Positions 1 through 64,000 of a stretch of 64,000 nucleotides of DNA are shown here, in pieces; position 1 is the stretch's first letter, and each line of letters starts with the position of its first letter. The notes under the pieces were generated by a model. It did not search any database. It saw only the letters and a list, made by a program, of their open reading frames with translations, and was not told the origin of the DNA. Both the position numbers and the translations under genes were made by a program. The stretch lies in contig CBDCJO010000002.1 in the NCBI GenBank assembly GCA_965217865.1, forward strand, positions 3,200,001-3,264,000, read 5' to 3'. Source of the stretch: Candidatus Latescibacterota bacterium. GTDB taxonomy: Bacteria; Latescibacterota; UBA2968; SICM01.

Positions 1-169
1 TACCCGTTCTGCGAACGTCCCTGACCTCTTCCAGGACCTGATCCAGTCGCTCACGCAGTTGTTCCAGAGACGCCTTTTCGCTCTCCGGCCGTTTTTCCCG
101 CTTCGTCTGGGTTTCAAGATTTTTTGACGCCGCCTGCAGTTTCTGGATGGTGGTCTGCTTTTCTAGAGA

Positions 170-293
170 CTCTGATGCTCGAAGCGCACAAATATGGTCC
201 CTCTCGTCAGCCGTAAGGTGTTTATAATTGTTTCCCATACACTTAGGATAGAACAAAAACTATCCCAAGTGTTGCACTTCCTTATTGAACTCG
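170..293 (-). mobile_element. IS30-family left end and transposase N-terminal remnant
   Basis: GTGTTGCACTTCCTTATTGAAC at 269-290 resembles an IS30 IR. The minus strand reads NNYKHLTADERDHICALRAS (IS30-type HTH start) and then switches to unrelated sequence. Confidence 0.55.
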
Positions 294-493
294 TGAGCAT
301 AAAAAAGGCCGCCATCCGATCAAATCAGCCGCGTCTTCGACGGCGGACCCCGATGTTCGGGTTGTCGCGACGGCGAAATCGGGTCAATTTTTGGAATTTT
401 TGGACTCCCTAAAAAAGGGCCGAGGCGGCCGGAGCTCGAGGCCGAGATCGTTGCGAGCGTCCAGAAGGGCCTCTCGAACAAGGGTGGCTGCCA

Positions 494-709
494 GGTGGCG
501 GGAATCAGCCAGTCGACTTTTCTGTCACTGGCTTCAGATCGGCGAGACGGCGAAGTCGGGGCGATTTCTGGAGTTTTGGAGACCCTAAAAAGGCCGGGGC
601 GGTCTCAAACCTCGCCGTCATCCAACGGGTCGCGACCGGAACGTGTGTCAACAAGAATGAGACGCCATGCAGATGCTGGCGCCGTTTCTGATCGCTCGGA
701 TCTGAAGTC
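494..709. repeat. Non-coding dispersed repeat A (inverted copy at 20181-20375; degenerate sub-unit at ~365-440)
   Basis: Direct alignment, e.g. GGCGAGACGGCGAAGTCGGGGCGATTTCTGGAG and GCGACCGGAACGTGTGTCAACA, found reverse-complemented near 20.2-20.4 kb. Confidence 0.85.
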
Positions 710-763
710 GAGGTTTTTGAGACCTCTGGAAGATAGCTCACGCCGCTTCTCTTTGCAGGAAAT

Positions 764-2020
764 CTAAGACATTACCTTAATTTCGTTAGAATAGTTCATA
801 ACTTTTTCAAAAGCTTGAGCGTATTGATCTAAAATGCCATTATCCGGTCCAGGAAATGATGGTAGCTTTAAAAGTGATTTATTGACAGCTTCAGTAATGG
901 GAAGAGAACAGTTTTCATATGACGGGACTTGATTTCCTGGGGACAACCTCAAAATTTCCTTGAAAGCCCCCTCTGTAAAAAATGGCTGTTGATGAACCAA
1001 AGGATATCTTGGAGCAGTCACTTGGCATCCTTCCTTGGTCAATGCCTCTGCAAGTATTTCAATGGGTAGAGGATGTTTAGTTTCCTCGTATCTGATTATA
1101 TACTCAAAGTATACTCTTTGAATATGATCTGGCGGCAGGAAGGTGTGGAAATCAAGGTTTTCAAGTTTTCTGGATAGGTATGTAAGATTTTTATTACGTA
1201 TTTTATTATGCTCATTTAGCCGCCTGAGTTGATTACAGCCTATGGCAGCAGAAAGAGGCGCTATCCGCGTTTTTATCCCGAAGCTTGTCGCGGCAAATTT
1301 CCGGGATGATGTTTGAAGTTCAATGATTCTTGTAATGTCTCCAAGACACACAGCTTTCTCGTAATATTCATAATTATTGCAAAGAAAAATCCCGCCTTCC
1401 CCTGCGGGGGCAAGCTTGTCTCCCTGTAGGCTAAATACGGAAATATCTCCAAGCGAACCACATGGCCTACCTCTCCAGAAAGCTCCATGGACATGAGATG
1501 CATCTTCAATGATTTTCAAGTCAAATCTTTTAGCAATGTCAAATATCTCTGTCATCTTGCTTGGAAGACCCCAAAGATGGACGACAACTATAGCACGGGA
1601 TTTTGGTGTTATCTTTTTTTCCAAATCTATCGGATCAATACCCAACCGTTCTTTCTCGCTTTCACAAAACACGGGTACAGCTCCAATCCACAACATTGGA
1701 AGAACTGAAGCCCAAAAAGTAGCGGAAGGCACCAAAACTTCGTCACCTGGTTGAAGACCGATGCTGTGGAAGGCTGCTAATAAAGCAGAGGTGCCATTGT
1801 TGTGAGCAAGTGCATATGATCGTCCGGTAAATTCAGAGTAGGCATTCTCTAATTTCCGGATAATTTTATGCGTAGAAATATTTCCATCCTGCATAACTTG
1901 TAATACGGTTTTTTCATCATCATGAGTAAGGTTGGGCCATCTGTTTGACAATTCATGGCTTATGGATACTGCAGGTATACCACCCAAGATGGCGGGAAGA
2001 TTTGTTTCACCATTGTTCAT
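764..2020 (-). CDS. DegT/DnrJ/EryC1/StrS-family PLP-dependent sugar aminotransferase
   Basis: Motifs NNGTSAL, GDEVLVP, VVHLWG, IIEDASH, FSLQGDK (PLP lysine) and GEGG. 418 aa, intact. Confidence 0.9.
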   Translation of the reverse strand: MNNGETNLPAILGGIPAVSISHELSNRWPNLTHDDEKTVLQVMQDGNISTHKIIRKLENAYSEFTGRSYALAHNNGTSALLAAFHSIGLQPGDEVLVPSATFWASVLPMLWIGAVPVFCESEKERLGIDPIDLEKKITPKSRAIVVVHLWGLPSKMTEIFDIAKRFDLKIIEDASHVHGAFWRGRPCGSLGDISVFSLQGDKLAPAGEGGIFLCNNYEYYEKAVCLGDITRIIELQTSSRKFAATSFGIKTRIAPLSAAIGCNQLRRLNEHNKIRNKNLTYLSRKLENLDFHTFLPPDHIQRVYFEYIIRYEETKHPLPIEILAEALTKEGCQVTAPRYPLVHQQPFFTEGAFKEILRLSPGNQVPSYENCSLPITEAVNKSLLKLPSFPGPDNGILDQYAQAFEKVMNYSNEIKVMS

Positions 2021-2035
2021 ATTGTTTCCCTTTTG

Positions 2036-3455
2036 TTAATGGATTTGCTCAATTATATCATCAAACCGTCCTCGAACTTTGTTTATATATTCATCTAGGT
2101 GACTATCGTGATTCTGCCCCTTGTATTCAGGTAAATGAGAGGATAACGTTTTGAGGTATTCTAAATTATCATTCTGAAAACCAAGGCCCTCTCTGGGTAA
2201 CCATTGGGAAATGTTGGTTCTCCTTCTCAAATAGTCTTCAAGAGTACAACAAAACTCATTACTAACACACCAGTCAATTGCAGGTACTTTGTCATGCAAA
2301 CCAGGGAAAGATGCCCAAGATATTTTCCCGGTTTGGTTATCAGGGCAGGGGATTTCCTTCAAACTGGGAGGGATCTTTTTAATTATTTTCTTTGTAACTT
2401 TTTCTGCCATTGAAATACATCCGCTAATTTTTCCCCCATAAATTGAAATCCATGGCAAATCAGAGTCATCAGCAATTTTATGATTGCGAGAAATATTTAG
2501 AGGATAACAGTCGGCATTAAATGTTTTCTTCACGGCGAGAGGCCGAAGGCCACAGCGGAGCGAAACAATCTTTGATTTAGCCATGAAATATTTCAAATGT
2601 CTAGACGCATGTTTTAATAAAAAATGGAGATCTTCAGGGGTAATTTTGTTTGTCCGGCCTCTCATAGCCAATAAAAACACCTTTACTGTATACATGCTTA
2701 TAGGAACTTTGGATACCAAATCGTTTATTGACATTATCAGTCCACACTCCAGCACAATTTAGGAGCATTTTTGCCTTTATTGTGCATTGATGACTTGAAA
2801 AATAATCTTTTAGGTCTAAAGACCAGAATTTGTCTTTATTGTTATAGTTCGCATCCTGAATGGAGCAGTAATTAAGGGCCAAACAGTCTTCTGTTTGATT
2901 GTAAATAATCCAATCCAGAACAAATCTGCTGTCTGACTGATTAAGGAATCCTTCTTGGTAGAGGATCGATTCTTTATCATTTTTATGGTTTATAATGTCC
3001 AGTTCCTCAAACTTTCTCTGAATGGTTGGCCTTTCTCGCCTACATTTCCCCAACAGCCAATAGAGTTGTAAGGCAAGATAGACAAAATACTTATTCCGTC
3101 CCCATTCGCTATTTGAGATATATCTGAAGTATTTTTGACTGACATGATTATTAAATGAATTTATCATTATGTCTCTGTCTTTTGAAAAATTATAGACCGA
3201 TAAAAAATCAAGATTTTTTAAATAAAGCAATCCTCCCCAAATCATCATTGCTGACGCCTGACTTGTTCCGCAACTGAAATCACCTTTGTCTATTAGAAAT
3301 ACTTTATAGCCTTGTTGACTTAGCTCTCTATAAATTGAAGCACCATTTATTCCGCCGCCAATAATAGCAATATCAAAGGATTTATTTTCAAGAACATTCC
3401 AATTTACTTGACGAATGTTCATGTGTCCTTGAATTGTATCGTTTTGAAAACTCAT
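2036..3455 (-). pseudogene. GlpD-like FAD-dependent oxidoreductase, split by internal deletion/frameshift near 2640
   Basis: N-terminal IIGGGING..DKGDFSCGTS in ORF 2634-3455. C-terminal GLRPL, YGGK and TLEDYLRRRT in ORF 2036-2755. Confidence 0.75.
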
Positions 3456-3460
3456 TGTTA

Positions 3461-3521
3461 GCCGAACGCTTTGACGATTAGCTGTGGCGCGAAGCTGTCA
3501 ACTGCATACCGTTGTGAACGC
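3461..3521 (-). other. Degenerate attC site upstream of the oxidoreductase/aminotransferase pair
   Basis: Minus strand CACAACGGTATGCAGTTGACAGCTTCGCGCCACAGCTAATCGTCAAAGC-GTTCGGC follows the short attC pattern. It ends a few bases before the ATG at 3455. Confidence 0.55.
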
Positions 3522-3689
3522 CTAGTATGGAGGTCCCGTCAAGAGGTGTGTAAATGAGGTCAGGCGGCCCGTCTGATCCTTCCCTTAGAGGACGCTTCTT
3601 CCATCTGTCGTGTCCCAAAGATTCCTTCAATAATTCCTCGGATAAAGCGGTCTGTAAACCCTGAAACGGAGCGAAGGAGTTCTAGGATT

Positions 3690-3835
3690 TAGAGACGGCT
3701 TGGCGCTCTTGACTATCATTTCCCTTGTTCGCCCGATCACGCCCTTGTCATACAAGAAAGTTGCTGGCACGACAACTGCGGCTCTTCCGTCAGGCCTTAG
3801 TGATTCCCATATATGTTGCATACAAACAGCGTCAG
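3690..3835 (-). pseudogene. N-6 DNA methylase (HsdM-like) internal fragment
   Basis: MQHIWESLRPDGRAAVVVPATFL matches the post-NPPF segment of type I methylases. Truncated by an IS3 end. Confidence 0.6.
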
Positions 3836-4670
3836 TGATATGACCCGGGAAAAGTGGACAGTGGTTTAAGCCGCTTTCTTCAGCGATAGGCGTTCAAAAA
3901 GGGCCGGGGACACATAGTTTCAGGTAAGCGTGCAGCCGCTGATTGTTGTAAAACATTTCGATGTACTCGAAGAGTTCGCGCTCTGCATGATCGAGGTCGA
4001 TCAAGTCGACGTGATACAGCCATTCGGTCTTCAAGGTTTTGAAGAATGACTCGGAGACGGCGTTGTCCCAGCAATCGGCCTTCTTGCTCATGCTTTGAAC
4101 AAACTGATGCGCGCCGACGGCCTTTCGGAAGCCATCGCAGCAATACTGAATACCTCGATCGGAATGAATCATCAGATTCGGCTGCGGTCTGCGTTGCCAT
4201 ACTGCGCGTGACAGGGCCGTGAGTACCGTTTCGTGCGCCAGCGAGGTGGTGACGCACCAGCCAACCACGCGACGTGAAAACAGGTCAATGAATACAACCA
4301 GATACAGCCATCCCGATCGACTGGACAAATACGTGATATCGCTGACCCACACTTCGTTGGGACGACCCGCGTCAAAGGCCCGGTTCAGCAAGTTCGGGGA
4401 TGCCTTCAGGTCGTGCTTCGTATCCGTGGTCACCACGAACTTCCGACGTACCTTCGACCGGAGGCCCTGACGACGCATCGAAAAGGCCACGCGGTTGCGC
4501 CTATACGGCTTTCCTTGTGCCGCCAGCGCACGGCTGATCTTCAGGCTCCCATACCGGCCACGGCTGGCCTCGCAGGCCGCTTTTACCAGGACATCCAGAA
4601 GAAGTCGTTCCTGCTCGCGCTCGCTCTCAGGGCGGGAAAACCAGCCATAGTAACCGCTTGCTCTTCGACA
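3836..4670 (-). mobile_element. IS3-family element, 5'-truncated (OrfB with frameshift plus right IR)
   Basis: PNEVWVSDITY, IHSDRGIQY and DCWDNAVSESFF DDE core. IR TGATATGACCCGGGAAAAGTGGACA at 3836. Confidence 0.9.
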
Positions 4671-4744
4671 GAGACGTGCCTCCCTTGAAGACCAGGTCCT
4701 TGCCGAACGGTGCCGAAAACAAAACGTCCAGCGTCTGCACGACC

Positions 4745-5131
4745 CAGATGCACCGTCTGGGCACAAAGTCGCAGCCGGCGGTTAGGACCGGAGGTCAGGT
4801 AGACCGGCCGCAGCGGCACCTGCGTGGTGAGGCCGAGAGCGTTCGCCGCCGCGCCACCGCAAGGGACCATGACCTCTCCCCACAACCTGGAAAGCGACGC
4901 GATCACTTTCTCGATAGCCGGTGGGCGCGCGCCAAAGCGCGTCTCAATGGGCCGCATGTAGACACCCTGGCAGGCCCGAATGAGCCGCCCCCGACGGGCC
5001 AGGCGCGACAAGGCTTGGTCGACCGCCGCCGCCCGGTTGCCGAGGTGCAATAGAGCGCTCGGGCAAAGCGGGGCGCCCTCGGGCAGTGACGCTGCATGTT
5101 GTTCTATCTGCTGAGACAAGCTGGGTATCAT
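4745..5131 (-). pseudogene. DUF6088 / AbiEi-like antitoxin, C-terminally truncated
   Basis: GNRAA.VDQALSRL...QGVY..P..TRFG and AANALGLTTQVP..VYLTSGP motifs. Confidence 0.75.
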
Positions 5132-5361
5132 CGTTCTCTCCTGTAACCGTCAGAAATATAGCATATAAACTGACATTGCGTAAGGGAATTTAGAAGAAAC
5201 CCGTGAGTCGTGTGAGAAGAGGACGGCATCTCGGCGGAGAGGGTTGGACAAGATTCGTGTCGAAGGGTTCCGTAAGCCAGTGGTCGCTCCTCCGGTGAAG
5301 TCTGGAGGCGAACCGGCCCCGGGACTGTTGGGATGGCAGCTGTTGCGGCCGGAGCGGTTCT

Positions 5362-5492
5362 GCTACTCCGGCCAGTAGCCGGACACGATCCGGTGCCGCT
5401 TGATGCCGGTCGCCTCGGCCGTATAGACCCAGGCGAGTTCGCGGGCGCCATTCACCGTGGCGGGTATCAACACGCGCCGGAAGAAGCTGGAA
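5362..5492 (-). pseudogene. Gamma-glutamylcyclotransferase-like C-terminal fragment
   Basis: Minus strand reads SFFRRVLIPATVNGARELAWVY...IVSGYWPE*. Confidence 0.5.
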
Positions 5493-5592
5493 CCGCCCAG
5501 GGCGGAAGCCCTCGAGGCGGTCTATGGGGGCAGGCGCAATTCGGGATCGTCGAAGGCGAGCAGTTCTCCGAACACGTCGCCAACCCGACCGG

Positions 5593-5698
5593 GCTGTTAA
5601 ACAAGGCCGACGGGAAAAACAGAGAATCGGAGAATCCGGAGGAGATATCTCTGCTCAACGGACGCAGTCCCCACGGTTGCGCTCGAACACCGGGGGGA
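5593..5698. repeat. Non-coding dispersed repeat B (inverted copy at 18782-18887)
   Basis: GCTGTTAAACAAGGCCGAC...GGAGATATCTCTGCTCAA...GCGCTCGAACACCGGGGGG is nearly identical to the reverse complement of 18782-18887. Confidence 0.9.
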
Positions 5699-5825
5699 AC
5701 GCTTCGAAACAGAGAATCTGCAGAGAGGGGGAGGAGACAGCACAAGCGTTTGTGAACACGACAGAAACGACAAGACCCCGAAGAGGTTGCCCCACGGGGT
5801 CTTGCGTTAACGGACGACCGCCTAA

Positions 5826-6117
5826 CCTGAATGTCGGGCGCCAGGTGGAGCAGGTTCATGATCTGCGTGATCCTCGCCCGGGTCACGCAGCCGAGGCGCG
5901 CCAGGTCCGCATAGTCCCGCAGGTCGCCCCTCCGGACCAGTCCCTCGAACCGGATCGCCAGGGCCGTCAGTCTCGATATGCGAGGCATATTCCCCGGCTC
6001 GACATTCCGGTCCTGATCCACGGGGCGGCAGCCGTTGTTCCGGCCGTTCCCGGGCTGGAACGTGAAGGATACTTCCAGGGGGCCGGCCCGGGTTGCATCG
6101 GATGGGCGACCGCTCAT
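5826..6117 (-). pseudogene. Small HTH protein typically downstream of large serine recombinases, truncated
   Basis: PRISRLTALAIRFEGLVRRGDLRDYADLARLGCVTRARITQIMNLLHLAPDIQ; overlaps the stop codon of the recombinase fragment. Confidence 0.7.
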
Positions 6118-6525
6118 CGCATGACCTCCTGTCCGTTGAGACCCGCCTTCCGGCACAGCGCCTCGATGCCGGGTGGGCGAAAGGTGACGGTCACCGTGCC
6201 GTCCCGTCCGTCGTAGCCGACCCGCTCGATGAGCAGCCGGAGTCTCCGGGCCTGCTCCCGCGGGGCCAGCGCCGCCCAGACCGGGTCGAAGATCTCCAGG
6301 GCCCGGGCCAGGTCGCTTTCATTCACGGCTTCCCGCTCAAGAGCGGGAGCCTCTTCCCGGAGAGCGGTCAGCCGCTGTTCCCGCGCTTTGGCCGCCGCGA
6401 CCTGTTCGTTCATGCCGATGCCGCGGATGTGCTCCACCACTGCGGTTTCGATCTCGTGGGCGTTGAGGGACCTGCCCGGACACGACGACCGGCCCCGCTG
6501 CCGGGCATTCCTGCAGACGTAATAT
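6114..6525 (-). pseudogene. Large serine recombinase C-terminal fragment (Zn ribbon, coiled coil)
   Basis: YYVCRNARQRGRSSCPGRSLNAHEIETAVVEHI...LLIERVGYD..VTVTFRP. Confidence 0.8.
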
Positions 6526-6698
6526 GCCGATCACCGCTTCCGCTTGCTTTTCTTTCGCCACTGGCGTTCTCGCTGCTTCCACATCCGCTTGGGCATGACC
6601 TTGCTTTCGGGAAATGGGACCTTTGCTGCCCGCAAGAGTTTAATCAGTGATGGTCCGCTTTCTTCACAAGGGTCTCCAGCTTCTCTATGAGAAGGGGG

Positions 6699-6886
6699 AG
6701 CCGCAACTGGCGCGTCGTATTCCGCTTCGAGGGCGTGCGTGTCTGCAACGTGGATTTGAATCGATTACCACCAGGAGGACCCTGATATACCGATGAAGAA
6801 TCCACCCCCATCGGGGCCTGTCCGTCCGTCACGACTGCCTGGAGCCGCTGGGACTCAGCGTGACGGACGCCGCAAAGAAGCTCGGG
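6699..6886 (+). pseudogene. HigB toxin C-terminus / HigA antitoxin N-terminus junction fragment
   Basis: SRNWRVVFRFEG..VCNVDL..DYH, then MKNPP..GLSVRHDCLEPLGLSVTDAAKKLG (both frameshifted). Confidence 0.75.
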
Positions 6887-6896
6887 AGGAATGAGA

Positions 6897-7112
6897 ATGA
6901 GAAAGTCTGTCTACGTGATACTGTCGGTTCTGATCGCCGGGATAGCATCGGCGAGGCCCAAGCCGATCGAGATACCGGAAGGTTACGAGCACGACAAGTG
7001 GAACACCGCACCTGACGATGCTATTCGTAAATTCGGGGCATTCACGAGTTCGTTCGACACCGACGACGACGACACGGGCGATGGCGTAAAGGATCTCTGG
7101 GGTATTCCCCAG
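6897..7112 (+). pseudogene. Secreted protein N-terminal fragment (possibly DNA/RNA non-specific endonuclease)
   Basis: Signal peptide MRKSVYVILSVLIAGIASA and acidic FDTDDDDTGDG..WGIP segment. The family call is from recollection only. Confidence 0.4.
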
Positions 7113-7250
7113 TCCAGGAAGAGCACAAAACGCCGATTCGAAGCGTCGAGTGCGCCAAGTTTGTCGAACAAATTTTCCACTGACCAGTCTTCGGGATTAC
7201 TGTAAACGTGTTTTTCGATGGCCGAACGAAGCGTCGGAAGACCCAAGATT
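7113..7250 (-). pseudogene. AbiJ N-terminal-domain-like fragment
   Basis: LRSAIEKHVYSNPEDWSVENLFDKLGALDASNRRFVLFL resembles AbiJ_NTD3. Confidence 0.55.
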
Positions 7251-7334
7251 TCCTTCACCGTGGTGCACTCACGACCGTGGACTTGACCCGGTTTCGTGGA
7301 TACCTTATTACTTGGCAGAAAGGAGGATGCTACG

Positions 7335-7649
7335 ATGCCGAGGTCACATTCGCCGTATCCACCGGAGTTCAAGCGGCAGATTGTAGAACTGGTGCGAGCG
7401 GGTCGCACGCCCCATGAGTTGTCCCGTGAGTTCGAGCCGTCGGCCCAGGCGATCCGGATCTGGATGCGGCAGGCCGATCTGGATGAGGGCCTCCGCAGTG
7501 ACGGTCTGATCACCGAGGAGCGGGAGGAGATCAGACGACTGCGCCGCGAGAATAGGCAGTTGCGACAGGAGCGGGAGATCCTTGCAAAAGCCGCGGCCTG
7601 GTTCGCTCGGGAGACCAACTCGGTGCCAGGGGAGTCTACGAGTTCGTGA
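7335..7649 (+). CDS. IS3 transposase OrfA
   Basis: YPPEFKRQIVELVRAG...LRRENRQLRQEREILAKAAAWFA. Confidence 0.9.
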   Translation: MPRSHSPYPPEFKRQIVELVRAGRTPHELSREFEPSAQAIRIWMRQADLDEGLRSDGLITEEREEIRRLRRENRQLRQEREILAKAAAWFARETNSVPGESTSS

Positions 7650-8506
7650 AAGCCAATCAGGCCTTCTATAAAGTAGCCACGATGTGCCGGGTCCTGGAAG
7701 TCTCCACCAGTGGGTACTACGCGTGGCTCAAGCGGCCGCTGTCGGCACGAGCGCAGGCCGATGTGGCTCTGACGGAACGGATCGTGAAGATTCACAAGTG
7801 TTCTGATGGCACCTACGGTGTCCCGCGCATATACGAGGAGCTTGTAGCCGAGGGGGAGCGGATCGGTCGCAAGCGCGTTGCGCGGTTGATGCGTGCTGCA
7901 GGCCTGGAGGGCGTAAGTCGTCGCAAACGGCATCGAACCACCTACCGTGATCGCGATGGGCGCGTCGCTGCTGACCTGGTCAATCGAGATTTCACGGCTA
8001 ACGGGCCAGACCAGCTCTGGGTAGCCGACATCACTTACATCAGTACGTGGGCCGGCTTCCTGTATCTCGCGGTCGTTGTGGACGCCTGGAGCCGCCGCGT
8101 CGTTGGCTGGGCGATGGCGACCCATCTGCGCGGCGAGCTGGTGACCGAGGCGTTGAATATGGCGCTCTGGCAACGACAGCCGGAAGCCGTCATCCATCAC
8201 TCCGACCAGGGATGTCAGTACACCTCCATTGCCTTCGGTCTACGGTGCCGCAAGGCCGGTGTCCGGCCCTCTATGGGCTCCACCGGTGACTGCTACGACA
8301 ACGCGTTATGCGAGAGCTTCTTCGCCACGCTCGAATGCGAACGCCTGGATCGCCGAAACTACCGCACACAGGCCGAAGCTCGGATGTCCGTATTTCAATA
8401 CATCGAGGGCTGGTACAACTCCCATCGGCGACACTCAGCACTCGGATATCTCTCTCCCATGAACTTTGAGCAGACCTCCAGCGCTGTTGCCCATGAAGCC
8501 GAATGA
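7646..8506 (+). CDS. IS3 transposase OrfB (rve DDE)
   Basis: WVADITY, HHSDQGCQY, DCYDNALCESFF, YNSHRRHSALGY. Confidence 0.92.
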   Translation: MKANQAFYKVATMCRVLEVSTSGYYAWLKRPLSARAQADVALTERIVKIHKCSDGTYGVPRIYEELVAEGERIGRKRVARLMRAAGLEGVSRRKRHRTTYRDRDGRVAADLVNRDFTANGPDQLWVADITYISTWAGFLYLAVVVDAWSRRVVGWAMATHLRGELVTEALNMALWQRQPEAVIHHSDQGCQYTSIAFGLRCRKAGVRPSMGSTGDCYDNALCESFFATLECERLDRRNYRTQAEARMSVFQYIEGWYNSHRRHSALGYLSPMNFEQTSSAVAHEAE

Positions 8507-8547
8507 ATCGCAACTGATAAACCGTCCGCTAAACCGGGGTAACTCCA

Positions 8548-8649
8548 ACCGCACGTGTCGAACGACAACCCTTACTCCGAGGCGCAGTTCAAGACCTTGA
8601 AGTATCGCCCGGACTTCCCGGAACACTTCGGTGGGCTCGAACACGCCCG
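8548..8649 (+). pseudogene. Fragment of a different IS3-family transposase that was the insertion target
   Basis: Joining 7266-7277 to 8552 onward gives HSRPHVSNDNPYSEAQFKTLKYRPDFPEHFG. Confidence 0.8.
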
Positions 8650-9371
8650 TTTGGGCGGACGGGATCTATTTCAACGTGCGCCTGGATAAGGATCGGCCCT
8701 TTGTGCTCGTGCTGGTCGGTGCAACGGCTGATGGCTGCAAGGAAGTCATCGCTATCGAGGACGGTCAGCGTGAGAAGCAAGCTATCCTGGCAAACCCTGT
8801 TGCGGGATCTCAAAGCACGGGGTTTGACGATCGACCCATCCCTGGCCGTGGGAGACGGTTCTCTGGGCTTCTGGGCGGCATTGGAAGAGGAGTATCCCAG
8901 ACAAAGCACCAGCGATGTTGGGTCCATAAAACTGCCAACGTGCTGGACAAGCTTCCGAAATCCGTTCAGCCCGACGCTAAGCAACTGATCCACGAAATGT
9001 ATCGATCACCGAGCCGTAAACACGCCCCGACGACCTATGATCGATTCTACGAACTCTACCAGGCCAGATATCCGAAGGCCTGCGAGTGCCTGACCAAGGA
9101 CAGGGATGTGCTTTTCACCTGTTACGATTTCCCGGCGATACACTGGCTCCACCTGCGCAGCACAAATCCGATTGAATCAACCTTCGCTACGGTCAGACAC
9201 AGGACACGTCAAACCAAAGGATGCGGATCGGTTAATGCCACGATGGCAATGGTCTATAAGCTGGCTCTCGGAGATGAGAAATCGTGGCTCAGATTACGAG
9301 GCTCAAACCTGATACAGCTGGTCGTTGATGGCACCCTGTTCGAAGATGGTGACCTGAAAAGGGCTGCCTGA
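8650..9371 (+). mobile_element. IS256-family transposase 3' part, frameshifted
   Basis: WADGIYFNVRL, QRCWVHK, HLRSTNPIESTFATVR. Near-identical overlap with 29795-30160. Confidence 0.88.
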
Positions 9372-9387
9372 TCCATTCGGATACGCT

Positions 9388-10002
9388 CACCTCGCTGGCG
9401 CACGAAACGGTACTCACGGCCCTGTCACGCGCAGTATGGCAACGCAGACCGCAGCCGAATCTGATGATTCATTCCGACCGAGGTATTCAGTATTGCTGCG
9501 ATGGATTCCGAAAGGCCGTCGACACGCATCAGTTTGTCCAAAGCATGAGCAAGAAGGCTGATTGCTGGGACAACGCCGTCTCCGAGTCATTTTTCAAAAC
9601 CTTGAAGACCGAATGGCTGTATCACGTCGACTTGACCGACCTCGATCATGCAGAGCGCGAACTCTTCGAGTACATCGAAATGTTTTACAACAACCAGCGG
9701 CTGCACGCTTACCTGGACTATGTGTCCCCGGCCCTTTTTGAACGCCTATCACTGCAGAAAGCGGCTTAAACCACTGTCCACTTTTCCCGGGTCATACTTC
9801 AAAACCTTGAAGACCGAATGACTGTATTACGTCGACTTGACAGACGTCGGTCATGCAGAGCGAACTCTTCGAGTATATCGAAATGTTTTACAACAACCAG
9901 CGGCTGCACGCTTACCTGGACTATGTGTCCCCGGCCCTTTTTGAACGGATATCCCTGCAGAAAGCGGCTTAAACCACTGTCCACTTTTCCCGGGCCATAT
10001 CA
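9388..10002 (+). mobile_element. Two tandem 3' remnants (9388-9796, 9797-10002) of the IS3 element seen at 3836
   Basis: Same coding sequence and right end CCACTGTCCACTTTTCCCGGG(T/C)CATA. The second copy is more diverged. Confidence 0.88.
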
Positions 10003-10064
10003 CGGTTGCCACTTGAGAACATCCTCAAGAGTGCGTCCCAGAGGCCCTCGGACTCACTATGGGC

Positions 10065-11117
10065 GTGCGGTTGATCGGGCCAAGGAGAAAGGGGTGAAAC
10101 TCACCCGTTCTTGCGAGATCCTACAGCTTCCCCTCCAGCGGTATTGTGCCTGGAGCCGGCGAGATCGAGAAGAGAAGCTGGATGGGGTGTCGGACCCGCT
10201 TTTGGATGGGAAGCCCGGGCCCGCCCCTGATGAGGCCCCACACGGATTGCTGAGGGAGGAGAAAGAGCAAATCCCGGCCCTCTTAAGGGATGAGACCTAT
10301 GCCGATCTGCCTCCCCATCAGCTGGCGGTGGTAGCCTCAGAGAAGGGGGTAGTGCAGGCCTCGGCCTCCAGCTTCTACCGACAGGCCAGGAAAGAACGTC
10401 TGGCACGCAGGAAACAGGTGAGGACGCCGGTCAAGCAGAGCAAGCCCCAGGTCAAACCTGAAGGTCCTAATCAGGTCTGGAGCTGGGACCTGACCTACAT
10501 CCCATTTTTCGGTTTGTTCCTGTATTTTACCGCCATTCTCGACGTGTATTCCAGGAAGATCGTAGGATGGAAGCTCTCCTTCAACGCGACCGTGGAGCAG
10601 GTCAAACAGGCCTGGGATCAAGCCCTTGCCAACGAAGGACTGCTGGACCTGGACACTGGGCCCATAAGCTTGACAGCCCTCTCAGATCACGGATCTCAGA
10701 TGAAGGCCAAATCGATGGCCCAATTCTTCAAGGACCTGGGCATCTCGCAGCTGTTTGCCCGATATCAAACACCCACGGACAACGCCTGGATCGAAGCCTT
10801 TTTCCGGACATTCAAATACGACTGGCTGCGCTTCCAGGACATCTTCACATTCCATCAACTGGAAGGCCTGATTGATTCCTTCATTCACAGCTACAACGCC
10901 GAACGCTATCACGGGGCAATACAGTATGTCACGCCTCTTCAGAGGCATAAAGGCCAGCATCAAAAGATTCTTCACCACCGACAAGGTCGAAAGGAGGAGG
11001 CTCGGCAGCGCCGCATAGAAATCAATCGGCAAAGAACATCCCAGACCATCCACAAGGCTGCCTGAATCTTGCTTGGACCTTTATCTGCTTTTCTCTTGTT
11101 ATCTCAGAATAGATACA
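10065..11117 (+). mobile_element. IS3-like transposase OrfB, 5'-truncated, with right end
   Basis: PNQVWSWDLTYI, SDHGSQM, DNAWIEAFFRTFK, YNAERYHGAIQYVTP. The ORF start is chimeric. Confidence 0.8.
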
Positions 11118-11678
11118 GGCTCCTTTGGTCTGGCGGAAATCCGCCCAGTCGAAGAGTGTAACACACAGGTCGATCACGGTGGCGTCCAGAGATAAGAGCT
11201 TGTTACGAAACCGGAACTTGGTCTTAGGAGTCTGCAGCTGACATTTCTCCAGAAGCTGGTAGAAGACGTTCTCGTAGAGTTCCCACGGACGATGCTTGTT
11301 CGCATACGATAGCGTAGACCTCTTGGGTGCATCCCGGACTCCCAGATGAATCAGCTTGCCCAAACAGCAGGACAGCCCACCGCAGATCTCGCGCAGGGAA
11401 TGGGCCTGCGCCAGCTGGCAGAACAGCATGGCGACGAACTGCTCCCAGCACGTGAATCCCTTCCCGTAACGTTCGGCCTTGTGTTCCCTGACAGCCTTCT
11501 CGAACTCGATTCGAGGAAAACTATTCAACAGTTGACTAAACATACTTGCTGTGCGTACCACGGTGGTCTTGTCTTCCGATGTGCGAGTCGCGGTTGTTTT
11601 GCTTTACACTATCACCATTGATCGCATGCTCGGAGGACTTTTGCTACCAGTTTCTTAAACCGATTTTGGACAGGTGTG
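11118..11678 (-). mobile_element. IS4-family element, left end plus DUF4372 transposase N-terminus, truncated
   Basis: FSQLL..FTCWEQFVAMLFCQL..SLREI..RSTLSYAN..LDATVIDLC. End CACACCTGTCCAAAA. Confidence 0.88.
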
Positions 11679-11692
11679 TATTTTAATAACTA

Positions 11693-12769
11693 ATGAAGTT
11701 CACTGTGAAAAGGATTCACGAGCGTCAGCAGAATTATGAAAGGAGCTTTGCGCCAGATATGCTGCATGAATCTTTGCCAAATGCATTAGAGCAGCTCGAT
11801 CCTAAGAAGGTGGAACGATTGTTAAGTCTACGAACATGCTCTAGGCTTATCAGGATTTCGGTTCTTCCCACTGATGCAAGCAAGTGGGGAGTATCGGGAG
11901 CAAGATTTCGGCGATTTGGTCTGGTGTGGAGCAAAAAGTCGTCGAATCTCCCAAGGGATGTTCTTCTCAAGGAGAATGCGGCTGCAAGGGATGTAAATGT
12001 TTCCTCAGTCATCGCATCCTGTGATAGTAACCTAGCACCAACGGTGTGGGCATGGTGGGCTGGTGATAAGAAGAGATGGATCCTGATGGATCGATTACGT
12101 GCTGCTCCCCTGGGACCATTGTGGGATGGGAGGGAGTTCGGGCTGCTACTGGATGCAATGATAAGACTTCATTGTCCTAAACTCGCTTGGGTACGTTCAA
12201 ATTTCCCGTACGACCTCCCCGAGGTTACCTATGAATGGGCTTCAGATCAGGTGGAGAAGTCAATTCGAATAGCAAACAGGGAATGTGGCCCAGAAATAGT
12301 TTCTGTGCTACGCAGGATTTATCAGTCTCTTAATTCGCTTATGATGATTCTCAAGAACTCGATTCCCTGGACTTTGCTTCACGGTGATTGCCATTTGGGA
12401 AACGCCGGTTGCCGGTGGAAACGTACCGATAATAAGGCACAGCTGTTCGATTGGTCCTTGGCCTTATGGGGGCCTTGTCTATGGGATCTAAGCTACTTCA
12501 TGGCATGCGTCCAAGGAGAAAAGGGAAGAGCGGGATTGTCACGACTTGCATATAGGTATTTTCAACGTTTCAGGAAGCGGATGAATGTCAATATGGACTA
12601 CAAGGAATTCACGATGTTACTTGATGCATCCACACTTCTTATGTTCGGTGCTGGACTACATTTGGTCGGATGGGCTTTGAACAAGTCGAAGGAATCATCT
12701 TTCCTGGACGCGCAGGTGAGTTTGGCAAATCTTGCTCTGGGACGCCTACAACTAAGTCAAGTTGATTGA
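11693..12769 (+). CDS. Aminoglycoside/choline-kinase-like phosphotransferase
   Basis: LLHGDCHLGN (Brenner motif), LFDWS and WDLSYF. Confidence 0.75.
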   Translation: MKFTVKRIHERQQNYERSFAPDMLHESLPNALEQLDPKKVERLLSLRTCSRLIRISVLPTDASKWGVSGARFRRFGLVWSKKSSNLPRDVLLKENAAARDVNVSSVIASCDSNLAPTVWAWWAGDKKRWILMDRLRAAPLGPLWDGREFGLLLDAMIRLHCPKLAWVRSNFPYDLPEVTYEWASDQVEKSIRIANRECGPEIVSVLRRIYQSLNSLMMILKNSIPWTLLHGDCHLGNAGCRWKRTDNKAQLFDWSLALWGPCLWDLSYFMACVQGEKGRAGLSRLAYRYFQRFRKRMNVNMDYKEFTMLLDASTLLMFGAGLHLVGWALNKSKESSFLDAQVSLANLALGRLQLSQVD

Positions 12770-12878
12770 ACGACCCGGCTTGCAACAGAAAGCGGGCATC
12801 ATGGGCCGTTCTCACCTGCTTGAGGAGAGCATCAAGGAAGCTCGGAAGGTTCTGACCGAGCATTACGAGTACCTCCAC

Positions 12879-14295
12879 GGGAAGCCATCGACGAGGAGTG
12901 GGTACGCACCCCGGACCAGCCATGGGTGCTTGTTGGCACACAGGATCAGCTTCTCTCTCGCGCTCTGAATCGCGGTTACGCGATGAACAGGTTCGAATGG
13001 CCAGTTCATTTCGGAGTTTTGAACCAGGATTGCCGCTGGATCGTCGACGAGATTCAGCTGATGGGCCCTGGACTATGGACCACGGCACAGCTGGATTGGA
13101 TGCGGCGGAAGAGGTTCTTCGCGATCAAGCGGTGTTCCACTACATGGATGAGTGCCACCGTTGGCACCAGATTTCTGGCAACCACCGACCGCAAGAAGGA
13201 CGGGCTCGACTCATTCCACTCCCTTCGATCCGCGCCTCGAGGAGGATAGCAACGAGGAGATCCAGCAACGTCGTGCTGCCCGACGCCGAATAGCATGGTT
13301 TGAGCCGAAATCGGGCAAGAAGGCAGATCCAATCCACCAACAGCTGGCCTCCGAGGTTGTGGCCCGTCACGCGGATGGCGCGCTGTCACTTGTCGTCTGC
13401 AACACAGTCGACTTCGCACAAAAAGTCTTCCAGATATTGCCAGATTTTTTGCCGAAGATCCTTCTCACATCGCGCTTCCGCCGCTGCGACCGTAGTGCTG
13501 CGGAGAAGCAGCTGATCGACTTCGAGACGCGGCGGAGCCGGGCAACTCGTGACGATCGTGTCTCAAACGGAAGGATGCAGGACGACCCCGGCCTGATCTG
13601 TGTCAGCACGCAGGTCGTCGAGGCTGGCGTCGATATCTCGGCGCACCGGCTGTGGTCGGAACTCGCGCCCTGGCCGTCCATCGTTCAGCGCCTCGGTCGC
13701 TTAAATCGCGACGGACGTGACAACCCAAGCGAGAAGAGTGATGGTGCGCGCGCCTTCTTTTGGAAGACGCCAAAGAGCAGTGTGAGAAAGAGTGAAGGAG
13801 ACGAGTATCTCGGTCCCTACCGCAAGAACGAGGTCGATGGCGCAGCCAAACTCTTGTCTGCACTCATCGTGCCGTCCTTAAAGAAGACGTTTACCGACGC
13901 ACTGAGTGCGCTGGAAAAGACCCAGGGCAAGTCACTGCGAGAGGCCCTTGAACCGTGTCCGTGCCCGTTGCCCCGTGCCCTTGATGTGCACGGTCTGTTC
14001 TCCACGGAACGCGATGTTCACGGTGGCTTCACCGATGTGAGTACGTTCGTTCGCGATGCTGATCCCGATGCTGATCTGACCGTCTTCTGGCGAACGTGGA
14101 CCGGGCGCCGTCCTCCCTCTGCCGACGCGCTGGATGGGCCCGTCCTGGATCCGAATGCCGAAGGGTGCGCTGTCGCGTTCCACCGAGTTGCTGAGCACCT
14201 CAAGGCGCGACGCGCACACGCGTGGCTCTGGAACGACGAACAAGCGCGATGGGACTTCTGTACCGCTGCCGACCTTCGGCCGGGAATGTCCATCA
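12879..14295 (+). pseudogene. cas3: Type I-G (I-U) Cas3 helicase, internal fragment with frameshift near 13220
   Basis: VGTQDQLLSRALNRGY..WPVHFGVLN.D..WIVDEIQLM, MSAT, VVCNTV, STQVVEAGVDIS, APWPSIVQRLGRLNR. Confidence 0.85.
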
Positions 14296-15005
14296 TGCAT
14301 GGCTCGTGCGTTTGCTACAAGGAGGAAGAATTTGGGAAACTGTTTTTCGCACTCAAGAGTTCCTCGAATGCTATGGAATCCCCTGCGGGAAAACCGGTAT
14401 CCTGTCTAAGATAGTAAGTGATTGAGAACCAATGGAGTTATAACTCTGGGCTTAGACAACTTCATGCGAGCGAAAAATCGAGATTGCTTCATCCGCATAT
14501 TCAGCCAGAAACCGAGGAGCTATTTCAAGGATATCTTTCCCAAATCACTCACTTGGAAAGGAATTGCCCAATCTTGTTTGATGATTTCGGCGGAATACCT
14601 GTATTCTCCTTGAATAACGTCGATTCCATACGTGCGTTTTTTCGTGGCCTCTGTGAAATCGTCACGTGAGGCGGACGAGAGGTGTAGGAGATACGTTTTC
14701 AACAAACCAGTCCCGTGCATCAAGGAAGAGGCTAACACCCAGGACTTCGACAGATAGGTCGGGCTTGATTAGACTATGTCACTTCATAGTGTTATCACTG
14801 AGATCGCTTTCTAGACGAAGAATTGTCCAGTCACTGTGGCAAACAGCGTGTGACCTGCGATGGAAAGTATACGAATGTGACCTGTCGAACTACGATTTCA
14901 TTTGTTCTATATCCTTAGCGAAACACGATTGAGAAACTGGGGAAGATGCCAAGTGGAAAACACCATTTGCAGCATGCAACGCAAGATTGACGATGATCGC
15001 TTGGA

Positions 15006-16343
15006 ATGCAAGAGAAACGGACCAAGGGGGAAACGGTGATTCTGATAATTCGAGGTGGTTCAGGAGTTGGGAAGACGAGGACCGCACAGGAATTGGCCAG
15101 TCGTCATAGACCGTCTATACATCTTGTGGTTGATGAACTCCATCACTGGATAACTGATCGGACCCTCAACGACGACCAAGTTGCCCTTTCCGTAATGTCC
15201 GCAGGGAGTGTAGCGCGTGTATTTGCGAACAGGGGTTATACTGTATGCATTGATTTCGTTTTCGTCAGAGCATGGGAAGTCGACGAATTTCTTCAGGGGC
15301 TCGGTGCCGTAAACACGGACATATATCTTTTTACCCTGACGGCGCAACTTGATATTCTCAGGGCTCGTGATAGAAAGCGTTGTGAAGAAGATATTATGGG
15401 TGATCGCGTTGAAGAATTATACCGGGAATTTCAAAATTCAGATGAATCTAGAGGATATCCGATAGACAGTTCGAAGTTGGAAGTCGGTGGAGTTGTTAGA
15501 GAGATCGAAGATGCGATTTCTAATGGCAAGGGGCGAATCAAACAATCGACCGTAAGGGTAGACAACGGAAAGGACTGGGCAGAGGCGGCTGTTCATAACC
15601 GGCGAGCGTGGGATTCGTACCGTCGTCAAAGGGAGGAGGGTTTGGTCAACAATTGGCGTTCCCCAGTGGAGGAGATTAGGAAGGGGGCAAGTTATGTGGA
15701 GGAAAAGTGGATCGATCTGGTGGGTAGCGTAAGCGGGAAGAAGCTCCTAGATCTAGGCTGCGGCGACGGAGGAGAAACTTGCTGCTGGGCCCGTTTAGGA
15801 GCAAGTGTAGTAGGGGTCGACAACTCACCGATGCAACTGAAAGCTGCGAAGAGAGCTGCTATGGAACTCGGTGTTAAGTGCGATTTCGTTTTGGCTGATA
15901 TCTTGAATTTGCCTGAAGAGTTATTAAATCATGAGTTTGATGTTGTGTTTACGGCATGGGTGGCCGCCTGGATTGGGGATTTGCGAGCTTGGTTTCACAA
16001 CGTGTACAAGGCGCTCAATTGGGAGGGACGGTTTCTGTTTGTTTGGACCCACCCGGTTACAAGGATTGCTGCCGAGCTACTTATGGACGACTCTACTCGA
16101 GCCAGCTATTTCGACGAGGGGGTGTTCATTCGAAAACAGGAGGAGGAGCGCAGTACGGGGAACCCTGCAGGTGATGATTTTACGACGTATCAGTGGTGTC
16201 ATACGCTGGAAAGCGTTCTAAAAGCAATGAAAGACGTAGGATTTCGTTCCGTTGAGATGGTTGAATCTGATGCAAGCTCGCCAGAATGTAAAGAACTAAA
16301 AGGCATGCCTACGGATGTGGTAATTCTCGCCAGGAAACACTGA
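15006..16343 (+). CDS. P-loop (AAA_33-like) kinase fused to class I SAM methyltransferase
   Basis: GGSGVGKT Walker A at the N-terminus. LLDLGCGDG, VVGVDNS and FDVVF in the C-terminal half. Confidence 0.8.
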   Translation: MQEKRTKGETVILIIRGGSGVGKTRTAQELASRHRPSIHLVVDELHHWITDRTLNDDQVALSVMSAGSVARVFANRGYTVCIDFVFVRAWEVDEFLQGLGAVNTDIYLFTLTAQLDILRARDRKRCEEDIMGDRVEELYREFQNSDESRGYPIDSSKLEVGGVVREIEDAISNGKGRIKQSTVRVDNGKDWAEAAVHNRRAWDSYRRQREEGLVNNWRSPVEEIRKGASYVEEKWIDLVGSVSGKKLLDLGCGDGGETCCWARLGASVVGVDNSPMQLKAAKRAAMELGVKCDFVLADILNLPEELLNHEFDVVFTAWVAAWIGDLRAWFHNVYKALNWEGRFLFVWTHPVTRIAAELLMDDSTRASYFDEGVFIRKQEEERSTGNPAGDDFTTYQWCHTLESVLKAMKDVGFRSVEMVESDASSPECKELKGMPTDVVILARKH

Positions 16344-16415
16344 TTCAATTGTGAATCCTAACGATCTGTGGAGCAATGCGGTTTGGTGTGAATTGGTGAG
16401 ACGTCGTCGGCCTAG

Positions 16416-17942
16416 CAGCCTGTTGAAAAAGTGCGTTTATGCCAAGATGACTGTTGTCTTTCCTTGTGGTTTGGTCCTATGATATATCAGGTTCAAACTG
16501 AGAAGGGAGGACGAGCAAATGGCAATGGGAAAACGAGGACGACAGAGACAGGAAAACCTGTTCATCGCATCGAACACTTTGGTGAAATCTCCGGGTCATC
16601 CGTTCTACGAGAAGCTGAATCAGGTATTGGGGGCGAACGGCTTCGACGAGTTCGTCGAAGGGCTTTGCCAGCGGTATTACGCTCCTCATATGGGTCGCAA
16701 GGGCATTCCGCCCGGGGTTTATTTTCGGATGCTTTTGATTGGGTATTTCGAGGGACTTGATTCGGAACGTGGGATCGAATGGCGTGTATCTGACTCGCTG
16801 ACGTTGCGCCGGTTTTTGGGGTATGCCCTTGACGAACAGACCCCGGATCATTCCAGCCTGTCTCGCATCCGGCATCGGCTTCCCTTGGAAGTTCACGAAG
16901 CGGTTTTCAAGTGGATCCTGAGGGTCTTGTGCAAAGCGGGTCTGGTGAAGGGGAAGACGTTGGGCGTGGATGCTACGACACTGGAGGCCAACGCCGCGAT
17001 GCGCAGCATTGTACGCCGTGACACGGGTGAAGGCTACCAGGCATTCCTTGAGAATCTGGCCAAGGCCTCGGGCATTGAAACGCCTACCCGCGAGGACTTG
17101 TCCAAGATCGATAAGAAGCGACCGAAGAAGGGATCGAACCAGGACTGGGAGCACCCGCACGACCCGGATGCCAAGATCGCTAAGATGAAGGACGGTCGCA
17201 CGCACATGGCGCACAAGGTGGAGCACGCGGTGGATCTGGACACCAATGCCATTGTGGCAGTGGCGTTGTCGGGAGCAGATGAAGGAGATACCGAGTCGTT
17301 GTCCTGGACGCTGCTCGAGGCGCCGCTCAATCTCAAGCAGGTCGCGAAGGACGAAAAAGCTGCCAAACGTTTGCACAGACAGCGTATACGGGAGGTGGTT
17401 GCGGACAAAGGATATCATAGCAACGATGTATTGACCAGTCTGAAGCAAGGCGGCATCCGGAGTTACATTTCAGAACCGGATCGGGGACGCCGCAAGTGGA
17501 ACGGCCGACGAGATGAGCAGGCCGCGGTATATGCGAATCGACGCCGGATCAAGGGAGATCGCGGCAAGGCCTTGCGCCGAAGTCGTGCAGAACGGGTGGA
17601 AAGAACCATCGCTCACACATATGATACCGGTGGCATGCGCAGGTTGCACTTGAGAGACCGCGGCAATATCCTCAAGCGTTTGCTGATCCACATCGGGGGC
17701 TGCAACCTGGCTCTGCTCATGCGCAAAGTGATGGGCGTAGGTACTCCGAAGGCCCTCCAGGACCTGGCCAAGGCCTTGCAGCGTCTACTGCTCGTCCTAC
17801 AATCACGCTTTGCTGCCCTCGGTCACCTTTTTAACCTCTTATCAGCGTCTCCTGCTCAATCTCCTTACCTTGATTTATCCGACCCGCACTCCAGGCGTCT
17901 TTTCCGTTTATGTGTGTTGAAAGGTAGTTCTTCAACGGGCTG
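16416..17942 (+). mobile_element. IS1182/IS5-like element copy 1, TSD CTAG
   Basis: IRs CAGCCTGTTGAA / TTCAACGGGCTG. CTAG at 16412-16415 and 17943-17946. Confidence 0.92.
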
Positions 17943-17946
17943 CTAG
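16519..17946 (+). CDS. IS1182-family DDE transposase
   Basis: DUF772-type PDHSSLSRIR, VDAT, VADKGY, ERVERTIAH. Confidence 0.9.
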   Translation: MAMGKRGRQRQENLFIASNTLVKSPGHPFYEKLNQVLGANGFDEFVEGLCQRYYAPHMGRKGIPPGVYFRMLLIGYFEGLDSERGIEWRVSDSLTLRRFLGYALDEQTPDHSSLSRIRHRLPLEVHEAVFKWILRVLCKAGLVKGKTLGVDATTLEANAAMRSIVRRDTGEGYQAFLENLAKASGIETPTREDLSKIDKKRPKKGSNQDWEHPHDPDAKIAKMKDGRTHMAHKVEHAVDLDTNAIVAVALSGADEGDTESLSWTLLEAPLNLKQVAKDEKAAKRLHRQRIREVVADKGYHSNDVLTSLKQGGIRSYISEPDRGRRKWNGRRDEQAAVYANRRRIKGDRGKALRRSRAERVERTIAHTYDTGGMRRLHLRDRGNILKRLLIHIGGCNLALLMRKVMGVGTPKALQDLAKALQRLLLVLQSRFAALGHLFNLLSASPAQSPYLDLSDPHSRRLFRLCVLKGSSSTGC

Positions 17947-17978
17947 CTCTGATTGGCCGGAATGTCGGACCTTATAGA

Positions 17979-18670
17979 GTGGGTGAGCTAATGGAGGCTT
18001 CCAATAGACGAGACGGTCTCTTGAAAATTGCACCTGGATTGTTTGGTTATGATCGGGAGATTGTAAAGATCTTGCGCTGGCTAGATGCGTTCTTCGATTC
18101 AGTAGGCGATGCCATAAATGCTCGCGAGATTCTCTTTCCAAGTTTGATCTCTCTATCCACGCTCAACAAGATCGGGTACGTTGACAGTTTTTCGGATACA
18201 CTAATTTACCCTTCCTGTTATTTGCCCATATGTAAGGACATTGTGAAAAAAAAGGAAGGATTGAAGGATGTCGCGTTGACCCCAGCCGCATGCTTTCACA
18301 TATACCCGATGTATGCCAATAATTCGTTTGATGATTTGGAAAACGCGATAGTAACGACACAGGGAAAAGTATTTCGCTATGAGACTAGGCCACGATCGAA
18401 ATGGAGACTTTATGAATTTACCGTTAGGGAGTTTGTGTTTATCGGAAACTTGACATTTGTCACTAGAATGGTCGAGGCATTTAAGTCGGTCAGTCAAGAG
18501 TTCGCTATGCAAGTTGGATTACCTGTTGTTATAGAGTCTGCAACAGATCCGTTTTTCCTTCTACTTGATAATAAACAGGCTGTTCGAAAAGCTCAAATTC
18601 CATCACCTTCAAAATGGGAAATGAGCTATAGGAGCCACGATCAGCATAATATAGCTCTTGGATCTTCTTC
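17979..18670 (+). pseudogene. Class II SerRS-like amino acid:[carrier protein] ligase homolog, C-terminally truncated
   Basis: LTPAACFHIYP, VFRYE (motif 2), RLYEFTVREFVFIG, ATDPFF. Ends at IALGS before motif 3. Confidence 0.7.
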
Positions 18671-18781
18671 GGCGGCAAAATACTGCCCAACTGGGATATT
18701 GACCCTCTCCCGAACATGCATTTGTTAACCAATCTGCAGTTCTTCATAGGTAGATTCATGATCGTCCTCCAAAACCCGGGC

Positions 18782-18887
18782 TCCCCCCGGTGTTCGAGCG
18801 CAACCGTGGGGTTGCGTCCGCTTGAGCAGAGATATCTCCTCCGGATTCTCTGATTCTCTGTTTTTCGCGTCGGCCTTGTTTAACAGC
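18782..18887. repeat. Repeat B inverted copy
   Basis: Reverse complement of 5593-5698. Confidence 0.9.
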
Positions 18888-19147
18888 ATGGTTCGACGTT
18901 TCGGAAGGTCCTCCAGCAAGTATTCACAGGAAGCCGGACCCGGTGGGTCCGGTCACCAGCTTAGGGCAGTTCACCGGACAGCGGAAGCGGCCATGCGCCC
19001 GGAGCCCGAAATTGGCTACACGGGATTTAAGAGTTGACCGGATACGCCAATTCTCATATATTTTCCGCAGTGTTCGTTTTGTTTCCCTTGAAGAGAGATT
19101 GGTCGAAGACGGCGCACTGTGTCAAATTGTGACATAAGGACTGCAGC

Positions 19148-19846
19148 ATGGACACGCGCGGCACCAGCGAATTTTCCGAGTTGATGACCCGTGCCGGGTT
19201 GGGCATTGAAGAGGCCGCCGGGTTGCTGGGCGTCAATGCCAGGACTGTGCGACGCTACATCAATGGCGAGAGGAAACGTATTGACAGGCTTAAGATCGAC
19301 AAGCTACGAGAGGTTGCCAACGCGCGCTGCCCTGCAGACCGGTCGGAGGGTTTTCGATTTATCGATTTGTTTGCCGGGATCGGCGGACTGCGCCGACCGT
19401 TCGAGGAAATTGGCGGGAGCTGCGTGTTTACGTCAGAGTGGGATCGATTCTGCAAGGATACCTACACCGCAAACTTTCCAGAACCAACTGACAGCGAGCA
19501 CGAGTTTGTCGGCGACATACGACCGTATGCGGCCAAGCCCGAGACCGTACCCTCACACGATGTTTTACTGGCAGGATTTCCGTGCCAACCGTTTTCGATA
19601 GCGGGAGTATCGAAAAAGAACGCACTTGGCCATCCTCATGGATTTCTGTGCGATACACAGGGAACGCTGTTTTACGACCTGGTGAAGATTATCGACTATC
19701 ACCAGACGCCGGCCTTTCTTCTTGAAAATGTCAAGAATCTTGAACGGCACGATAGCGGTCGAACCTTTGCGACAATTATGCACGTCCTTGAAGACGAACT
19801 GGGCTACAGTGTCAGCACACGTGTCGTGAATTCTTCCCAGACGTAG
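19148..19846 (+). pseudogene. dcm: HTH-fused C5 DNA cytosine methyltransferase, truncated after motif VII
   Basis: FIDLFAGIGG, GFPCQPFS, ENVKNL. Motifs VIII-X are absent. Confidence 0.88.
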
Positions 19847-20078
19847 AAGCTCGATCTTGCAAGTAAAGTTCGAGTGACAATTGTTGGGGCGAATTGATCT
19901 TGTTCTGGCAGGAAACGACACTGCTTCCGAGTGGTTCGGGCTTGAGATTCAAGCCGTGTACTTTTCGGGGATCGGTATGCATGCCGACTTCGAACGTCTA
20001 CAGAACGATGATGGCTGTCTTCCCCCCGAACCCACAGCGGTCCGGCGCCCCGACTGGCGTTCCTCAAGTGCAAAGCGG
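19847..20078 (+). pseudogene. NotI-family restriction endonuclease fragment
   Basis: GRIDLVL...LEIQAVYFSG..M...RRPDWRSSSAKR. Confidence 0.7.
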
Positions 20079-20180
20079 TGCATGGGCAATCTGCTTTGCG
20101 CAGGGTTGTTCCTCCGATTTCGATCGATTCCCTCCCCGTGCGGGAATATAGCCGTTTGGCCGGAAGCCGTCAACCAGGGA

Positions 20181-20375
20181 GACTTCAGACCCGAGCGATC
20201 AGAAGCGTGGTGTCTCATGCCTGTTGACACACGTTCCGGTCGCGGCCCGTTGGATGACATCGAGCTCCGCCCCGGCCTTTTCAGGGTCTCCAAAAACTCC
20301 AGAAATCGCCCCGACTTCGCCGTCTCGCCGACCTGAAGCCAGTGACAAAAAGCCGTCTTGCTGATTCCCGCTACC
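20181..20375. repeat. Repeat A inverted copy
   Basis: Reverse complement of 494-709 with small indels. Confidence 0.85.
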
Positions 20376-20709
20376 CTTGCAGGCGTCCCTGACTGCAAAT
20401 TCCCCCCAGCTGGGGAAATTCGAATCCCAAAAACGGCTCCTAAGGCCCGATCGCCCGAAGGCGCATCCAACAAAACCCCCCGGAGTCGGAGATGATTACA
20501 CCGTGCCCATTCCTGTCGGTGTGTGCGCCTTCCAGAGCGAAGGCCGAGGGGATCCCGGCGCCGTTGACCAGGCGGTCAGGCTTAACGGCTCCAAGTTCAC
20601 AGGAGAACACTCCGAAGTCCAACTGACTTATCCATCCGAAATGTGACCGGAAGTGGGAGAGTTCCTCCGACGGAATGTTGGAGAGAATGCCCGTTTTGTA
20701 GCCTTCATA

Positions 20710-22563
20710 GTGAAGGTTCTGAATCCATTTTATTACACGTTCATCAACCTCTGACCAGCTTAGAATGTCTTCTTGGATAAGCCGGTTTAGGAGAGCAACA
20801 TCAGGCTCTGCTTCACCATTGGCTAGAATCCTTCCCCAATATTCTTGACCATCAATGCTGCCACGGTCGTAGTCCTCCCTGTATAGGAAGTATAACTCCT
20901 CAAACTTACTATCAGATATTCCACAGGCCTGCCTAACAGCCCGTTGAAGAACTACCTTTCAACGCACATAAACGGAAAAGACGCCTGGAGTGCGGGTCAG
21001 ATAAATCAAGGTAAGGAGATTGAGCAGGAGACGCTGATAAGAGGTTAAAAAGGTGACCGAGGGCAGCAAACGTGATTGTAGGACGAGCAGTAGACGCTGC
21101 AAGGCCTTGGCCAGGTCCTGGAGGGCCTTCGGAGTACCTACGCCCATCACTTTGCGCATGAGCAGAGCCAGGTTGCAGCCCCCGATGTGGATCAGCAAAC
21201 GCTTGAGGATATTGCCGCGGTCTCTCAAGTGCAACCTGCGCATGCCACCGGTATCATATGTGTGAGCGATGGTTCTTTCCACCCGTTCTGCACGACTTCG
21301 GCGCAAGGCCTTGCCGCGATCTCCCTTGATCCGGCGTCGATTCGCATATACCGCGGCCTGCTCATCTCGTCGGCCGTTCCACTTGCGGCGTCCCCGATCC
21401 GGTTCTGAAATGTAACTCCGGATGCCGCCTTGCTTCAGACTGGTCAATACATCGTTGCTATGATATCCTTTGTCCGCAACCACCTCCCGTATACGCTGTC
21501 TGTGCAAACGTTTGGCAGCTTTTTCGTCCTTCGCGACCTGCTTGAGATTGAGCTGCGCCTCGAGCAGCGTCCAGGGCAACGACTCGGTATCTCCTTCATC
21601 TGCTCCCGACAACGCCACTGCCACAATGGCATTGGTGTCCAGATCCACCGCGTGCTCCACCTTGTGCGCCATGTGCGTGCGACCGTCCTTCATCTTAGCG
21701 ATCTTGGCATCCGGGTCGTGCGGGTGCTCCCAGTCCTGGTTCGATCCCTTCTTCGGTCGCTTCTTATCGATCTTGGACAAGTCCTCGCGGGTAGGCGTTT
21801 CAATGCCCGAGGCCTTGGCCAGATTCTCAAGGAATGCCTGGTAGCCTTCACCCGTGTCACGGCGTACAATGCTGCGCATCGCGGCGTTGGCCTCCAGTGT
21901 CGTAGCATCCACGCCCAACGTCTTCCCCTTCACCAGACCCGCTTTGCACAAGACCCTCAGGATCCACTTGAAAACCGCTTCGTGAACTTCCAAGGGAAGC
22001 CGATGCCGGATGCGAGACAGGCTGGAATGATCCGGGGTCTGTTCGTCAAGGGCATACCCCAAAAACCGGCGCAACGTCAGCGAGTCAGATACACGCCATT
22101 CGATCCCACGTTCCGAATCAAGTCCCTCGAAATACCCAATCAAAAGCATCCGAAAATAAACCCCGGGCGGAATGCCCTTGCGACCCATATGAGGAGCGTA
22201 ATACCGCTGGCAAAGCCCCTCGACGAACTCGTCGAAGCCGTTCGCCCCCAATACCTGATTCAGCTTCTCGTAGAACGGATGACCCGGAGATTTCACCAAA
22301 GTGTTCGATGCGATGAACAGGTTTTCCTGTCTCTGTCGGCCTCGTTTTCCCATTGCCATTTGCTCGTCCTCCCTTCTCAGTTTGAACCTGATATATCATA
22401 GGACCAAACCACAAGGAAAGACAACAGTCATCTTGGCATAAACGCACTTTTTCAACAGGCTGCTAAGCCACTGAGCGCGGTCCTGGTTCTGCGGCTTCGA
22501 TATGACACCACCAAAGTCGAAGACTACTGCCCTGATAGACTGATCCGGTCGTTGCGCTTCGAT
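20710..22563 (-). pseudogene. HAD-family phosphatase cassette gene interrupted by IS1182 copy 2
   Basis: Removing the IS and one TSD restores IRAVVFDFGGVISKPQNQDRAQWLRQACGISDSKFEELYFLYREDYDRG..YW in frame. Confidence 0.8.
20937..22462 (-). mobile_element. IS1182-family copy 2 (transposase 20959-22359), TSD CTAA
   Basis: Near-identical to copy 1. CTAA at 20933-20936 and 22463-22466. Confidence 0.92.
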
Positions 22564-22588
22564 AAGCCTCTCCTATGAATTGCGTTGC

Positions 22589-22610
22589 AGCTAACGGTCG
22601 TGTTATGCGG
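22589..22610 (-). other. Collapsed attC (R'' and R' separated by only 6 bp)
   Basis: Minus strand CCGCATAAC-ACGACC-GTTAGCT. R'' is complementary to GTTATGCGG at the start of the same cassette (23426-23434). Confidence 0.7.
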
Positions 22611-22629
22611 GTTTCCGAGTTATTTCTCT

Positions 22630-23400
22630 CTAGCCAGCTTGGATCCAACGAGACAGAAATCGACGAACATCGAGTTCCCACAGTTCTACGCCTATTCCGA
22701 AGATACCATGACCTCCGCCAGCAGCGGCGTCTATTGGTGGGTATATTCGTGTCTCTTGAATCTTGCCAAGCCTCGCTAGCTCCGCCCCAAGCACATAAGT
22801 GGGAGTAAGGTGATTGTCATTTTGCGCTTGGATTAGAAAGATGGGAACTTCTGTCTTCCCGATTTCCTTTATCATGCACTCCTGAAGTGCTGGAGCGTCT
22901 GGCCATGTTTGGGATAGACCTGCGAAGCTGATCCCAGCTTTGAACTTCGTTGACCGCCCAGCGGCAAGAACTGTCAAGACTCCACCGAAAGACGAGCCAA
23001 CAATCCCTATGCGTTCATCATCGAGATCTGGATGTGTCCTAAGCCAGTCGAGAGCGGCCAGCGTATCGCCACACTCATCATTCAAAGCTTCGACAAGTTG
23101 GTGTCCCATCTCAGGACTTCCCCAAGGTGCGGAGACACGGTCAAGCCAGTACGGTCCGGGACCATTGTTATAACCCCGTCGAATGGCGGCGAAGACTGCA
23201 AACCCCATCTTATTGAGCGCCTTAATTCCTGGTAGCGAAGCAGGAAGTAAGCCGCCACTGCCGTGGTTGAAAAGTACAACAGGAAATGGCCCCTGGCCTG
23301 CTGGCGGCATCAAGAAACCCGTAAGCTCCAAATCGCCGCTCACGTAAGTCACGGCGTAGGGTTCATACACACTCAAGTCTTGTGAGTCCTTCTTGGCCAT
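22630..23400 (-). CDS. Dienelactone hydrolase / alpha-beta hydrolase (gene cassette)
   Basis: GPFPVVLFNHGSGG, GSSFGG nucleophile elbow, GHG. Likely start MAKK at 23400, after the attC. Confidence 0.85.
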   Translation of the reverse strand: MAKKDSQDLSVYEPYAVTYVSGDLELTGFLMPPAGQGPFPVVLFNHGSGGLLPASLPGIKALNKMGFAVFAAIRRGYNNGPGPYWLDRVSAPWGSPEMGHQLVEALNDECGDTLAALDWLRTHPDLDDERIGIVGSSFGGVLTVLAAGRSTKFKAGISFAGLSQTWPDAPALQECMIKEIGKTEVPIFLIQAQNDNHLTPTYVLGAELARLGKIQETRIYPPIDAAAGGGHGIFGIGVELWELDVRRFLSRWIQAG

Positions 23401-23427
23401 CTTCTGTTTTTCCTCGAAGGAAATGCC

Positions 23428-23509
23428 GCATAACGTTTCCAGCACTCCCGACCCCGCAGGGGTTTTGCGAAGGCCCATCGTGCCGAAGCTCGGGAGTGCT
23501 GTGTTAGAA
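23428..23509 (-). other. attC site
   Basis: Minus strand TTCTAAC-ACAGCACTCCCGA...TCGGGAGTGCTGGAAAC-GTTATGC, an imperfect palindrome between two co-oriented genes. Confidence 0.85.
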
Positions 23510-23532
23510 GAAGGGCTGCCTCAGTCGTTCCA

Positions 23533-24045
23533 CTATTCCTTGCAGGCAATGGCAGAAACCCAGGTTTGAGCGAACATGCTTCCTTCTTCGAGACTCCACT
23601 CCCGCAATACTCTGGCGGATCGCTTGTCGCCCTCTCGGTCGAGCTGCTCGGCCAGGTATTCGCCTATGGATTGCAACGAAGAGTAGCACTCGTACCGAGC
23701 GTTCATTCGAATGGAACCGAAACCTGCAGTAGCGAGGTGTATTCCAAGCTTTCTTCCTGCCTTGACATCTCCGCCGTTCTTGGTCTGCAATCTCACGTAG
23801 GATTCTATAGAACGATCTAATTCACGGGATGGTGGAGTTAGGACGAATCCTCCCCAATCTGGACTACAGATTCCCGCGAATCCGCCGGGCTTCAAGACTC
23901 TATGAAACTCACGTATGGCACGAATGGGATCCGAAAGGTGCTCCATTAGCGCATGGCAGAACAGTCGATCAAACTCAGAATCATTGAACGGAAGAGAGTA
24001 GCAATCTGCAGTTCTGAAACGAACGTTTTCGATTTTGCAGCCATT
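23533..24045 (-). pseudogene. Class I SAM methyltransferase, 5'-truncated (cassette)
   Basis: ADCYSLPFNDSEFD...LMEHL..P..IREFHRVLKPGG. Motif I is missing. Confidence 0.8.
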
Positions 24046-24348
24046 AGCCGCGAATGCGCCGGAGCCGCAGCCCGGCGTGTTATGGGAAGTGCCTGGCACT
24101 TAGAATCTATCCGACCACCATATGTATCCGATTGTCTTCGGAAAAAGAGTTGTCAGGACTGGAATCGCGCCTGGCGAGATTTCGACTTCTGGACACTTTG
24201 CCACTTCCTTTACAGAGCGATAACCCAGAACCAGCTGTGCCAGAATCATTTGAGGAATCCTGACCCTTAACACAACTCGCGATGATGGTGGATCAATCGT
24301 CTTAACCCTGCCAGCGGCGGGAGCTTCGGGTGGTATAGAAGGAGAAAG

Positions 24349-24855
24349 ATGCCTAACACTGAAATAGCTATTTTCATCAGTGCGCTTTCCCTTGCCATGG
24401 CAGGACTGTCGCTTGGTTGGAATATTTACAGAGACATAGTCCTCAAGCCTCGCGTAAGAGTCACTGCCATCATAGGCCCTATAATCGCAGCAGGAGTTAA
24501 AGGCGCAGGCCCTACGTATATCTGCATTAATGCCGTAAATTGTGGTCCTGGCAACACCACTCTCTCCCTTATTATTCTAAAGAAAACCTCTCTTTTTAAG
24601 TGGCTGGCACGGAAGTAGGAATCCGGATTTGTTATTCCCGACTATAAGAATCCAGCGAGTGGAAAACTTCCCTGTGAGCTTGGAGTTGGCGAACGGACTT
24701 CTTTACTTTTTCCCTATGATTCGGAATGTTTTCTAAAAGATAACATGTCTCACATTGGCATATCAGACACGTTTGGACGCACTCATTGGATGAAGACCAG
24801 TCAAGTAAAAAAGATGAATGCTCGTTGGCGCAACGAGTTTAAGGTCAGCACATAA
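24349..24855 (+). pseudogene. Membrane-anchored hypothetical protein with internal TAG at 24616
   Basis: RBS AGGAG and an N-terminal TM helix. The frame continues past the stop (ESGFVIPDY...KVST*). Confidence 0.6.
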
Positions 24856-25111
24856 AAACGCATCAAACCGCCAAGTTGGCGAAGCCCTTTTCCCTTTGTG
24901 GCCGGTTTGTTGTCTTGGAAGACGTGGGAGAATGGGCAGACGGAATTGGAGGAAGCATGATGAGTGTGGAGCACCGGGATCCCTGGCGTGCACATCGGGC
25001 CTCTGCGGGAGGATACCGTGCAAATGATCGAGGTGCTGAGGACTGGTGGGGATGCTGATGCTCCTCTCGGCGTCTCGAGTTATATGGAACAAAAAACGGT
25101 CGGAATAACAA

Positions 25112-27094
25112 ATGATACTTCCAGACAACGAAACTAGAGTCGACCTGCTCAACAACGAAGCCATTGCTACAACGATTGTGAGATTGCTCAGAGACCGGCC
25201 CGATCAGCCGGTATCCGTAGGTGTGCATGGCGACTGGGGGGCCGGAAAATCCAGCGTGCTGGAGATGATCGAAGCCGGGCTTGAAGGCGAAGAGAAAGTT
25301 TTGTGCCTCAAGTTCAATGGCTGGCGGTTCCAGGGATTCGAGGACGCCAAAATCGCCCTTATAGAGGACATCGTTACGGGGCTTATCGAAAAGCGTCCTG
25401 CTCTCAAAAAGGCAGAGGACGCTGTCAAGGACATTCTACGTCGGATCGACTGGCTCAAAGCTGCGAAGAAGGTAGGCGGTCTCGCCTTCACGGCCTTCTC
25501 CGGTATCCCCTCTCCCGATCAGGTCCAGTCCATTGTCGGAACATTGGAAGGATTCCTTGGTGATCCGACAAAACTCGCGACCAAAGACAATATCCAAACA
25601 GCCATCGACGGTGTGCGGAGCTTGCTGAAGCCGAAGGAGGAAGGTGATCTGACAAATGTGCCCGAAGAAATCAATGGCTTCCGGAATGCGTTTGACGATC
25701 TACTTGAGAAGGCTGGTGTCGAGCAGTTGGTAGTCCTCATAGACGATTTAGACCGTTGCCTTCCAGATACTGCCATAGAGACGCTCGAAGCAGTGCGCCT
25801 CTTCGTGTTCACGTCTCGCACTGCCTTTGTTGTCGCTGCCGATGAAGCGATGATTGAATACGCGGTACGCAAACACTTTCCCGATCTACCAGACACGACC
25901 GGACCGCAGACCTACGCGCGGAACTATCTTGAGAAGCTCATTCAAGTTCCGTTCCGCATACCGGCACTCGGCGATACCGAGACGCGCATCTATATCACGC
26001 TACTTCTAATCGGGGCGGAGTTGGGCGAGGACGATCCCGCATTCAGTACATTGATCGCCGCCGCGCGAGAGCGGCTGAAGCGGCCATGGATAGCTAGCGC
26101 TCTCGATGCTACGGCGGTGAATACCGCGCTCGGCGAAAATGCCTCCAGTGCCACCAGGGCACTGGCTCTCAGTGATCAAATCGGTCCGATCCTGAGCAGT
26201 GGGACTAAGGGTAACCCGCGCCAGATTAAGCGGTTCCTCAACACTCTGGTGCTGAGGCAACAAACGGCCGAGGCGCGAGGGTTCGGTGACGATGTGAAGC
26301 TTCCGGTTCTCGCCAAACTCATGCTGGCCGAACGGTTCCTACCACACTTGTTCGATCAGATCGCAGTCGCCGCAGCTGCGGCACCCGATGGTAAGTGTTC
26401 CGACTTGGCCGCACTGGAGGAGATCGCGAGCGAGGACGAAACAGCAAAGCGGAAGGGCAAACCGAAGAAATGTGCGACCTCAAGAGCCGACGATGGATTC
26501 AAGACATCGGCGAAATTGAAGGTCGCCGGTGCCGCGGAAAGCACGTTACTGGATGAGTGGCGATCTTCCCTGGCGATTATGGCTTGGGCGTCCGTCCGAA
26601 CGCTGCTTGGCGACGAAGATCTCCGCCCCTACCTCTTCGTTGCCAAGGACCGAAAAGATTATTTCGGGGCAGCATCGGCACTTGGTCACTTAGCGGAGGT
26701 TGTGGAACAACTCTTGGGCGGCAAATTCGCGGTTCAGGGCCTGGAAGCCGACCTTGGACGGCTCGCCCCGCCGGAAGCGGCTCAGGTGTTCGATGCTGTG
26801 CGCGGACGGATAGTTGGCAGCGATAGCTTCGATACCGAACCGCCTGGTGCTGCCGGCCTCAGCGTGCTTGTCAAAGCGCATCCGCTACTCCAACGCAATC
26901 TGGTCGAGTTCCTCGAAGCTCTTCCACGTGATCGGCTGGGTCCTTGGGCTTGCAAGGGCTGGGAAGGCGTGCTCAAGGAACCCGAAGAGTTTGAGCGCTT
27001 CGATAGCATCCTCGAAGTCTGGACCAAGGGGGGTAGCGAAATGCTTAAAACCACTGCCAGGAGTGTCCTACGCACCCGGAAACGGAGCCGGTGA
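25112..27094 (+). CDS. qatA: Qat anti-phage system KAP-family ATPase QatA
   Basis: MILPDNETRVDLLN, GDWGAGKS, LIDDLDRC, YLEKLIQVPF, GNPRQIKRFLN. Followed by an MGTS-type QatB start. Confidence 0.88.
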   Translation: MILPDNETRVDLLNNEAIATTIVRLLRDRPDQPVSVGVHGDWGAGKSSVLEMIEAGLEGEEKVLCLKFNGWRFQGFEDAKIALIEDIVTGLIEKRPALKKAEDAVKDILRRIDWLKAAKKVGGLAFTAFSGIPSPDQVQSIVGTLEGFLGDPTKLATKDNIQTAIDGVRSLLKPKEEGDLTNVPEEINGFRNAFDDLLEKAGVEQLVVLIDDLDRCLPDTAIETLEAVRLFVFTSRTAFVVAADEAMIEYAVRKHFPDLPDTTGPQTYARNYLEKLIQVPFRIPALGDTETRIYITLLLIGAELGEDDPAFSTLIAAARERLKRPWIASALDATAVNTALGENASSATRALALSDQIGPILSSGTKGNPRQIKRFLNTLVLRQQTAEARGFGDDVKLPVLAKLMLAERFLPHLFDQIAVAAAAAPDGKCSDLAALEEIASEDETAKRKGKPKKCATSRADDGFKTSAKLKVAGAAESTLLDEWRSSLAIMAWASVRTLLGDEDLRPYLFVAKDRKDYFGAASALGHLAEVVEQLLGGKFAVQGLEADLGRLAPPEAAQVFDAVRGRIVGSDSFDTEPPGAAGLSVLVKAHPLLQRNLVEFLEALPRDRLGPWACKGWEGVLKEPEEFERFDSILEVWTKGGSEMLKTTARSVLRTRKRSR

Positions 27095-27455
27095 TGGGAA
27101 CTTCCAGCACATTCTACGGCCAACCCGGTAGTACACCCCTCGTGCCGAGCTGGTTGGGCGACGAAAATTCTACGGCCGAAGTACCTGATGGGACGGAATC
27201 GGATCAACAGCCTCCAGCAAGCACACCAGTTCCGCCAATAGCCGATCCGACCCGCTTCTCGGCGGCACGTAATAACTTTCCCCGGTTTGCGAGCTCCGGC
27301 GGAACCGACCGCCGGAGTCTCGGCCGGGTTGTGTCCCACTATGTCGGCTCCTCCACCGGAGGAACTCGGACCGCTGCCGTCAGGATGGGATCGTCCCGTC
27401 GCACCGGAGCTCGCTTGCTGGGCATACTGTCTGACGTGGCCGCACGGGGTGCCGG
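27094..27455 (+). pseudogene. qatB: QatB, truncated (followed by a possible few-codon QatC remnant)
   Basis: MGTSSTFYG..TPLVPSWL...RFSAARNNF.RFASSGG; overlaps the qatA stop. Confidence 0.75.
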
Positions 27456-27688
27456 TGCGCGACACGTTATCATCGGCCGCTACGGCGCAAACGACCGCGG
27501 TCGTTTGCTGCCGGGCATTCTGGCAGACGTAGCAGCCGAACGCCTTGGAAGACCGTTGTTCTGCGTTGAACCTCTGCCAGGGTTTACATCTCAGTTCAGC
27601 GGCAACGCAGAGCTCCTTCGCTCGGGCCGAGCGCGTCCAGTCTCGCCCTGAAACGCTGTCACTTCGGTTCTATCAGCGGCCAACGAGC

Positions 27689-27895
27689 ATGCCGATAAGA
27701 CATCTCGCATTTGATCTTGACGAGACGCTCATCGACACGCGCGATCAGATAGTCGAAAGCATCATGGCTTGCTTGGCGCGGGAGCAACGAACCAAGAACA
27801 CTCGTTCGAGGCTCCACCGGGATGCGCATAGATCTCCAAAGGCCATTCTGGGCGAGTTCGGCATCGCCAGTCTGAAGGCGTACTGGCGCCACCAA
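27689..27895 (+). pseudogene. HAD hydrolase N-terminal fragment
   Basis: MPIRHLAFDLDETLIDT motif I. Confidence 0.6.
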
Positions 27896-27939
27896 AGACC
27901 CAGAGTGTCCAGAGTCCTAGAAGCGCTAGAAGGGAAGTC

Positions 27940-28050
27940 ATCGGACGCGCGCGGCAAGGCGCATGTGCACGTCATTATTCTCGGACTCGATCGGCGGGAG
28001 GATGTGCGAACGGAAAAGGGCCTGTTCGGCTATCCCGACATCAACGGCGA
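27940..28050 (+). repeat. 111-bp MmeI-like methylase fragment duplicated (inverted) at 61160-61270
   Basis: SDARGKAHVHVIILGL...GYPDINGE, with one visible mismatch between the copies. Confidence 0.88.
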
Positions 28051-28135
28051 ACGCTTTTCGTGCATGGGGGCCGTGTAGCGAGCCAACAAGAGTAGCAGTC
28101 CAAGCCGATGACGGTGGTACATCGGGGCGGATGGG

Positions 28136-28939
28136 ATGGATACGGGATGGAACAAGACGATGCTCCTGGTAAATCAAGTTGAGTTACTGCGCCGGTACAT
28201 TGAGCAATTTCGGAATCAACGACTTGCATTGCCGTTGATGGGCGGGGTATCCGATACCAGTCAGACCTATCGATTCAAATCCCTTCTGCTTCCAGCGCGA
28301 GACATTGCGACAACGATTGCGCAAGCGGACCCCGCTGGAGACAAACTTCCCGACCGCCTACGGGGTTGGAATGTGGATGTTGAGGATGGTTGGGGGAAGG
28401 CCAAGACGGTACATCTGAAAAAACTGCTCGGGATGATCATCCATGTGTACTATCTAAACGTCGGGCAAAACCGCCTCGATATCTCTAATGATTTAGGAGA
28501 ACGGGTGATCGTACCGTACGATTCGTTCCTCGCGCTTGTCCAACGTCTTGTACTGACACCTGAAGACATTTGCCTCGTAATCTGTAGTTTGGCGGAAGAA
28601 AGATTCAAGAGCAGGCAAGCGATACGAGCGTTGAGGTTTGATGTGCCGGGATCGGGCGACCTCTTGCACTGCCTCTGGACGATTGGTAAGTGGCCGGCCC
28701 TAAAGGAGATAATCTGGAGCAGATTCTTCGCCGACCAGAGTTCTACTGTCGATCCCAATTGCAAAACCATCAACGATGTTCCCTTTGGCATGGGTGGCCG
28801 GCATACAGAGTCGGCCATAACGTGGCACATGGGGTGGCGAAGGGATGATGTTTACGCGACCTCGTGGATTGACGTCTCCTGCTTGATCCATGAGATCCGA
28901 GGCTACTTTTGTAATTCAATTCCCCGACGCCGGCCATAA
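28136..28939 (+). CDS. Hypothetical protein
   Basis: 267-aa ORF with plausible composition and no recognised motif. Confidence 0.55.
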   Translation: MDTGWNKTMLLVNQVELLRRYIEQFRNQRLALPLMGGVSDTSQTYRFKSLLLPARDIATTIAQADPAGDKLPDRLRGWNVDVEDGWGKAKTVHLKKLLGMIIHVYYLNVGQNRLDISNDLGERVIVPYDSFLALVQRLVLTPEDICLVICSLAEERFKSRQAIRALRFDVPGSGDLLHCLWTIGKWPALKEIIWSRFFADQSSTVDPNCKTINDVPFGMGGRHTESAITWHMGWRRDDVYATSWIDVSCLIHEIRGYFCNSIPRRRP

Positions 28940-29167
28940 CCTTCCTGCAGAAAGTTACGCACTCCCGAGTCAACTGGTTTGGAGTTCTCGACGAGTCCTG
29001 GCGAAGGGCAACGGCGGAACAGGTTCTGAGTGGGCGGTGCTCAACAGCGGTCAGATGCGGTGGATGTTGCGCGGCACCATCACGCAGATATTCAACAACG
29101 TCACGCGGATGCGGTTGGGTTGGCATTAGCTGAGGCCGCGATCTAGTCTTAGTCGCACCGGATTGGC

Positions 29168-30165
29168 GACACGAGAGATATATTTGAAAGTTGTGGATAA
29201 GAAAAACTAAAGAGCGTATCCTTTGATATCCCAAAATATCAAAACGCCCTCATTTGAGGGAGAAAGGACACGCTCTATGGAAGAATATACCTCATTAGAA
29301 GTCGGAAGCATAGTCGAAGATGCAGCGATCGACTCTCTGGAAAACCTGTTGGGGCGAGGTGCCCGGAGAATGCTGCAGGCTGCATTAGAGCATGAAGTGT
29401 CTGAATACGTTAATTGTTACAAAAGCATTTCAGATGAACAGGGCCACCGCCAAGTCGTTCGTAATGGATCTCACAAGCAGCGGGAAGTGACCACCGGCAT
29501 CGGCAAGATTCCGATAAAGCAACCTCGTGTGAATGACCGCAAGGAAGGACAACGGTTCACAAGTGCGATTCTGCCCAAATATGCCCGCCGTTCTCCCAGT
29601 ATCGACACGCTGATCCCAACGCTGTATCTGAAAGGCGCCTCGACATCCTCCTTCTCTGAGGCCCTGGAGGCGATTCTCGGTAAAGGTGCACCGGGTTTAT
29701 CACCGACCAATGTCACCAGGCTGAAGCAAATCTGGGAAGATGAGCATAAGAACTGGAAGCAGCGCGACCTGACCGGAAAACACCACGTGTATGTGTGGGC
29801 GAACGGGATCTATTTCAACGTGCGCCTGGATAAGGATCGTCCCTGTGTGCTCGTGCTGGTCGGTGCAACGGCTGATGGCTGCAAGGAAGTCATCGCTATC
29901 GAGGACGGTCAGCGTGAGAGCAAGCTATCCTGGCAAACCCTGTTGCGGGATCTCAAAGCACGGGGTTTGACGATCGACCCATCCCTGGCCGTAGGAGACG
30001 GTTCTCTGGGCTTCTGGCGGCATTGGAAGAGGAGTACCCCCGGACAAAGCACCAGCGATGTTGGGTCCATAAGACTGCCAACGTGCTGGACAAACTCCCG
30101 AAATCCGTTCAGCCCGACGCTAAGAGGCTGATCCACGAAATGTATCGATCACCGAGCCGTAAACC
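29168..30165 (+). mobile_element. IS256-family element, left end plus 5' part of transposase (frameshifted, truncated)
   Basis: VVRNG...PRVNDR..FTSAILPKY, LYLKG. Overlaps in sequence with 8650-9020. Confidence 0.88.
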
Positions 30166-30326
30166 GTTTCTCAAGTACATCGACGATTGCGTTAATCTGA
30201 GGCACGAATTCTGTCAGAAATAATCTTGTCCAGAAGTCATCCCAAACTTTAGCCATGATTCCATACTCCTTGGTTTGTCAGGTGATGTGGAAAAGGGGGA
30301 TATAGGCTTAAAAGGGAGAGCATCAT

Positions 30327-30458
30327 GACACGAGATATATTTGAAAGTTGTGGATAAGAAAAGCTAAAGAGCTTATCCTTTGATATCCCAAAATATCAAA
30401 CGCCCTCATTTGAGGGAGAAAAGGACACGCTCTATGGAAGAATATACCTCATTAGAAG
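30327..30458 (+). mobile_element. Second copy of the IS256 left end (solo)
   Basis: Direct repeat of 29168-29300 (GATATATTTGAAAGTTGTGGATAAG...ATGGAAGAATATACCTCATTAGAAG). Confidence 0.85.
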
Positions 30459-30700
30459 AGGCCCTGCCGCTTCGGGCATAGTCTTTGATCGCCTGTTGTG
30501 AACCCCGTTGTCAATCGCTTGTGTCCAAACTTACTCTGTCGTTAATGTCGTAGGGCTCACGACTGGCATGGCGTGCTGTATCCTTATTCTGCTCTACGTT
30601 AAGAGACCTGAATGGAATTCCGCATTGCCGATACCTTCACCTATACCGCTCGGTGCATTGCAACGATAATGGTCATGTCCAGAACAAAGGAGGAGAAAGC

Positions 30701-31676
30701 ATGAACGAAAAACCAGTCTGTCCAATCTGGGGCACAAGAGCTTCCGTAAAGTCCATGCCCAATGGTCGCGACGGCGATTCTGTGGATTCGTCGCGCGCTG
30801 GTGGCAAGTATTTCATTGATAGGACTGCATCAGCGATCCTGAAATCATACGATGAACCCCTAAAAGTTACGTCTGACGTCATGGTTGATCGAACAACGAC
30901 GGCTGGGTGTGCAATACCCGGAAGTAAGTACTGATACGATTAAAGTCGTAGAAGGTCGACAAAAATTACCGGTCCATGAGCGTGCGGACATGCTTCTCAG
31001 ATACATTGGACAAACAGTTCTATTCATTGGATGTCCATTTAACTTTTCCAGGAATGAAAGCAGTCATGATTCTATGAAAATGCTGGCGTGGTCAGAATCC
31101 ACTAGAGGAGATGAGATCGAATATTTGCTACGTTACTTGGAGAACCAAGGTTGGCTGGAAGGAACTATCTCTACTAATCAGGACAAACAATTCACCCTTA
31201 CGGTAGAGGGTTACGCCCATCTTGAGGAGCTTGATCACACGGTCACCGTTTCATCGAAAGCCTTCGTGGCGATGTGGTTTGACGACTCTATGGTCGATGC
31301 GTGGGAACAAGGCATCGATCCCGCGGTCAAGGACGCTGGATACGAAGCAATGCGAATCGATTGGAAAGAGCACGTAAATAGGATAGACGATGAGATCATA
31401 GCCGAAATTCGGAGAGCTCGCTTTCTAGTCGCGGACTTCACACAGGGAGAGGTCGGGCCTCGCGGGGGCGTCTATTATGAAGCGGGCTTCGCGTATGGAC
31501 TCGATATTCCAGTGATATTTACTTGTCGGAAGGATGCATTGGAGAAGATCCACTTCGACACACGGCAGTACAATCACATTGTTTGGGAGACACCGGAGGA
31601 ATTGCGGGACAAGCTCGCAAAGCGTATTGGTGCTGTAATCGGAGATGGACCACTCAAGGACAGCGATGAACGGTAA
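30701..31676 (+). pseudogene. wHTH plus nucleoside 2-deoxyribosyltransferase-like/TIR-like effector, frameshifted near 30865
   Basis: RBS and MNEKPVCPIWGT start. C-terminal AFVAMWF..RIDDEIIAEIRR..VADFT..GVYYEAGFAYG..HFD..YNHIVW is intact in ORF 30885-31676. Confidence 0.75.
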
Positions 31677-31774
31677 TGATTGCTGGTGGGATTGGCGGCT
31701 TTACCAACACGATTGCTCGCTTAAGGATTGGTGCGGGTGGTGATGTATTACTTTAGTGGCGAAAGTTGGCGTAC

Positions 31775-32060
31775 GATAAGCGGTGCGAGTATTGCGCTCG
31801 ACGAAACGCAGGGCGTCCTCGATGTCGGCCACGATCCCGCCGTCGAAATCCTTACGGTCCAGGATGTGTACCTTGTCAGTGCCCCTTGCCAGCAGGCAGG
31901 TGATGTAGGCCTGCGGAAAGAAGCGGCGCACGTTCCTGGCGAAGAAGAGCGCTCCCGCGTTTCGGAAGAGCAATGTGCCATCCGCTCTTTCGGCCGCCTC
32001 GATGTTGACCAGCACGTCCTCGACCTGAGGCCGGCCGGGTTGCTCAATTCGTCGGCGTCG
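31775..32060 (-). pseudogene. Internal fragment of AlbA/RecG-C (HATPase_c_4)-type ATP-binding regulator
   Basis: NAGALFFA...FPQAYITC..GTDK..ILDRKDFDG....IEDALRFVERN. Confidence 0.7.
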
Positions 32061-32293
32061 GGCAATGCGGACGCTGCTGTCAGCAATACCGACAGCGATC
32101 ACGACGGGGGCGTGGAGATCGTGAAGCAATCCAGTGCGACAATCATATAGGCGCTACGGGCGGCTTTGACGCAGCAATGCTTGCACACGGTGCCATACTC
32201 GGCGACAACAGGGGAGCAGGGACCGGCACCGCGGCGGACGTTGTGGGGATCATGAGCGCCGCGCATATGGGTCCGCCCGAAGGGGACAGGCGA

Positions 32294-35200
32294 ATGAGCA
32301 ACGGCTTTCAGAGAACGTTGAACCACATACGATCCATCGCCGATTCCGAAGCCCACAAGGGGCGCCTCTTCGAAAGGCTGATGAAAACGTACTTTGTGGA
32401 GGACCCTCTCTACAAGGAACGTTTCTCCCACGTCTGGCTGTGGTCTGAATGGGCGGTCCTGCAGTCCGGTTTCGATGGCGCCGATACCGGTATCGATCTC
32501 GTCGCCGAGGAGCGCGAAGGCGGTTACTGCGCCATTCAGTGCAAGTGCTACGCACCGGGCACGCAGATTTCGAAGCCTTACCTCGATTCGTTCATCGCCG
32601 CCTCGGCCCGCGGTCCCTTCACCGCCCGCATCATGGTCGACACCGGCGATGAGTGGGGGCCGAACGCGGTCAAGACCATCGCTCCGCTGAAGCCCGCATG
32701 CGCCGTGCTTCGCTTCGGCGATCTCGCAAGCCGACCGTTCGACTGGCCCGATCTGGTCCACGGCGAACCGGAAGCGCTGACGTATCGGCGCGAACTGTTC
32801 AGCCTGCGCGCGCATCAGAAGACCGCACTCGACGACGTGACTGGAGGCTTCAAGACGCGTGATCGCGGCAAGTTGGTCATGGCTTGTGGCACGGGCAAGA
32901 CCTTTGCAGCGCTACGCATCGCGGAAGCCGTTGCGGGTATCGGAGGCCGGGTGCTCTATCTGGTGCCGTCGATATCGCTGTTCCAGCAGTCGATGCGCGA
33001 ATGGGCGACGCAACGGGCGATCCCGCATCGCTACATCGGGATCTGCTCCGATACCCGTGCCGGTCGCAACGACGAGGACGCGTCGCTTCAGGAACTCGAG
33101 ATCCCAGTCACTACGGACCCGTCGATGATTTCCCGGGCGTTGCGGTTATCGCGCCCGGACGCGATAACCGTGGTCTTTTGCACCTATCACTCGCTCGGCA
33201 TCGTGGAGCGCGCGCAAGACGACGGAGCACCGGCGTTCGATATTGTTCTTTGCGACGAGGCCCACAGGACGACGGGCATCGAGCGTCCCGGCGATCCGAC
33301 CTCGCCCTTCGTGCTGGTTCACGACGCCCAAAGAATTCGGGCCGCGAAGCGCCTCTACATGACCGCCACGCCGCGTCTCTACACGGAAGGCGCGAAAGCG
33401 AAGGCGGCAAGCCATGAGACGGAAGTATTCTCCATGGACGATCCGGTGACCTATGGGCCGGAGTTTCACCGCCTTGCCTTCTCCCGGGCCGTCGAGCAGG
33501 ACCTGTTGTCCGACTACAAGGTGGTGGTTCTCGCCCTATCCGAGCAGCATGTCGACGCCGCGTTGCAGGCGCATCTGGCTTCGGGCGACAGCAAGATTAA
33601 CATCAGCGACGCGGCGAAGATCGTCGGTTGCTGGCGCGCGTTGCAGAACCCGGAGAACAAGCGCCCCGGCGATGGACCGATTTCCCATCTCACCCGTGCG
33701 ATCGCGTTCACCAACACCATTAAATTCTCGAAGCGCTTGGTGGCTCATTGGGACAACATCGTCGGGCAAGCCATCGAACAGCTGCCCGAGGCGGCGCGGC
33801 CCGGTGCCTTCCGCTGCGAGACGCGCCACGTCGATGGACAGGACCACGCGCTCGAACGCAAGCGCCGTATCGAATGGCTCAAGGGCGATTCCGGGGGAAC
33901 GTGCCGCATTCTCTCGAACGCCCGGTGTCTTTCCGAGGGCATCGACGTGCCCGCGCTGGACGCCGTGCTCTTCATGGACTCCCGAAAATCCCAGGTCGAC
34001 ATCGTGCAGGCCGTGGGCCGCGCCATGCGCAAGGCTGCGGGCAAGCAGTACGGCTACATCGTGCTTCCGGTCGCCGTTCCGGCGGGCGTCGATCCGGACA
34101 AAGCCCTCGACGACAACGAGCGGTTCGCCGTTGTCTGGGGCGTCTTGCGCGCACTGCGCTCGCACGATGACCGGTTCGATGCCGAGATCAACAAGATCGA
34201 CCTCAATGACACGCCGACGGATCGGATCATCTTCAGCGGCGACGGGATCGACGGACGGGGTGACGGTTCCAGCCCTCTCGAACTGCCCTTTCCGCCGCTG
34301 GATCTGCCGCCCGGAGCGATCTTCGCCAAGGTCGTCGAGAAATGCGGGGACCGGAAGTACTGGGAAACCTGGGCCAAGGATGTGGCCGACATCTTCTCGC
34401 GGCTCGTCCACCGGATCGAGAATCTTCTGGCCAGTTCCGATAACGAAACCCTGCGTGAATGGTTCGATGCCTTCCACGAGGAACTCAAGGTCTCGATCAA
34501 CGAGTCGATTACCCGCGACAACGCCATCGAAATGATGGCCCAGCACATCCTGACGCGGCCAGTCTTCGAGGCGCTGTTCGAGCATTACGATTTCGCCGCC
34601 GGAAACCCGGTGGCGCGGGCGCTGGACGCCTTGCGACAGGATTTCGGGGAGTTCGGGCTGGAGAACGAGACGCGGGATCTGGAGCGCTTCTACGAGAGCG
34701 TGCGCATGCGCGCTCTCGGCCTCGACAACAGCGAAGCGCGCCAGCACGTGCTGATGGAACTCTACGAGAAGTTCTTCGCCACGGCCCTCAAGAGGGACGC
34801 GGACCGCCTCGGCATCGTCTACACGCCGGTCGAGATCGTGGATTTCATCCTGAACAGCGCCGATCGCGTGGTGCGCCGGGAGTTCGGTCGAAGCCTGAGC
34901 GACGAGGACGTTCATGTCCTCGACCCGTTCACCGGCACCGGCATCTTTCTCGTCCGGCTGATCCAGTCCGCGCTAGTCCGGGAGTCCGATCTCGGGAGGA
35001 AATACCATGGAGAGTTTCACGCCAACGAGATCGTGCTGCTGGCCTACTACATCGCGGCCATTCACATCGAAGAAGCATTCCACGGGCGGCGCGGCCCCGA
35101 GAGCGCCTATGAGCCTTTCAAGGGCATCGTACTGACCGATACGTTCAATCTGCACACCGACAGGACCGGATTCCCGAAGAATTGGCTTCCGGTCAACAGC

Positions 35201-37066
35201 GCACGGGCGGAACGCCAGCAGGATCTACCGATCCAGGTCATCGTCGGTAATCCACCATGGTCGGCAGGGCAGAGGAGCTCGGCGGACGACAACCCCAACG
35301 TCGACTATCCCGAGCTTGAGAAGCGCATCGCAAAAACCTATGCGGCGCGCTCGAAGTCGACAAACAAGAACAGTCTCTATGACACCTACAAGATGGCAAT
35401 CCGCTGGGCGTCGGACCGGATCGACAAACAAGGCGTGATCGCACTCGTCACCAACGGCTCCTGGATCGACGGCAACGTGGACTCCGGCGTTCGCGCCTGC
35501 CTGGCCGAGGAGTTCAGTTCGATCTATGTTCTGAACCTGCGGGGCAATCAGCGGACTCAGGGAGAACGCTCGCGCCAGGAGGGCGGCAAGGTATTCGGCC
35601 AAGGCTCCCGTGCGCCGGTCGCGATCACGATCCTGGTCCGGAACCCGGAAGCCGTTCATGACGGCTGCCGCATCCTCTACCGCGATATTGGCGACTATCT
35701 CAGACGTGAGGAGAAGCTGGCGGTCCTGCGCGAGGCGGGGTCGATCGCTGGCATCGAGGATTGGCGAACGATCACGCCCGACCGGCATCACGACTGGATC
35801 GGCCAGCGAAGCGAGGAATTCCAAAAGCTCTATCCGGTGGGTTCAAAGACCGCGAAGGCCGGGAAGGTGGACGAGGCGATCTTCAAGCTGTTCAGCAACG
35901 GCTACTACACCGGAAGAGACGCCTACATCTACAACTTCTCCCGCAATGCTTGCGCCGAAAACGCCCGCAGAATGGTGGATGACTATCTCGGAGCCCTGCG
36001 GGAGTTGAGCAAATTCAAGAATGGATCACCCTCGGACGAGGTCATTCACGAGATCACAAGCCGCCACTCCGCAAACATTCGATGGGATCAGACACTCAAA
36101 AACAGACTGCCGGCGGGCAACCAAGCGGCCTTTGACGGAAAAAATATTCACAAAACCGTGTACCGTCCATTCATCGCCATAAACTGTTATGCCGATCAGG
36201 TCTTTGCAAAACGACCTGGTCCGAGTAGCTGGATGTTTCTTACGGGAAACCGGCAACAAAACCGTGCGATCTGCGTTCCGGGAATCGGATCGACCAAGCC
36301 GTTCTCGGCTCTCGTGGTCGACAAGATGCCGGATCTTGAACTGATATCGAAGGGCCAGTGTTTCCCTCGCTACCGGTATCGGGAGCGGGCGGAGGTGCAG
36401 CGTGAGCTTCCGGGGATCGAATCGGGCCGGGAGCGCATCGACAACATCTCAGACACGGTCTTGCGCGCCTTCCGCGTGCGTTACAACGACAACACGATCA
36501 CCAAGGACGCGATCTTCGATTACGTCTACGGCGTTCTGCATGCGTCTGCCTACCGGGAACGCTTCGCCAACGATCTGGCGAAGGAACTGCCGCGCACTCC
36601 GCTCGCGCCCGATTTCCATGCCTTTGCGAGAGCCGGGCATGAACTTGCGGAACTTCACCTGGGTTACGAGACCTGCGAGGAGTATTCGCTGGACGTTACG
36701 TTCACACAGCCCGGAGAACCGCGACCGGAGCAGTTCCGTATCGGTGAGCGGGCGATGCGATTTGGCGACGACGAAAGGGCGGTCCTCCACGTCAACGAGT
36801 ACATAAGGTTGGGCAACATTCCGGCGGCCGCACACCAGTATCAGGTCAACGGGCGGACGCCGCTGGAGTGGTTTATCGACCGCTACAAAATAACGCGGGA
36901 CAAGGAAAGCGGCATCGTCAACGATCCCAACGCCTGGTTCGAGGACCCACGGGATCTGGTCGTGGCGATCCGCCGCATCGTATATGTCAGCTTGGAGACG
37001 GCCCGCATCGTCGAGGGCTTGCCGGAGCCGTTCGATCCTGCGGAACGTCTGCAAGGAACCATATGA
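32294..37066 (+). CDS. Type ISP restriction-modification enzyme (Mrr nuclease, SF2 helicase, N6 MTase, TRD; LlaGI/LlaBIII-like)
   Basis: DTGIDLV..AIQCKCY, MACGTGKT, DEAH, LSEGIDVPALD, QAVGR, LDPFTGTG, GNPPW, YRPF, DKESGIVNDPN. Intact, ~1590 aa. Confidence 0.93.
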   Translation: MSNGFQRTLNHIRSIADSEAHKGRLFERLMKTYFVEDPLYKERFSHVWLWSEWAVLQSGFDGADTGIDLVAEEREGGYCAIQCKCYAPGTQISKPYLDSFIAASARGPFTARIMVDTGDEWGPNAVKTIAPLKPACAVLRFGDLASRPFDWPDLVHGEPEALTYRRELFSLRAHQKTALDDVTGGFKTRDRGKLVMACGTGKTFAALRIAEAVAGIGGRVLYLVPSISLFQQSMREWATQRAIPHRYIGICSDTRAGRNDEDASLQELEIPVTTDPSMISRALRLSRPDAITVVFCTYHSLGIVERAQDDGAPAFDIVLCDEAHRTTGIERPGDPTSPFVLVHDAQRIRAAKRLYMTATPRLYTEGAKAKAASHETEVFSMDDPVTYGPEFHRLAFSRAVEQDLLSDYKVVVLALSEQHVDAALQAHLASGDSKINISDAAKIVGCWRALQNPENKRPGDGPISHLTRAIAFTNTIKFSKRLVAHWDNIVGQAIEQLPEAARPGAFRCETRHVDGQDHALERKRRIEWLKGDSGGTCRILSNARCLSEGIDVPALDAVLFMDSRKSQVDIVQAVGRAMRKAAGKQYGYIVLPVAVPAGVDPDKALDDNERFAVVWGVLRALRSHDDRFDAEINKIDLNDTPTDRIIFSGDGIDGRGDGSSPLELPFPPLDLPPGAIFAKVVEKCGDRKYWETWAKDVADIFSRLVHRIENLLASSDNETLREWFDAFHEELKVSINESITRDNAIEMMAQHILTRPVFEALFEHYDFAAGNPVARALDALRQDFGEFGLENETRDLERFYESVRMRALGLDNSEARQHVLMELYEKFFATALKRDADRLGIVYTPVEIVDFILNSADRVVRREFGRSLSDEDVHVLDPFTGTGIFLVRLIQSALVRESDLGRKYHGEFHANEIVLLAYYIAAIHIEEAFHGRRGPESAYEPFKGIVLTDTFNLHTDRTGFPKNWLPVNSARAERQQDLPIQVIVGNPPWSAGQRSSADDNPNVDYPELEKRIAKTYAARSKSTNKNSLYDTYKMAIRWASDRIDKQGVIALVTNGSWIDGNVDSGVRACLAEEFSSIYVLNLRGNQRTQGERSRQEGGKVFGQGSRAPVAITILVRNPEAVHDGCRILYRDIGDYLRREEKLAVLREAGSIAGIEDWRTITPDRHHDWIGQRSEEFQKLYPVGSKTAKAGKVDEAIFKLFSNGYYTGRDAYIYNFSRNACAENARRMVDDYLGALRELSKFKNGSPSDEVIHEITSRHSANIRWDQTLKNRLPAGNQAAFDGKNIHKTVYRPFIAINCYADQVFAKRPGPSSWMFLTGNRQQNRAICVPGIGSTKPFSALVVDKMPDLELISKGQCFPRYRYRERAEVQRELPGIESGRERIDNISDTVLRAFRVRYNDNTITKDAIFDYVYGVLHASAYRERFANDLAKELPRTPLAPDFHAFARAGHELAELHLGYETCEEYSLDVTFTQPGEPRPEQFRIGERAMRFGDDERAVLHVNEYIRLGNIPAAAHQYQVNGRTPLEWFIDRYKITRDKESGIVNDPNAWFEDPRDLVVAIRRIVYVSLETARIVEGLPEPFDPAERLQGTI

Positions 37067-37209
37067 ACGGCGTTGTAGTCATGTGCACGCATAGCCCAAT
37101 GGTTCTCTGGTGTTAGTGGAATTCTCAGGACTTCACTGATCACGCCGACCGCTTTACTGAGATATCAGCAGCGGTCATGCGCGCCATTTCAACATAAGGG
37201 AACAAATCA

Positions 37210-37485
37210 GTGATTGACGTAATTTCCAAACCCGCTGATCAAATTGGCTTGAGTGACATTGAGGCATTAATCACTTCACAAGTCCCGGAAGGCGAGCAGA
37301 TTGAATTCAAGGAGAGCTTGTCCGAAAAAGGTAAATCTTCCGATCCCTGGATGGAAGGTAAGGTTCGAATTGGTGACCGAGCGAGAAACAAGGTGCTTGA
37401 GGAGGCCGTTGCCTTCGCAAATTCTCATGGTGGCGCTCTGCTGATTGGTATCAAGGAGTCCGGTACGAAACCTCCTGTTGCTACC
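37210..37485 (+). pseudogene. Schlafen/AlbA_2 domain protein, truncated
   Basis: VPEGEQIEFKE...AFANSHGGALLIGIKE. Confidence 0.78.
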
Positions 37486-37576
37486 ATCGCCGCGCGTTCC
37501 TCCCACGCCTCATCGCTGTTCTTTACGCTGGAACCGCTCTTGGGGGGTGTCACGGCTTGAAGATTCTGCTTTTGAC

Positions 37577-38551
37577 ATGATTCAAATCCACCGAAGATTT
37601 GTTCTGCAGCTTGAAGGATTTGTCATGGTTGCGGCAGGTCTGTCCTCCGCAGTGATGGCGCCGCTTGAATTCTCTCTCTTCAAGGATATCACGAAGGACC
37701 TTGTCGGATTCGGCTACCTTGGCTTTGCGGCGCATTCAGGCCAGATTTTTGGCTTTTATCTAGTTGCCCTTGTGCTTCTTCCACTTGGGTACGGTCATCT
37801 TCTTCTAAGATCCTGGGCACACAAGCTCAGCTTAACGGCCCTGTGGTCGTGGCTCATATTAGGTATTCCATGTATGGCATTCGTGATGTACATCTTTGTC
37901 GCTTACAAGAATCCCACAGATCTCACCACGCTATTTTTTGGTGTATCTACTCTATTCATTTATCCGGTTCTGCCTTTTGCCCTCGTTCTGTTCTATCGTA
38001 GTTCAGATACGCAAGCACAGTTTCATAGCAAAGACCATCTCACTTGGATTGAGACAGCGCCACAGCCGGTGCTAATCCTTGGCTCAGTCGTGACCTTTTA
38101 TGTCTTTGCTTTTCACTTACCCCTATTTCTGAACGGGGTTGTTCCGTTTGGATGTGTCTTTCTGTCAGGCCTCGGAGGCTACACGCTCGCAGCTACAGCA
38201 ATTCTGGGATTATCATTCGTTGCGTTGGGATTGTTCAATCAACGCCGTTGGGCATGGTTCGGTGGGATGGCATGTTTTACTACGATGGCAATGGACTTCC
38301 CCCTCGCGTTCTTGTGTTCTGGTTCGACAGAATTCCTCCGGCAACTTGGGGTATCGGATTTGGACGTGTCTTTGGTCGAGCTACAATTTCCAAGTGCACA
38401 GATCGCACTATTTCTAGCACTTCCAACAGTGAGCGCTCTGTTCACCTTATTGTTTAACCGTCGATATTTTGATCGGGTTGCGACAAAGGCGGAGCTTTGG
38501 ATGGGTCTGCTGGCCGTGGTGATTCTGATTCGCCTTTGGTCTAAAGTCTGA
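37577..38551 (+). CDS. Multi-pass membrane protein (cassette gene; true start uncertain)
   Basis: Many hydrophobic helices. The stop lies 16 bp before an attC R''. Confidence 0.7.
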   Translation: MIQIHRRFVLQLEGFVMVAAGLSSAVMAPLEFSLFKDITKDLVGFGYLGFAAHSGQIFGFYLVALVLLPLGYGHLLLRSWAHKLSLTALWSWLILGIPCMAFVMYIFVAYKNPTDLTTLFFGVSTLFIYPVLPFALVLFYRSSDTQAQFHSKDHLTWIETAPQPVLILGSVVTFYVFAFHLPLFLNGVVPFGCVFLSGLGGYTLAATAILGLSFVALGLFNQRRWAWFGGMACFTTMAMDFPLAFLCSGSTEFLRQLGVSDLDVSLVELQFPSAQIALFLALPTVSALFTLLFNRRYFDRVATKAELWMGLLAVVILIRLWSKV

Positions 38552-38637
38552 TTTTAAGGATACTGTATATAACACCGAGTGCCCGCCTCCGCTTCGCTCC
38601 GGAGGAACCTGCTGCGCAGGTTCGGGCACTCTTGAAC

Positions 38638-40550
38638 TACATGCGGAAAGTCAAGAGCAAAGTTGACGATTTCGAGGTTGGATGAGATTTTTTATGCCGG
38701 TTTTCTCAGCGTCAAGGGGTGTAAAGTGGACATTCTTACTATGTTCGGAGCGCAGTTCGCCCTTATGGTGCAGGACCGGTCTTTGAAGAGGGGCGAAGCT
38801 CCCGTGTGGGGGGTGGTGTCTTCCGATACCAACTTACATCCGCGGCCGGCACTCTTGTTTGTGTGAGTAGGTGTGCCGGTCTTCGCGCATTTTCTAATCC
38901 GATCCAGGAAGACGGGGAGGCCTGCGGATCTGTTAGCCGAAGCGACTCCTATCGGAGCCCTCCTCTCAAGCCAGTTCTGCAGGCCGCCCCTGGCCGCCTT
39001 GGAAGGCGGCAGCTTGTGTAACCGGTCCGGCAGGAGACTGCACCGGATGTGAATCGAGCAGCGATGTCAAAGAGCGAGTGTGACCGCGGCAGCGGTCAGG
39101 CGGCGGCGCGAGCGCGCCGTCGGGGATGCTGCTTTTTCTTGTAGCGCTTCATGTAGCGCCTCTCGAGCGTTTTGAGGGATGCCGCGGGGTGGTCTCTCTC
39201 CTCGTAGAGACGATTTTCTCTGAGCAGGGCTACGATGAGCCGTAGGAGCTGGGACGAGGCGGCCACGATATTCTTGCGGTAGCACTTCTTCCTGAGCTCG
39301 CGTTCGAGGAAGCGGCGGCGGACCTGGGGCACGACCCGGGCGGTCTGTTCGGTCATCTGGTAGATGATTCGCCGCAGCCGGGGATTGCCGATCTTGCTCA
39401 TCCGCCTTTTGCCTTTGTACTTTCCGGAGTCGGCGATGCGCACGTTCGTGCCGGCGAGCTTCTCGATCTGTTTGAAGTGGGTGAAGCGGGTGGCCCCTCG
39501 CGTCTCCGCGGTAAATTGGGCAGCCAGGTTTTTGTTGATGTTGGGGATCGAGTCGACGATTTGGAAAGTCGGATCCTGCTGAGTGCGGGCGATCATCGCC
39601 TGCTCCACAGCTTTGAGTTGCGTCTCGGTCCGCCGGAGCGCCTCGATCCAGCCATTCAGGATGATGCGGAGGACATCTTCCTGGCCCTCGACCGGGATCC
39701 CGATGGAGGTCCGGGCCTCCTCCTTCAGCTTCTGCAGCGTCGCCACCCCGTAACTGCCTCTTGAGATCCGATGGATCTGGCGGCCCTCCTCTTCGATGTC
39801 AATTTCCTCGAAGTGGCGGGGCAAGAAATATCGCTCCAACAGGTAGCGGGAGGTCTTCGTACGAATGTTGACCGCGTGGAGGAACTCCGGGAAGACGCGT
39901 TCCATCAGAGACCGGGTGCGGAGCAGGGACTTTGTGAGGTCCTTCCGGAGCTTGTCGTAGGCGATTGAGAGCTGGTGCGCGGCCTCCATGTGAGGCTCGA
40001 ACGTCCTGAAGAGATCATAGCTTCCCTTCTGTGCGCTGTCGGCCACCAGAAAGGCATCCCTGGGATCCGACTTGGAGAAATCGCGGTGCATCATCGGTCT
40101 TGCGTGATACGTCGTGAGGGGGCTCACCAGCAGCACGCGATACCCCTTCCCCTGGAGGTAGTGGGCCAGGGTAACCCACAGATTGCAGGACGTCTCGATG
40201 GCCACCACCATCCGATCCGGCCCGCAATCTTTGATGCGTCGCTCCAGATGCTGCCAGAGGGTATGGTCATATCCCGCTCGCGTCACGGGGAATGAGAAGG
40301 CCCCGCCTTGCTGAAGTCCGGAGGGATCGAGCACCGACCCGCTGTGTTTTTCCTTGCCCGGATCGATCCCGAGGACGAAATTCTGGGAGATGGCCTGTCG
40401 TTTAAGGTGGAAGATTTTCGACTTCATCGTATACCTCCAGCGTTGAGGGTTGAGTTTGCTTGCGCTTGCCGAATCTTAAGACACCTTGCCTTGCAAGGGA
40501 AGATTCAGCCCCTCAACGCTGTTTTTTCCTCCTTTACTCAATATAGAAAT
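38638..40550 (-). mobile_element. IS110-family element #1 inserted immediately before attC R'
   Basis: Boundaries inferred from the reconstituted attC. Right end CTTGACTTTCCGCATGTAG (minus strand), ~455-bp downstream NCR, upstream hairpin CAGCGTTGAGGG/CCCTCAACGCTG. Confidence 0.82.
39096..40427 (-). CDS. IS110-family DEDD recombinase
   Basis: GIDPGK, AIETS, KSDPRDA, DSGKYKG...KIGNPRLR. Confidence 0.92.
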   Translation of the reverse strand: MKSKIFHLKRQAISQNFVLGIDPGKEKHSGSVLDPSGLQQGGAFSFPVTRAGYDHTLWQHLERRIKDCGPDRMVVAIETSCNLWVTLAHYLQGKGYRVLLVSPLTTYHARPMMHRDFSKSDPRDAFLVADSAQKGSYDLFRTFEPHMEAAHQLSIAYDKLRKDLTKSLLRTRSLMERVFPEFLHAVNIRTKTSRYLLERYFLPRHFEEIDIEEEGRQIHRISRGSYGVATLQKLKEEARTSIGIPVEGQEDVLRIILNGWIEALRRTETQLKAVEQAMIARTQQDPTFQIVDSIPNINKNLAAQFTAETRGATRFTHFKQIEKLAGTNVRIADSGKYKGKRRMSKIGNPRLRRIIYQMTEQTARVVPQVRRRFLERELRKKCYRKNIVAASSQLLRLIVALLRENRLYEERDHPAASLKTLERRYMKRYKKKQHPRRRARAAA

Positions 40551-40597
40551 CGTTATCCGGCATAGGGGTTCGAAGGGGAAATGATTTCGTTGTTGTA

Positions 40598-41002
40598 GTG
40601 GGCAAACATCCAGTATCGGAGCAACAGATGGATCCGAGGGTGGTCAGACATTACGAGACGGTCAAAGACGAGGCCACTCGCCTAGCCCAGGGAACTTGCC
40701 GAGTGGAGTTCGAAAGGACGAAAGAGGTTCTGCTGAGATACTTGCCGGGCCCTCCGGCTCAAATTCTCGACATCGGAGGTGGGCCAGGTGCTTATTCATT
40801 CTGGCTGGCGGAAAAATCGTACAAAGTCCATCTGATTGACATTGTGCCCCTCCACGTGGAGCAGGCCAAGAGCAGGGAAGGTGGGGCACTTCTTGCCAGC
40901 ATCGGCCAGGGAGACGCAAGTAGACTCGACTTCGAGTCTGACTCGATGGATGTGGTGCTGCTGCTCGGTCCACATCTTCTGACGATGGCCAAGAAGAAGT
41001 GA
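40598..41002 (+). pseudogene. SAM methyltransferase cassette gene with internal deletion
   Basis: ILDIGGGPGAYS..GDA..DVVLLLGP jumps directly to a family-typical C-terminus HLLTMAKK. Confidence 0.75.
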
Positions 41003-41072
41003 AGACTGGTGCTGCCTGGCTGCCCGCGTCTGACTAGACTGGAGACCCCGAACCCCTACGTCCGCCTAACAC

Positions 41073-41571
41073 ATATTAAAGGCCCCGGGTCAAGAAAAAA
41101 AGACTCCTCCATCACGATTTTCACCGTTTTTTTGCGACCCTAACGTTCGGGGCGTGCAATGAGCCGATCCGAAGAGGTTTGGCGATGTTCGGATCTTTGT
41201 CAGTCGTCGGTCTGACTTGATTTTCACAAACCGGGCTAGATGTGAGCCATCTGCACCAAACACGTATCGGGAATCAAGCGCCTCTCACGGTATACTGTGG
41301 AGCGCCCTGGGAGAGGCATTGTCCTCTCCCTCCAGAAAATAATCGGTACCCCTTGAGTCCCAATCAAGAAGGATGGCTGTTCTCCCCTTTTATGAGGGGG
41401 AACGCCAGTTAGGTTCGGGTTCATCGCGGGGGCAGACGGACTGACTGTCTCAGATCCGCTCATCTATGTTCTAAATAAGGGGTGAAGGCGGCTTCCCAAT
41501 CAAGCCGATGAGCTGGGCTATTGTCCGGACGTTGCCCTGCCAGTTAGGCGCCGGGTTAACCGCCCCACCCA
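41073..41571 (-). ncRNA. Candidate bridge/seek RNA region of IS110 #2
   Basis: Two repeated modules AACCCG..CCTAACTGGC...TTGATTGGGA. The first contains CGCCTAAC, identical to target 41063-41070. RNA expression is inferred from family knowledge. Confidence 0.6.
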
Positions 41572-42615
41572 TTATGCTACAAACCGTTTCTCGTCGAATG
41601 CCTGGCCGTTTTTGAGCATTTGGTAGGCGGCCACGCCGAATTTGTGAGCGATGACGCTCTTGGCTTTTCCCGGACCTTGTTTGCTTTTGAGCTTCTCGTA
41701 GTATCTATTGATCGGTTCTGACCATCGCTGGGCGACGAGGATGATTTCTGAGAAGGCCCACTTTAGGTGTGGGTTGCCGATTTTGTTATTCCCGTCCTTT
41801 GTCTTCTTTCCAGCGGACTCTCTCTCGACTTTGATCAGCCGGCTGTAGGAGGAGAAGGCTGAAGCGGATTTGAACCGTTCAATCGTGTGGATTTCATACA
41901 GGATGGTCATGGCCAACATCTCCCCAAGTCCGGGAACCGTCATCAGGATAGACAGGACATTGCGATCGTGATGTTTGGCCTGTGCCAAGACTTGCTTCTC
42001 GACTTTGTAGATCATTTTGTCCAGGGAGTCAACCAGGTCCAGATCGCAGTCCACAGACATACTCAGATCTGGGTCGGCCAGACGTTCGCACAGCTTTCTC
42101 CTGTTGCTCTTCTTTTTGACCTGGTCGCTGAGAGGATCCAGGATAGCTTGCTGAGAGAAGGTGTTCTGGATGTGGGTGTAACACTCAGCCCGTAAGGCCA
42201 CAAACCGGTGTCTTCGCCGGAGCAGGTCCCGGGTTGCCCGCATCTCTTGCGGATAGGCATAGGCCATCGGGAACAGGTTGCAGCGCATCAGCTCAGCCAG
42301 CATTCTGGAATCGAGACGGTCGTTCTTTTTCTTGCCCCCATGGATCGCCTTCATATACAGGGCGTGTCCCAGGTAGAATGGAATCCCGGCCTTGTGACAC
42401 CCGTCAGCCAGCCAGTACCAGTTGAAGGTTGACTCCACCCCGACGGCGATGCTACCGAGGTGAGTTTCCAGCACCTGCAGCAGGAGCTTGAAGTCGTTTT
42501 TCAGGTTGCGCTGGAACACAATCTCTCCCATCTTGTCCATGATGCAGACAAACATCGTTCTGGCGTGGAGATCGATGCCACAGAAATAGTTCGAGTCGAT
42601 CCTTGCGTATTGCAT
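41572..42615 (-). CDS. IS110/IS1111-family DEDD recombinase
   Basis: CGIDLH, VESTFNWYW, KKNDRLDS, ESAGK..KIGNPHLKWAF. Confidence 0.93.
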   Translation of the reverse strand: MQYARIDSNYFCGIDLHARTMFVCIMDKMGEIVFQRNLKNDFKLLLQVLETHLGSIAVGVESTFNWYWLADGCHKAGIPFYLGHALYMKAIHGGKKKNDRLDSRMLAELMRCNLFPMAYAYPQEMRATRDLLRRRHRFVALRAECYTHIQNTFSQQAILDPLSDQVKKKSNRRKLCERLADPDLSMSVDCDLDLVDSLDKMIYKVEKQVLAQAKHHDRNVLSILMTVPGLGEMLAMTILYEIHTIERFKSASAFSSYSRLIKVERESAGKKTKDGNNKIGNPHLKWAFSEIILVAQRWSEPINRYYEKLKSKQGPGKAKSVIAHKFGVAAYQMLKNGQAFDEKRFVA

Positions 42616-42779
42616 AAGGCCCTCCTGTGGGAGAAAGGTGATTGAGATATCCGGATCTCAATTATAACCTCTCCTGACAACGAGGGCCTTTATATTAATA
42701 TCACGCCGCTTGCGGCTCGTGCCTGCGGCACTCGACAAAACCCACTCCGTGGGTTCGCAAGCGGCAAACGTTATACGAC

Positions 42780-43531
42780 ATGAAAGAACAGAGATACAAG
42801 GGTGTTTTCTTTGACCTCTATGGAACGCTTCTCGTCTATGGCGACATGGAAAGAGCCTGGGAGGAGTGGTTGGACTCTATACTCGCTTCCATGCGCAAGA
42901 ATGGCGCGGAGATTGAAAGAGATTCTCTGAGAGAGATCTGCAGTGGTTTTTTCAACAAACCAGAACCTCCGCGTGAGAGCAACCACACAATCTATGAGCG
43001 ACGCATTGGCGCTCTCGGTGAGCAGCTTGGGATTACTCTGGAGGGGTCTGAAAAGACTGCGATTTCGGATCATAGTGTGCACTCTTGGACAAAGTACACC
43101 ACCGTCGACCCCGAGGCGACGCGGCTACTTGGCGAAGTTCATGGCTCGATGCGTACCGCACTGATATCCAATTTCATCATCCGTCTCACGTGCGATCTCG
43201 ACTTCAGGAATCGGGGTTCGAGCGGTATTTCGACGTTGTGGTGATATCAGGTGAGGTTGGGATCAAGAAGCCCAGTCCGGAAATCTTCTCAATTGCGATT
43301 GCGGAGACCGGATTGCAGCCGAGTGAGGTCGCGTTCGTCGGTGATTCGATCGACGACGACATGATGGGGGCAGCCGCAGCTGGTCTCACGCCGATCCTGA
43401 TCGACAGGCACGATGGTAAGCGGAGGGTTGCGTCCGACTACGGTGCGGATCATGACTCGAAACCTCGTGGGCCAGACCCCATGATGGTAATTGCGTCACT
43501 GGGAGGCCTACGAGAGATTTTGTTCGATTAG
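42780..43531 (+). pseudogene. HAD hydrolase cassette gene, frameshift near 43175
   Basis: FFDLYGTL and LISNF in one frame. GIKKPSPEIF and FVGDS..DDMMGA in the next frame. Confidence 0.85.
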
Positions 43532-43540
43532 CTTCACGTC

Positions 43541-43660
43541 GTATAACACGCCCGTGCCCGGCTTCGGGCGTTCGCCCTCCGCGCAACCTGCTTCCACCTT
43601 CGCGGCTAACGCCGCTTCGGTGGACAAGTCGCAGGTTCGTGGTTGCCGAGAACGTTACCC
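43541..43660 (+). other. attC site
   Basis: GTCGTATAAC (43538-47) is the exact reverse complement of GTTATACGAC (42770-79). R' GTTACCC at 43654. Confidence 0.85.
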
Positions 43661-43757
43661 GCAATGCAGATTTTGAGACTATTGGGAAACAAATGGGGGC
43701 AAAATACAGCCTTCCAACCACCCACTCCGTATTTATCATAGCAGTTGTCCCGTGATT

Positions 43758-44282
43758 ATGCATAAACAGAAACTTAACTACGGAATTCGTCTCGCTGACA
43801 CAGCTGACCTGCCGTTCCTGCAAGAGATGCTTTATGAAGCAGCTTACTGGAGAACGGATCGAGAGCGTCCTCCAATTCATAAAGGATTAGCACGTCCAGA
43901 CATTCAAAAAGTTCTTCACAATTGGGGTCGCCCTGGAGATACAGCAGTAATTGCCGTCGATGGAAACGATATGCCGTTGGGTGCTGCTTGGTACCGGTTT
44001 TGGACGTCAGAGTATCATTCCTTTGGTTTTGTGGATGAATCGACCCCCGAGGTTGGAATTGGCGTGCGAGTAGAGAAAAGAAGGCAAGGAGTGGGAACGG
44101 CCCTTTTACAAGCTCTGCTCAAGCAGGCTGCTAAACAAAGGATACAACGTGTAAGTCTCAGTGTCGACCCGGATAATTACGCCCGTAAAATTTATGAGAA
44201 GATTGGCTTTAAGAAAGTAGATGTCCCTGACAATTCTTGGACGATGGTGGTGGATCTGGCGTCAGAAAAGAAAAAGACATAG
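43758..44282 (+). CDS. GNAT acetyltransferase (gene cassette)
   Basis: GAAWYR, IGVRVEKRRQGVGTALL, LSVDPDNYA..YEKIGF. Confidence 0.9.
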   Translation: MHKQKLNYGIRLADTADLPFLQEMLYEAAYWRTDRERPPIHKGLARPDIQKVLHNWGRPGDTAVIAVDGNDMPLGAAWYRFWTSEYHSFGFVDESTPEVGIGVRVEKRRQGVGTALLQALLKQAAKQRIQRVSLSVDPDNYARKIYEKIGFKKVDVPDNSWTMVVDLASEKKKT

Positions 44283-44329
44283 AGGCCTGTCTGCCCATTT
44301 ATGGTTTTCCTGTTGTCAAAATCTGCCAA

Positions 44330-44412
44330 GCGGGTAGCATGTGGCTCACGGCTCCGCTGCGTTGCAGCTTCGGAGGATAAGACGCGGGTTCGTGAGCCAC
44401 TGAAGGTTATGA
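44330..44412 (+). other. attC site, mutated (R'' AAC>AGC; 32-bp internal deletion)
   Basis: GCGGGTAGC versus the expected GCGGGTAAC. Arms GTGGCTCACG/CGTGAGCCAC. R' GTTATGA at 44406. Confidence 0.85.
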
Positions 44413-44443
44413 GAAATGCGATTAAAAGCAGGAGATTGATCAT

Positions 44444-45181
44444 TTGACCACTTGGCCAGCAGAGATGCCTACCGTCGAATGCAAGGTCCTTGGTGAGACG
44501 TTCAGCATCGAGTGTGTGGAGATGTATGGCGGGTGTCTTCCCGAGGTTGGTCATACATCCACTCGGGCTACATACACATACCCCCACGCGAAACAGGTCT
44601 CACTGAGTCGCTGTGAGGTGATTTGTGAGCTTAAGCATAGCGACATGGCAGTCTATGAGATTGCTGAGTCATCACCAGGTTCACAGGACCTTCCAGATCT
44701 GTGGTATGAAGGACAATCAAACGAAGGTGTCTTCGGTCTGTTTCTGTTCAAACGCAGCAAGCACGAGATTGGCTATTTCGAGCAGTATTCGGGGCAAGGG
44801 GAGCCTGATACGCCACTAATGCTTACGCCTGGGTTTCACCGTGAATACGAATGGACTGAGAACGTGCAGGGTGTAAAGGAACCATGGCTTGTGGTCAATG
44901 ACATTTCCGGTGCAGTTAGGCTGCGACTGGGTGAGAAGGAGTTTAAATGCTTGGTCTTTGAAGAAATGATTCTCACTACACAACGACAGCCGGTCCACTT
45001 CAATGTCTCATACCTGAACACTAGTGGTAGGCGTGTCCTCATTCGTCGATGGGAGGGAGCCAAAGGAGCCAAACAGGGACTCCTTCAGGGATGTGATACC
45101 AAGACTTTCAAGGGATATACCTGGCGGCAGCATTACGACGTTGTCGGCGACGTGTTCCTGAATGGTGACGACACGGGCTGA
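44444..45181 (+). CDS. Hypothetical protein (gene cassette)
   Basis: RBS AGGAG. The ORF fills the space between two attC sites. Confidence 0.75.
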   Translation: MTTWPAEMPTVECKVLGETFSIECVEMYGGCLPEVGHTSTRATYTYPHAKQVSLSRCEVICELKHSDMAVYEIAESSPGSQDLPDLWYEGQSNEGVFGLFLFKRSKHEIGYFEQYSGQGEPDTPLMLTPGFHREYEWTENVQGVKEPWLVVNDISGAVRLRLGEKEFKCLVFEEMILTTQRQPVHFNVSYLNTSGRRVLIRRWEGAKGAKQGLLQGCDTKTFKGYTWRQHYDVVGDVFLNGDDTG

Positions 45182-45210
45182 GTCATAGGCAGAGCGAGAC
45201 GTCGCACTTC

Positions 45211-45323
45211 TCATAACATGTGGCTCACGGCTCCGCTGCGCTCCGCACCAACCCGCTTCCTCCCCCGCTGCGTTGCAGCTTCGGAGGATAAGACGCGGGT
45301 TCGTGAGCCACTGAACGTTATGT
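45211..45323 (+). other. attC site
   Basis: TTCTCATAAC (45208-17) is the exact complement of GTTATGAGAA (44406-15). Same arms as the previous attC. R' GTTATGT at 45317. Confidence 0.9.
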
Positions 45324-45403
45324 GTAATGCCAGCCCTGGTGAAGCATACATCGAACTATGAAAGATGATCCAGTCTCAGTGTGAATTGATCCGGAGGAGG
45401 TAG

Positions 45404-46423
45404 GTGGAACTCGACGAAGATCGTTTGAGGGCTATTCTTAGCGACACGCATTCATTCTATGGGTCAAAGCCTGCACAGTACCGAACCGATGAATGGGTTA
45501 GTCCGAATGCACGTGACCTGATAGTCGCCCAGTTTCGATCAGATTCGCGGGTTCTTGACATTGGGTGTGGAAATGGGGTCACACTTCTTGAGAACTGGGG
45601 AGCCTTTCGAACGGGCGTTGGGCTAGACAACGACGTTGTCGCAGGCAGAAAATTATCCAGAGACTTCGGGATGGATTCGAGAAGTAGTATTGTTCTAAAC
45701 GAAACGGCGATAAAAAGGTTGGGGTTTGAGTCACCGGCTGATGCTATCAATGAACCGTTTGAAGGATTTTATGATTCCGGATATGATGAGTTTAAGGGAG
45801 GGAAGATCGTGGGTGTGGTGAAAGATTTTCATTTCAAATCGATGCACTCCAGGATTGAACCTCTCGTTATCCACATCTGGCCCTGGCTTAATTACCTTCT
45901 GGTGAGAATTAACCCTGAAGAGATCTCAGGGACATTGGCCTTTCTGGAACGCAAATATGAAGAGCTCGATTCAAACCATCCATTCGAATTCTCCTTCCTG
46001 GACAATCGTTTTGACAAAATGTATCGGTCTGAAGAAAACCTCACGCATATCTTCGGTTCGTTTTCTATGCTGGCCATTCTCATAGCATCTCTCGGCTTGC
46101 TTGGTCTGGCGTCTTTGACCCTTGGCCAGCGGACCAAGGAAATTGGTATTAGAAAAGTCCTTGGAGCTTCAATTGCTAACATCGCCTTCCTGATTTCAAA
46201 GGATTTCTTAAAGCTGGTGCTCATTGCCAACTGTTTCGCGTGGCCGGTTGCATATTATGCAACGACTCATTGGCTGAGGAATTTTGCATATCGGATCGAT
46301 ATTGGACCGGCGGTTTTTGTGTTGGGCGGTATTATGGCATTCGTAGTCGCTCTAATATCGATCAGTGTTCAGACTCAAAGGGCAGCGTTCACCAATCCTG
46401 TAAATGCGCTGCGTTATGAATGA
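45404..46423 (+). pseudogene. In-frame chimera: methyltransferase N-terminus plus MacB/FtsX ABC permease C-terminus
   Basis: VLDIGCGNG, then from ~45633 VAGR..IVLNETA..GVVKDFHFKS..QRTKEIGIRKVLGAS..NPVNALRYE. Confidence 0.8.
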
Positions 46424-46812
46424 ACGTGGTGGTCTGAGAAGGATGAAGTGAAACAGTATGAGCGCCGGATTGCTGAGTTGGAGCGTATGCTGGGCCAGAA
46501 GGAGGTTGAACTGGCTCTGGCGAAAAATTGTTTGGACGGTCGCTGACGGTGGATGAGAAGGTGGATCTGGTAAAGAAAAATCGCTGTCGATTTGGTCTGA
46601 ACAGGTGCTTGATAGCTCTGGGGCTGTCGAAAGGCACCTGGCACCACCGCCAACGCCGAAGGGATGCCACAGGCAAGGATATGGCACTGAGGCGGCGGAT
46701 CACATCAATCATCAAGAGGAATCCTGGTTACGGACATCGACCGATCCTGGCCGAGTTAAACGAAGGAGGTAAAAACCGGGTTAACCACAAGCGTTTGCTG
46801 CGCGTTCTGGCT
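46424..46812 (+). mobile_element. IS3-family OrfA/OrfB junction fragment
   Basis: YERRIAELERMLGQKEVE, then CLIALGLSKGTW...PGYGHR...VNHKRLLR. Confidence 0.7.
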
Positions 46813-46847
46813 GACACGGCCACTTCTGCAACCCCTGACCGTTAAAT
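46813..46847 (+). other. Right half of attC
   Basis: CACGGCCACTTCTGCAACCCCTGACC-GTTAAAT, similar to the minus-strand attC at 50319. Confidence 0.7.
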
Positions 46848-46907
46848 GCAATCGTGGTCCCAGATACGATATGACAAAACTCTGGCGAAGTACGATTCGA
46901 ATAAAAA

Positions 46908-47390
46908 ATGAGACACCTTCCAGCCATAGCATACCTGATCAAGCACAAGTTCCGGGTGTTCGTTCACTCGGTATTGATGGGTGTCCCTTTGCGGGGGATC
47001 CTGCATGACTACAGCAAGATTTCCCCCACAGAGCACTTTGGGATTGGCCGTCACTTCTATCCCAGCAACCCATCTGAGAAAGAGCGCCACAGGGATCTAT
47101 TCAAGAAAGCGAAAGCCCACCACATTGCAGGGAATGATCACGAACTGCCCTATTGGTATAGAGAAGACGGTAGTTGCAGTGAGATTCCTGAATCAGCTAG
47201 AAGGGAGACAGTCTGTGACTGGGCCGCATTCCAGGGTCTTGCCTTCTCTCTGAAAGGAGTTAGAGAGAAGGCGAGGATGTCCTATACCCATTGGGCGAAG
47301 AACTACAGGATGCACCCCAGCACTAGACAGTGGTTTGAGCACTTCCTGGAGCTTCAGGGGAAAAAGGAAGGGGACCACGACAGCATTTAA
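46908..47390 (+). CDS. DUF5662-like HD-domain protein (gene cassette)
   Basis: HK..V, GILHDYSK.SPTE, HH..N.H, VCDW. Bounded by complementary R'/R'' sequences. Confidence 0.7.
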   Translation: MRHLPAIAYLIKHKFRVFVHSVLMGVPLRGILHDYSKISPTEHFGIGRHFYPSNPSEKERHRDLFKKAKAHHIAGNDHELPYWYREDGSCSEIPESARRETVCDWAAFQGLAFSLKGVREKARMSYTHWAKNYRMHPSTRQWFEHFLELQGKKEGDHDSI

Positions 47391-47417
47391 CACAGCACTC
47401 CCGAGCTTCGGCCCTAG
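47383..47417 (+). other. Left half of attC, cut by IS1182 copy 3
   Basis: GCATTTAAC-ACAGCACTCCCGAGCTTCGGC has the same arm as the attC at 23428-23509. Confidence 0.8.
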
Positions 47418-47892
47418 CAGCCTGTTGAAAAAGTGCGTTTATGCCAAGATGACTGTTGTCTTTCCTTGTGGTTTGGTCCTATGATATATCAGGTTCAAAC
47501 TGAGAAGGGAGGACGAGCAAATGGCAATGGGAAAACGAGGACGACAGAGACAGGAAAACCTGTTCATCGCATCGAACACTTTGGTGAAATCTCCGGGTCA
47601 TCCGTTCTACGAGAAGCTGAATCAGGTATTGGGGGCGAACGGCTTCGACGAGTTCGTCGAGGGGCTTTGCCAGCGGTATTACGCTCCTCATATGGGTCGC
47701 AAGGGCATTCCGCCCGGGGTTTATTTTCGGATGCTTTTGATTGGGTATTTCGAGGGACTTGATTCGGAACGTGGGATCGAATGGCGTGTATCTGACTCGC
47801 TGACGTTGCGCCGGTTTTTGGGGTATGCCCTTGACGAACAGACCCCGGATCATTCCAGCCTGTCTCGCATCCGGCATCGGCTTCCCTTGGAA
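47418..47892 (+). mobile_element. IS1182-family copy 3, 3'-truncated
   Basis: Near-identical 5' 475 bp, preceded by CTAG. Confidence 0.9.
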
Positions 47893-48935
47893 TTAACTGA
47901 GTTTGCGGACGTGTTTTAGCCGGGGTGGACGGACTTGTCCCTGTGATGTTACGACGACAGGTGCTGACATGGCAGTCAGGCCGGTTTGAGCCATCTGATT
48001 CTGTTCCAGGCCGGGAAGAAGTCAGTCATCCACCGGTTGTAGCCCAAGACACGATAGATGATCTGTCTTCCCCGGGTCACGATCTGGCAAGGGATCCAGA
48101 TCAGATTCTGGAGGAAGGCGCGAAACTCCATTCTCAGAAGTTGATCGCGACGCTCACGCTTTCGGATCATCAACGCGAACCAGGCTTTGAGGTTCCACGC
48201 CAGGGCGGTCATGACCATGTAAGCCCAGTTGCTCATCAGGTTGTCGACGGGCATCCGCATGGCGTTGACCCCGTTCTTGAGTTGTTCAATCACGTTTTCC
48301 TGATCGCACCGTCGATTGGCCAGCCTCACGATTTCCGCGGCCGCAAGATCTTTTCGGGTGGTAATGTAGAAGAAATAGCGCTTGTCATCGAACAGGGCGT
48401 TTTCGCCGCGTTCGACGCTCAGGTTCTTTTCGAGGATCACGAGTCGACAGGTCTTCTTGCATCGAGCAGGACGATACGAAACCCCGGCAACACGTTCACT
48501 GGCAAGCCGGATGTTTTTGAAGCCGCGCTCCCGGATGATCCGGGCTTTCACGTTCTCGCGTTTCTGTCTCTGGGAGGTCTTGACCTGGTATTTGGGTTGT
48601 CGTTCAAAGGGCTCCCAATCGCTCTGTGACAGGGATTTGGCGATCTTGACCAATCCCCGGTAAGCATCCATGCCGAAGACGAAGTCGACCTTTTCCGACC
48701 AACGATCGAAGTGCCGGGTGAGTGAGAAGCCGGTGTCTCCGCGCAGGCAGATGCGTTTGGCGAAAGGGGCGACCAGCGCGATGGCGCGATCGATCCACTT
48801 TACGGCACCGTCGTGGCTGGGCACATGGCCGGGTCGATTCACAAGAAACAACACCTCCCTGGTGTTCGCCAGAGAGACCACGAGAGGATGGTATCCCCAG
48901 ATACCGTTGTATGACAGGGCCATGCCCTGCTTGCG
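47893..48935 (-). mobile_element. IS1380-family transposase C-terminal part
   Basis: SYNGIWGYHPLVVSLA, LRGDTGF, RCDQENVIEQLKNG, NWAYMVM..LAWNLK. Confidence 0.85.
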
Positions 48936-48939
48936 TCGC

Positions 48940-49082
48940 AACCGATTGGGTGTCTGTGTAAGATCGCTTAGCTCGATCAAACGCTTCGAACGGAAGTTCG
49001 GCACGGGCTATTGCCGCCACGTCATCTAGGGACGCAACTGAAATAGCTTCACAAATCCGCACGACTGCCTCAGTATGCATAT
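48940..49082 (-). pseudogene. N-terminal fragment, possibly of an HNH nuclease
   Basis: AAIARAELPF......RSYT..QSV resembles the leader of some HNH proteins. No catalytic part is present. Confidence 0.35.
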
Positions 49083-49127
49083 GGGAATTATAAACTTGCC
49101 GGTCAGAAGATTTAGTCCTCTTACCGC

Positions 49128-49255
49128 TGACCTGCCTGAATTCTTCGGACTTTTTCATGGAGAATGGCTCCTTCAGGTACCTCTGTTGATCGGCTGATGA
49201 ACTCCTTCGGAGTCAGATTTCCCCAGACTTGAATGGGGCCGAACCTCGTTGTAGC
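49128..49255 (-). mobile_element. IS3/IS407-group right end remnant
   Basis: YNEVRPHSSL..LTPKEF and terminal GTCCGAAGAATTCAGGCAGGTCA. Confidence 0.7.
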
Positions 49256-49444
49256 ACCGACGCCTCTTCTTCATCTCATCTCCCTCCGTCCGCCCGCCTG
49301 ATCTTTGCGCTGATTCCGTCGAAGTTGGTCAAGAACTGGACCCCTCAGCTTCGTTGCCCGTCAAATGCCCACTGTGCATCCTTAGTGGCTCGGACCTTGA
49401 CTGGATCATTCCGCTTTCCCGTCCCAGGGTTGTTCATGTGCCCC

Positions 49445-49735
49445 CCACATCTACCCGTAATTCCCCCGACACTAGCTTGGGCAGGAGCGCGTCGCGCAGG
49501 GCGGTGAGGGCGCGGGATTCTGCAATGTTTGACCTCCCATGGGCCGAGCGCATGAATCGAACGCTTCAACGATGTTAGGGTTTGGCTCAATCACCCGCAA
49601 GGTTTCAAACTGGCTCTTGTTGACAGCACCGAACACTGTCCCTGTATGCTCGTATTCTTGGAGTACCGACTGAATCGTCCAAGTGGAATAGTAGCTGAAT
49701 GACATCGTATCTGATTTGTGCCTCAGCGCCCCTAA
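49445..49735 (-). pseudogene. hsdS: Type I RM specificity subunit C-terminal fragment
   Basis: GTVFGAVNKSQF..L.VIEP and, after a frameshift, ESRALTALRDALLPKLVSGELRV. Confidence 0.8.
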
Positions 49736-49822
49736 TCAGCTACGGGACTGACAGGGACTTTCCCCTCTCTCAATATCTCTTCCGAGTAACCAATCCCCGG
49801 GGGCATTTTCTCGTCCTCATAT

Positions 49823-50278
49823 TCAGGTGAATATGTCAGTAAGCTCACTTAGTGAATGGATGATGAAATTCGGTTGGCCTGTTTTCTCATCTGGCATTAC
49901 ATTGGCGAATTTGCCATTTTGATACCAAACTGTCGTTGCCCCCGCTTGATTTCCCCATGCGATCCCTCTGATAACATAGTCATCCACAACAGCAACTTCA
50001 TGGGCTTTGAGATTAAATTCCTGAAGAAAATTATTGTATTCTTGCGATTTCTTATCAACATCGTTGGTAAATCGAATGACGTCGAAACATCTTAGGATTC
50101 CATTTATTTTCAACACATCAATCCGCTCGGCCTCATTCTCTTTGGTTGAATAAGATACAATGCTAAGCTTATATTTCCTTGAAAGCTGCTTAACTACAAA
50201 CACCGCATCGGGAAATAATTGATCTGTTTCTCTGTCATACAAAGTCCGGCCATAATCAAAGATGATCATTCTAATCAT
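49823..50278 (-). CDS. HAD-family hydrolase
   Basis: IIFDYGRTL, VAVVDD..IAWGNQAG, PNFIIHSLSEL. Confidence 0.85.
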   Translation of the reverse strand: MIRMIIFDYGRTLYDRETDQLFPDAVFVVKQLSRKYKLSIVSYSTKENEAERIDVLKINGILRCFDVIRFTNDVDKKSQEYNNFLQEFNLKAHEVAVVDDYVIRGIAWGNQAGATTVWYQNGKFANVMPDEKTGQPNFIIHSLSELTDIFT

Positions 50279-50318
50279 ACAATAATCTAAAGAACCTTCG
50301 TGTTTGCTTGCCCATTAC

Positions 50319-50412
50319 GTATAACGTTTATGCATTGCAGAAGTGGCCGTGCTTACAAGCTGAAATATAGTGGGTGGCCTCAGTTGAAACAACAGACGTT
50401 TGCACGGCCATT
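50319..50412 (-). other. attC site lacking a clear R''
   Basis: Stem TGGCCGTGC/GCACGGCCA followed by ...GCATAAAC-GTTATAC upstream of the HAD gene. Confidence 0.65.
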
Positions 50413-50470
50413 TGGGAAGGGTGGTTGATGTGATGAGGGACTGCTTGGGGTGGTTTTCCTTCTTACCGAA

Positions 50471-50836
50471 TCAACCAAGGAACTCAGACAAAACGGGCTC
50501 TATCTGATTTGGCTCTATTATTTTATGAAATGCATGGTACATCATAACATCATCTGGGCAAGCATTGAAGTCTATTCCTACAGTGAGCTTCCCCCACGCA
50601 TAGGCCATACCAGTTTCAGCCGTCAAATCCCTTCCATAATCCTTCAAAACGGCCACGAAAATATCCGATCTCTTGATTAGCTCAACGTTCCTATGGAAAA
50701 TGTCATCCAAGGCCATATCTTGAGGAGTATCGATAGCTGCACAGAGGACTTTGAAACCTAGTCTCTCGATTCTGCTTATCAGTTCCCGATTCAGATCACC
50801 TAATTTGAGAGGTGAGCACAGATATACTGTTTTCAT
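50471..50836 (-). CDS. Nucleoside 2-deoxyribosyltransferase-family protein
   Basis: VYLCSP, IF.RNVELIKRSDIFVAVL, TAETGMAYAWGK. Confidence 0.8.
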   Translation of the reverse strand: MKTVYLCSPLKLGDLNRELISRIERLGFKVLCAAIDTPQDMALDDIFHRNVELIKRSDIFVAVLKDYGRDLTAETGMAYAWGKLTVGIDFNACPDDVMMYHAFHKIIEPNQIEPVLSEFLG

Positions 50837-50965
50837 AACATGATTCTCGGCTATTTGGTCATCTGCGGATACGCCTATGCGAGAAGCGCGGTTTTATGCG
50901 ACGACGAAGCCCGTTAAATAGAGTCCGTCGAGTACTCTTTTGTTTCGTTGTCTAATGACAAACCC

Positions 50966-51587
50966 TCATCCCTGCAAAAAGGAATGGACCATCCTTGTTG
51001 CCTCTATCCAGTTGGGGCAGCGGACTACTATATCCGTTCTAAACGGATCTTTTAGATTCCACGGACGGTCCAACAAAAGCACCGGGATCTTCAACTGCTC
51101 GGATAGAAATTGTGCTACCTCAGCTGAATCCTCGACGGCGAACGAGAAGCCAAATCTGTCCAACTCGTTTAATGCGACCGTTGTGGCCCCCGACGGAGGT
51201 GCGGAAGAGGAGAAACGACCATATTTGTCTACAAAGAGCAGTTCTTGAAAGGGCATTTTCTGGTCGGTGAGCCATTGTTCAGTTACCCTATTTGTAGTTG
51301 GAGGACGACCAGTAACCACGAAAATCTCGTATCCAAGGTCAACCCATTCACGTAGACAAGTCATGGCCCCTGGGCGTGGGGGAATCTCCAGGAGTATCTC
51401 GGGGTCATGAATCTTCCTCATTAGCTTACGAATTTCACCGGCAGATAAGCCAAATGATACACCTAAATCAAATGAATGGATGTGCTCGAAGCAGATGGTT
51501 TTGGAAAACATATTCTGCGCGATCTCCATCACCCTCTGAGCTGTTTCGCAGAGGACATCATCTAGATCGACATATATTCGTTTCATG
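50966..51587 (-). CDS. 5'(3')-deoxyribonucleotidase-like HAD (NT5C)
   Basis: IYVDLDDVL, VVTGRP, AVEDS, DRPWN. Start MKRIY near 51584-51590. Confidence 0.8.
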
Positions 51588-51611
51588 AGCATTATCACGC
51601 TGATTCTCGCG

Positions 51612-51883
51612 GGAGCTCCGAAGATGTCTCGCTGGCTGCGCCACAACGTCGGCAGAGACGGCGTCTCGGCAGGCCGCGTCTGCATGACTTGCGGCATACC
51701 GCCGCCAGTCACGCCGTCATGTCCGGCGAAAACCTTCCGCTCGTGGGAAAATTGCTCGGGCATCGGCGGCACCAGACCACGGCGGGCTATGCCCACCTAG
51801 CGGATGCGCACCTTATCGAAGCGGCGGAAAGGGTCGGAAACGTGATTGCAGAGGCGATGGCCTGTACAAAGGAGGCGATGTAG
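51612..51883 (+). pseudogene. Tyrosine integrase C-terminal fragment
   Basis: RLHDLRHTAAS...VGKLLGH...TTAGYAH. Confidence 0.85.
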
Positions 51884-51909
51884 TTACAGTTACAATATTG
51901 GCGTGAGGA

Positions 51910-52989
51910 CTACGCATCCGAAGCGCGTGTAACCCTAAACATCCGGTACATCATGCTCCGCAGATCGTCGTCCCAATCAATTTCGGCGGCTTTCAACGCC
52001 ACAATGAAGTCCACTTGTTCCTTGCTATGCGGCGGGCGGCGTAATATCTCGCGTAGGGTCTCCGGATCAAAAAATCTATGAAGATAATCGTAAGGATTCT
52101 TTCCGCTTGCTATCTGCCCAACCCTTATCTTCGCCCACTGCCTTCTTCCCTGTCGCTTGTGGCTGTCCTCGATATCGAAAAAATCTTTCTCTGAAGGAGT
52201 TACATTCCTAGCGAACACATTGTTAATTTCGCGAATAAGGTCATTTAACAATCTGAAATGCATGCGAATTATGCCGGATAGCTGCACCTTTTCGCCGTGA
52301 AGGGTCAAGACAAAGTTTCGAGACCTGTCATTCCATTTTCCAGACTGTATCAAATTATCAATATAATACATCATGGAGCCCGTGCTATCTTGTTGTTCAA
52401 AACCATAAGAAATTTCCCACTGTGGAATAATTACTCGTCCATGCAAAAGATTATTTCTAAGCTCTCGCAGAAATTCTGAAATATCTCTATCGAATAAACC
52501 ATCCTTTAGTTCAGATATATCATCGGCAATATCGACTCGCAACTTTTGACTTTCTTCAAGTGTATCCCTGATCCCAAATGCTAGAGCGCAATAGGCAACT
52601 GCGTCCTTTTGCGCAGCGTGTCCGACCGTGTGATCTACTTCATCCTCAAAATTTTCTGAACGTGCCAGTTCTCCGAGGGCTGCATCGTGGCGACAGATAT
52701 CCATAGATGCTTGATGGGAAGCATGAACAAGAGATGCCATACCTTGACGCAATATCCATTCCTTCCAGAATATATGATGGCGCAAAACTTGTTGTCTTGT
52801 TTCTCCAACAAGAGAATTTATTGTCTTTCGAATGGCATCAGGAGTAGGAAGTTGGTGTCTTTTTAGGCAAGATATACACCGATCTACTTCATATTGTTGT
52901 TGTCTGTTTTGAAGTTCGACCATTTTTTGAAAGGATGATAGCGGTTCATTCGTCTCATTATTTCCATACATTACCGGAGCCCTTTGCAA
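51910..52989 (-). CDS. Hypothetical protein with HEPN-like RxxxxH motif
   Basis: Intact ~350-aa ORF containing FLRELRNNLLHG. Confidence 0.6.
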   Translation of the reverse strand: MQRAPVMYGNNETNEPLSSFQKMVELQNRQQQYEVDRCISCLKRHQLPTPDAIRKTINSLVGETRQQVLRHHIFWKEWILRQGMASLVHASHQASMDICRHDAALGELARSENFEDEVDHTVGHAAQKDAVAYCALAFGIRDTLEESQKLRVDIADDISELKDGLFDRDISEFLRELRNNLLHGRVIIPQWEISYGFEQQDSTGSMMYYIDNLIQSGKWNDRSRNFVLTLHGEKVQLSGIIRMHFRLLNDLIREINNVFARNVTPSEKDFFDIEDSHKRQGRRQWAKIRVGQIASGKNPYDYLHRFFDPETLREILRRPPHSKEQVDFIVALKAAEIDWDDDLRSMMYRMFRVTRASDA

Positions 52990-53009
52990 ATTCTCGACAG
53001 AAAGGGTAT

Positions 53010-53140
53010 TGACTACCCGTCAGTATTCCGCAGATACGCCGCGCCATGTTCGTGAAGTGCTGTATCTCGTCGGCGCGTAGCGGACGGTCAAGGATGTCGC
53101 GCTCCCGGTAGGATAGCCATTTCTTGAGGACCTGGTAGCC
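53010..53140 (-). pseudogene. Type ISP C-terminal specificity domain fragment
   Basis: GYQVLKKWLSYRERDILDRPL..EIQHF..MARRI. Confidence 0.7.
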
Positions 53141-53214
53141 GCATTTGGGCCGGGATTATCGCATGTCGCGGACTCGACCCTGGTGAACGAGGACGTTGGC
53201 CCAACTGCAACCGC

Positions 53215-53345
53215 TCCCGCATCGATCCGGCCTGACGTGTCGGTTGGTAACACCCGAATTCCCTCCGGCGCGATGCCCACGATGCGTGCGGCCCTGATCT
53301 GTGCGCTGTGACTCTGATCGCTCATGTAAACGACCGGGCGAACCG
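53215..53345 (-). pseudogene. PLP-dependent amino-acid decarboxylase fragment
   Basis: PVVYMSDQSHSAQIRAARIVGI....RVLPTD..GRID. Confidence 0.6.
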
Positions 53346-53414
53346 GATTGTCGGCCGCCTCGCGTGCTGCGCTGCCCGGCGGGCGGAGCCTCGACGCCTT
53401 CCTGCTCCCGCGAT

Positions 53415-53585
53415 ATGCCCAGGGCCTCGGCCAGTTGCAGGGCGCTGAGTCGCTGCTTCACAACCTTCTTCTCTGCCCTTGTCATGGCTGCTCCCGCTCT
53501 GTCTTCTTCCAGGGGTTCTTCTTTTCCCTTTGAATGATATCATCTGTTCGGGAAGAGTCCTAGCCGTACACCCTATCTGTACACA
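53415..53585 (-). mobile_element. IS481-like left end and transposase start
   Basis: MTRAEKKVVKQRLSALQLAEALG and end TGTACAGATAG. Confidence 0.55.
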
Positions 53586-53895
53586 CATCGGAACATGTCA
53601 ACAATTTTGAGACACTGAAAGTTGGAATTTAGTGAAGTTTCCGGCCGTCTCCATAGGAGGTGTCATCGGCAACCGGCGAGCGTGTTCAAGTAGTGGTCAT
53701 TTCCTCCCCGGGGGAGGTCGATTACCTGGAGGTTGACTGATGTATAAGACGCACCGCCCGTGGGCCCCCACCGCGCCCGTATCCGTGGCCTCGTGGAGGG
53801 AGATGAAGACATTGTTGATCTTGTCCGGTTTAAGGTTGGAGTCGAAAACGCTCGCACCCGCCTCGACCAGCTTCGCATAGTCCACCATCCCCTAA

Positions 53896-55421
53896 CAGCC
53901 CGTTGAAGAACTACCTTTCAACGCACATAAACGGAAAAGACGCCTGGAGTGCGGGTCGGATAAATCAAGGTAAGGAGATTGAGCAGGAGACGCTGATAAG
54001 AGGTTAAAAAGGTGACCGAGGGCAGCAAACGTGATTGTAGGACGAGCAGTAGACGCTGCAAGGCCTTGGCCAGGTCCTGGAGGGCCTTCGGAGTACCTAC
54101 GCCCATCACTTTGCGCATGAGCAGAGCCAGGTTGCAGCCCCCGATGTGGATCAGCAAACGCTTGAGGATATTGCCGCGGTCTCTCAAGTGCAACCTGCGC
54201 ATGCCACCGGTATCATATGTGTGAGCGATGGTTCTTTCCACCCGTTCTGCACGACTTCGGCGCAAGGCCTTGCCGCGATCTCCCTTGATCCGGCGTCGAT
54301 TCGCATATACCGCGGCCTGCTCATCTCGTCGGCCGTTCCACTTGCGGCGTCCCCGATCCGGTTCTGAAATGTAACTCCGGATGCCGCCTTGCTTCAGACT
54401 GGTCAATACATCGTTGCTATGATATCCTTTGTCCGCAACCACCTCCCGTATACGCTGTCTGTGCAAACGTTTGGCAGCTTTTTCGTCCTTCGCGACCTGC
54501 TTGAGATTGAGCTGCGCCTCGAGCAGCGTCCAGGGCAACGACTCGGTATCTCCTTCATCTGCTCCCGACAACGCCACTGCCACAATGGCATTGGTGTCCA
54601 GATCCACCGCGTGCTCCACCTTGTGCGCCATGTGCGTGCGACCGTCCTTCATCTTAGCGATCTTGGCATCCGGGTCGTGCGGGTGCTCCCAGTCCTGGTT
54701 CGATCCCTTCTTCGGTCGCTTCTTATCGATCTTGGACAAGTCCTCGCGGGTAGGCGTTTCAATGCCCGAGGCCTTGGCCAGATTCTCAAGGAATGCCTGG
54801 TAGCCTTCACCCGTGTCACGGCGTACAATGCTGCGCATCGCGGCGTTGGCCTCCAGTGTCGTAGCATCCACGCCCAACGTCTTCCCCTTCACCAGACCCG
54901 CTTTGCACAAGACCCTCAGGATCCACTTGAAAACCGCTTCGTGAACTTCCAAGGGAAGCCGATGCCGGATGCGAGACAGGCTGGAATGATCCGGGGTCTG
55001 TTCGTCAAGGGCATACCCCAAAAACCGGCGCAACGTCAGCGAGTCAGATACACGCCATTCGATCCCACGTTCCGAATCAAGTCCCTCGAAATACCCAATC
55101 AAAAGCATCCGAAAATAAACCCCGGGCGGAATGCCCTTGCGACCCATATGAGGAGCGTAATACCGCTGGCAAAGCCCCTCGACGAACTCGTCGAAGCCGT
55201 TCGCCCCCAATACCTGATTCAGCTTCTCGTAGAACGGATGACCCGGAGATTTCACCAAAGTGTTCGATGCGATGAACAGGTTTTCCTGTCTCTGTCGTCC
55301 TCGTTTTCCCATTGCCATTTGCTCGTCCTCCCTTCTCAGTTTGAACCTGATATATCATAGGACCAAACCACAAGGAAAGACAACAGTCATCTTGGCATAA
55401 ACGCACTTTTTCAACAGGCTG
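53896..55421 (-). mobile_element. IS1182-family copy 4 (transposase 53918-55318), TSD CTAA
   Basis: CTAA at 53892-53895 and 55422-55425. Near-identical to copy 2. Confidence 0.92.
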
Positions 55422-55499
55422 CTAAAGGCCGCTTTTGTGTGTTCGAACTCCCTGGAGATCAGCCGGTTTCTCACCAAAGCCATATTTTCACTAGCCAGC

Positions 55500-56075
55500 T
55501 TAACTTATATCTTTTTTTAATAACTCATCAGCGAGAATTGGCAAGTACTCTATCAAACTGTTATACACCCCACGCTTGCGAGCAGCCAAGTAATTTTTTA
55601 GACTGTGAAACACAGGATCTGCCAAATGAATGCCGTGCTGACTCTTCAATTTAGAAAGTCCACGTTGGGCATGGCCTTTCCCTTCGAACTCGTCACGATA
55701 CAAAGCGGTCGATGCTTCGATAAGGATTTCAGTGAAACGGCTTTTCCAATCCGGGTACATATCAGGAAACCATCCTCTGAACTTCATTTCGGCCTCCAAT
55801 GGAGCCATTCGGTCGATAAATGATGGATGGGCATGCAGCACTTTTCTCCAGTAAGAATGTGCCATTTCGTGAAAAACAAGATACCTTTGAGATCGATATC
55901 GTTTGAACCTAAGGGGAAGTGGACTAAATCGAAATACAACAGGCGGACCCCACAAGGCGAACGAGACCTTTGCATTTGATATCTCAAAACCAAAGGATGG
56001 TGGACAAAGTGGATTTGGGACTAAGGTCAAGTTGTTAATAGAAAACCCAAATAAAAGGTTCATAAATTCGTCAAC
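55500..56075 (-). pseudogene. DUF4932-like HExxH protein, 5'-truncated
   Basis: LVFHEMAHSY...W...FTEILIEA. Confidence 0.5.
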
Positions 56076-56096
56076 TCTGCAGCCTTCGTCCGAACG

Positions 56097-56519
56097 GTGA
56101 AGAAGCCGGGCAGGTACGGCGACGGGAACGGACTCTATCTGCTTGTCACGCCGACCGGGGCGCGCTGCTGGGTGCAACGACTAACGATTCGCGGACGGCG
56201 GCGCGAGCTCGGCCTGGGCGGCTTTCCCTTGGTGACGCTGGCCGAAGCCCGCGAGAAGGCATTTGCCTACCGCAAGCTGGCCCGTGCCGGCGGCGACCCG
56301 CTCACGGAGAAGCGCAAGGATCAAGGCGTGCCCACGTTCGAGGAAGCCGCCGCGAGGGTGATAGAAATTCACCGGCCGTATTGGAAGAGCAGCGGCAAGA
56401 GCGAGGCGCAATGGGAACATTCGCTTCGTCATTACGTGTTCCCGCGCCTGAGCCGGTGTTCGGTGTCGGAGATCACGACGGCTGACGTGCTGGAGGTCTT
56501 GACTCCGATGTGGCCCTGA
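56097..56519 (+). pseudogene. P4-like tyrosine integrase N-terminus (Arm-binding), truncated
   Basis: PGRYGDGNGLYLLV...RRELGLGGFPLVTLAEARE. Confidence 0.88.
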
Positions 56520-56624
56520 CTCGTTCCGCCCGACTAAAGCCGTAACGCGTTCGAGCGGAATCCAGTTACTGTCGTCGATATTGCGATAATTCAGAACTCT
56601 GAATCGTTTCGGGAGCAATTTCAT
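56515..56624 (-). pseudogene. OLD/AAA_15-type ATPase N-terminal fragment
   Basis: FRVLNYRNIDDS.WI.LERVTALVGRNESG, cut within Walker A. Confidence 0.7.
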
Positions 56625-56932
56625 CAAGACTGTGCGGCGGTCCTGCGGACCACAACCGTCCGCTTGCTTCATCCGTCGTGGTGCCGGCAGGCATGGTTTA
56701 CTTGACAGTGCCAGATGGTCAGTGGCGGCGGTATGCGCCTCGTCCGCGCGGGCGATTGTGGGTCGCTTCGTCAAGGCTCTTTGCAGCCGCATACTCAGTT
56801 TTCCCGCCGCTTTGGTCACCAAGTTGGTGCTACCCGCGTTTACGTAAGCGATTTAGTTCGCGCTGGACGATTTCGAGCGAAAGGCACATGACCCCATGAA
56901 GTAGAACTCAACTCCGTCTCGGGACGCCGAAT

Positions 56933-56985
56933 ATGGCTGGGTTTACGGTGTCCACTAATGGCCAGATTTGACCCGTCCGCCGAGA
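56933..56985. mobile_element. Possible IS21-family end remnant
   Basis: Tandem TGGC.G..TT...GTCC.C units (TGGCTGGGTTTACGGTGTCCAC / TGGCCAGATTTGACCCGTCCGCCGAG). Confidence 0.4.
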
Positions 56986-57024
56986 ATGGCCATGGCGGTC
57001 AGGGTCCCGATCGCGGCCCGCGTC

Positions 57025-57356
57025 GTGCGTCAGCACCTCGCTGGCGCACGAAACGGTACTCACGGCCCTGTCACGCGCAGTATGGCAACGCAGACCGCAG
57101 CCGAATCTGATGATTCATTCCGATCGAGGTATTCAGTATTGCTGCGATGGCTTCCGAAAGGCCGTCGACGCGCATCAGTTTGTTCAAAGCATGAGCAGGA
57201 AGGCCGATTGCTGGGACAATGCCGTCTCCGAGTCATTCTTCAAAACCTTGAAGACCGAATGGCTGTATCACGTCGACTTGATCGACCTCGATCATGCAGA
57301 GCGCGAACTCTTCGAGTACATCGAAATGTTTTACAACAATCAGCGGCTGCACGCTT
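57025..57356 (+). mobile_element. Internal fragment of the 3836-type IS3 element
   Basis: Near-identical to 9388-9710. Confidence 0.88.
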
Positions 57357-57450
57357 GGAGGTTAACGTTCCCGTGCCGGTCTGTGGATGATAACTCCCCG
57401 CGCTGTGCGTGCTCACCCTCCCTGCTTCCGACAGGCCGTTATGCCTGACA

Positions 57451-60363
57451 TTAGTCCAAAAGATCAAATCGGCCCAGACGGAGCAAGTTTTCACGCGCAC
57501 GTTCTGCGGTCTGACGCACGCTTTCGTCGCTGCTTTCAAGACCTGCAGCCACAATGGGTTTTGCGTCTTCGGTCCGAATGTATATCGAGTCACTTTCAGT
57601 CCTAGACTCTGTGATTCTCGCAAAACACTTGACCACCATTGCGGTGTGATCTGGAAGCATTTTGCGCAACGCTCCCAACTCAATGTAGATCGGACGGTCT
57701 TTGGACGTGTCGGCATCCAGATCCAGAATCCTAGAATATGCATCCAATCGCCATGCCGCACTCAGGCATTCGGCTTCCAACCAAAAGGTAAACTTTTGAA
57801 GCTCTGTCGGCTCCCTGGCTTCAAGCCGACATTCGAAAAACTCAATAAGCCGGTCCTTCAAGGCCTCATCAAGGTGCCTCCCGCTGTTCTGTAAAAACCT
57901 GCCCACGTAGTCAAACAACCTTGCCCAGCGTTTTGGGTCGCCGTCTGTCTCTTGGTAATAACGCTCAAGAAGGCTTTCTTCTCCCGCGAGCGGATACACG
58001 TCCCACAAATAGTACATAAACAGATGCTGTCCGAGACTATCAATCGGTTCTCGACGAGGTAGGCCTTGTTCTCGGAGCTCGGAAAGATGTTGCAGGGCAA
58101 AATCGAAATTTTCGACAAGAATCTCGAAAGTCGGCTTGTAGGGGTTAGTGAAATGCAGGAAGTTGCCGAATGCCACTGACCATGTATCCAATACATCTTT
58201 GGGAAAAAAGTCTGCTCTATGCTCGGTCGCCCATACCTCATTGATGCCGAATATCTGGACGTAGTTTTTACCTAAAATGGCATACTCCGCCAGCGTCAAA
58301 GGATACCTCGCATCCAAGCCAAAGCGTTTTTCAAGAATTGTAGCTACCTCTGGAACTTCGGTCTTCGAATGACACCTCCGTACCCACAAACCAAATTTAA
58401 CCAAGTCTTCCAGTGCGCGGCTCCGGATATTATTGATGGCCTCGCTGATCGGAGCCTCTATGTTCAAAAGCGTTGGCATGTTCCGGTCTAAGCGCCAATC
58501 AAATTGTGTGCAAAGTATATCAAGAAGCCTGGATAGTTGCCCACGGAAGGAAATCGGCACATTCACATCCTCTTCGAGACAGCCTCCTATAAAGTCACCG
58601 ACTGCTCGCCGTGAGCTATGCCAATCGGGATGCTCCCGGGATTCACCACCAATTCTGCCGAGGCTATAGCTTTCTTGGTGTTCTTGATCAGGATGTGAAA
58701 GCAACCATTTGCAAAATGCTAGCCATTCGTTGAGCTTATCGAAGTTCTGTGCTCTGACGTTCTCGTGCATTCCATCAATCATCACCCGTACGTAAATGGG
58801 CCGCTCAATCCTTTCGCGATTCTCGATCCAGAATCTGAGTCTGTTAGGATCCGGAATAATCGAATCCCTGAAAGCGGTTTTAAAAGCTAAGGCGAGAGCT
58901 TCGATATTGACAAAGCAGATGGTTTTTTTATCAAGGTGTTCTTCCTGCCATTCGTTTATGTAGTTTAGTAGCTCCTCACTCGAGAGGCTTGCGAGATCCT
59001 CGGGTGGTTTTGGGCTGAGATGAGACACTATCCCGCCTTCGCCGCTTGCTTCACCAACTATCGAATAGTCTTCATCGCCAGTCTGTTTGTTGACCTCGGC
59101 TTCTAACTCCTGGAAGTAGGATAAAAATTCACCAAATAACACGGAAGCAAAGGGCTTGAACTGCATCCGGTGAAAACCTCGCTGGTACTGCGCGAACAGT
59201 TCCTCCGTAAATTGTTCTCCCATCCGTTCGCGGAAATCCGCCTTCGATGGACCGCTGCGAATGGCATCGAAGATTCGCGTCCGCTCATCTTCAGTGAGCA
59301 ACTCCGCGCCAAAACGCTCACAGGCCAGCCGTATCATCCGCTGAAATTCATAGTGGTGTTCCCATTTGCCATAATCATCATGCGCCAGGACCAACTTCCG
59401 AATCCACGGCTTGGTTTGCTCGCTCGGATGTAGAGCGTAAAGGTGTTGACGAAGGCGTACGAAGAGCTTCCATCGGTTCTGGCGTAACGCCTTGTCTAAG
59501 ATTCCGACTAATTGCGGCAACTTTTCAAACACCATCTCGCACGCGAAGTTCAACGTATGAACAAGTGTTTCCTTGGAGTCCTGGTCCTCTCTATATACGC
59601 TGTCGACCCGTGGACACCATATTTCTGAGAAATCCTCCTCTCCGCTCTTATTGGGATTCTCTTGGTGTGCTTCAAACTGAATCACATTGGCCGTGGCCTT
59701 AATGAGCATACAAGCAACCTGATAGGGTTCCTTGTCCGCCAATGGGCGTAGCCCTTTCTCCATTATTTCTCCATATTCCCAGCACTCGAACCGAGGAGCC
59801 GACTCTAGAAGCGTCCTCAAATCATCTGGATTTTTCCTTTGACGCTTCAGCTTTTCCTCTGATTGAGGATCGGGGGCAAACTCAACCAGCATCTTGGAAA
59901 GTTCTAATGCAGCCAATGTTTGATCTTGTTCCGTCCAATGGGCTAACAATTCTGCGTATCTGTAAGCCTGGAATTGGTGCTTTATCTTTGCATATTCGAG
60001 TATTTTTGGCTTCAACCGGGCAGACTGATTTCCTTGGAGCTTCAATGCAATATCCAAAATCTCATCATAGACCCTTGGATTATCGACTCTGGGCAACTGC
60101 AATACGATGTTTATGACTTTATCTGGCTCGTAATCGGACACGTTCTTGAGGTATTGAAGCTCTGGCCAAAAAGGGAATTGAACAGAACCATCAGGCAAAT
60201 CCCTGATTTTCGGAGGGCACTGAAAATAGTCTCTCTCGACCAAAGGCTGAATCCACAAAGGATTTTGCAGCCGAGAGAAGAAATATTTCCGGTCAGTCTC
60301 CTTCTTAATCGACGACAGAGCTTTTTCTACCATTTCATTGGTTGGTTTCTTCCAGGATTTCAT
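57451..60363 (-). CDS. Large alpha-helical hypothetical protein (~970 aa)
   Basis: Intact ORF with N-terminal YFFSRLQNPLW..PL....YF..PP segment and no recognised catalytic motif. Confidence 0.8.
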   Translation of the reverse strand: MKSWKKPTNEMVEKALSSIKKETDRKYFFSRLQNPLWIQPLVERDYFQCPPKIRDLPDGSVQFPFWPELQYLKNVSDYEPDKVINIVLQLPRVDNPRVYDEILDIALKLQGNQSARLKPKILEYAKIKHQFQAYRYAELLAHWTEQDQTLAALELSKMLVEFAPDPQSEEKLKRQRKNPDDLRTLLESAPRFECWEYGEIMEKGLRPLADKEPYQVACMLIKATANVIQFEAHQENPNKSGEEDFSEIWCPRVDSVYREDQDSKETLVHTLNFACEMVFEKLPQLVGILDKALRQNRWKLFVRLRQHLYALHPSEQTKPWIRKLVLAHDDYGKWEHHYEFQRMIRLACERFGAELLTEDERTRIFDAIRSGPSKADFRERMGEQFTEELFAQYQRGFHRMQFKPFASVLFGEFLSYFQELEAEVNKQTGDEDYSIVGEASGEGGIVSHLSPKPPEDLASLSSEELLNYINEWQEEHLDKKTICFVNIEALALAFKTAFRDSIIPDPNRLRFWIENRERIERPIYVRVMIDGMHENVRAQNFDKLNEWLAFCKWLLSHPDQEHQESYSLGRIGGESREHPDWHSSRRAVGDFIGGCLEEDVNVPISFRGQLSRLLDILCTQFDWRLDRNMPTLLNIEAPISEAINNIRSRALEDLVKFGLWVRRCHSKTEVPEVATILEKRFGLDARYPLTLAEYAILGKNYVQIFGINEVWATEHRADFFPKDVLDTWSVAFGNFLHFTNPYKPTFEILVENFDFALQHLSELREQGLPRREPIDSLGQHLFMYYLWDVYPLAGEESLLERYYQETDGDPKRWARLFDYVGRFLQNSGRHLDEALKDRLIEFFECRLEAREPTELQKFTFWLEAECLSAAWRLDAYSRILDLDADTSKDRPIYIELGALRKMLPDHTAMVVKCFARITESRTESDSIYIRTEDAKPIVAAGLESSDESVRQTAERARENLLRLGRFDLLD

Positions 60364-60976
60364 TGACACCCTTTATTCGTTCTAATGTACTGCTTGCAGC
60401 GATGTACAAATAGCTATCAAGCGTTTGAAGAAAATGCCTTCGAACTTTAGATGGTGCATCCTGTGAAAAGGCTTTTTCTCGCAGATGAGCATGTTTGAGA
60501 AACCATTTTTTCGCCGTTTTCCATTCCTTTATAAAATTCTGGGGGATTTTATCGCGGTCTTTGTAGTCCAAAAAGGTACTAAAGAAAATGTAATCAGCCT
60601 CTGATGCTTTGAGACGGACAGCTTTATGCTCATCAATCAGTTTCTTTATCTTCTTGCAGGTTTGATAAGGAATTAAATGGCCGTTTTCAACACAATCCAT
60701 TTTATTAAACCCTTCCGTTCCCCATTCGCTTTTCCATTCGTGTTGGAACTTATCCACGAGAGCCTTATACTGAACGTGCTCCGTATTGATGCCCTGCACA
60801 CTCCGGGCAAGAGTATTCATCAAATCCCTACCCGTATGCGACACAAAGGTAATGTAGCCTGACGATTTCTTGTCCAGGAGATCCAATGCGCCTTTGTAAG
60901 CTTCAGCAAACACAGGTCGCTGGAGCTTTTTGTTTAGCCAATCAAAGATGCGTTGTTGTTTCTGTGTGAGCATCAT
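60335..60976 (-). CDS. Hypothetical protein, possible HEPN-like fold
   Basis: RBS GGAGG. Contains YKGAL..L, SHTGRDLMN and WFLKHAH. Overlaps the downstream gene by ~30 bp. Confidence 0.7.
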   Translation of the reverse strand: MMLTQKQQRIFDWLNKKLQRPVFAEAYKGALDLLDKKSSGYITFVSHTGRDLMNTLARSVQGINTEHVQYKALVDKFQHEWKSEWGTEGFNKMDCVENGHLIPYQTCKKIKKLIDEHKAVRLKASEADYIFFSTFLDYKDRDKIPQNFIKEWKTAKKWFLKHAHLREKAFSQDAPSKVRRHFLQTLDSYLYIAASSTLERIKGVNEILEETNQ

Positions 60977-61098
60977 GCAGCGTAAATGCCTCCTTGAGGA
61001 CGGTGTGGAGGAGGAGGGCAGCGCATCCCATCGTGCTCTTGAGCTCCAGCGTTCCGGATTCGCCTATCGCGCGGCCAGCGCTGTTAATCTGTTCAGGC

Positions 61099-61143
61099 TG
61101 ATATGACCCGGGAAAAGTGGACAGTGGTTTAAGCCGCTTTCTG
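61099..61143 (-). mobile_element. Solo 45-bp right end of the 3836-type IS3
   Basis: TGATATGACCCGGGAAAAGTGGACAGTGGTTTAAGCCGCTTTCT is identical to 3836-3879. Confidence 0.9.
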
Positions 61144-61652
61144 GCGGCTCTCCTCCGGCTCGCCGTTGATGTCGGGATAGCCGAACAGGCGCTTTTCCGT
61201 TCGCACATCCTCCCGCCGATCGAGTCCGAGAATAATGACGTGCACATGCGCCTTGCCGCGCGCGTCCGATCCCCACGCGAAGGTGCGGTGTGCGAAGGCC
61301 ACCTCCAGCTTGCAGCGCCCGAACAGGACAGGCCACAGTTGCGCGACCTGTTCGCCTTGCGTGATCGAGTTGGTGGCGACGAAGCCGATCTGGGCACGGC
61401 TGCCCTGCAGATACTCTCCCGCCTTGATGAACCACGCGGCGACGTAATCGAGCGTGCCGCCGCTCTTGCCCAGCGCCGTGATCCCGCGCACTTGGGCGCG
61501 TTGGTCCCCCGTCTGATACTTCGCGCCCACGAAGGGCGGATTGCCGAACACGAACGAGCAATCCTCCGGCGGCAGCAGGTCCGCCCAATCGGTTTCCAAC
61601 GCATCGCCATGGACGATGTGCGGCGACTTCTCCAGAGGAATTCGGGCGTAGG
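61144..61652 (-). pseudogene. MmeI-like type IIL methylase fragment
   Basis: YARIPL.KSPHIVHGDAL..DW, GNPPFVG, LDYVAAWF, FVATNSITQGEQV. Confidence 0.85.
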
Positions 61653-61869
61653 CGCCCTGTCGGGCGCGAGACCCGATCCTGAACCCGTTTCCCTTGCCCC
61701 CGCTCGTACTCCTCGGCCCACTTCGAAAGTTTCAGCTTGCTCCGGTTCAACCCCGCCGCCTTCCCTTGGCCGGATCGACCCCGAACTGCCGGTAGATGGG
61801 TCTTCCGCGCTACAGGCGAAGTGAAGGTGTCCTTGACGTGCGTCGAGTTGTCTGGTCCTCGGTCCTCGT

Positions 61870-62367
61870 GACCAGCGAGACCGTGGAGTTGAACAACCGA
61901 TCCATCTGGTTACGTAACAGCGTGCGGTCGCCACGGTTGCTTCCACCACTCATGTGCAGGCCCAGCTTGCCCATAAACTCGGCCAATGATTTCCCTAAAA
62001 CCAACACGGGGGACTGAGTTTTGACGCCCTCAGTCGAGACCCAGGCAAGCAAGAGGCGCGGCAGGGTGCCGAAAGGCAGCTTACTGCCTGCCGTAGCGGT
62101 CATGTAGAGCGTGTAGGGGCCGTTCTGTCGCTTGTATTGAAGGCGGTTGCCGGGGTTGGTGCGGGGCAGGGAGCACAGCGCCATCGTCCGCGCCATGAAG
62201 CCGAGATCGGGGTCCGCTTCGCTAGCCGTAACAAGCTGGTTCACCTGATCGGCCTGGGTGAAGTGGTGGCGGGATTGGGGCGAGGCGTCGCGAATCGCCT
62301 TCACTGGCCCGCCCAGATCGGCCAAGGCATCACCGATGGGAACCAACTCGTTTCGTTGACGCTGCAT
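61870..62367 (-). pseudogene. repA: Plasmid-type RepA (IncW-like RepA_C), truncated
   Basis: GFMAR..ALCSLPRTNPG...R.NG, LPFGTLPRLLLAWV.TE, LRNQMDRLF. Confidence 0.82.
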
Positions 62368-62400
62368 GGCTTTGCCGCTGAGTAGGTTGTAAATCTTCAA

Positions 62401-63400
62401 TCAATTGATCTTCGGGTCAACCGGATAGTCGTGGAGGATCACGCCGCCCCCTTCCGTTACCCGGTAGACGTCCTCAAAGCGCACACCGCCAATCTCTGGA
62501 ATCGCCAGTATCGTGTGACCGATCGTCATTGTCATATCTGCCCGTATCTGCGTTTTTCGATGAGCCGGAATAATCGTCGACGCCGGATTTTCTTCGAAAC
62601 GCAGGCCGATACCGTGAGAAACCCCGTTGATGTGATATTGCTCCAGGTCATGCCGAACACATACTTCTGCGCCTACAGCGTCCAGATCGGAGACCGTCAC
62701 TCCCGGCTTCAGTATCTTCCACGTCGCTTCGCGAATCTCGTTGTAGGTATCGAGCAGCAGTTGTTCCTGCTCACCCGCATCACCCATGACAAATGTGCGA
62801 GCCAGATTTGCGCAGTAGCCTTCGAACAGCGGGGTCAAGTCTACGACGACGAGGTCCCCCGCCTCAATCGGTGTCCGGTCAACTTTCCCGTGAATCCAGG
62901 AGCTGCGAAGCCCCGAGTTTATATAGATCGGCGTGCTCGTTCCGTCAGCCCCCGCTTTCATCATGGTGTAGAGCGCTTCGGTTGCGATTTCATGACCGGT
63001 AGCCCCTGGTTTCAAGAGTTCCCGAACACGATCCATCCCGATTGCGGCAATGGCCTGCGTACGCTTCATCAGTTCGATCTCGTCCGGCTCTTTGACCATG
63101 CGTAGTTCGTCCATCACGGGATCAGAGGAAACCAGATCGACCTGAGGGTTGACCTTTCTAAACAGGTCGACAAGAAACGCGGGCGTGTGAAACCACAGTT
63201 GCATTCCCACCCGTGGCCTGCCGCTCGCCGGCAACTTAATTCCAGGCGGTGGGCCGCCATAGAGTTCACGAAACGTTTCTCTGACGTTAGAAATCTGCTC
63301 GCCCACATGGCTAAATACTTTGAACGATTCATCACCGAGTTCACGGCGTAAATCGGCTTCCTCGCCCGCAAATCCAACAAAGACCGGTGAACCGCTAGCC
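62401..63400 (-). pseudogene. Xaa-Pro aminopeptidase (M24), N-terminus replaced
   Basis: LRMVKEPDEIELM, VVVDL, YCANLART, HGIGL, GGVRFED. Confidence 0.8.
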
Positions 63401-63574
63401 GGTATTCTGGCGTGGGTCAGTGGCGAGCTCGAGACAGCGTTGAGGGCACAGATCCGGCCCGTGTGCGACTTTCTTTCTGAATCCGGGAAAAGGGGGACGC
63501 GACCTCCACAAAACGGGCGGCACGTGGGCGAAGTGAGAAGGTCCCGGTCCCGTGGATTTGCGGCCCGGGACCCC

Positions 63575-63700
63575 ACTCGTGATCGGGGTCGAGCATCTCG
63601 AGAGCCCGAGCTTCGGCTTCCTCGCGAGTCATCCCACCCTCATGCTCCATGATCCCCGCGCGTTCATCGAACGCCTTGATGTCATCCTCCGTAGATGTCG
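63575..63700 (-). pseudogene. Phage/plasmid replication-associated helical fragment
   Basis: AFDERAGIMEHEGGMTREEAEARA motif. Confidence 0.5.
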
Positions 63701-64000
63701 CCGCAGTGTTGGGGGGATCAAAGCGTGACACCGTGACATTCTTTTGTTTACAAGGACTTACATGATGTTCAAAGCGTGACATCGTACCATCCATGTCACG
63801 CTTTGAAGGGGGAGATATGTGCGCGTTCGGCTTGGAAACATCGTCCGAGTCGTCCTCCATGTAGCTATCCCATGCAGAGAAGAACGCTTCCCACAGGTAG
63901 CCCTTTCCCCTTGCCGGCCCATCCAGACCACGCAGATATTGATAGGGGATCATAAATTCTGGGCTTTTCACGGGACACCATCTGTACCAGCTAATGCCGG

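Follow-up and report, generated by a model that had tools for sequence, protein, structure and literature searches.

Broken mobile-element, defence and cassette genes patched together in a Latescibacterota chromosome, and the possible part of non-homologous end joining in its making

How does a bacterial chromosome come to hold a stretch in which broken pieces of mobile-element and defence genes abut one another? The question is raised by the DNA analyzed here, 64,000 nt in length (the window), in which a preliminary description had seen more than 30 unrelated gene pieces. The patchwork is indeed real, and made up of broken genes from mobile elements, defence systems and cassettes: 62 segments of the window have a homologue elsewhere in the same genome (50 of the 62 at most 700 bp long; 10.7 kb in all), and partial Pfam domains add to these. 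The breaks lie mostly away from insertion sequence (IS) ends, as had been claimed, since only 19 of 101 piece boundaries in the window fall 25 bp or less from where one of the 10 IS families in our library naturally ends, and of the 171 distinct breakpoints that cut IS copies genome-wide, 121 have no other element end abutting. An end-to-end mosaic it is not. Open reading frames (ORFs) of at least 330 aa span 30.2 of the 64 kb (about 47%), and six IS copies are full length.

At the left end lie near-intact passengers (767-3497, minus strand; Pfam): a 418-aa DegT aminotransferase and an FAD-oxidoreductase divided between two frames. A fine mosaic on the same strand (3500-5150; homology and Pfam) consists of a MITE end (3608-3684), an N6-MTase scrap (partial domain at 3630-3893), the 3' part of IS3b (3836-4660), AbiEii/AbiEi scraps (4586-5149) and an IS3 scrap. 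For the run at 5.3-7.3 kb the order of pieces given earlier holds: 5131-7277 comprises a GGCT-like scrap, scraps of a DUF2924/serine-recombinase element (5567-6524, with a recombinase Zn-ribbon at 6117-6530), HigBA scraps, the 5' piece of a nuclease gene and an AbiJ scrap (AbiJ_NTD3, profile positions 48-89 of 167). The recombinase pieces match a DUF2924/recombinase element at 3.485 Mb of C2 (C1 and C2 are contigs of the same genome), and the pieces that we presume to be HigBA, from recognising the sequences, match an intact pair in the relative G011. What had been called a secreted protein stems from the 5' part of an Endonuclease_NS gene (351 aa) at C2 538 kb; 6639-7113 is a 97.5% copy of C2 538.2-538.7 kb. 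The GGCT-like scrap matches locus L008 of G011; this match and a sequence motif suggest its label, for which no HMM confirmation was obtained.

The run is bounded by IS3a, a full-length IS3-family element (7278-8547, plus strand) with 10 full copies in the genome. The plus strand then carries an integrase-core scrap, an IS256 scrap, the 3' part of IS3b with a short tandem re-copy (9787-10002) and a truncated 1.55-kb IS (8548-11118), followed by a phosphotransferase-like gene, Cas3 fragments (12.8-14.3 kb, after a 69-bp stretch that is 100% identical to its counterpart at C1 577 kb) and an AAA-methyltransferase gene (11693-16343). A full IS element on the same strand at 16413-17946, which we take to be IS1182-like from its DUF772 and DDE_Tnp_1 domains, has 90 full copies in the genome; the window holds two more full copies (20933-22465 and 53892-55424) and a 478-bp piece (47415-47892). 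Recombinase-element scraps, a truncated HTH-C5 methyltransferase, a NotI-like endonuclease scrap and a HAD scrap lie at 18780-20958. Two genes of intact length on the plus strand encode a KAP-family P-loop NTPase (660 aa, 25112-27094) and a Type ISP restriction-modification protein (1629 aa, 32177-37066). Between them are two abutting scraps at 27895-28050, one of 46 bp with a match at C2 580 kb and one of 111 bp from the interior (99%) of an MmeI-type gene that is intact at C2 44.7-47.6 kb, and IS256 fragments with copies of DNA at C1 621 kb and at C2 285 kb (29175-30597, plus strand).

Further to the right, 47415-49755 holds two IS families joined at 47892 by their internal parts (2-bp overlap), an IS3 scrap and a 469-bp 97.9% copy of C2 229 kb. 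A phage-integrase C-terminal scrap, a 359-aa ORF and short unnamed scraps occupy 51614-53891. At 55422-57356 a copy of C2 1.044-1.046 Mb meets, through a blunt join at 56078/56079, the N-terminal piece of an integrase from C1 307 kb (98.9%), after which comes an internal IS3b piece. ORFs of 972 and 213 aa without a convincing family lie on the minus strand at 57451-61063. The right end (61026-64000) strings together a 73-bp scrap, a 45-bp IS3b end, a 511-bp internal MmeI piece (99.6%, 2-bp overlap), a RepA_C scrap, an M24 peptidase copy (1043 bp, 99.5%, from C2 3.545 Mb) and a recombinase-element scrap. Partial Pfam domains in the window also include C5-MTase (positions 1-146 of 324), the Cas3 C-terminus, NotI, AlbA_2 (positions 1-44 of 118), FtsX, two phage-integrase pieces and RepA_C. 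The reported bias of the donors towards mobile and defence genes is real, yet incomplete as a description: genes of the HAD, GNAT and NT5C-like kinds and genes for methyltransferases and peptidases are frequent too, and several of these are integron cassettes, which had been missed.

Two such cassettes (a methyltransferase piece and an alpha/beta hydrolase) lie at 22630-24099 on the minus strand, with an attC-like site between them at 23428-23509. A wrecked cassette array with attC sites and IS insertions fills 37445-47414 (plus strand), in the order cassette, attC interrupted by IS110a (38636-40555), truncated methyltransferase, attC interrupted by IS110b (41067-42703), HAD (two frames), attC, GNAT, attC, 245-aa ORF, attC, FtsX scrap, IS3 scrap, half attC, DUF5662 and an attC cut by the IS1182-like piece. 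NT5C-like, nucleoside deoxyribosyltransferase and HAD genes follow at 49823-51613 (minus strand) with an attC-like site near 50.32-50.43 kb, and both flanks of this block vary between strains in contigs of four other studies (X1, X3, X7 and X10). The core and inverse core of four cassettes are complementary at 10/10, 8/10, 10/10 and 9/10 positions; a simple scanner recovered three of these attC sites plus one doubtful match, against 0-1 in five shuffles. No match to TIGR02249, the integron integrase, exceeded the cut-off, the best candidate being split and 1.6 Mb away. By this search the array lacks the adjoining integrase of a complete integron; with several attC sites bounding single ORFs and no intI found, it fits a CALIN. 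Elements of the IS1111-attC group insert just after the attC inverse core. An IS110-family copy of the window sits at this place, and most of the nine full copies lie in an attC-like context as judged by eye.

Could the patchwork have been spliced together from different haplotypes or species during metagenome assembly? We regard this as very improbable. The contamination estimate is 9.3%, a 7-kb block has a third copy with which the contig ends overlap, and the read-checked junctions are a minority of those genome-wide. Yet four studies supply contigs that run across window junctions with 0-1 differences: X7 and X10 span 3305-3863, X3 spans 4824-5407 and, with 0 differences, 7084-7304, and two X1 contigs span 51218-51723 and 51706-53206, again with 0 differences. 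For the bridged window junctions an artefact is already refuted. Sequencing depth moreover follows copy number, 6850-7113 (four assembly copies) reaching 59 in X1 against about 8-16 in unique stretches, and 23.8 in X3 against 4-11, and IS copies agree with one another at 99.5-100%.

The window is not special within its own genome. Zones of this kind, many in number, make up 1.95 of 6.43 Mb (about 30% of the genome), and repeats cover 0.40 and 0.39 of the two 32-kb halves of the window, less than in neighbouring bins (0.58-0.76). Half of the IS copies inside zones are broken (116 of 231) against 14% outside (15 of 106; Fisher P 8e-11). Several zones begin at the 3' end of tRNA or tmRNA genes, and integrative-element families are present in several copies.

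These zones bear on a speculative suggestion of the preliminary description, that the window is a dedicated archive catching mobile-element fragments as a source of guide RNAs or DNAs, in the manner of a piRNA cluster. Donors are strongly skewed to accessory DNA, and an intact Cas1, one of the genes it had named for checking, is encoded elsewhere in the genome along with three reverse-transcriptase-domain genes. An archive would nevertheless not be expected as many zones over some 30% of a genome. IS pieces of the window lie 9 on the plus and 6 on the minus strand, and in the zone at 3.10-3.37 Mb identity does not change with position (rho -0.05, P 0.62, n=113), speaking against both strand bias and polarised accretion. 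Neither an Rfam match nor a regular repeat between pieces was found in the window, and the search for Argonaute gave no Piwi-domain gene in the genome, with a positive control in two known genomes. Housekeeping and immunity genes were caught in the same process, including accD (four pieces), fliG (one piece), six cas1 scraps and CRISPR-repeat scraps, and the IS families with supposedly archived pieces are still highly active, to judge from the 90 full IS1182-like copies. The window is probably not an immune archive, and the guide-supplying locus in particular is barely credible. The likeness to piRNA clusters, dense nested mobile-element fragments, contrasts with the lack here of a single locus, strand bias, polarity and, by the Piwi-domain search, Argonaute.

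What then joins the pieces? Many of those in the window are 97-100% identical copies of DNA still found megabases away, which is incompatible with one hotspot compressing itself. Genome-wide we counted 294 dispersed low-copy duplications of at least 97% identity (median 419 bp, with a median block of about 530 bp); which copy is the donor and which the recipient can be ambiguous in such pairs. In 190 of the 294, against 34.6 expected, the two copies are both found in IS-dense surroundings, with the zones defined independently by high-copy repeats. Only 194 of 552 block ends (35%) touch a repeat of at least five copies, compared to 40% by chance, so the duplications are not transposon-bounded.

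The scars at the joins were studied in the 54 youngest two-donor non-IS junctions of the genome, with both donors at 98.5% identity or more; three lie in the window, and none is among the contig matches listed. Overlaps of 0, 1-2 and 3-5 bp occur in 9, 23 and 9 junctions, where a simulation with the real donor divergence expects 28.0, 18.9 and 2.6; a 9-bp overlap occurs once (0.05 expected), 1-nt additions five times (0.42 expected; P 6e-5) and other, larger gaps seven times (4.1 expected). The 9-bp case resembles a target duplication. This pattern, overlaps of 0-5 bp with an excess of 1-nt additions, is that of non-homologous end joining (NHEJ); the predominance of 0-2 bp overlaps or a 1-nt addition at two-donor joins fits end joining better than short-repeat slippage. 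Gyrase-type illegitimate joins likewise use 0-4 bp overlaps, which counts against an NHEJ-specific reading.

Intact, adjacent genes for Ku (285 aa) and a three-domain LigD (774 aa; polymerase, phosphoesterase, ligase), which had also been named for checking, are indeed present. RecBCD/AddAB was not found in this genome (96% complete), and HMMs, a motif scan and tblastn with the proteins of relatives found neither RecQ nor AddA/RecB; RecA, RecJ, DprA and ComEC are present. No match to PF22548 (AEP-TOTE domain), taken as the proxy family for the IS-excision enhancer (IEE), was found in the genome. We therefore propose, with somewhat better than even confidence, that the window is a slice of dispensable zones that share near-identical copies, joined most likely by Ku-LigD NHEJ and then shortened by deletion. 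Islands, cassette arrays and IS elements are gathered in non-essential regions. Breaks are probably frequent there, caused by transposases, integrases and nucleases, and broken ends are likely long-lived since RecBCD/AddAB and RecQ were not found. Ku-LigD would ligate them, as the scars suggest, to unrelated ends or to loose chromosomal pieces, which may derive from the sister chromosome or have been taken up as kin DNA. Products would survive only without loss of an essential gene, and the patchwork would thereby stay limited to the zones. The patchwork is then likely a by-product of repair without a function of its own.

Ku alone is not sufficient, since Ku-positive relatives are far less fragmented. 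In IS-centred samples of 160-300 kb, which may have missed the worst zones of the relatives, truncation breaks per 100 kb were 0-2.3 in three Ku-positive and 0-1.7 in three Ku-negative relatives, while the genome studied here had 15-16 (IS3a-centred) or 1.7-13.3 (mixed centres). G011, in which Ku was found and AddA and RecQ were not, as in the studied genome, scored 2.3. In these small samples fragmentation did not track the presence of Ku.

Alternatively, large mobile elements may have integrated repeatedly, or rearranged kin DNA been brought in through homologous recombination, leaving long duplicates that serial Ku-independent short-homology deletions then cut, an extension to many loci of the main idea of the preliminary description. 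The newest blocks are the longest (median 1043 bp, against about 400-500 bp in older ones), same-donor deletions are rich in microhomology (at least 3 bp in 24 of 39), and the multi-copy integrative elements, the tRNA/tmRNA starts and the presence of RecA, DprA and ComEC agree with such a course. Clean captures are also rare: among 44 insertion-type events (A/fragment/A'), about 36 are IS or MITEs by eye, a few show 129-195 bp of loss and one, which for its part speaks for end joining, is a clean non-IS capture: within a gene piece that is itself a copy sits a 214-bp piece 100% identical to DNA 2.5 Mb distant, without target loss and with overlaps of 1 and about 5 bp. Most junctions are consequently A/B joins, which larger duplication followed by deletion can also produce. 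Against this, overlaps of at least 6 bp occur in only 1 of 42 two-donor junctions and 1-nt additions are in excess, 24 of 83 blocks at 99.5% identity or more are already below 500 bp, and chains of three to four short pieces from separate distant loci (e.g., C2 438.9-439.7 kb) would imply a large number of deletions before divergence passed about 1%. DNA that was already broken has itself been duplicated as a block, as illustrated at C2 114 kb and 3.75 Mb by a cas1 scrap that contains a stop. We consider this course rather unlikely as the main one. The preliminary description was broadly right about a long-lived mobile-DNA hotspot eroded by illegitimate joins; the single self-compressing hotspot has to be given up, and two-donor joins fit end joining better than short homology.

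Distant DNA may instead have been copied without Ku during replication, through template switching or through single-strand annealing at the forks (MMBIR- or SPDIR-like), a course favoured by the lack of RecQ and RecBCD/AddAB. This would directly explain why the donor is kept and why multi-piece chains arise, and the tandem re-copy at 9787-10002 begins at an 8-of-10 bp match. The blunt joins and 1-nt additions (14 of 54) do not suit it. According to the part of bioRxiv 10.1101/2023.11.22.568220 concerned, RecBCD loss raised SPDIR in Acinetobacter (one event), but SPDIR yields microindels of 3-100 bp at extended microhomologies, far from the median block here, and its suppressors RecA, RecJ and DprA are all present in this genome. 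We judge a replicative origin distinctly unlikely.

In its widest form the Ku-LigD reading makes NHEJ, in place of resection-led repair, a genome-wide copy-and-paste engine that produced dispersed segmental duplications like those of eukaryotes, along with chimeric defence loci, over about 30% of the chromosome. This bolder claim, by which the genome would be the first record, natural and countable, of genome structure built by bacterial NHEJ, is tentative and may well prove wrong. Dozens of young junctions still have both donors, which allows scar spectra to be tallied and set against the Ku, AddAB and RecQ content of complete genomes. In genomes of this sort a defence island can be a recent patchwork of broken copies, and repair and selection alone can produce the look of an archive.

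Among known systems, the plasticity zones, mobile-element graveyards and defence islands of IS-rich bacteria likewise cluster remnants of IS, restriction-modification, toxin-antitoxin, cas and integrase genes in dispensable DNA, several beside tRNA genes; the grain here is much finer, most breaks lie off IS ends, and hundreds of recent non-transposon duplications connect the zones. CALINs, clusters of attC sites lacking an integrase, and IS1111-attC insertions, as treated in part of PMC9229058 (citing Post and Hall), share with the window single-ORF cassettes with complementary cores, no integrase nearby and IS110-family elements in attC. They account for only about 13 kb of it, the array is itself cut by non-attC joins, and a second IS110-family element uses the opposite attC end. 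The IEE-driven microhomology-mediated end joining (MMEJ) of E. coli O157 also gives deletions and insertions at short homologies, but in the relevant part of PMC9943667 it joins at homologies of at least 4 bp, and no AEP-TOTE domain was found here. SPDIR shares short-homology events with the present case, but its products are at most 100 bp long. Two NHEJ systems are also close, in which, in the parts of PMC5869714 and PMC6379672 concerned, capture and rearrangement are shown only after induced breaks and a natural role is proposed. In Sinorhizobium meliloti, Ku/LigD adds 1 nt at blunt ends and captures linear DNA in breaks, and the authors propose a role in within-species rearrangement; theirs is a laboratory assay with supplied DNA, and the sections in question describe no natural patchwork (PMC6379672). 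In Streptomyces ambofaciens, the corresponding results report scars with 1-6 nt of microhomology (50%), additions (40%) and captured endogenous pieces of 30-83 bp, including a transposase scrap, with rearrangement tolerated in dispensable regions (PMC5869714). There the breaks were induced and dependence on Ku/Lig was tested, whereas the putative footprint described here is natural, genome-wide and spread over many internal zones away from the terminus.

The patchwork in the window is real and unusually fine, and its description is well supported. In the assembly (G000; 6.43 Mb in two contigs, C1 and C2, 96% complete with 9.3% contamination), whose 16S gene resembles those of Latescibacterota, nucleotide tiling of the window against the rest of the genome matches 62 segments to other places, and partial-domain Pfam matches are numerous among the 418 stop-to-stop segments of at least 45 aa that were scanned, long-ORF interiors and two duplicate IS copies being left out. 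PHROGs matches occur in 4 of 137 window segments, and neither Rfam nor tRNA scanning gave a match in the window. The preliminary description had proposed a mosaic from end to end; this holds for the many short pieces (50 of the 62 segments are at most 700 bp long), but ORFs of at least 330 aa take up 30.2 kb and six IS copies are whole. The gene order it gave for 5.3-7.3 kb is correct where testable, the GGCT label in this run being tentative and based on a motif, and most junctions do lie away from IS ends, as only 19 of 101 distinct window boundaries coincide with the natural end of an IS from 10 library families. An ORF of 972 aa at 57451-60369 has no Pfam or PHROGs family; DNA of a relative (G018) matches it at about 62-67%.

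Part of the stretch at 49.0-53.6 kb is present in 21 sequencing runs from 12 studies, seven of these runs containing at least half of its words. Four runs were compared, one per study: X1, which may be the source sample, and X3, X7 and X10 from other studies. Among the contigs listed, junctions are bridged with 0-1 differences by contigs from X1 (51218-51723 and 51706-53206), from X3 (49756-51584, 57327-58620, 60337-61127, 4824-5407 and 7084-7304) and from both X7 and X10 (3305-3863). An assembly chimera, which the preliminary description had named as a way in which the mosaic could dissolve, is contradicted by these contigs of four studies, and the mosaic is real at the junctions they bridge. 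In addition, strains differ: contigs of X7 and X10 diverge from the window sequence at junction 51613, those of X7 also at 49756 and 56078, and X1 and X3 carry an empty site for the IS at 53.9-55.4 kb. In X7 and X10, contigs that match the IS3-family element IS3b (3836-4660) have depths of 1300-1900, where unique stretches have about 2-25; more abundant organisms of the community therefore probably carry a near-identical IS.

The region is a variant of the mobile-element graveyard. The preliminary description preferred a compressed integration hotspot; the patchwork is not confined to one locus. Repeats make up 24% of C2, and the repeat-dense zones (at least 40% repeat cover) sum to 1.95 Mb; cover in the window is 0.40 and 0.39, versus 0.58-0.76 in its neighbours. 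Broken copies of 10 IS families amount to 116 of 231 inside zones versus 15 of 106 outside (P 8e-11), and because zones defined by repeat cover favour whole IS copies, the bias runs against this excess. Within IS copies, 121 of 171 distinct breakpoints adjoin no other element end. Several zones start at tRNA or tmRNA 3' ends, the zone of the window having no direct start of this type. A terminus effect was rejected: dnaA lies at C2 2.24 Mb, with zones on both arms. No orthologous locus was found in the 30 relatives searched, which share family rank at best. A coarser junk zone is seen in a relative (L008/L009, G011:C1:4.49-4.53 Mb), where group II intron RT genes and IS1595 break up IS256, alongside R-M and WD40 genes. 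C1 ends in 6.3 kb that recur at the start of C2 (99.97%), and a third copy lies at C2 3.289-3.296 Mb, 25 kb past the window; both contigs probably adjoin in one chromosome.

The zones share DNA by copying from each other. We counted 294 dispersed low-copy duplications of at least 100 bp and at least 97% identity (295 rows minus one contig-overlap row; median 419 bp, about 0.2 Mb), of which 190 have both partners in IS-dense DNA versus 34.6 expected, zones being defined here by high-copy repeat density only. IS-bounded or one-ended transposition was rejected as their origin, since 194 of 552 block ends (35%; 276 chained blocks) touch a repeat of at least five copies, against 40% by chance. The window holds two internal pieces (111 bp, 99.1%; 511 bp, 99.6%) of an MmeI-type gene whose intact copy lies 3.2 Mb away. 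Donors from an IS-poor context are few, 24 among the matches listed, and include low-copy IS elements, fliG, cas1 and accD, the last in four pieces that may represent fewer events. The median block length is 1043 bp at 99.5% identity or above versus 386-506 bp in older classes, and 24 of the 83 newest blocks are already below 500 bp. No age gradient was found along the 3.10-3.37 Mb zone.

The preliminary description had also raised an archive of captured fragments, comparable to a piRNA cluster. We consider this extremely improbable, as it fails each test run. No Piwi was found in G000 and no CRISPR-like regular repeats were seen between the window pieces; Cas1 is present as one intact gene, with six scraps elsewhere. 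As for the CRISPR loci themselves, a type I-E-like array (C2 140.2-141.0 kb), whose adjoining cas3 looks truncated, has two consecutive spacers matching the own chromosome at 33/33 positions (C2 3,321,102 and 5,507,872), with the same two flanking bases at both. A further cas locus (L030, C2 605-624 kb) comprises a 12-repeat array, cas1, a 932-aa Cas3 and, by eye, Csm-like and type I-G-like genes; the 3' part of its cas1 has copies at 252 and 377 kb (98.8%). Isolated scraps of one to three repeats, of the same types as in the four arrays of the genome, lie at C2 373, 386, 599, 1,062, 1,973 and 3,480 kb.

Much of the non-mobile gene content of the window is explained by a CALIN-type remnant (a term taken from PMC9229058). 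Here, attC-like sites bound single ORFs at 37.4-47.4 kb on the plus strand and in two minus-strand patches, and core and inverse core of four cassettes are complementary at 10/10, 8/10, 10/10 and 9/10 positions. Two attC sites each hold an IS110-family element, inserted directly after the inverse core in one case and directly before the core in the other, and most other full copies have like contexts. The element before the core (38636-40555), which inserts at the other end of the site than its IS1111-attC-like counterpart, possibly represents a second attC-targeting specificity. A strict attC scanner returned no site and a relaxed version 37 matches genome-wide; since no same-strand pair lies within 2.5 kb among the matches listed, the relaxed version is unfit for mapping arrays. 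No integron integrase scores above the family cut-off in G000; an integrase-like gene below it, split over two frames, lies within a housekeeping region (L027, C2 1,657,172-1,658,351).

The joins themselves can be counted. Dropping same-donor, IS-end, contig-end and duplicate rows left 221 of 456 two-donor junctions, and in 54 young ones both donors are at least 98.5% identical. IS-end junctions did not serve as a control for microhomology, their overlap being inflated by donor choice and by target duplications. The young junctions overlap by 0 bp (9), 1-2 bp (23), 3-5 bp (9) or 9 bp (1, probably a target duplication), versus 28.0, 18.9, 2.6 and 0.05 expected from a simulation with real donor divergence; the others contain one extra base (5 versus 0.42 expected, P 6e-5), three (1) or fillers of 8-27 bp (6), with 4.1 larger gaps expected. 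The spectrum thus favours short overlap, requires no long overlap and has more single-base additions than expected. Microhomology is commoner in deletions relative to a single donor, where 24 of 39 have at least 3 bp. A search for fragments inserted within one donor gave 44 events, of which about 36 are, as judged by eye, insertions of an IS or MITE and only one is a clean capture (214 bp, zero target loss); a few others lost 129-195 bp, among them the at most suggestive case at 8548-9388 in the window. Such captures being few, most joins link two donors.

We propose that dispensable zones would suffer frequent breaks, that end-joining would seal these with DNA copied between zones, and that deletion would follow, the patchwork being a by-product. 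We lean slightly towards NHEJ as the joining enzyme. Ku and a three-domain LigD are encoded by adjacent genes; directly 3' of ku in this operon lies a TPR + DUF433 gene (L026, C2 1,097,804-1,098,697). G000 also has RecA, RecF, two RecJ, MutS, DprA and ComEC; loss of RecA, RecJ or RecF and loss of mismatch repair were rejected, as all three are found and MutS is intact. RecQ, present in 24 of 31 genomes, was not found in G000, nor were AEP-TOTE and AddA/RecB, tblastn with a relative's AddA-like protein returning UvrD-type genes only. Ku occurs in 9 of the 31 genomes, and its presence by itself is no predictor of the pattern: relatives with Ku (three) and without it (three) alike show 0-2.3 truncation breaks per 100 kb, in small IS-centred samples (8-15 windows of 20 kb each) whose counts scale with repeat load, versus 15-16 in G000 centred on IS3a, another IS3-family element, and 1.7-13.3 with mixed centres. 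G011 has the whole repair profile of G000, yet 2.3 breaks per 100 kb. The pattern in the G000 lineage probably also requires breaks in high supply, or weak purging.

The interest of the G000 patchwork lies in a countable natural scar set combined with a repair-gene profile; no earlier description of such a pattern was found in the literature searched, mostly outside subscription journals. NHEJ is patchy across bacteria, according to PMC7719229, and the NHEJ scars described in PMC5869714 and PMC6379672 match the spectrum of the young junctions in G000.
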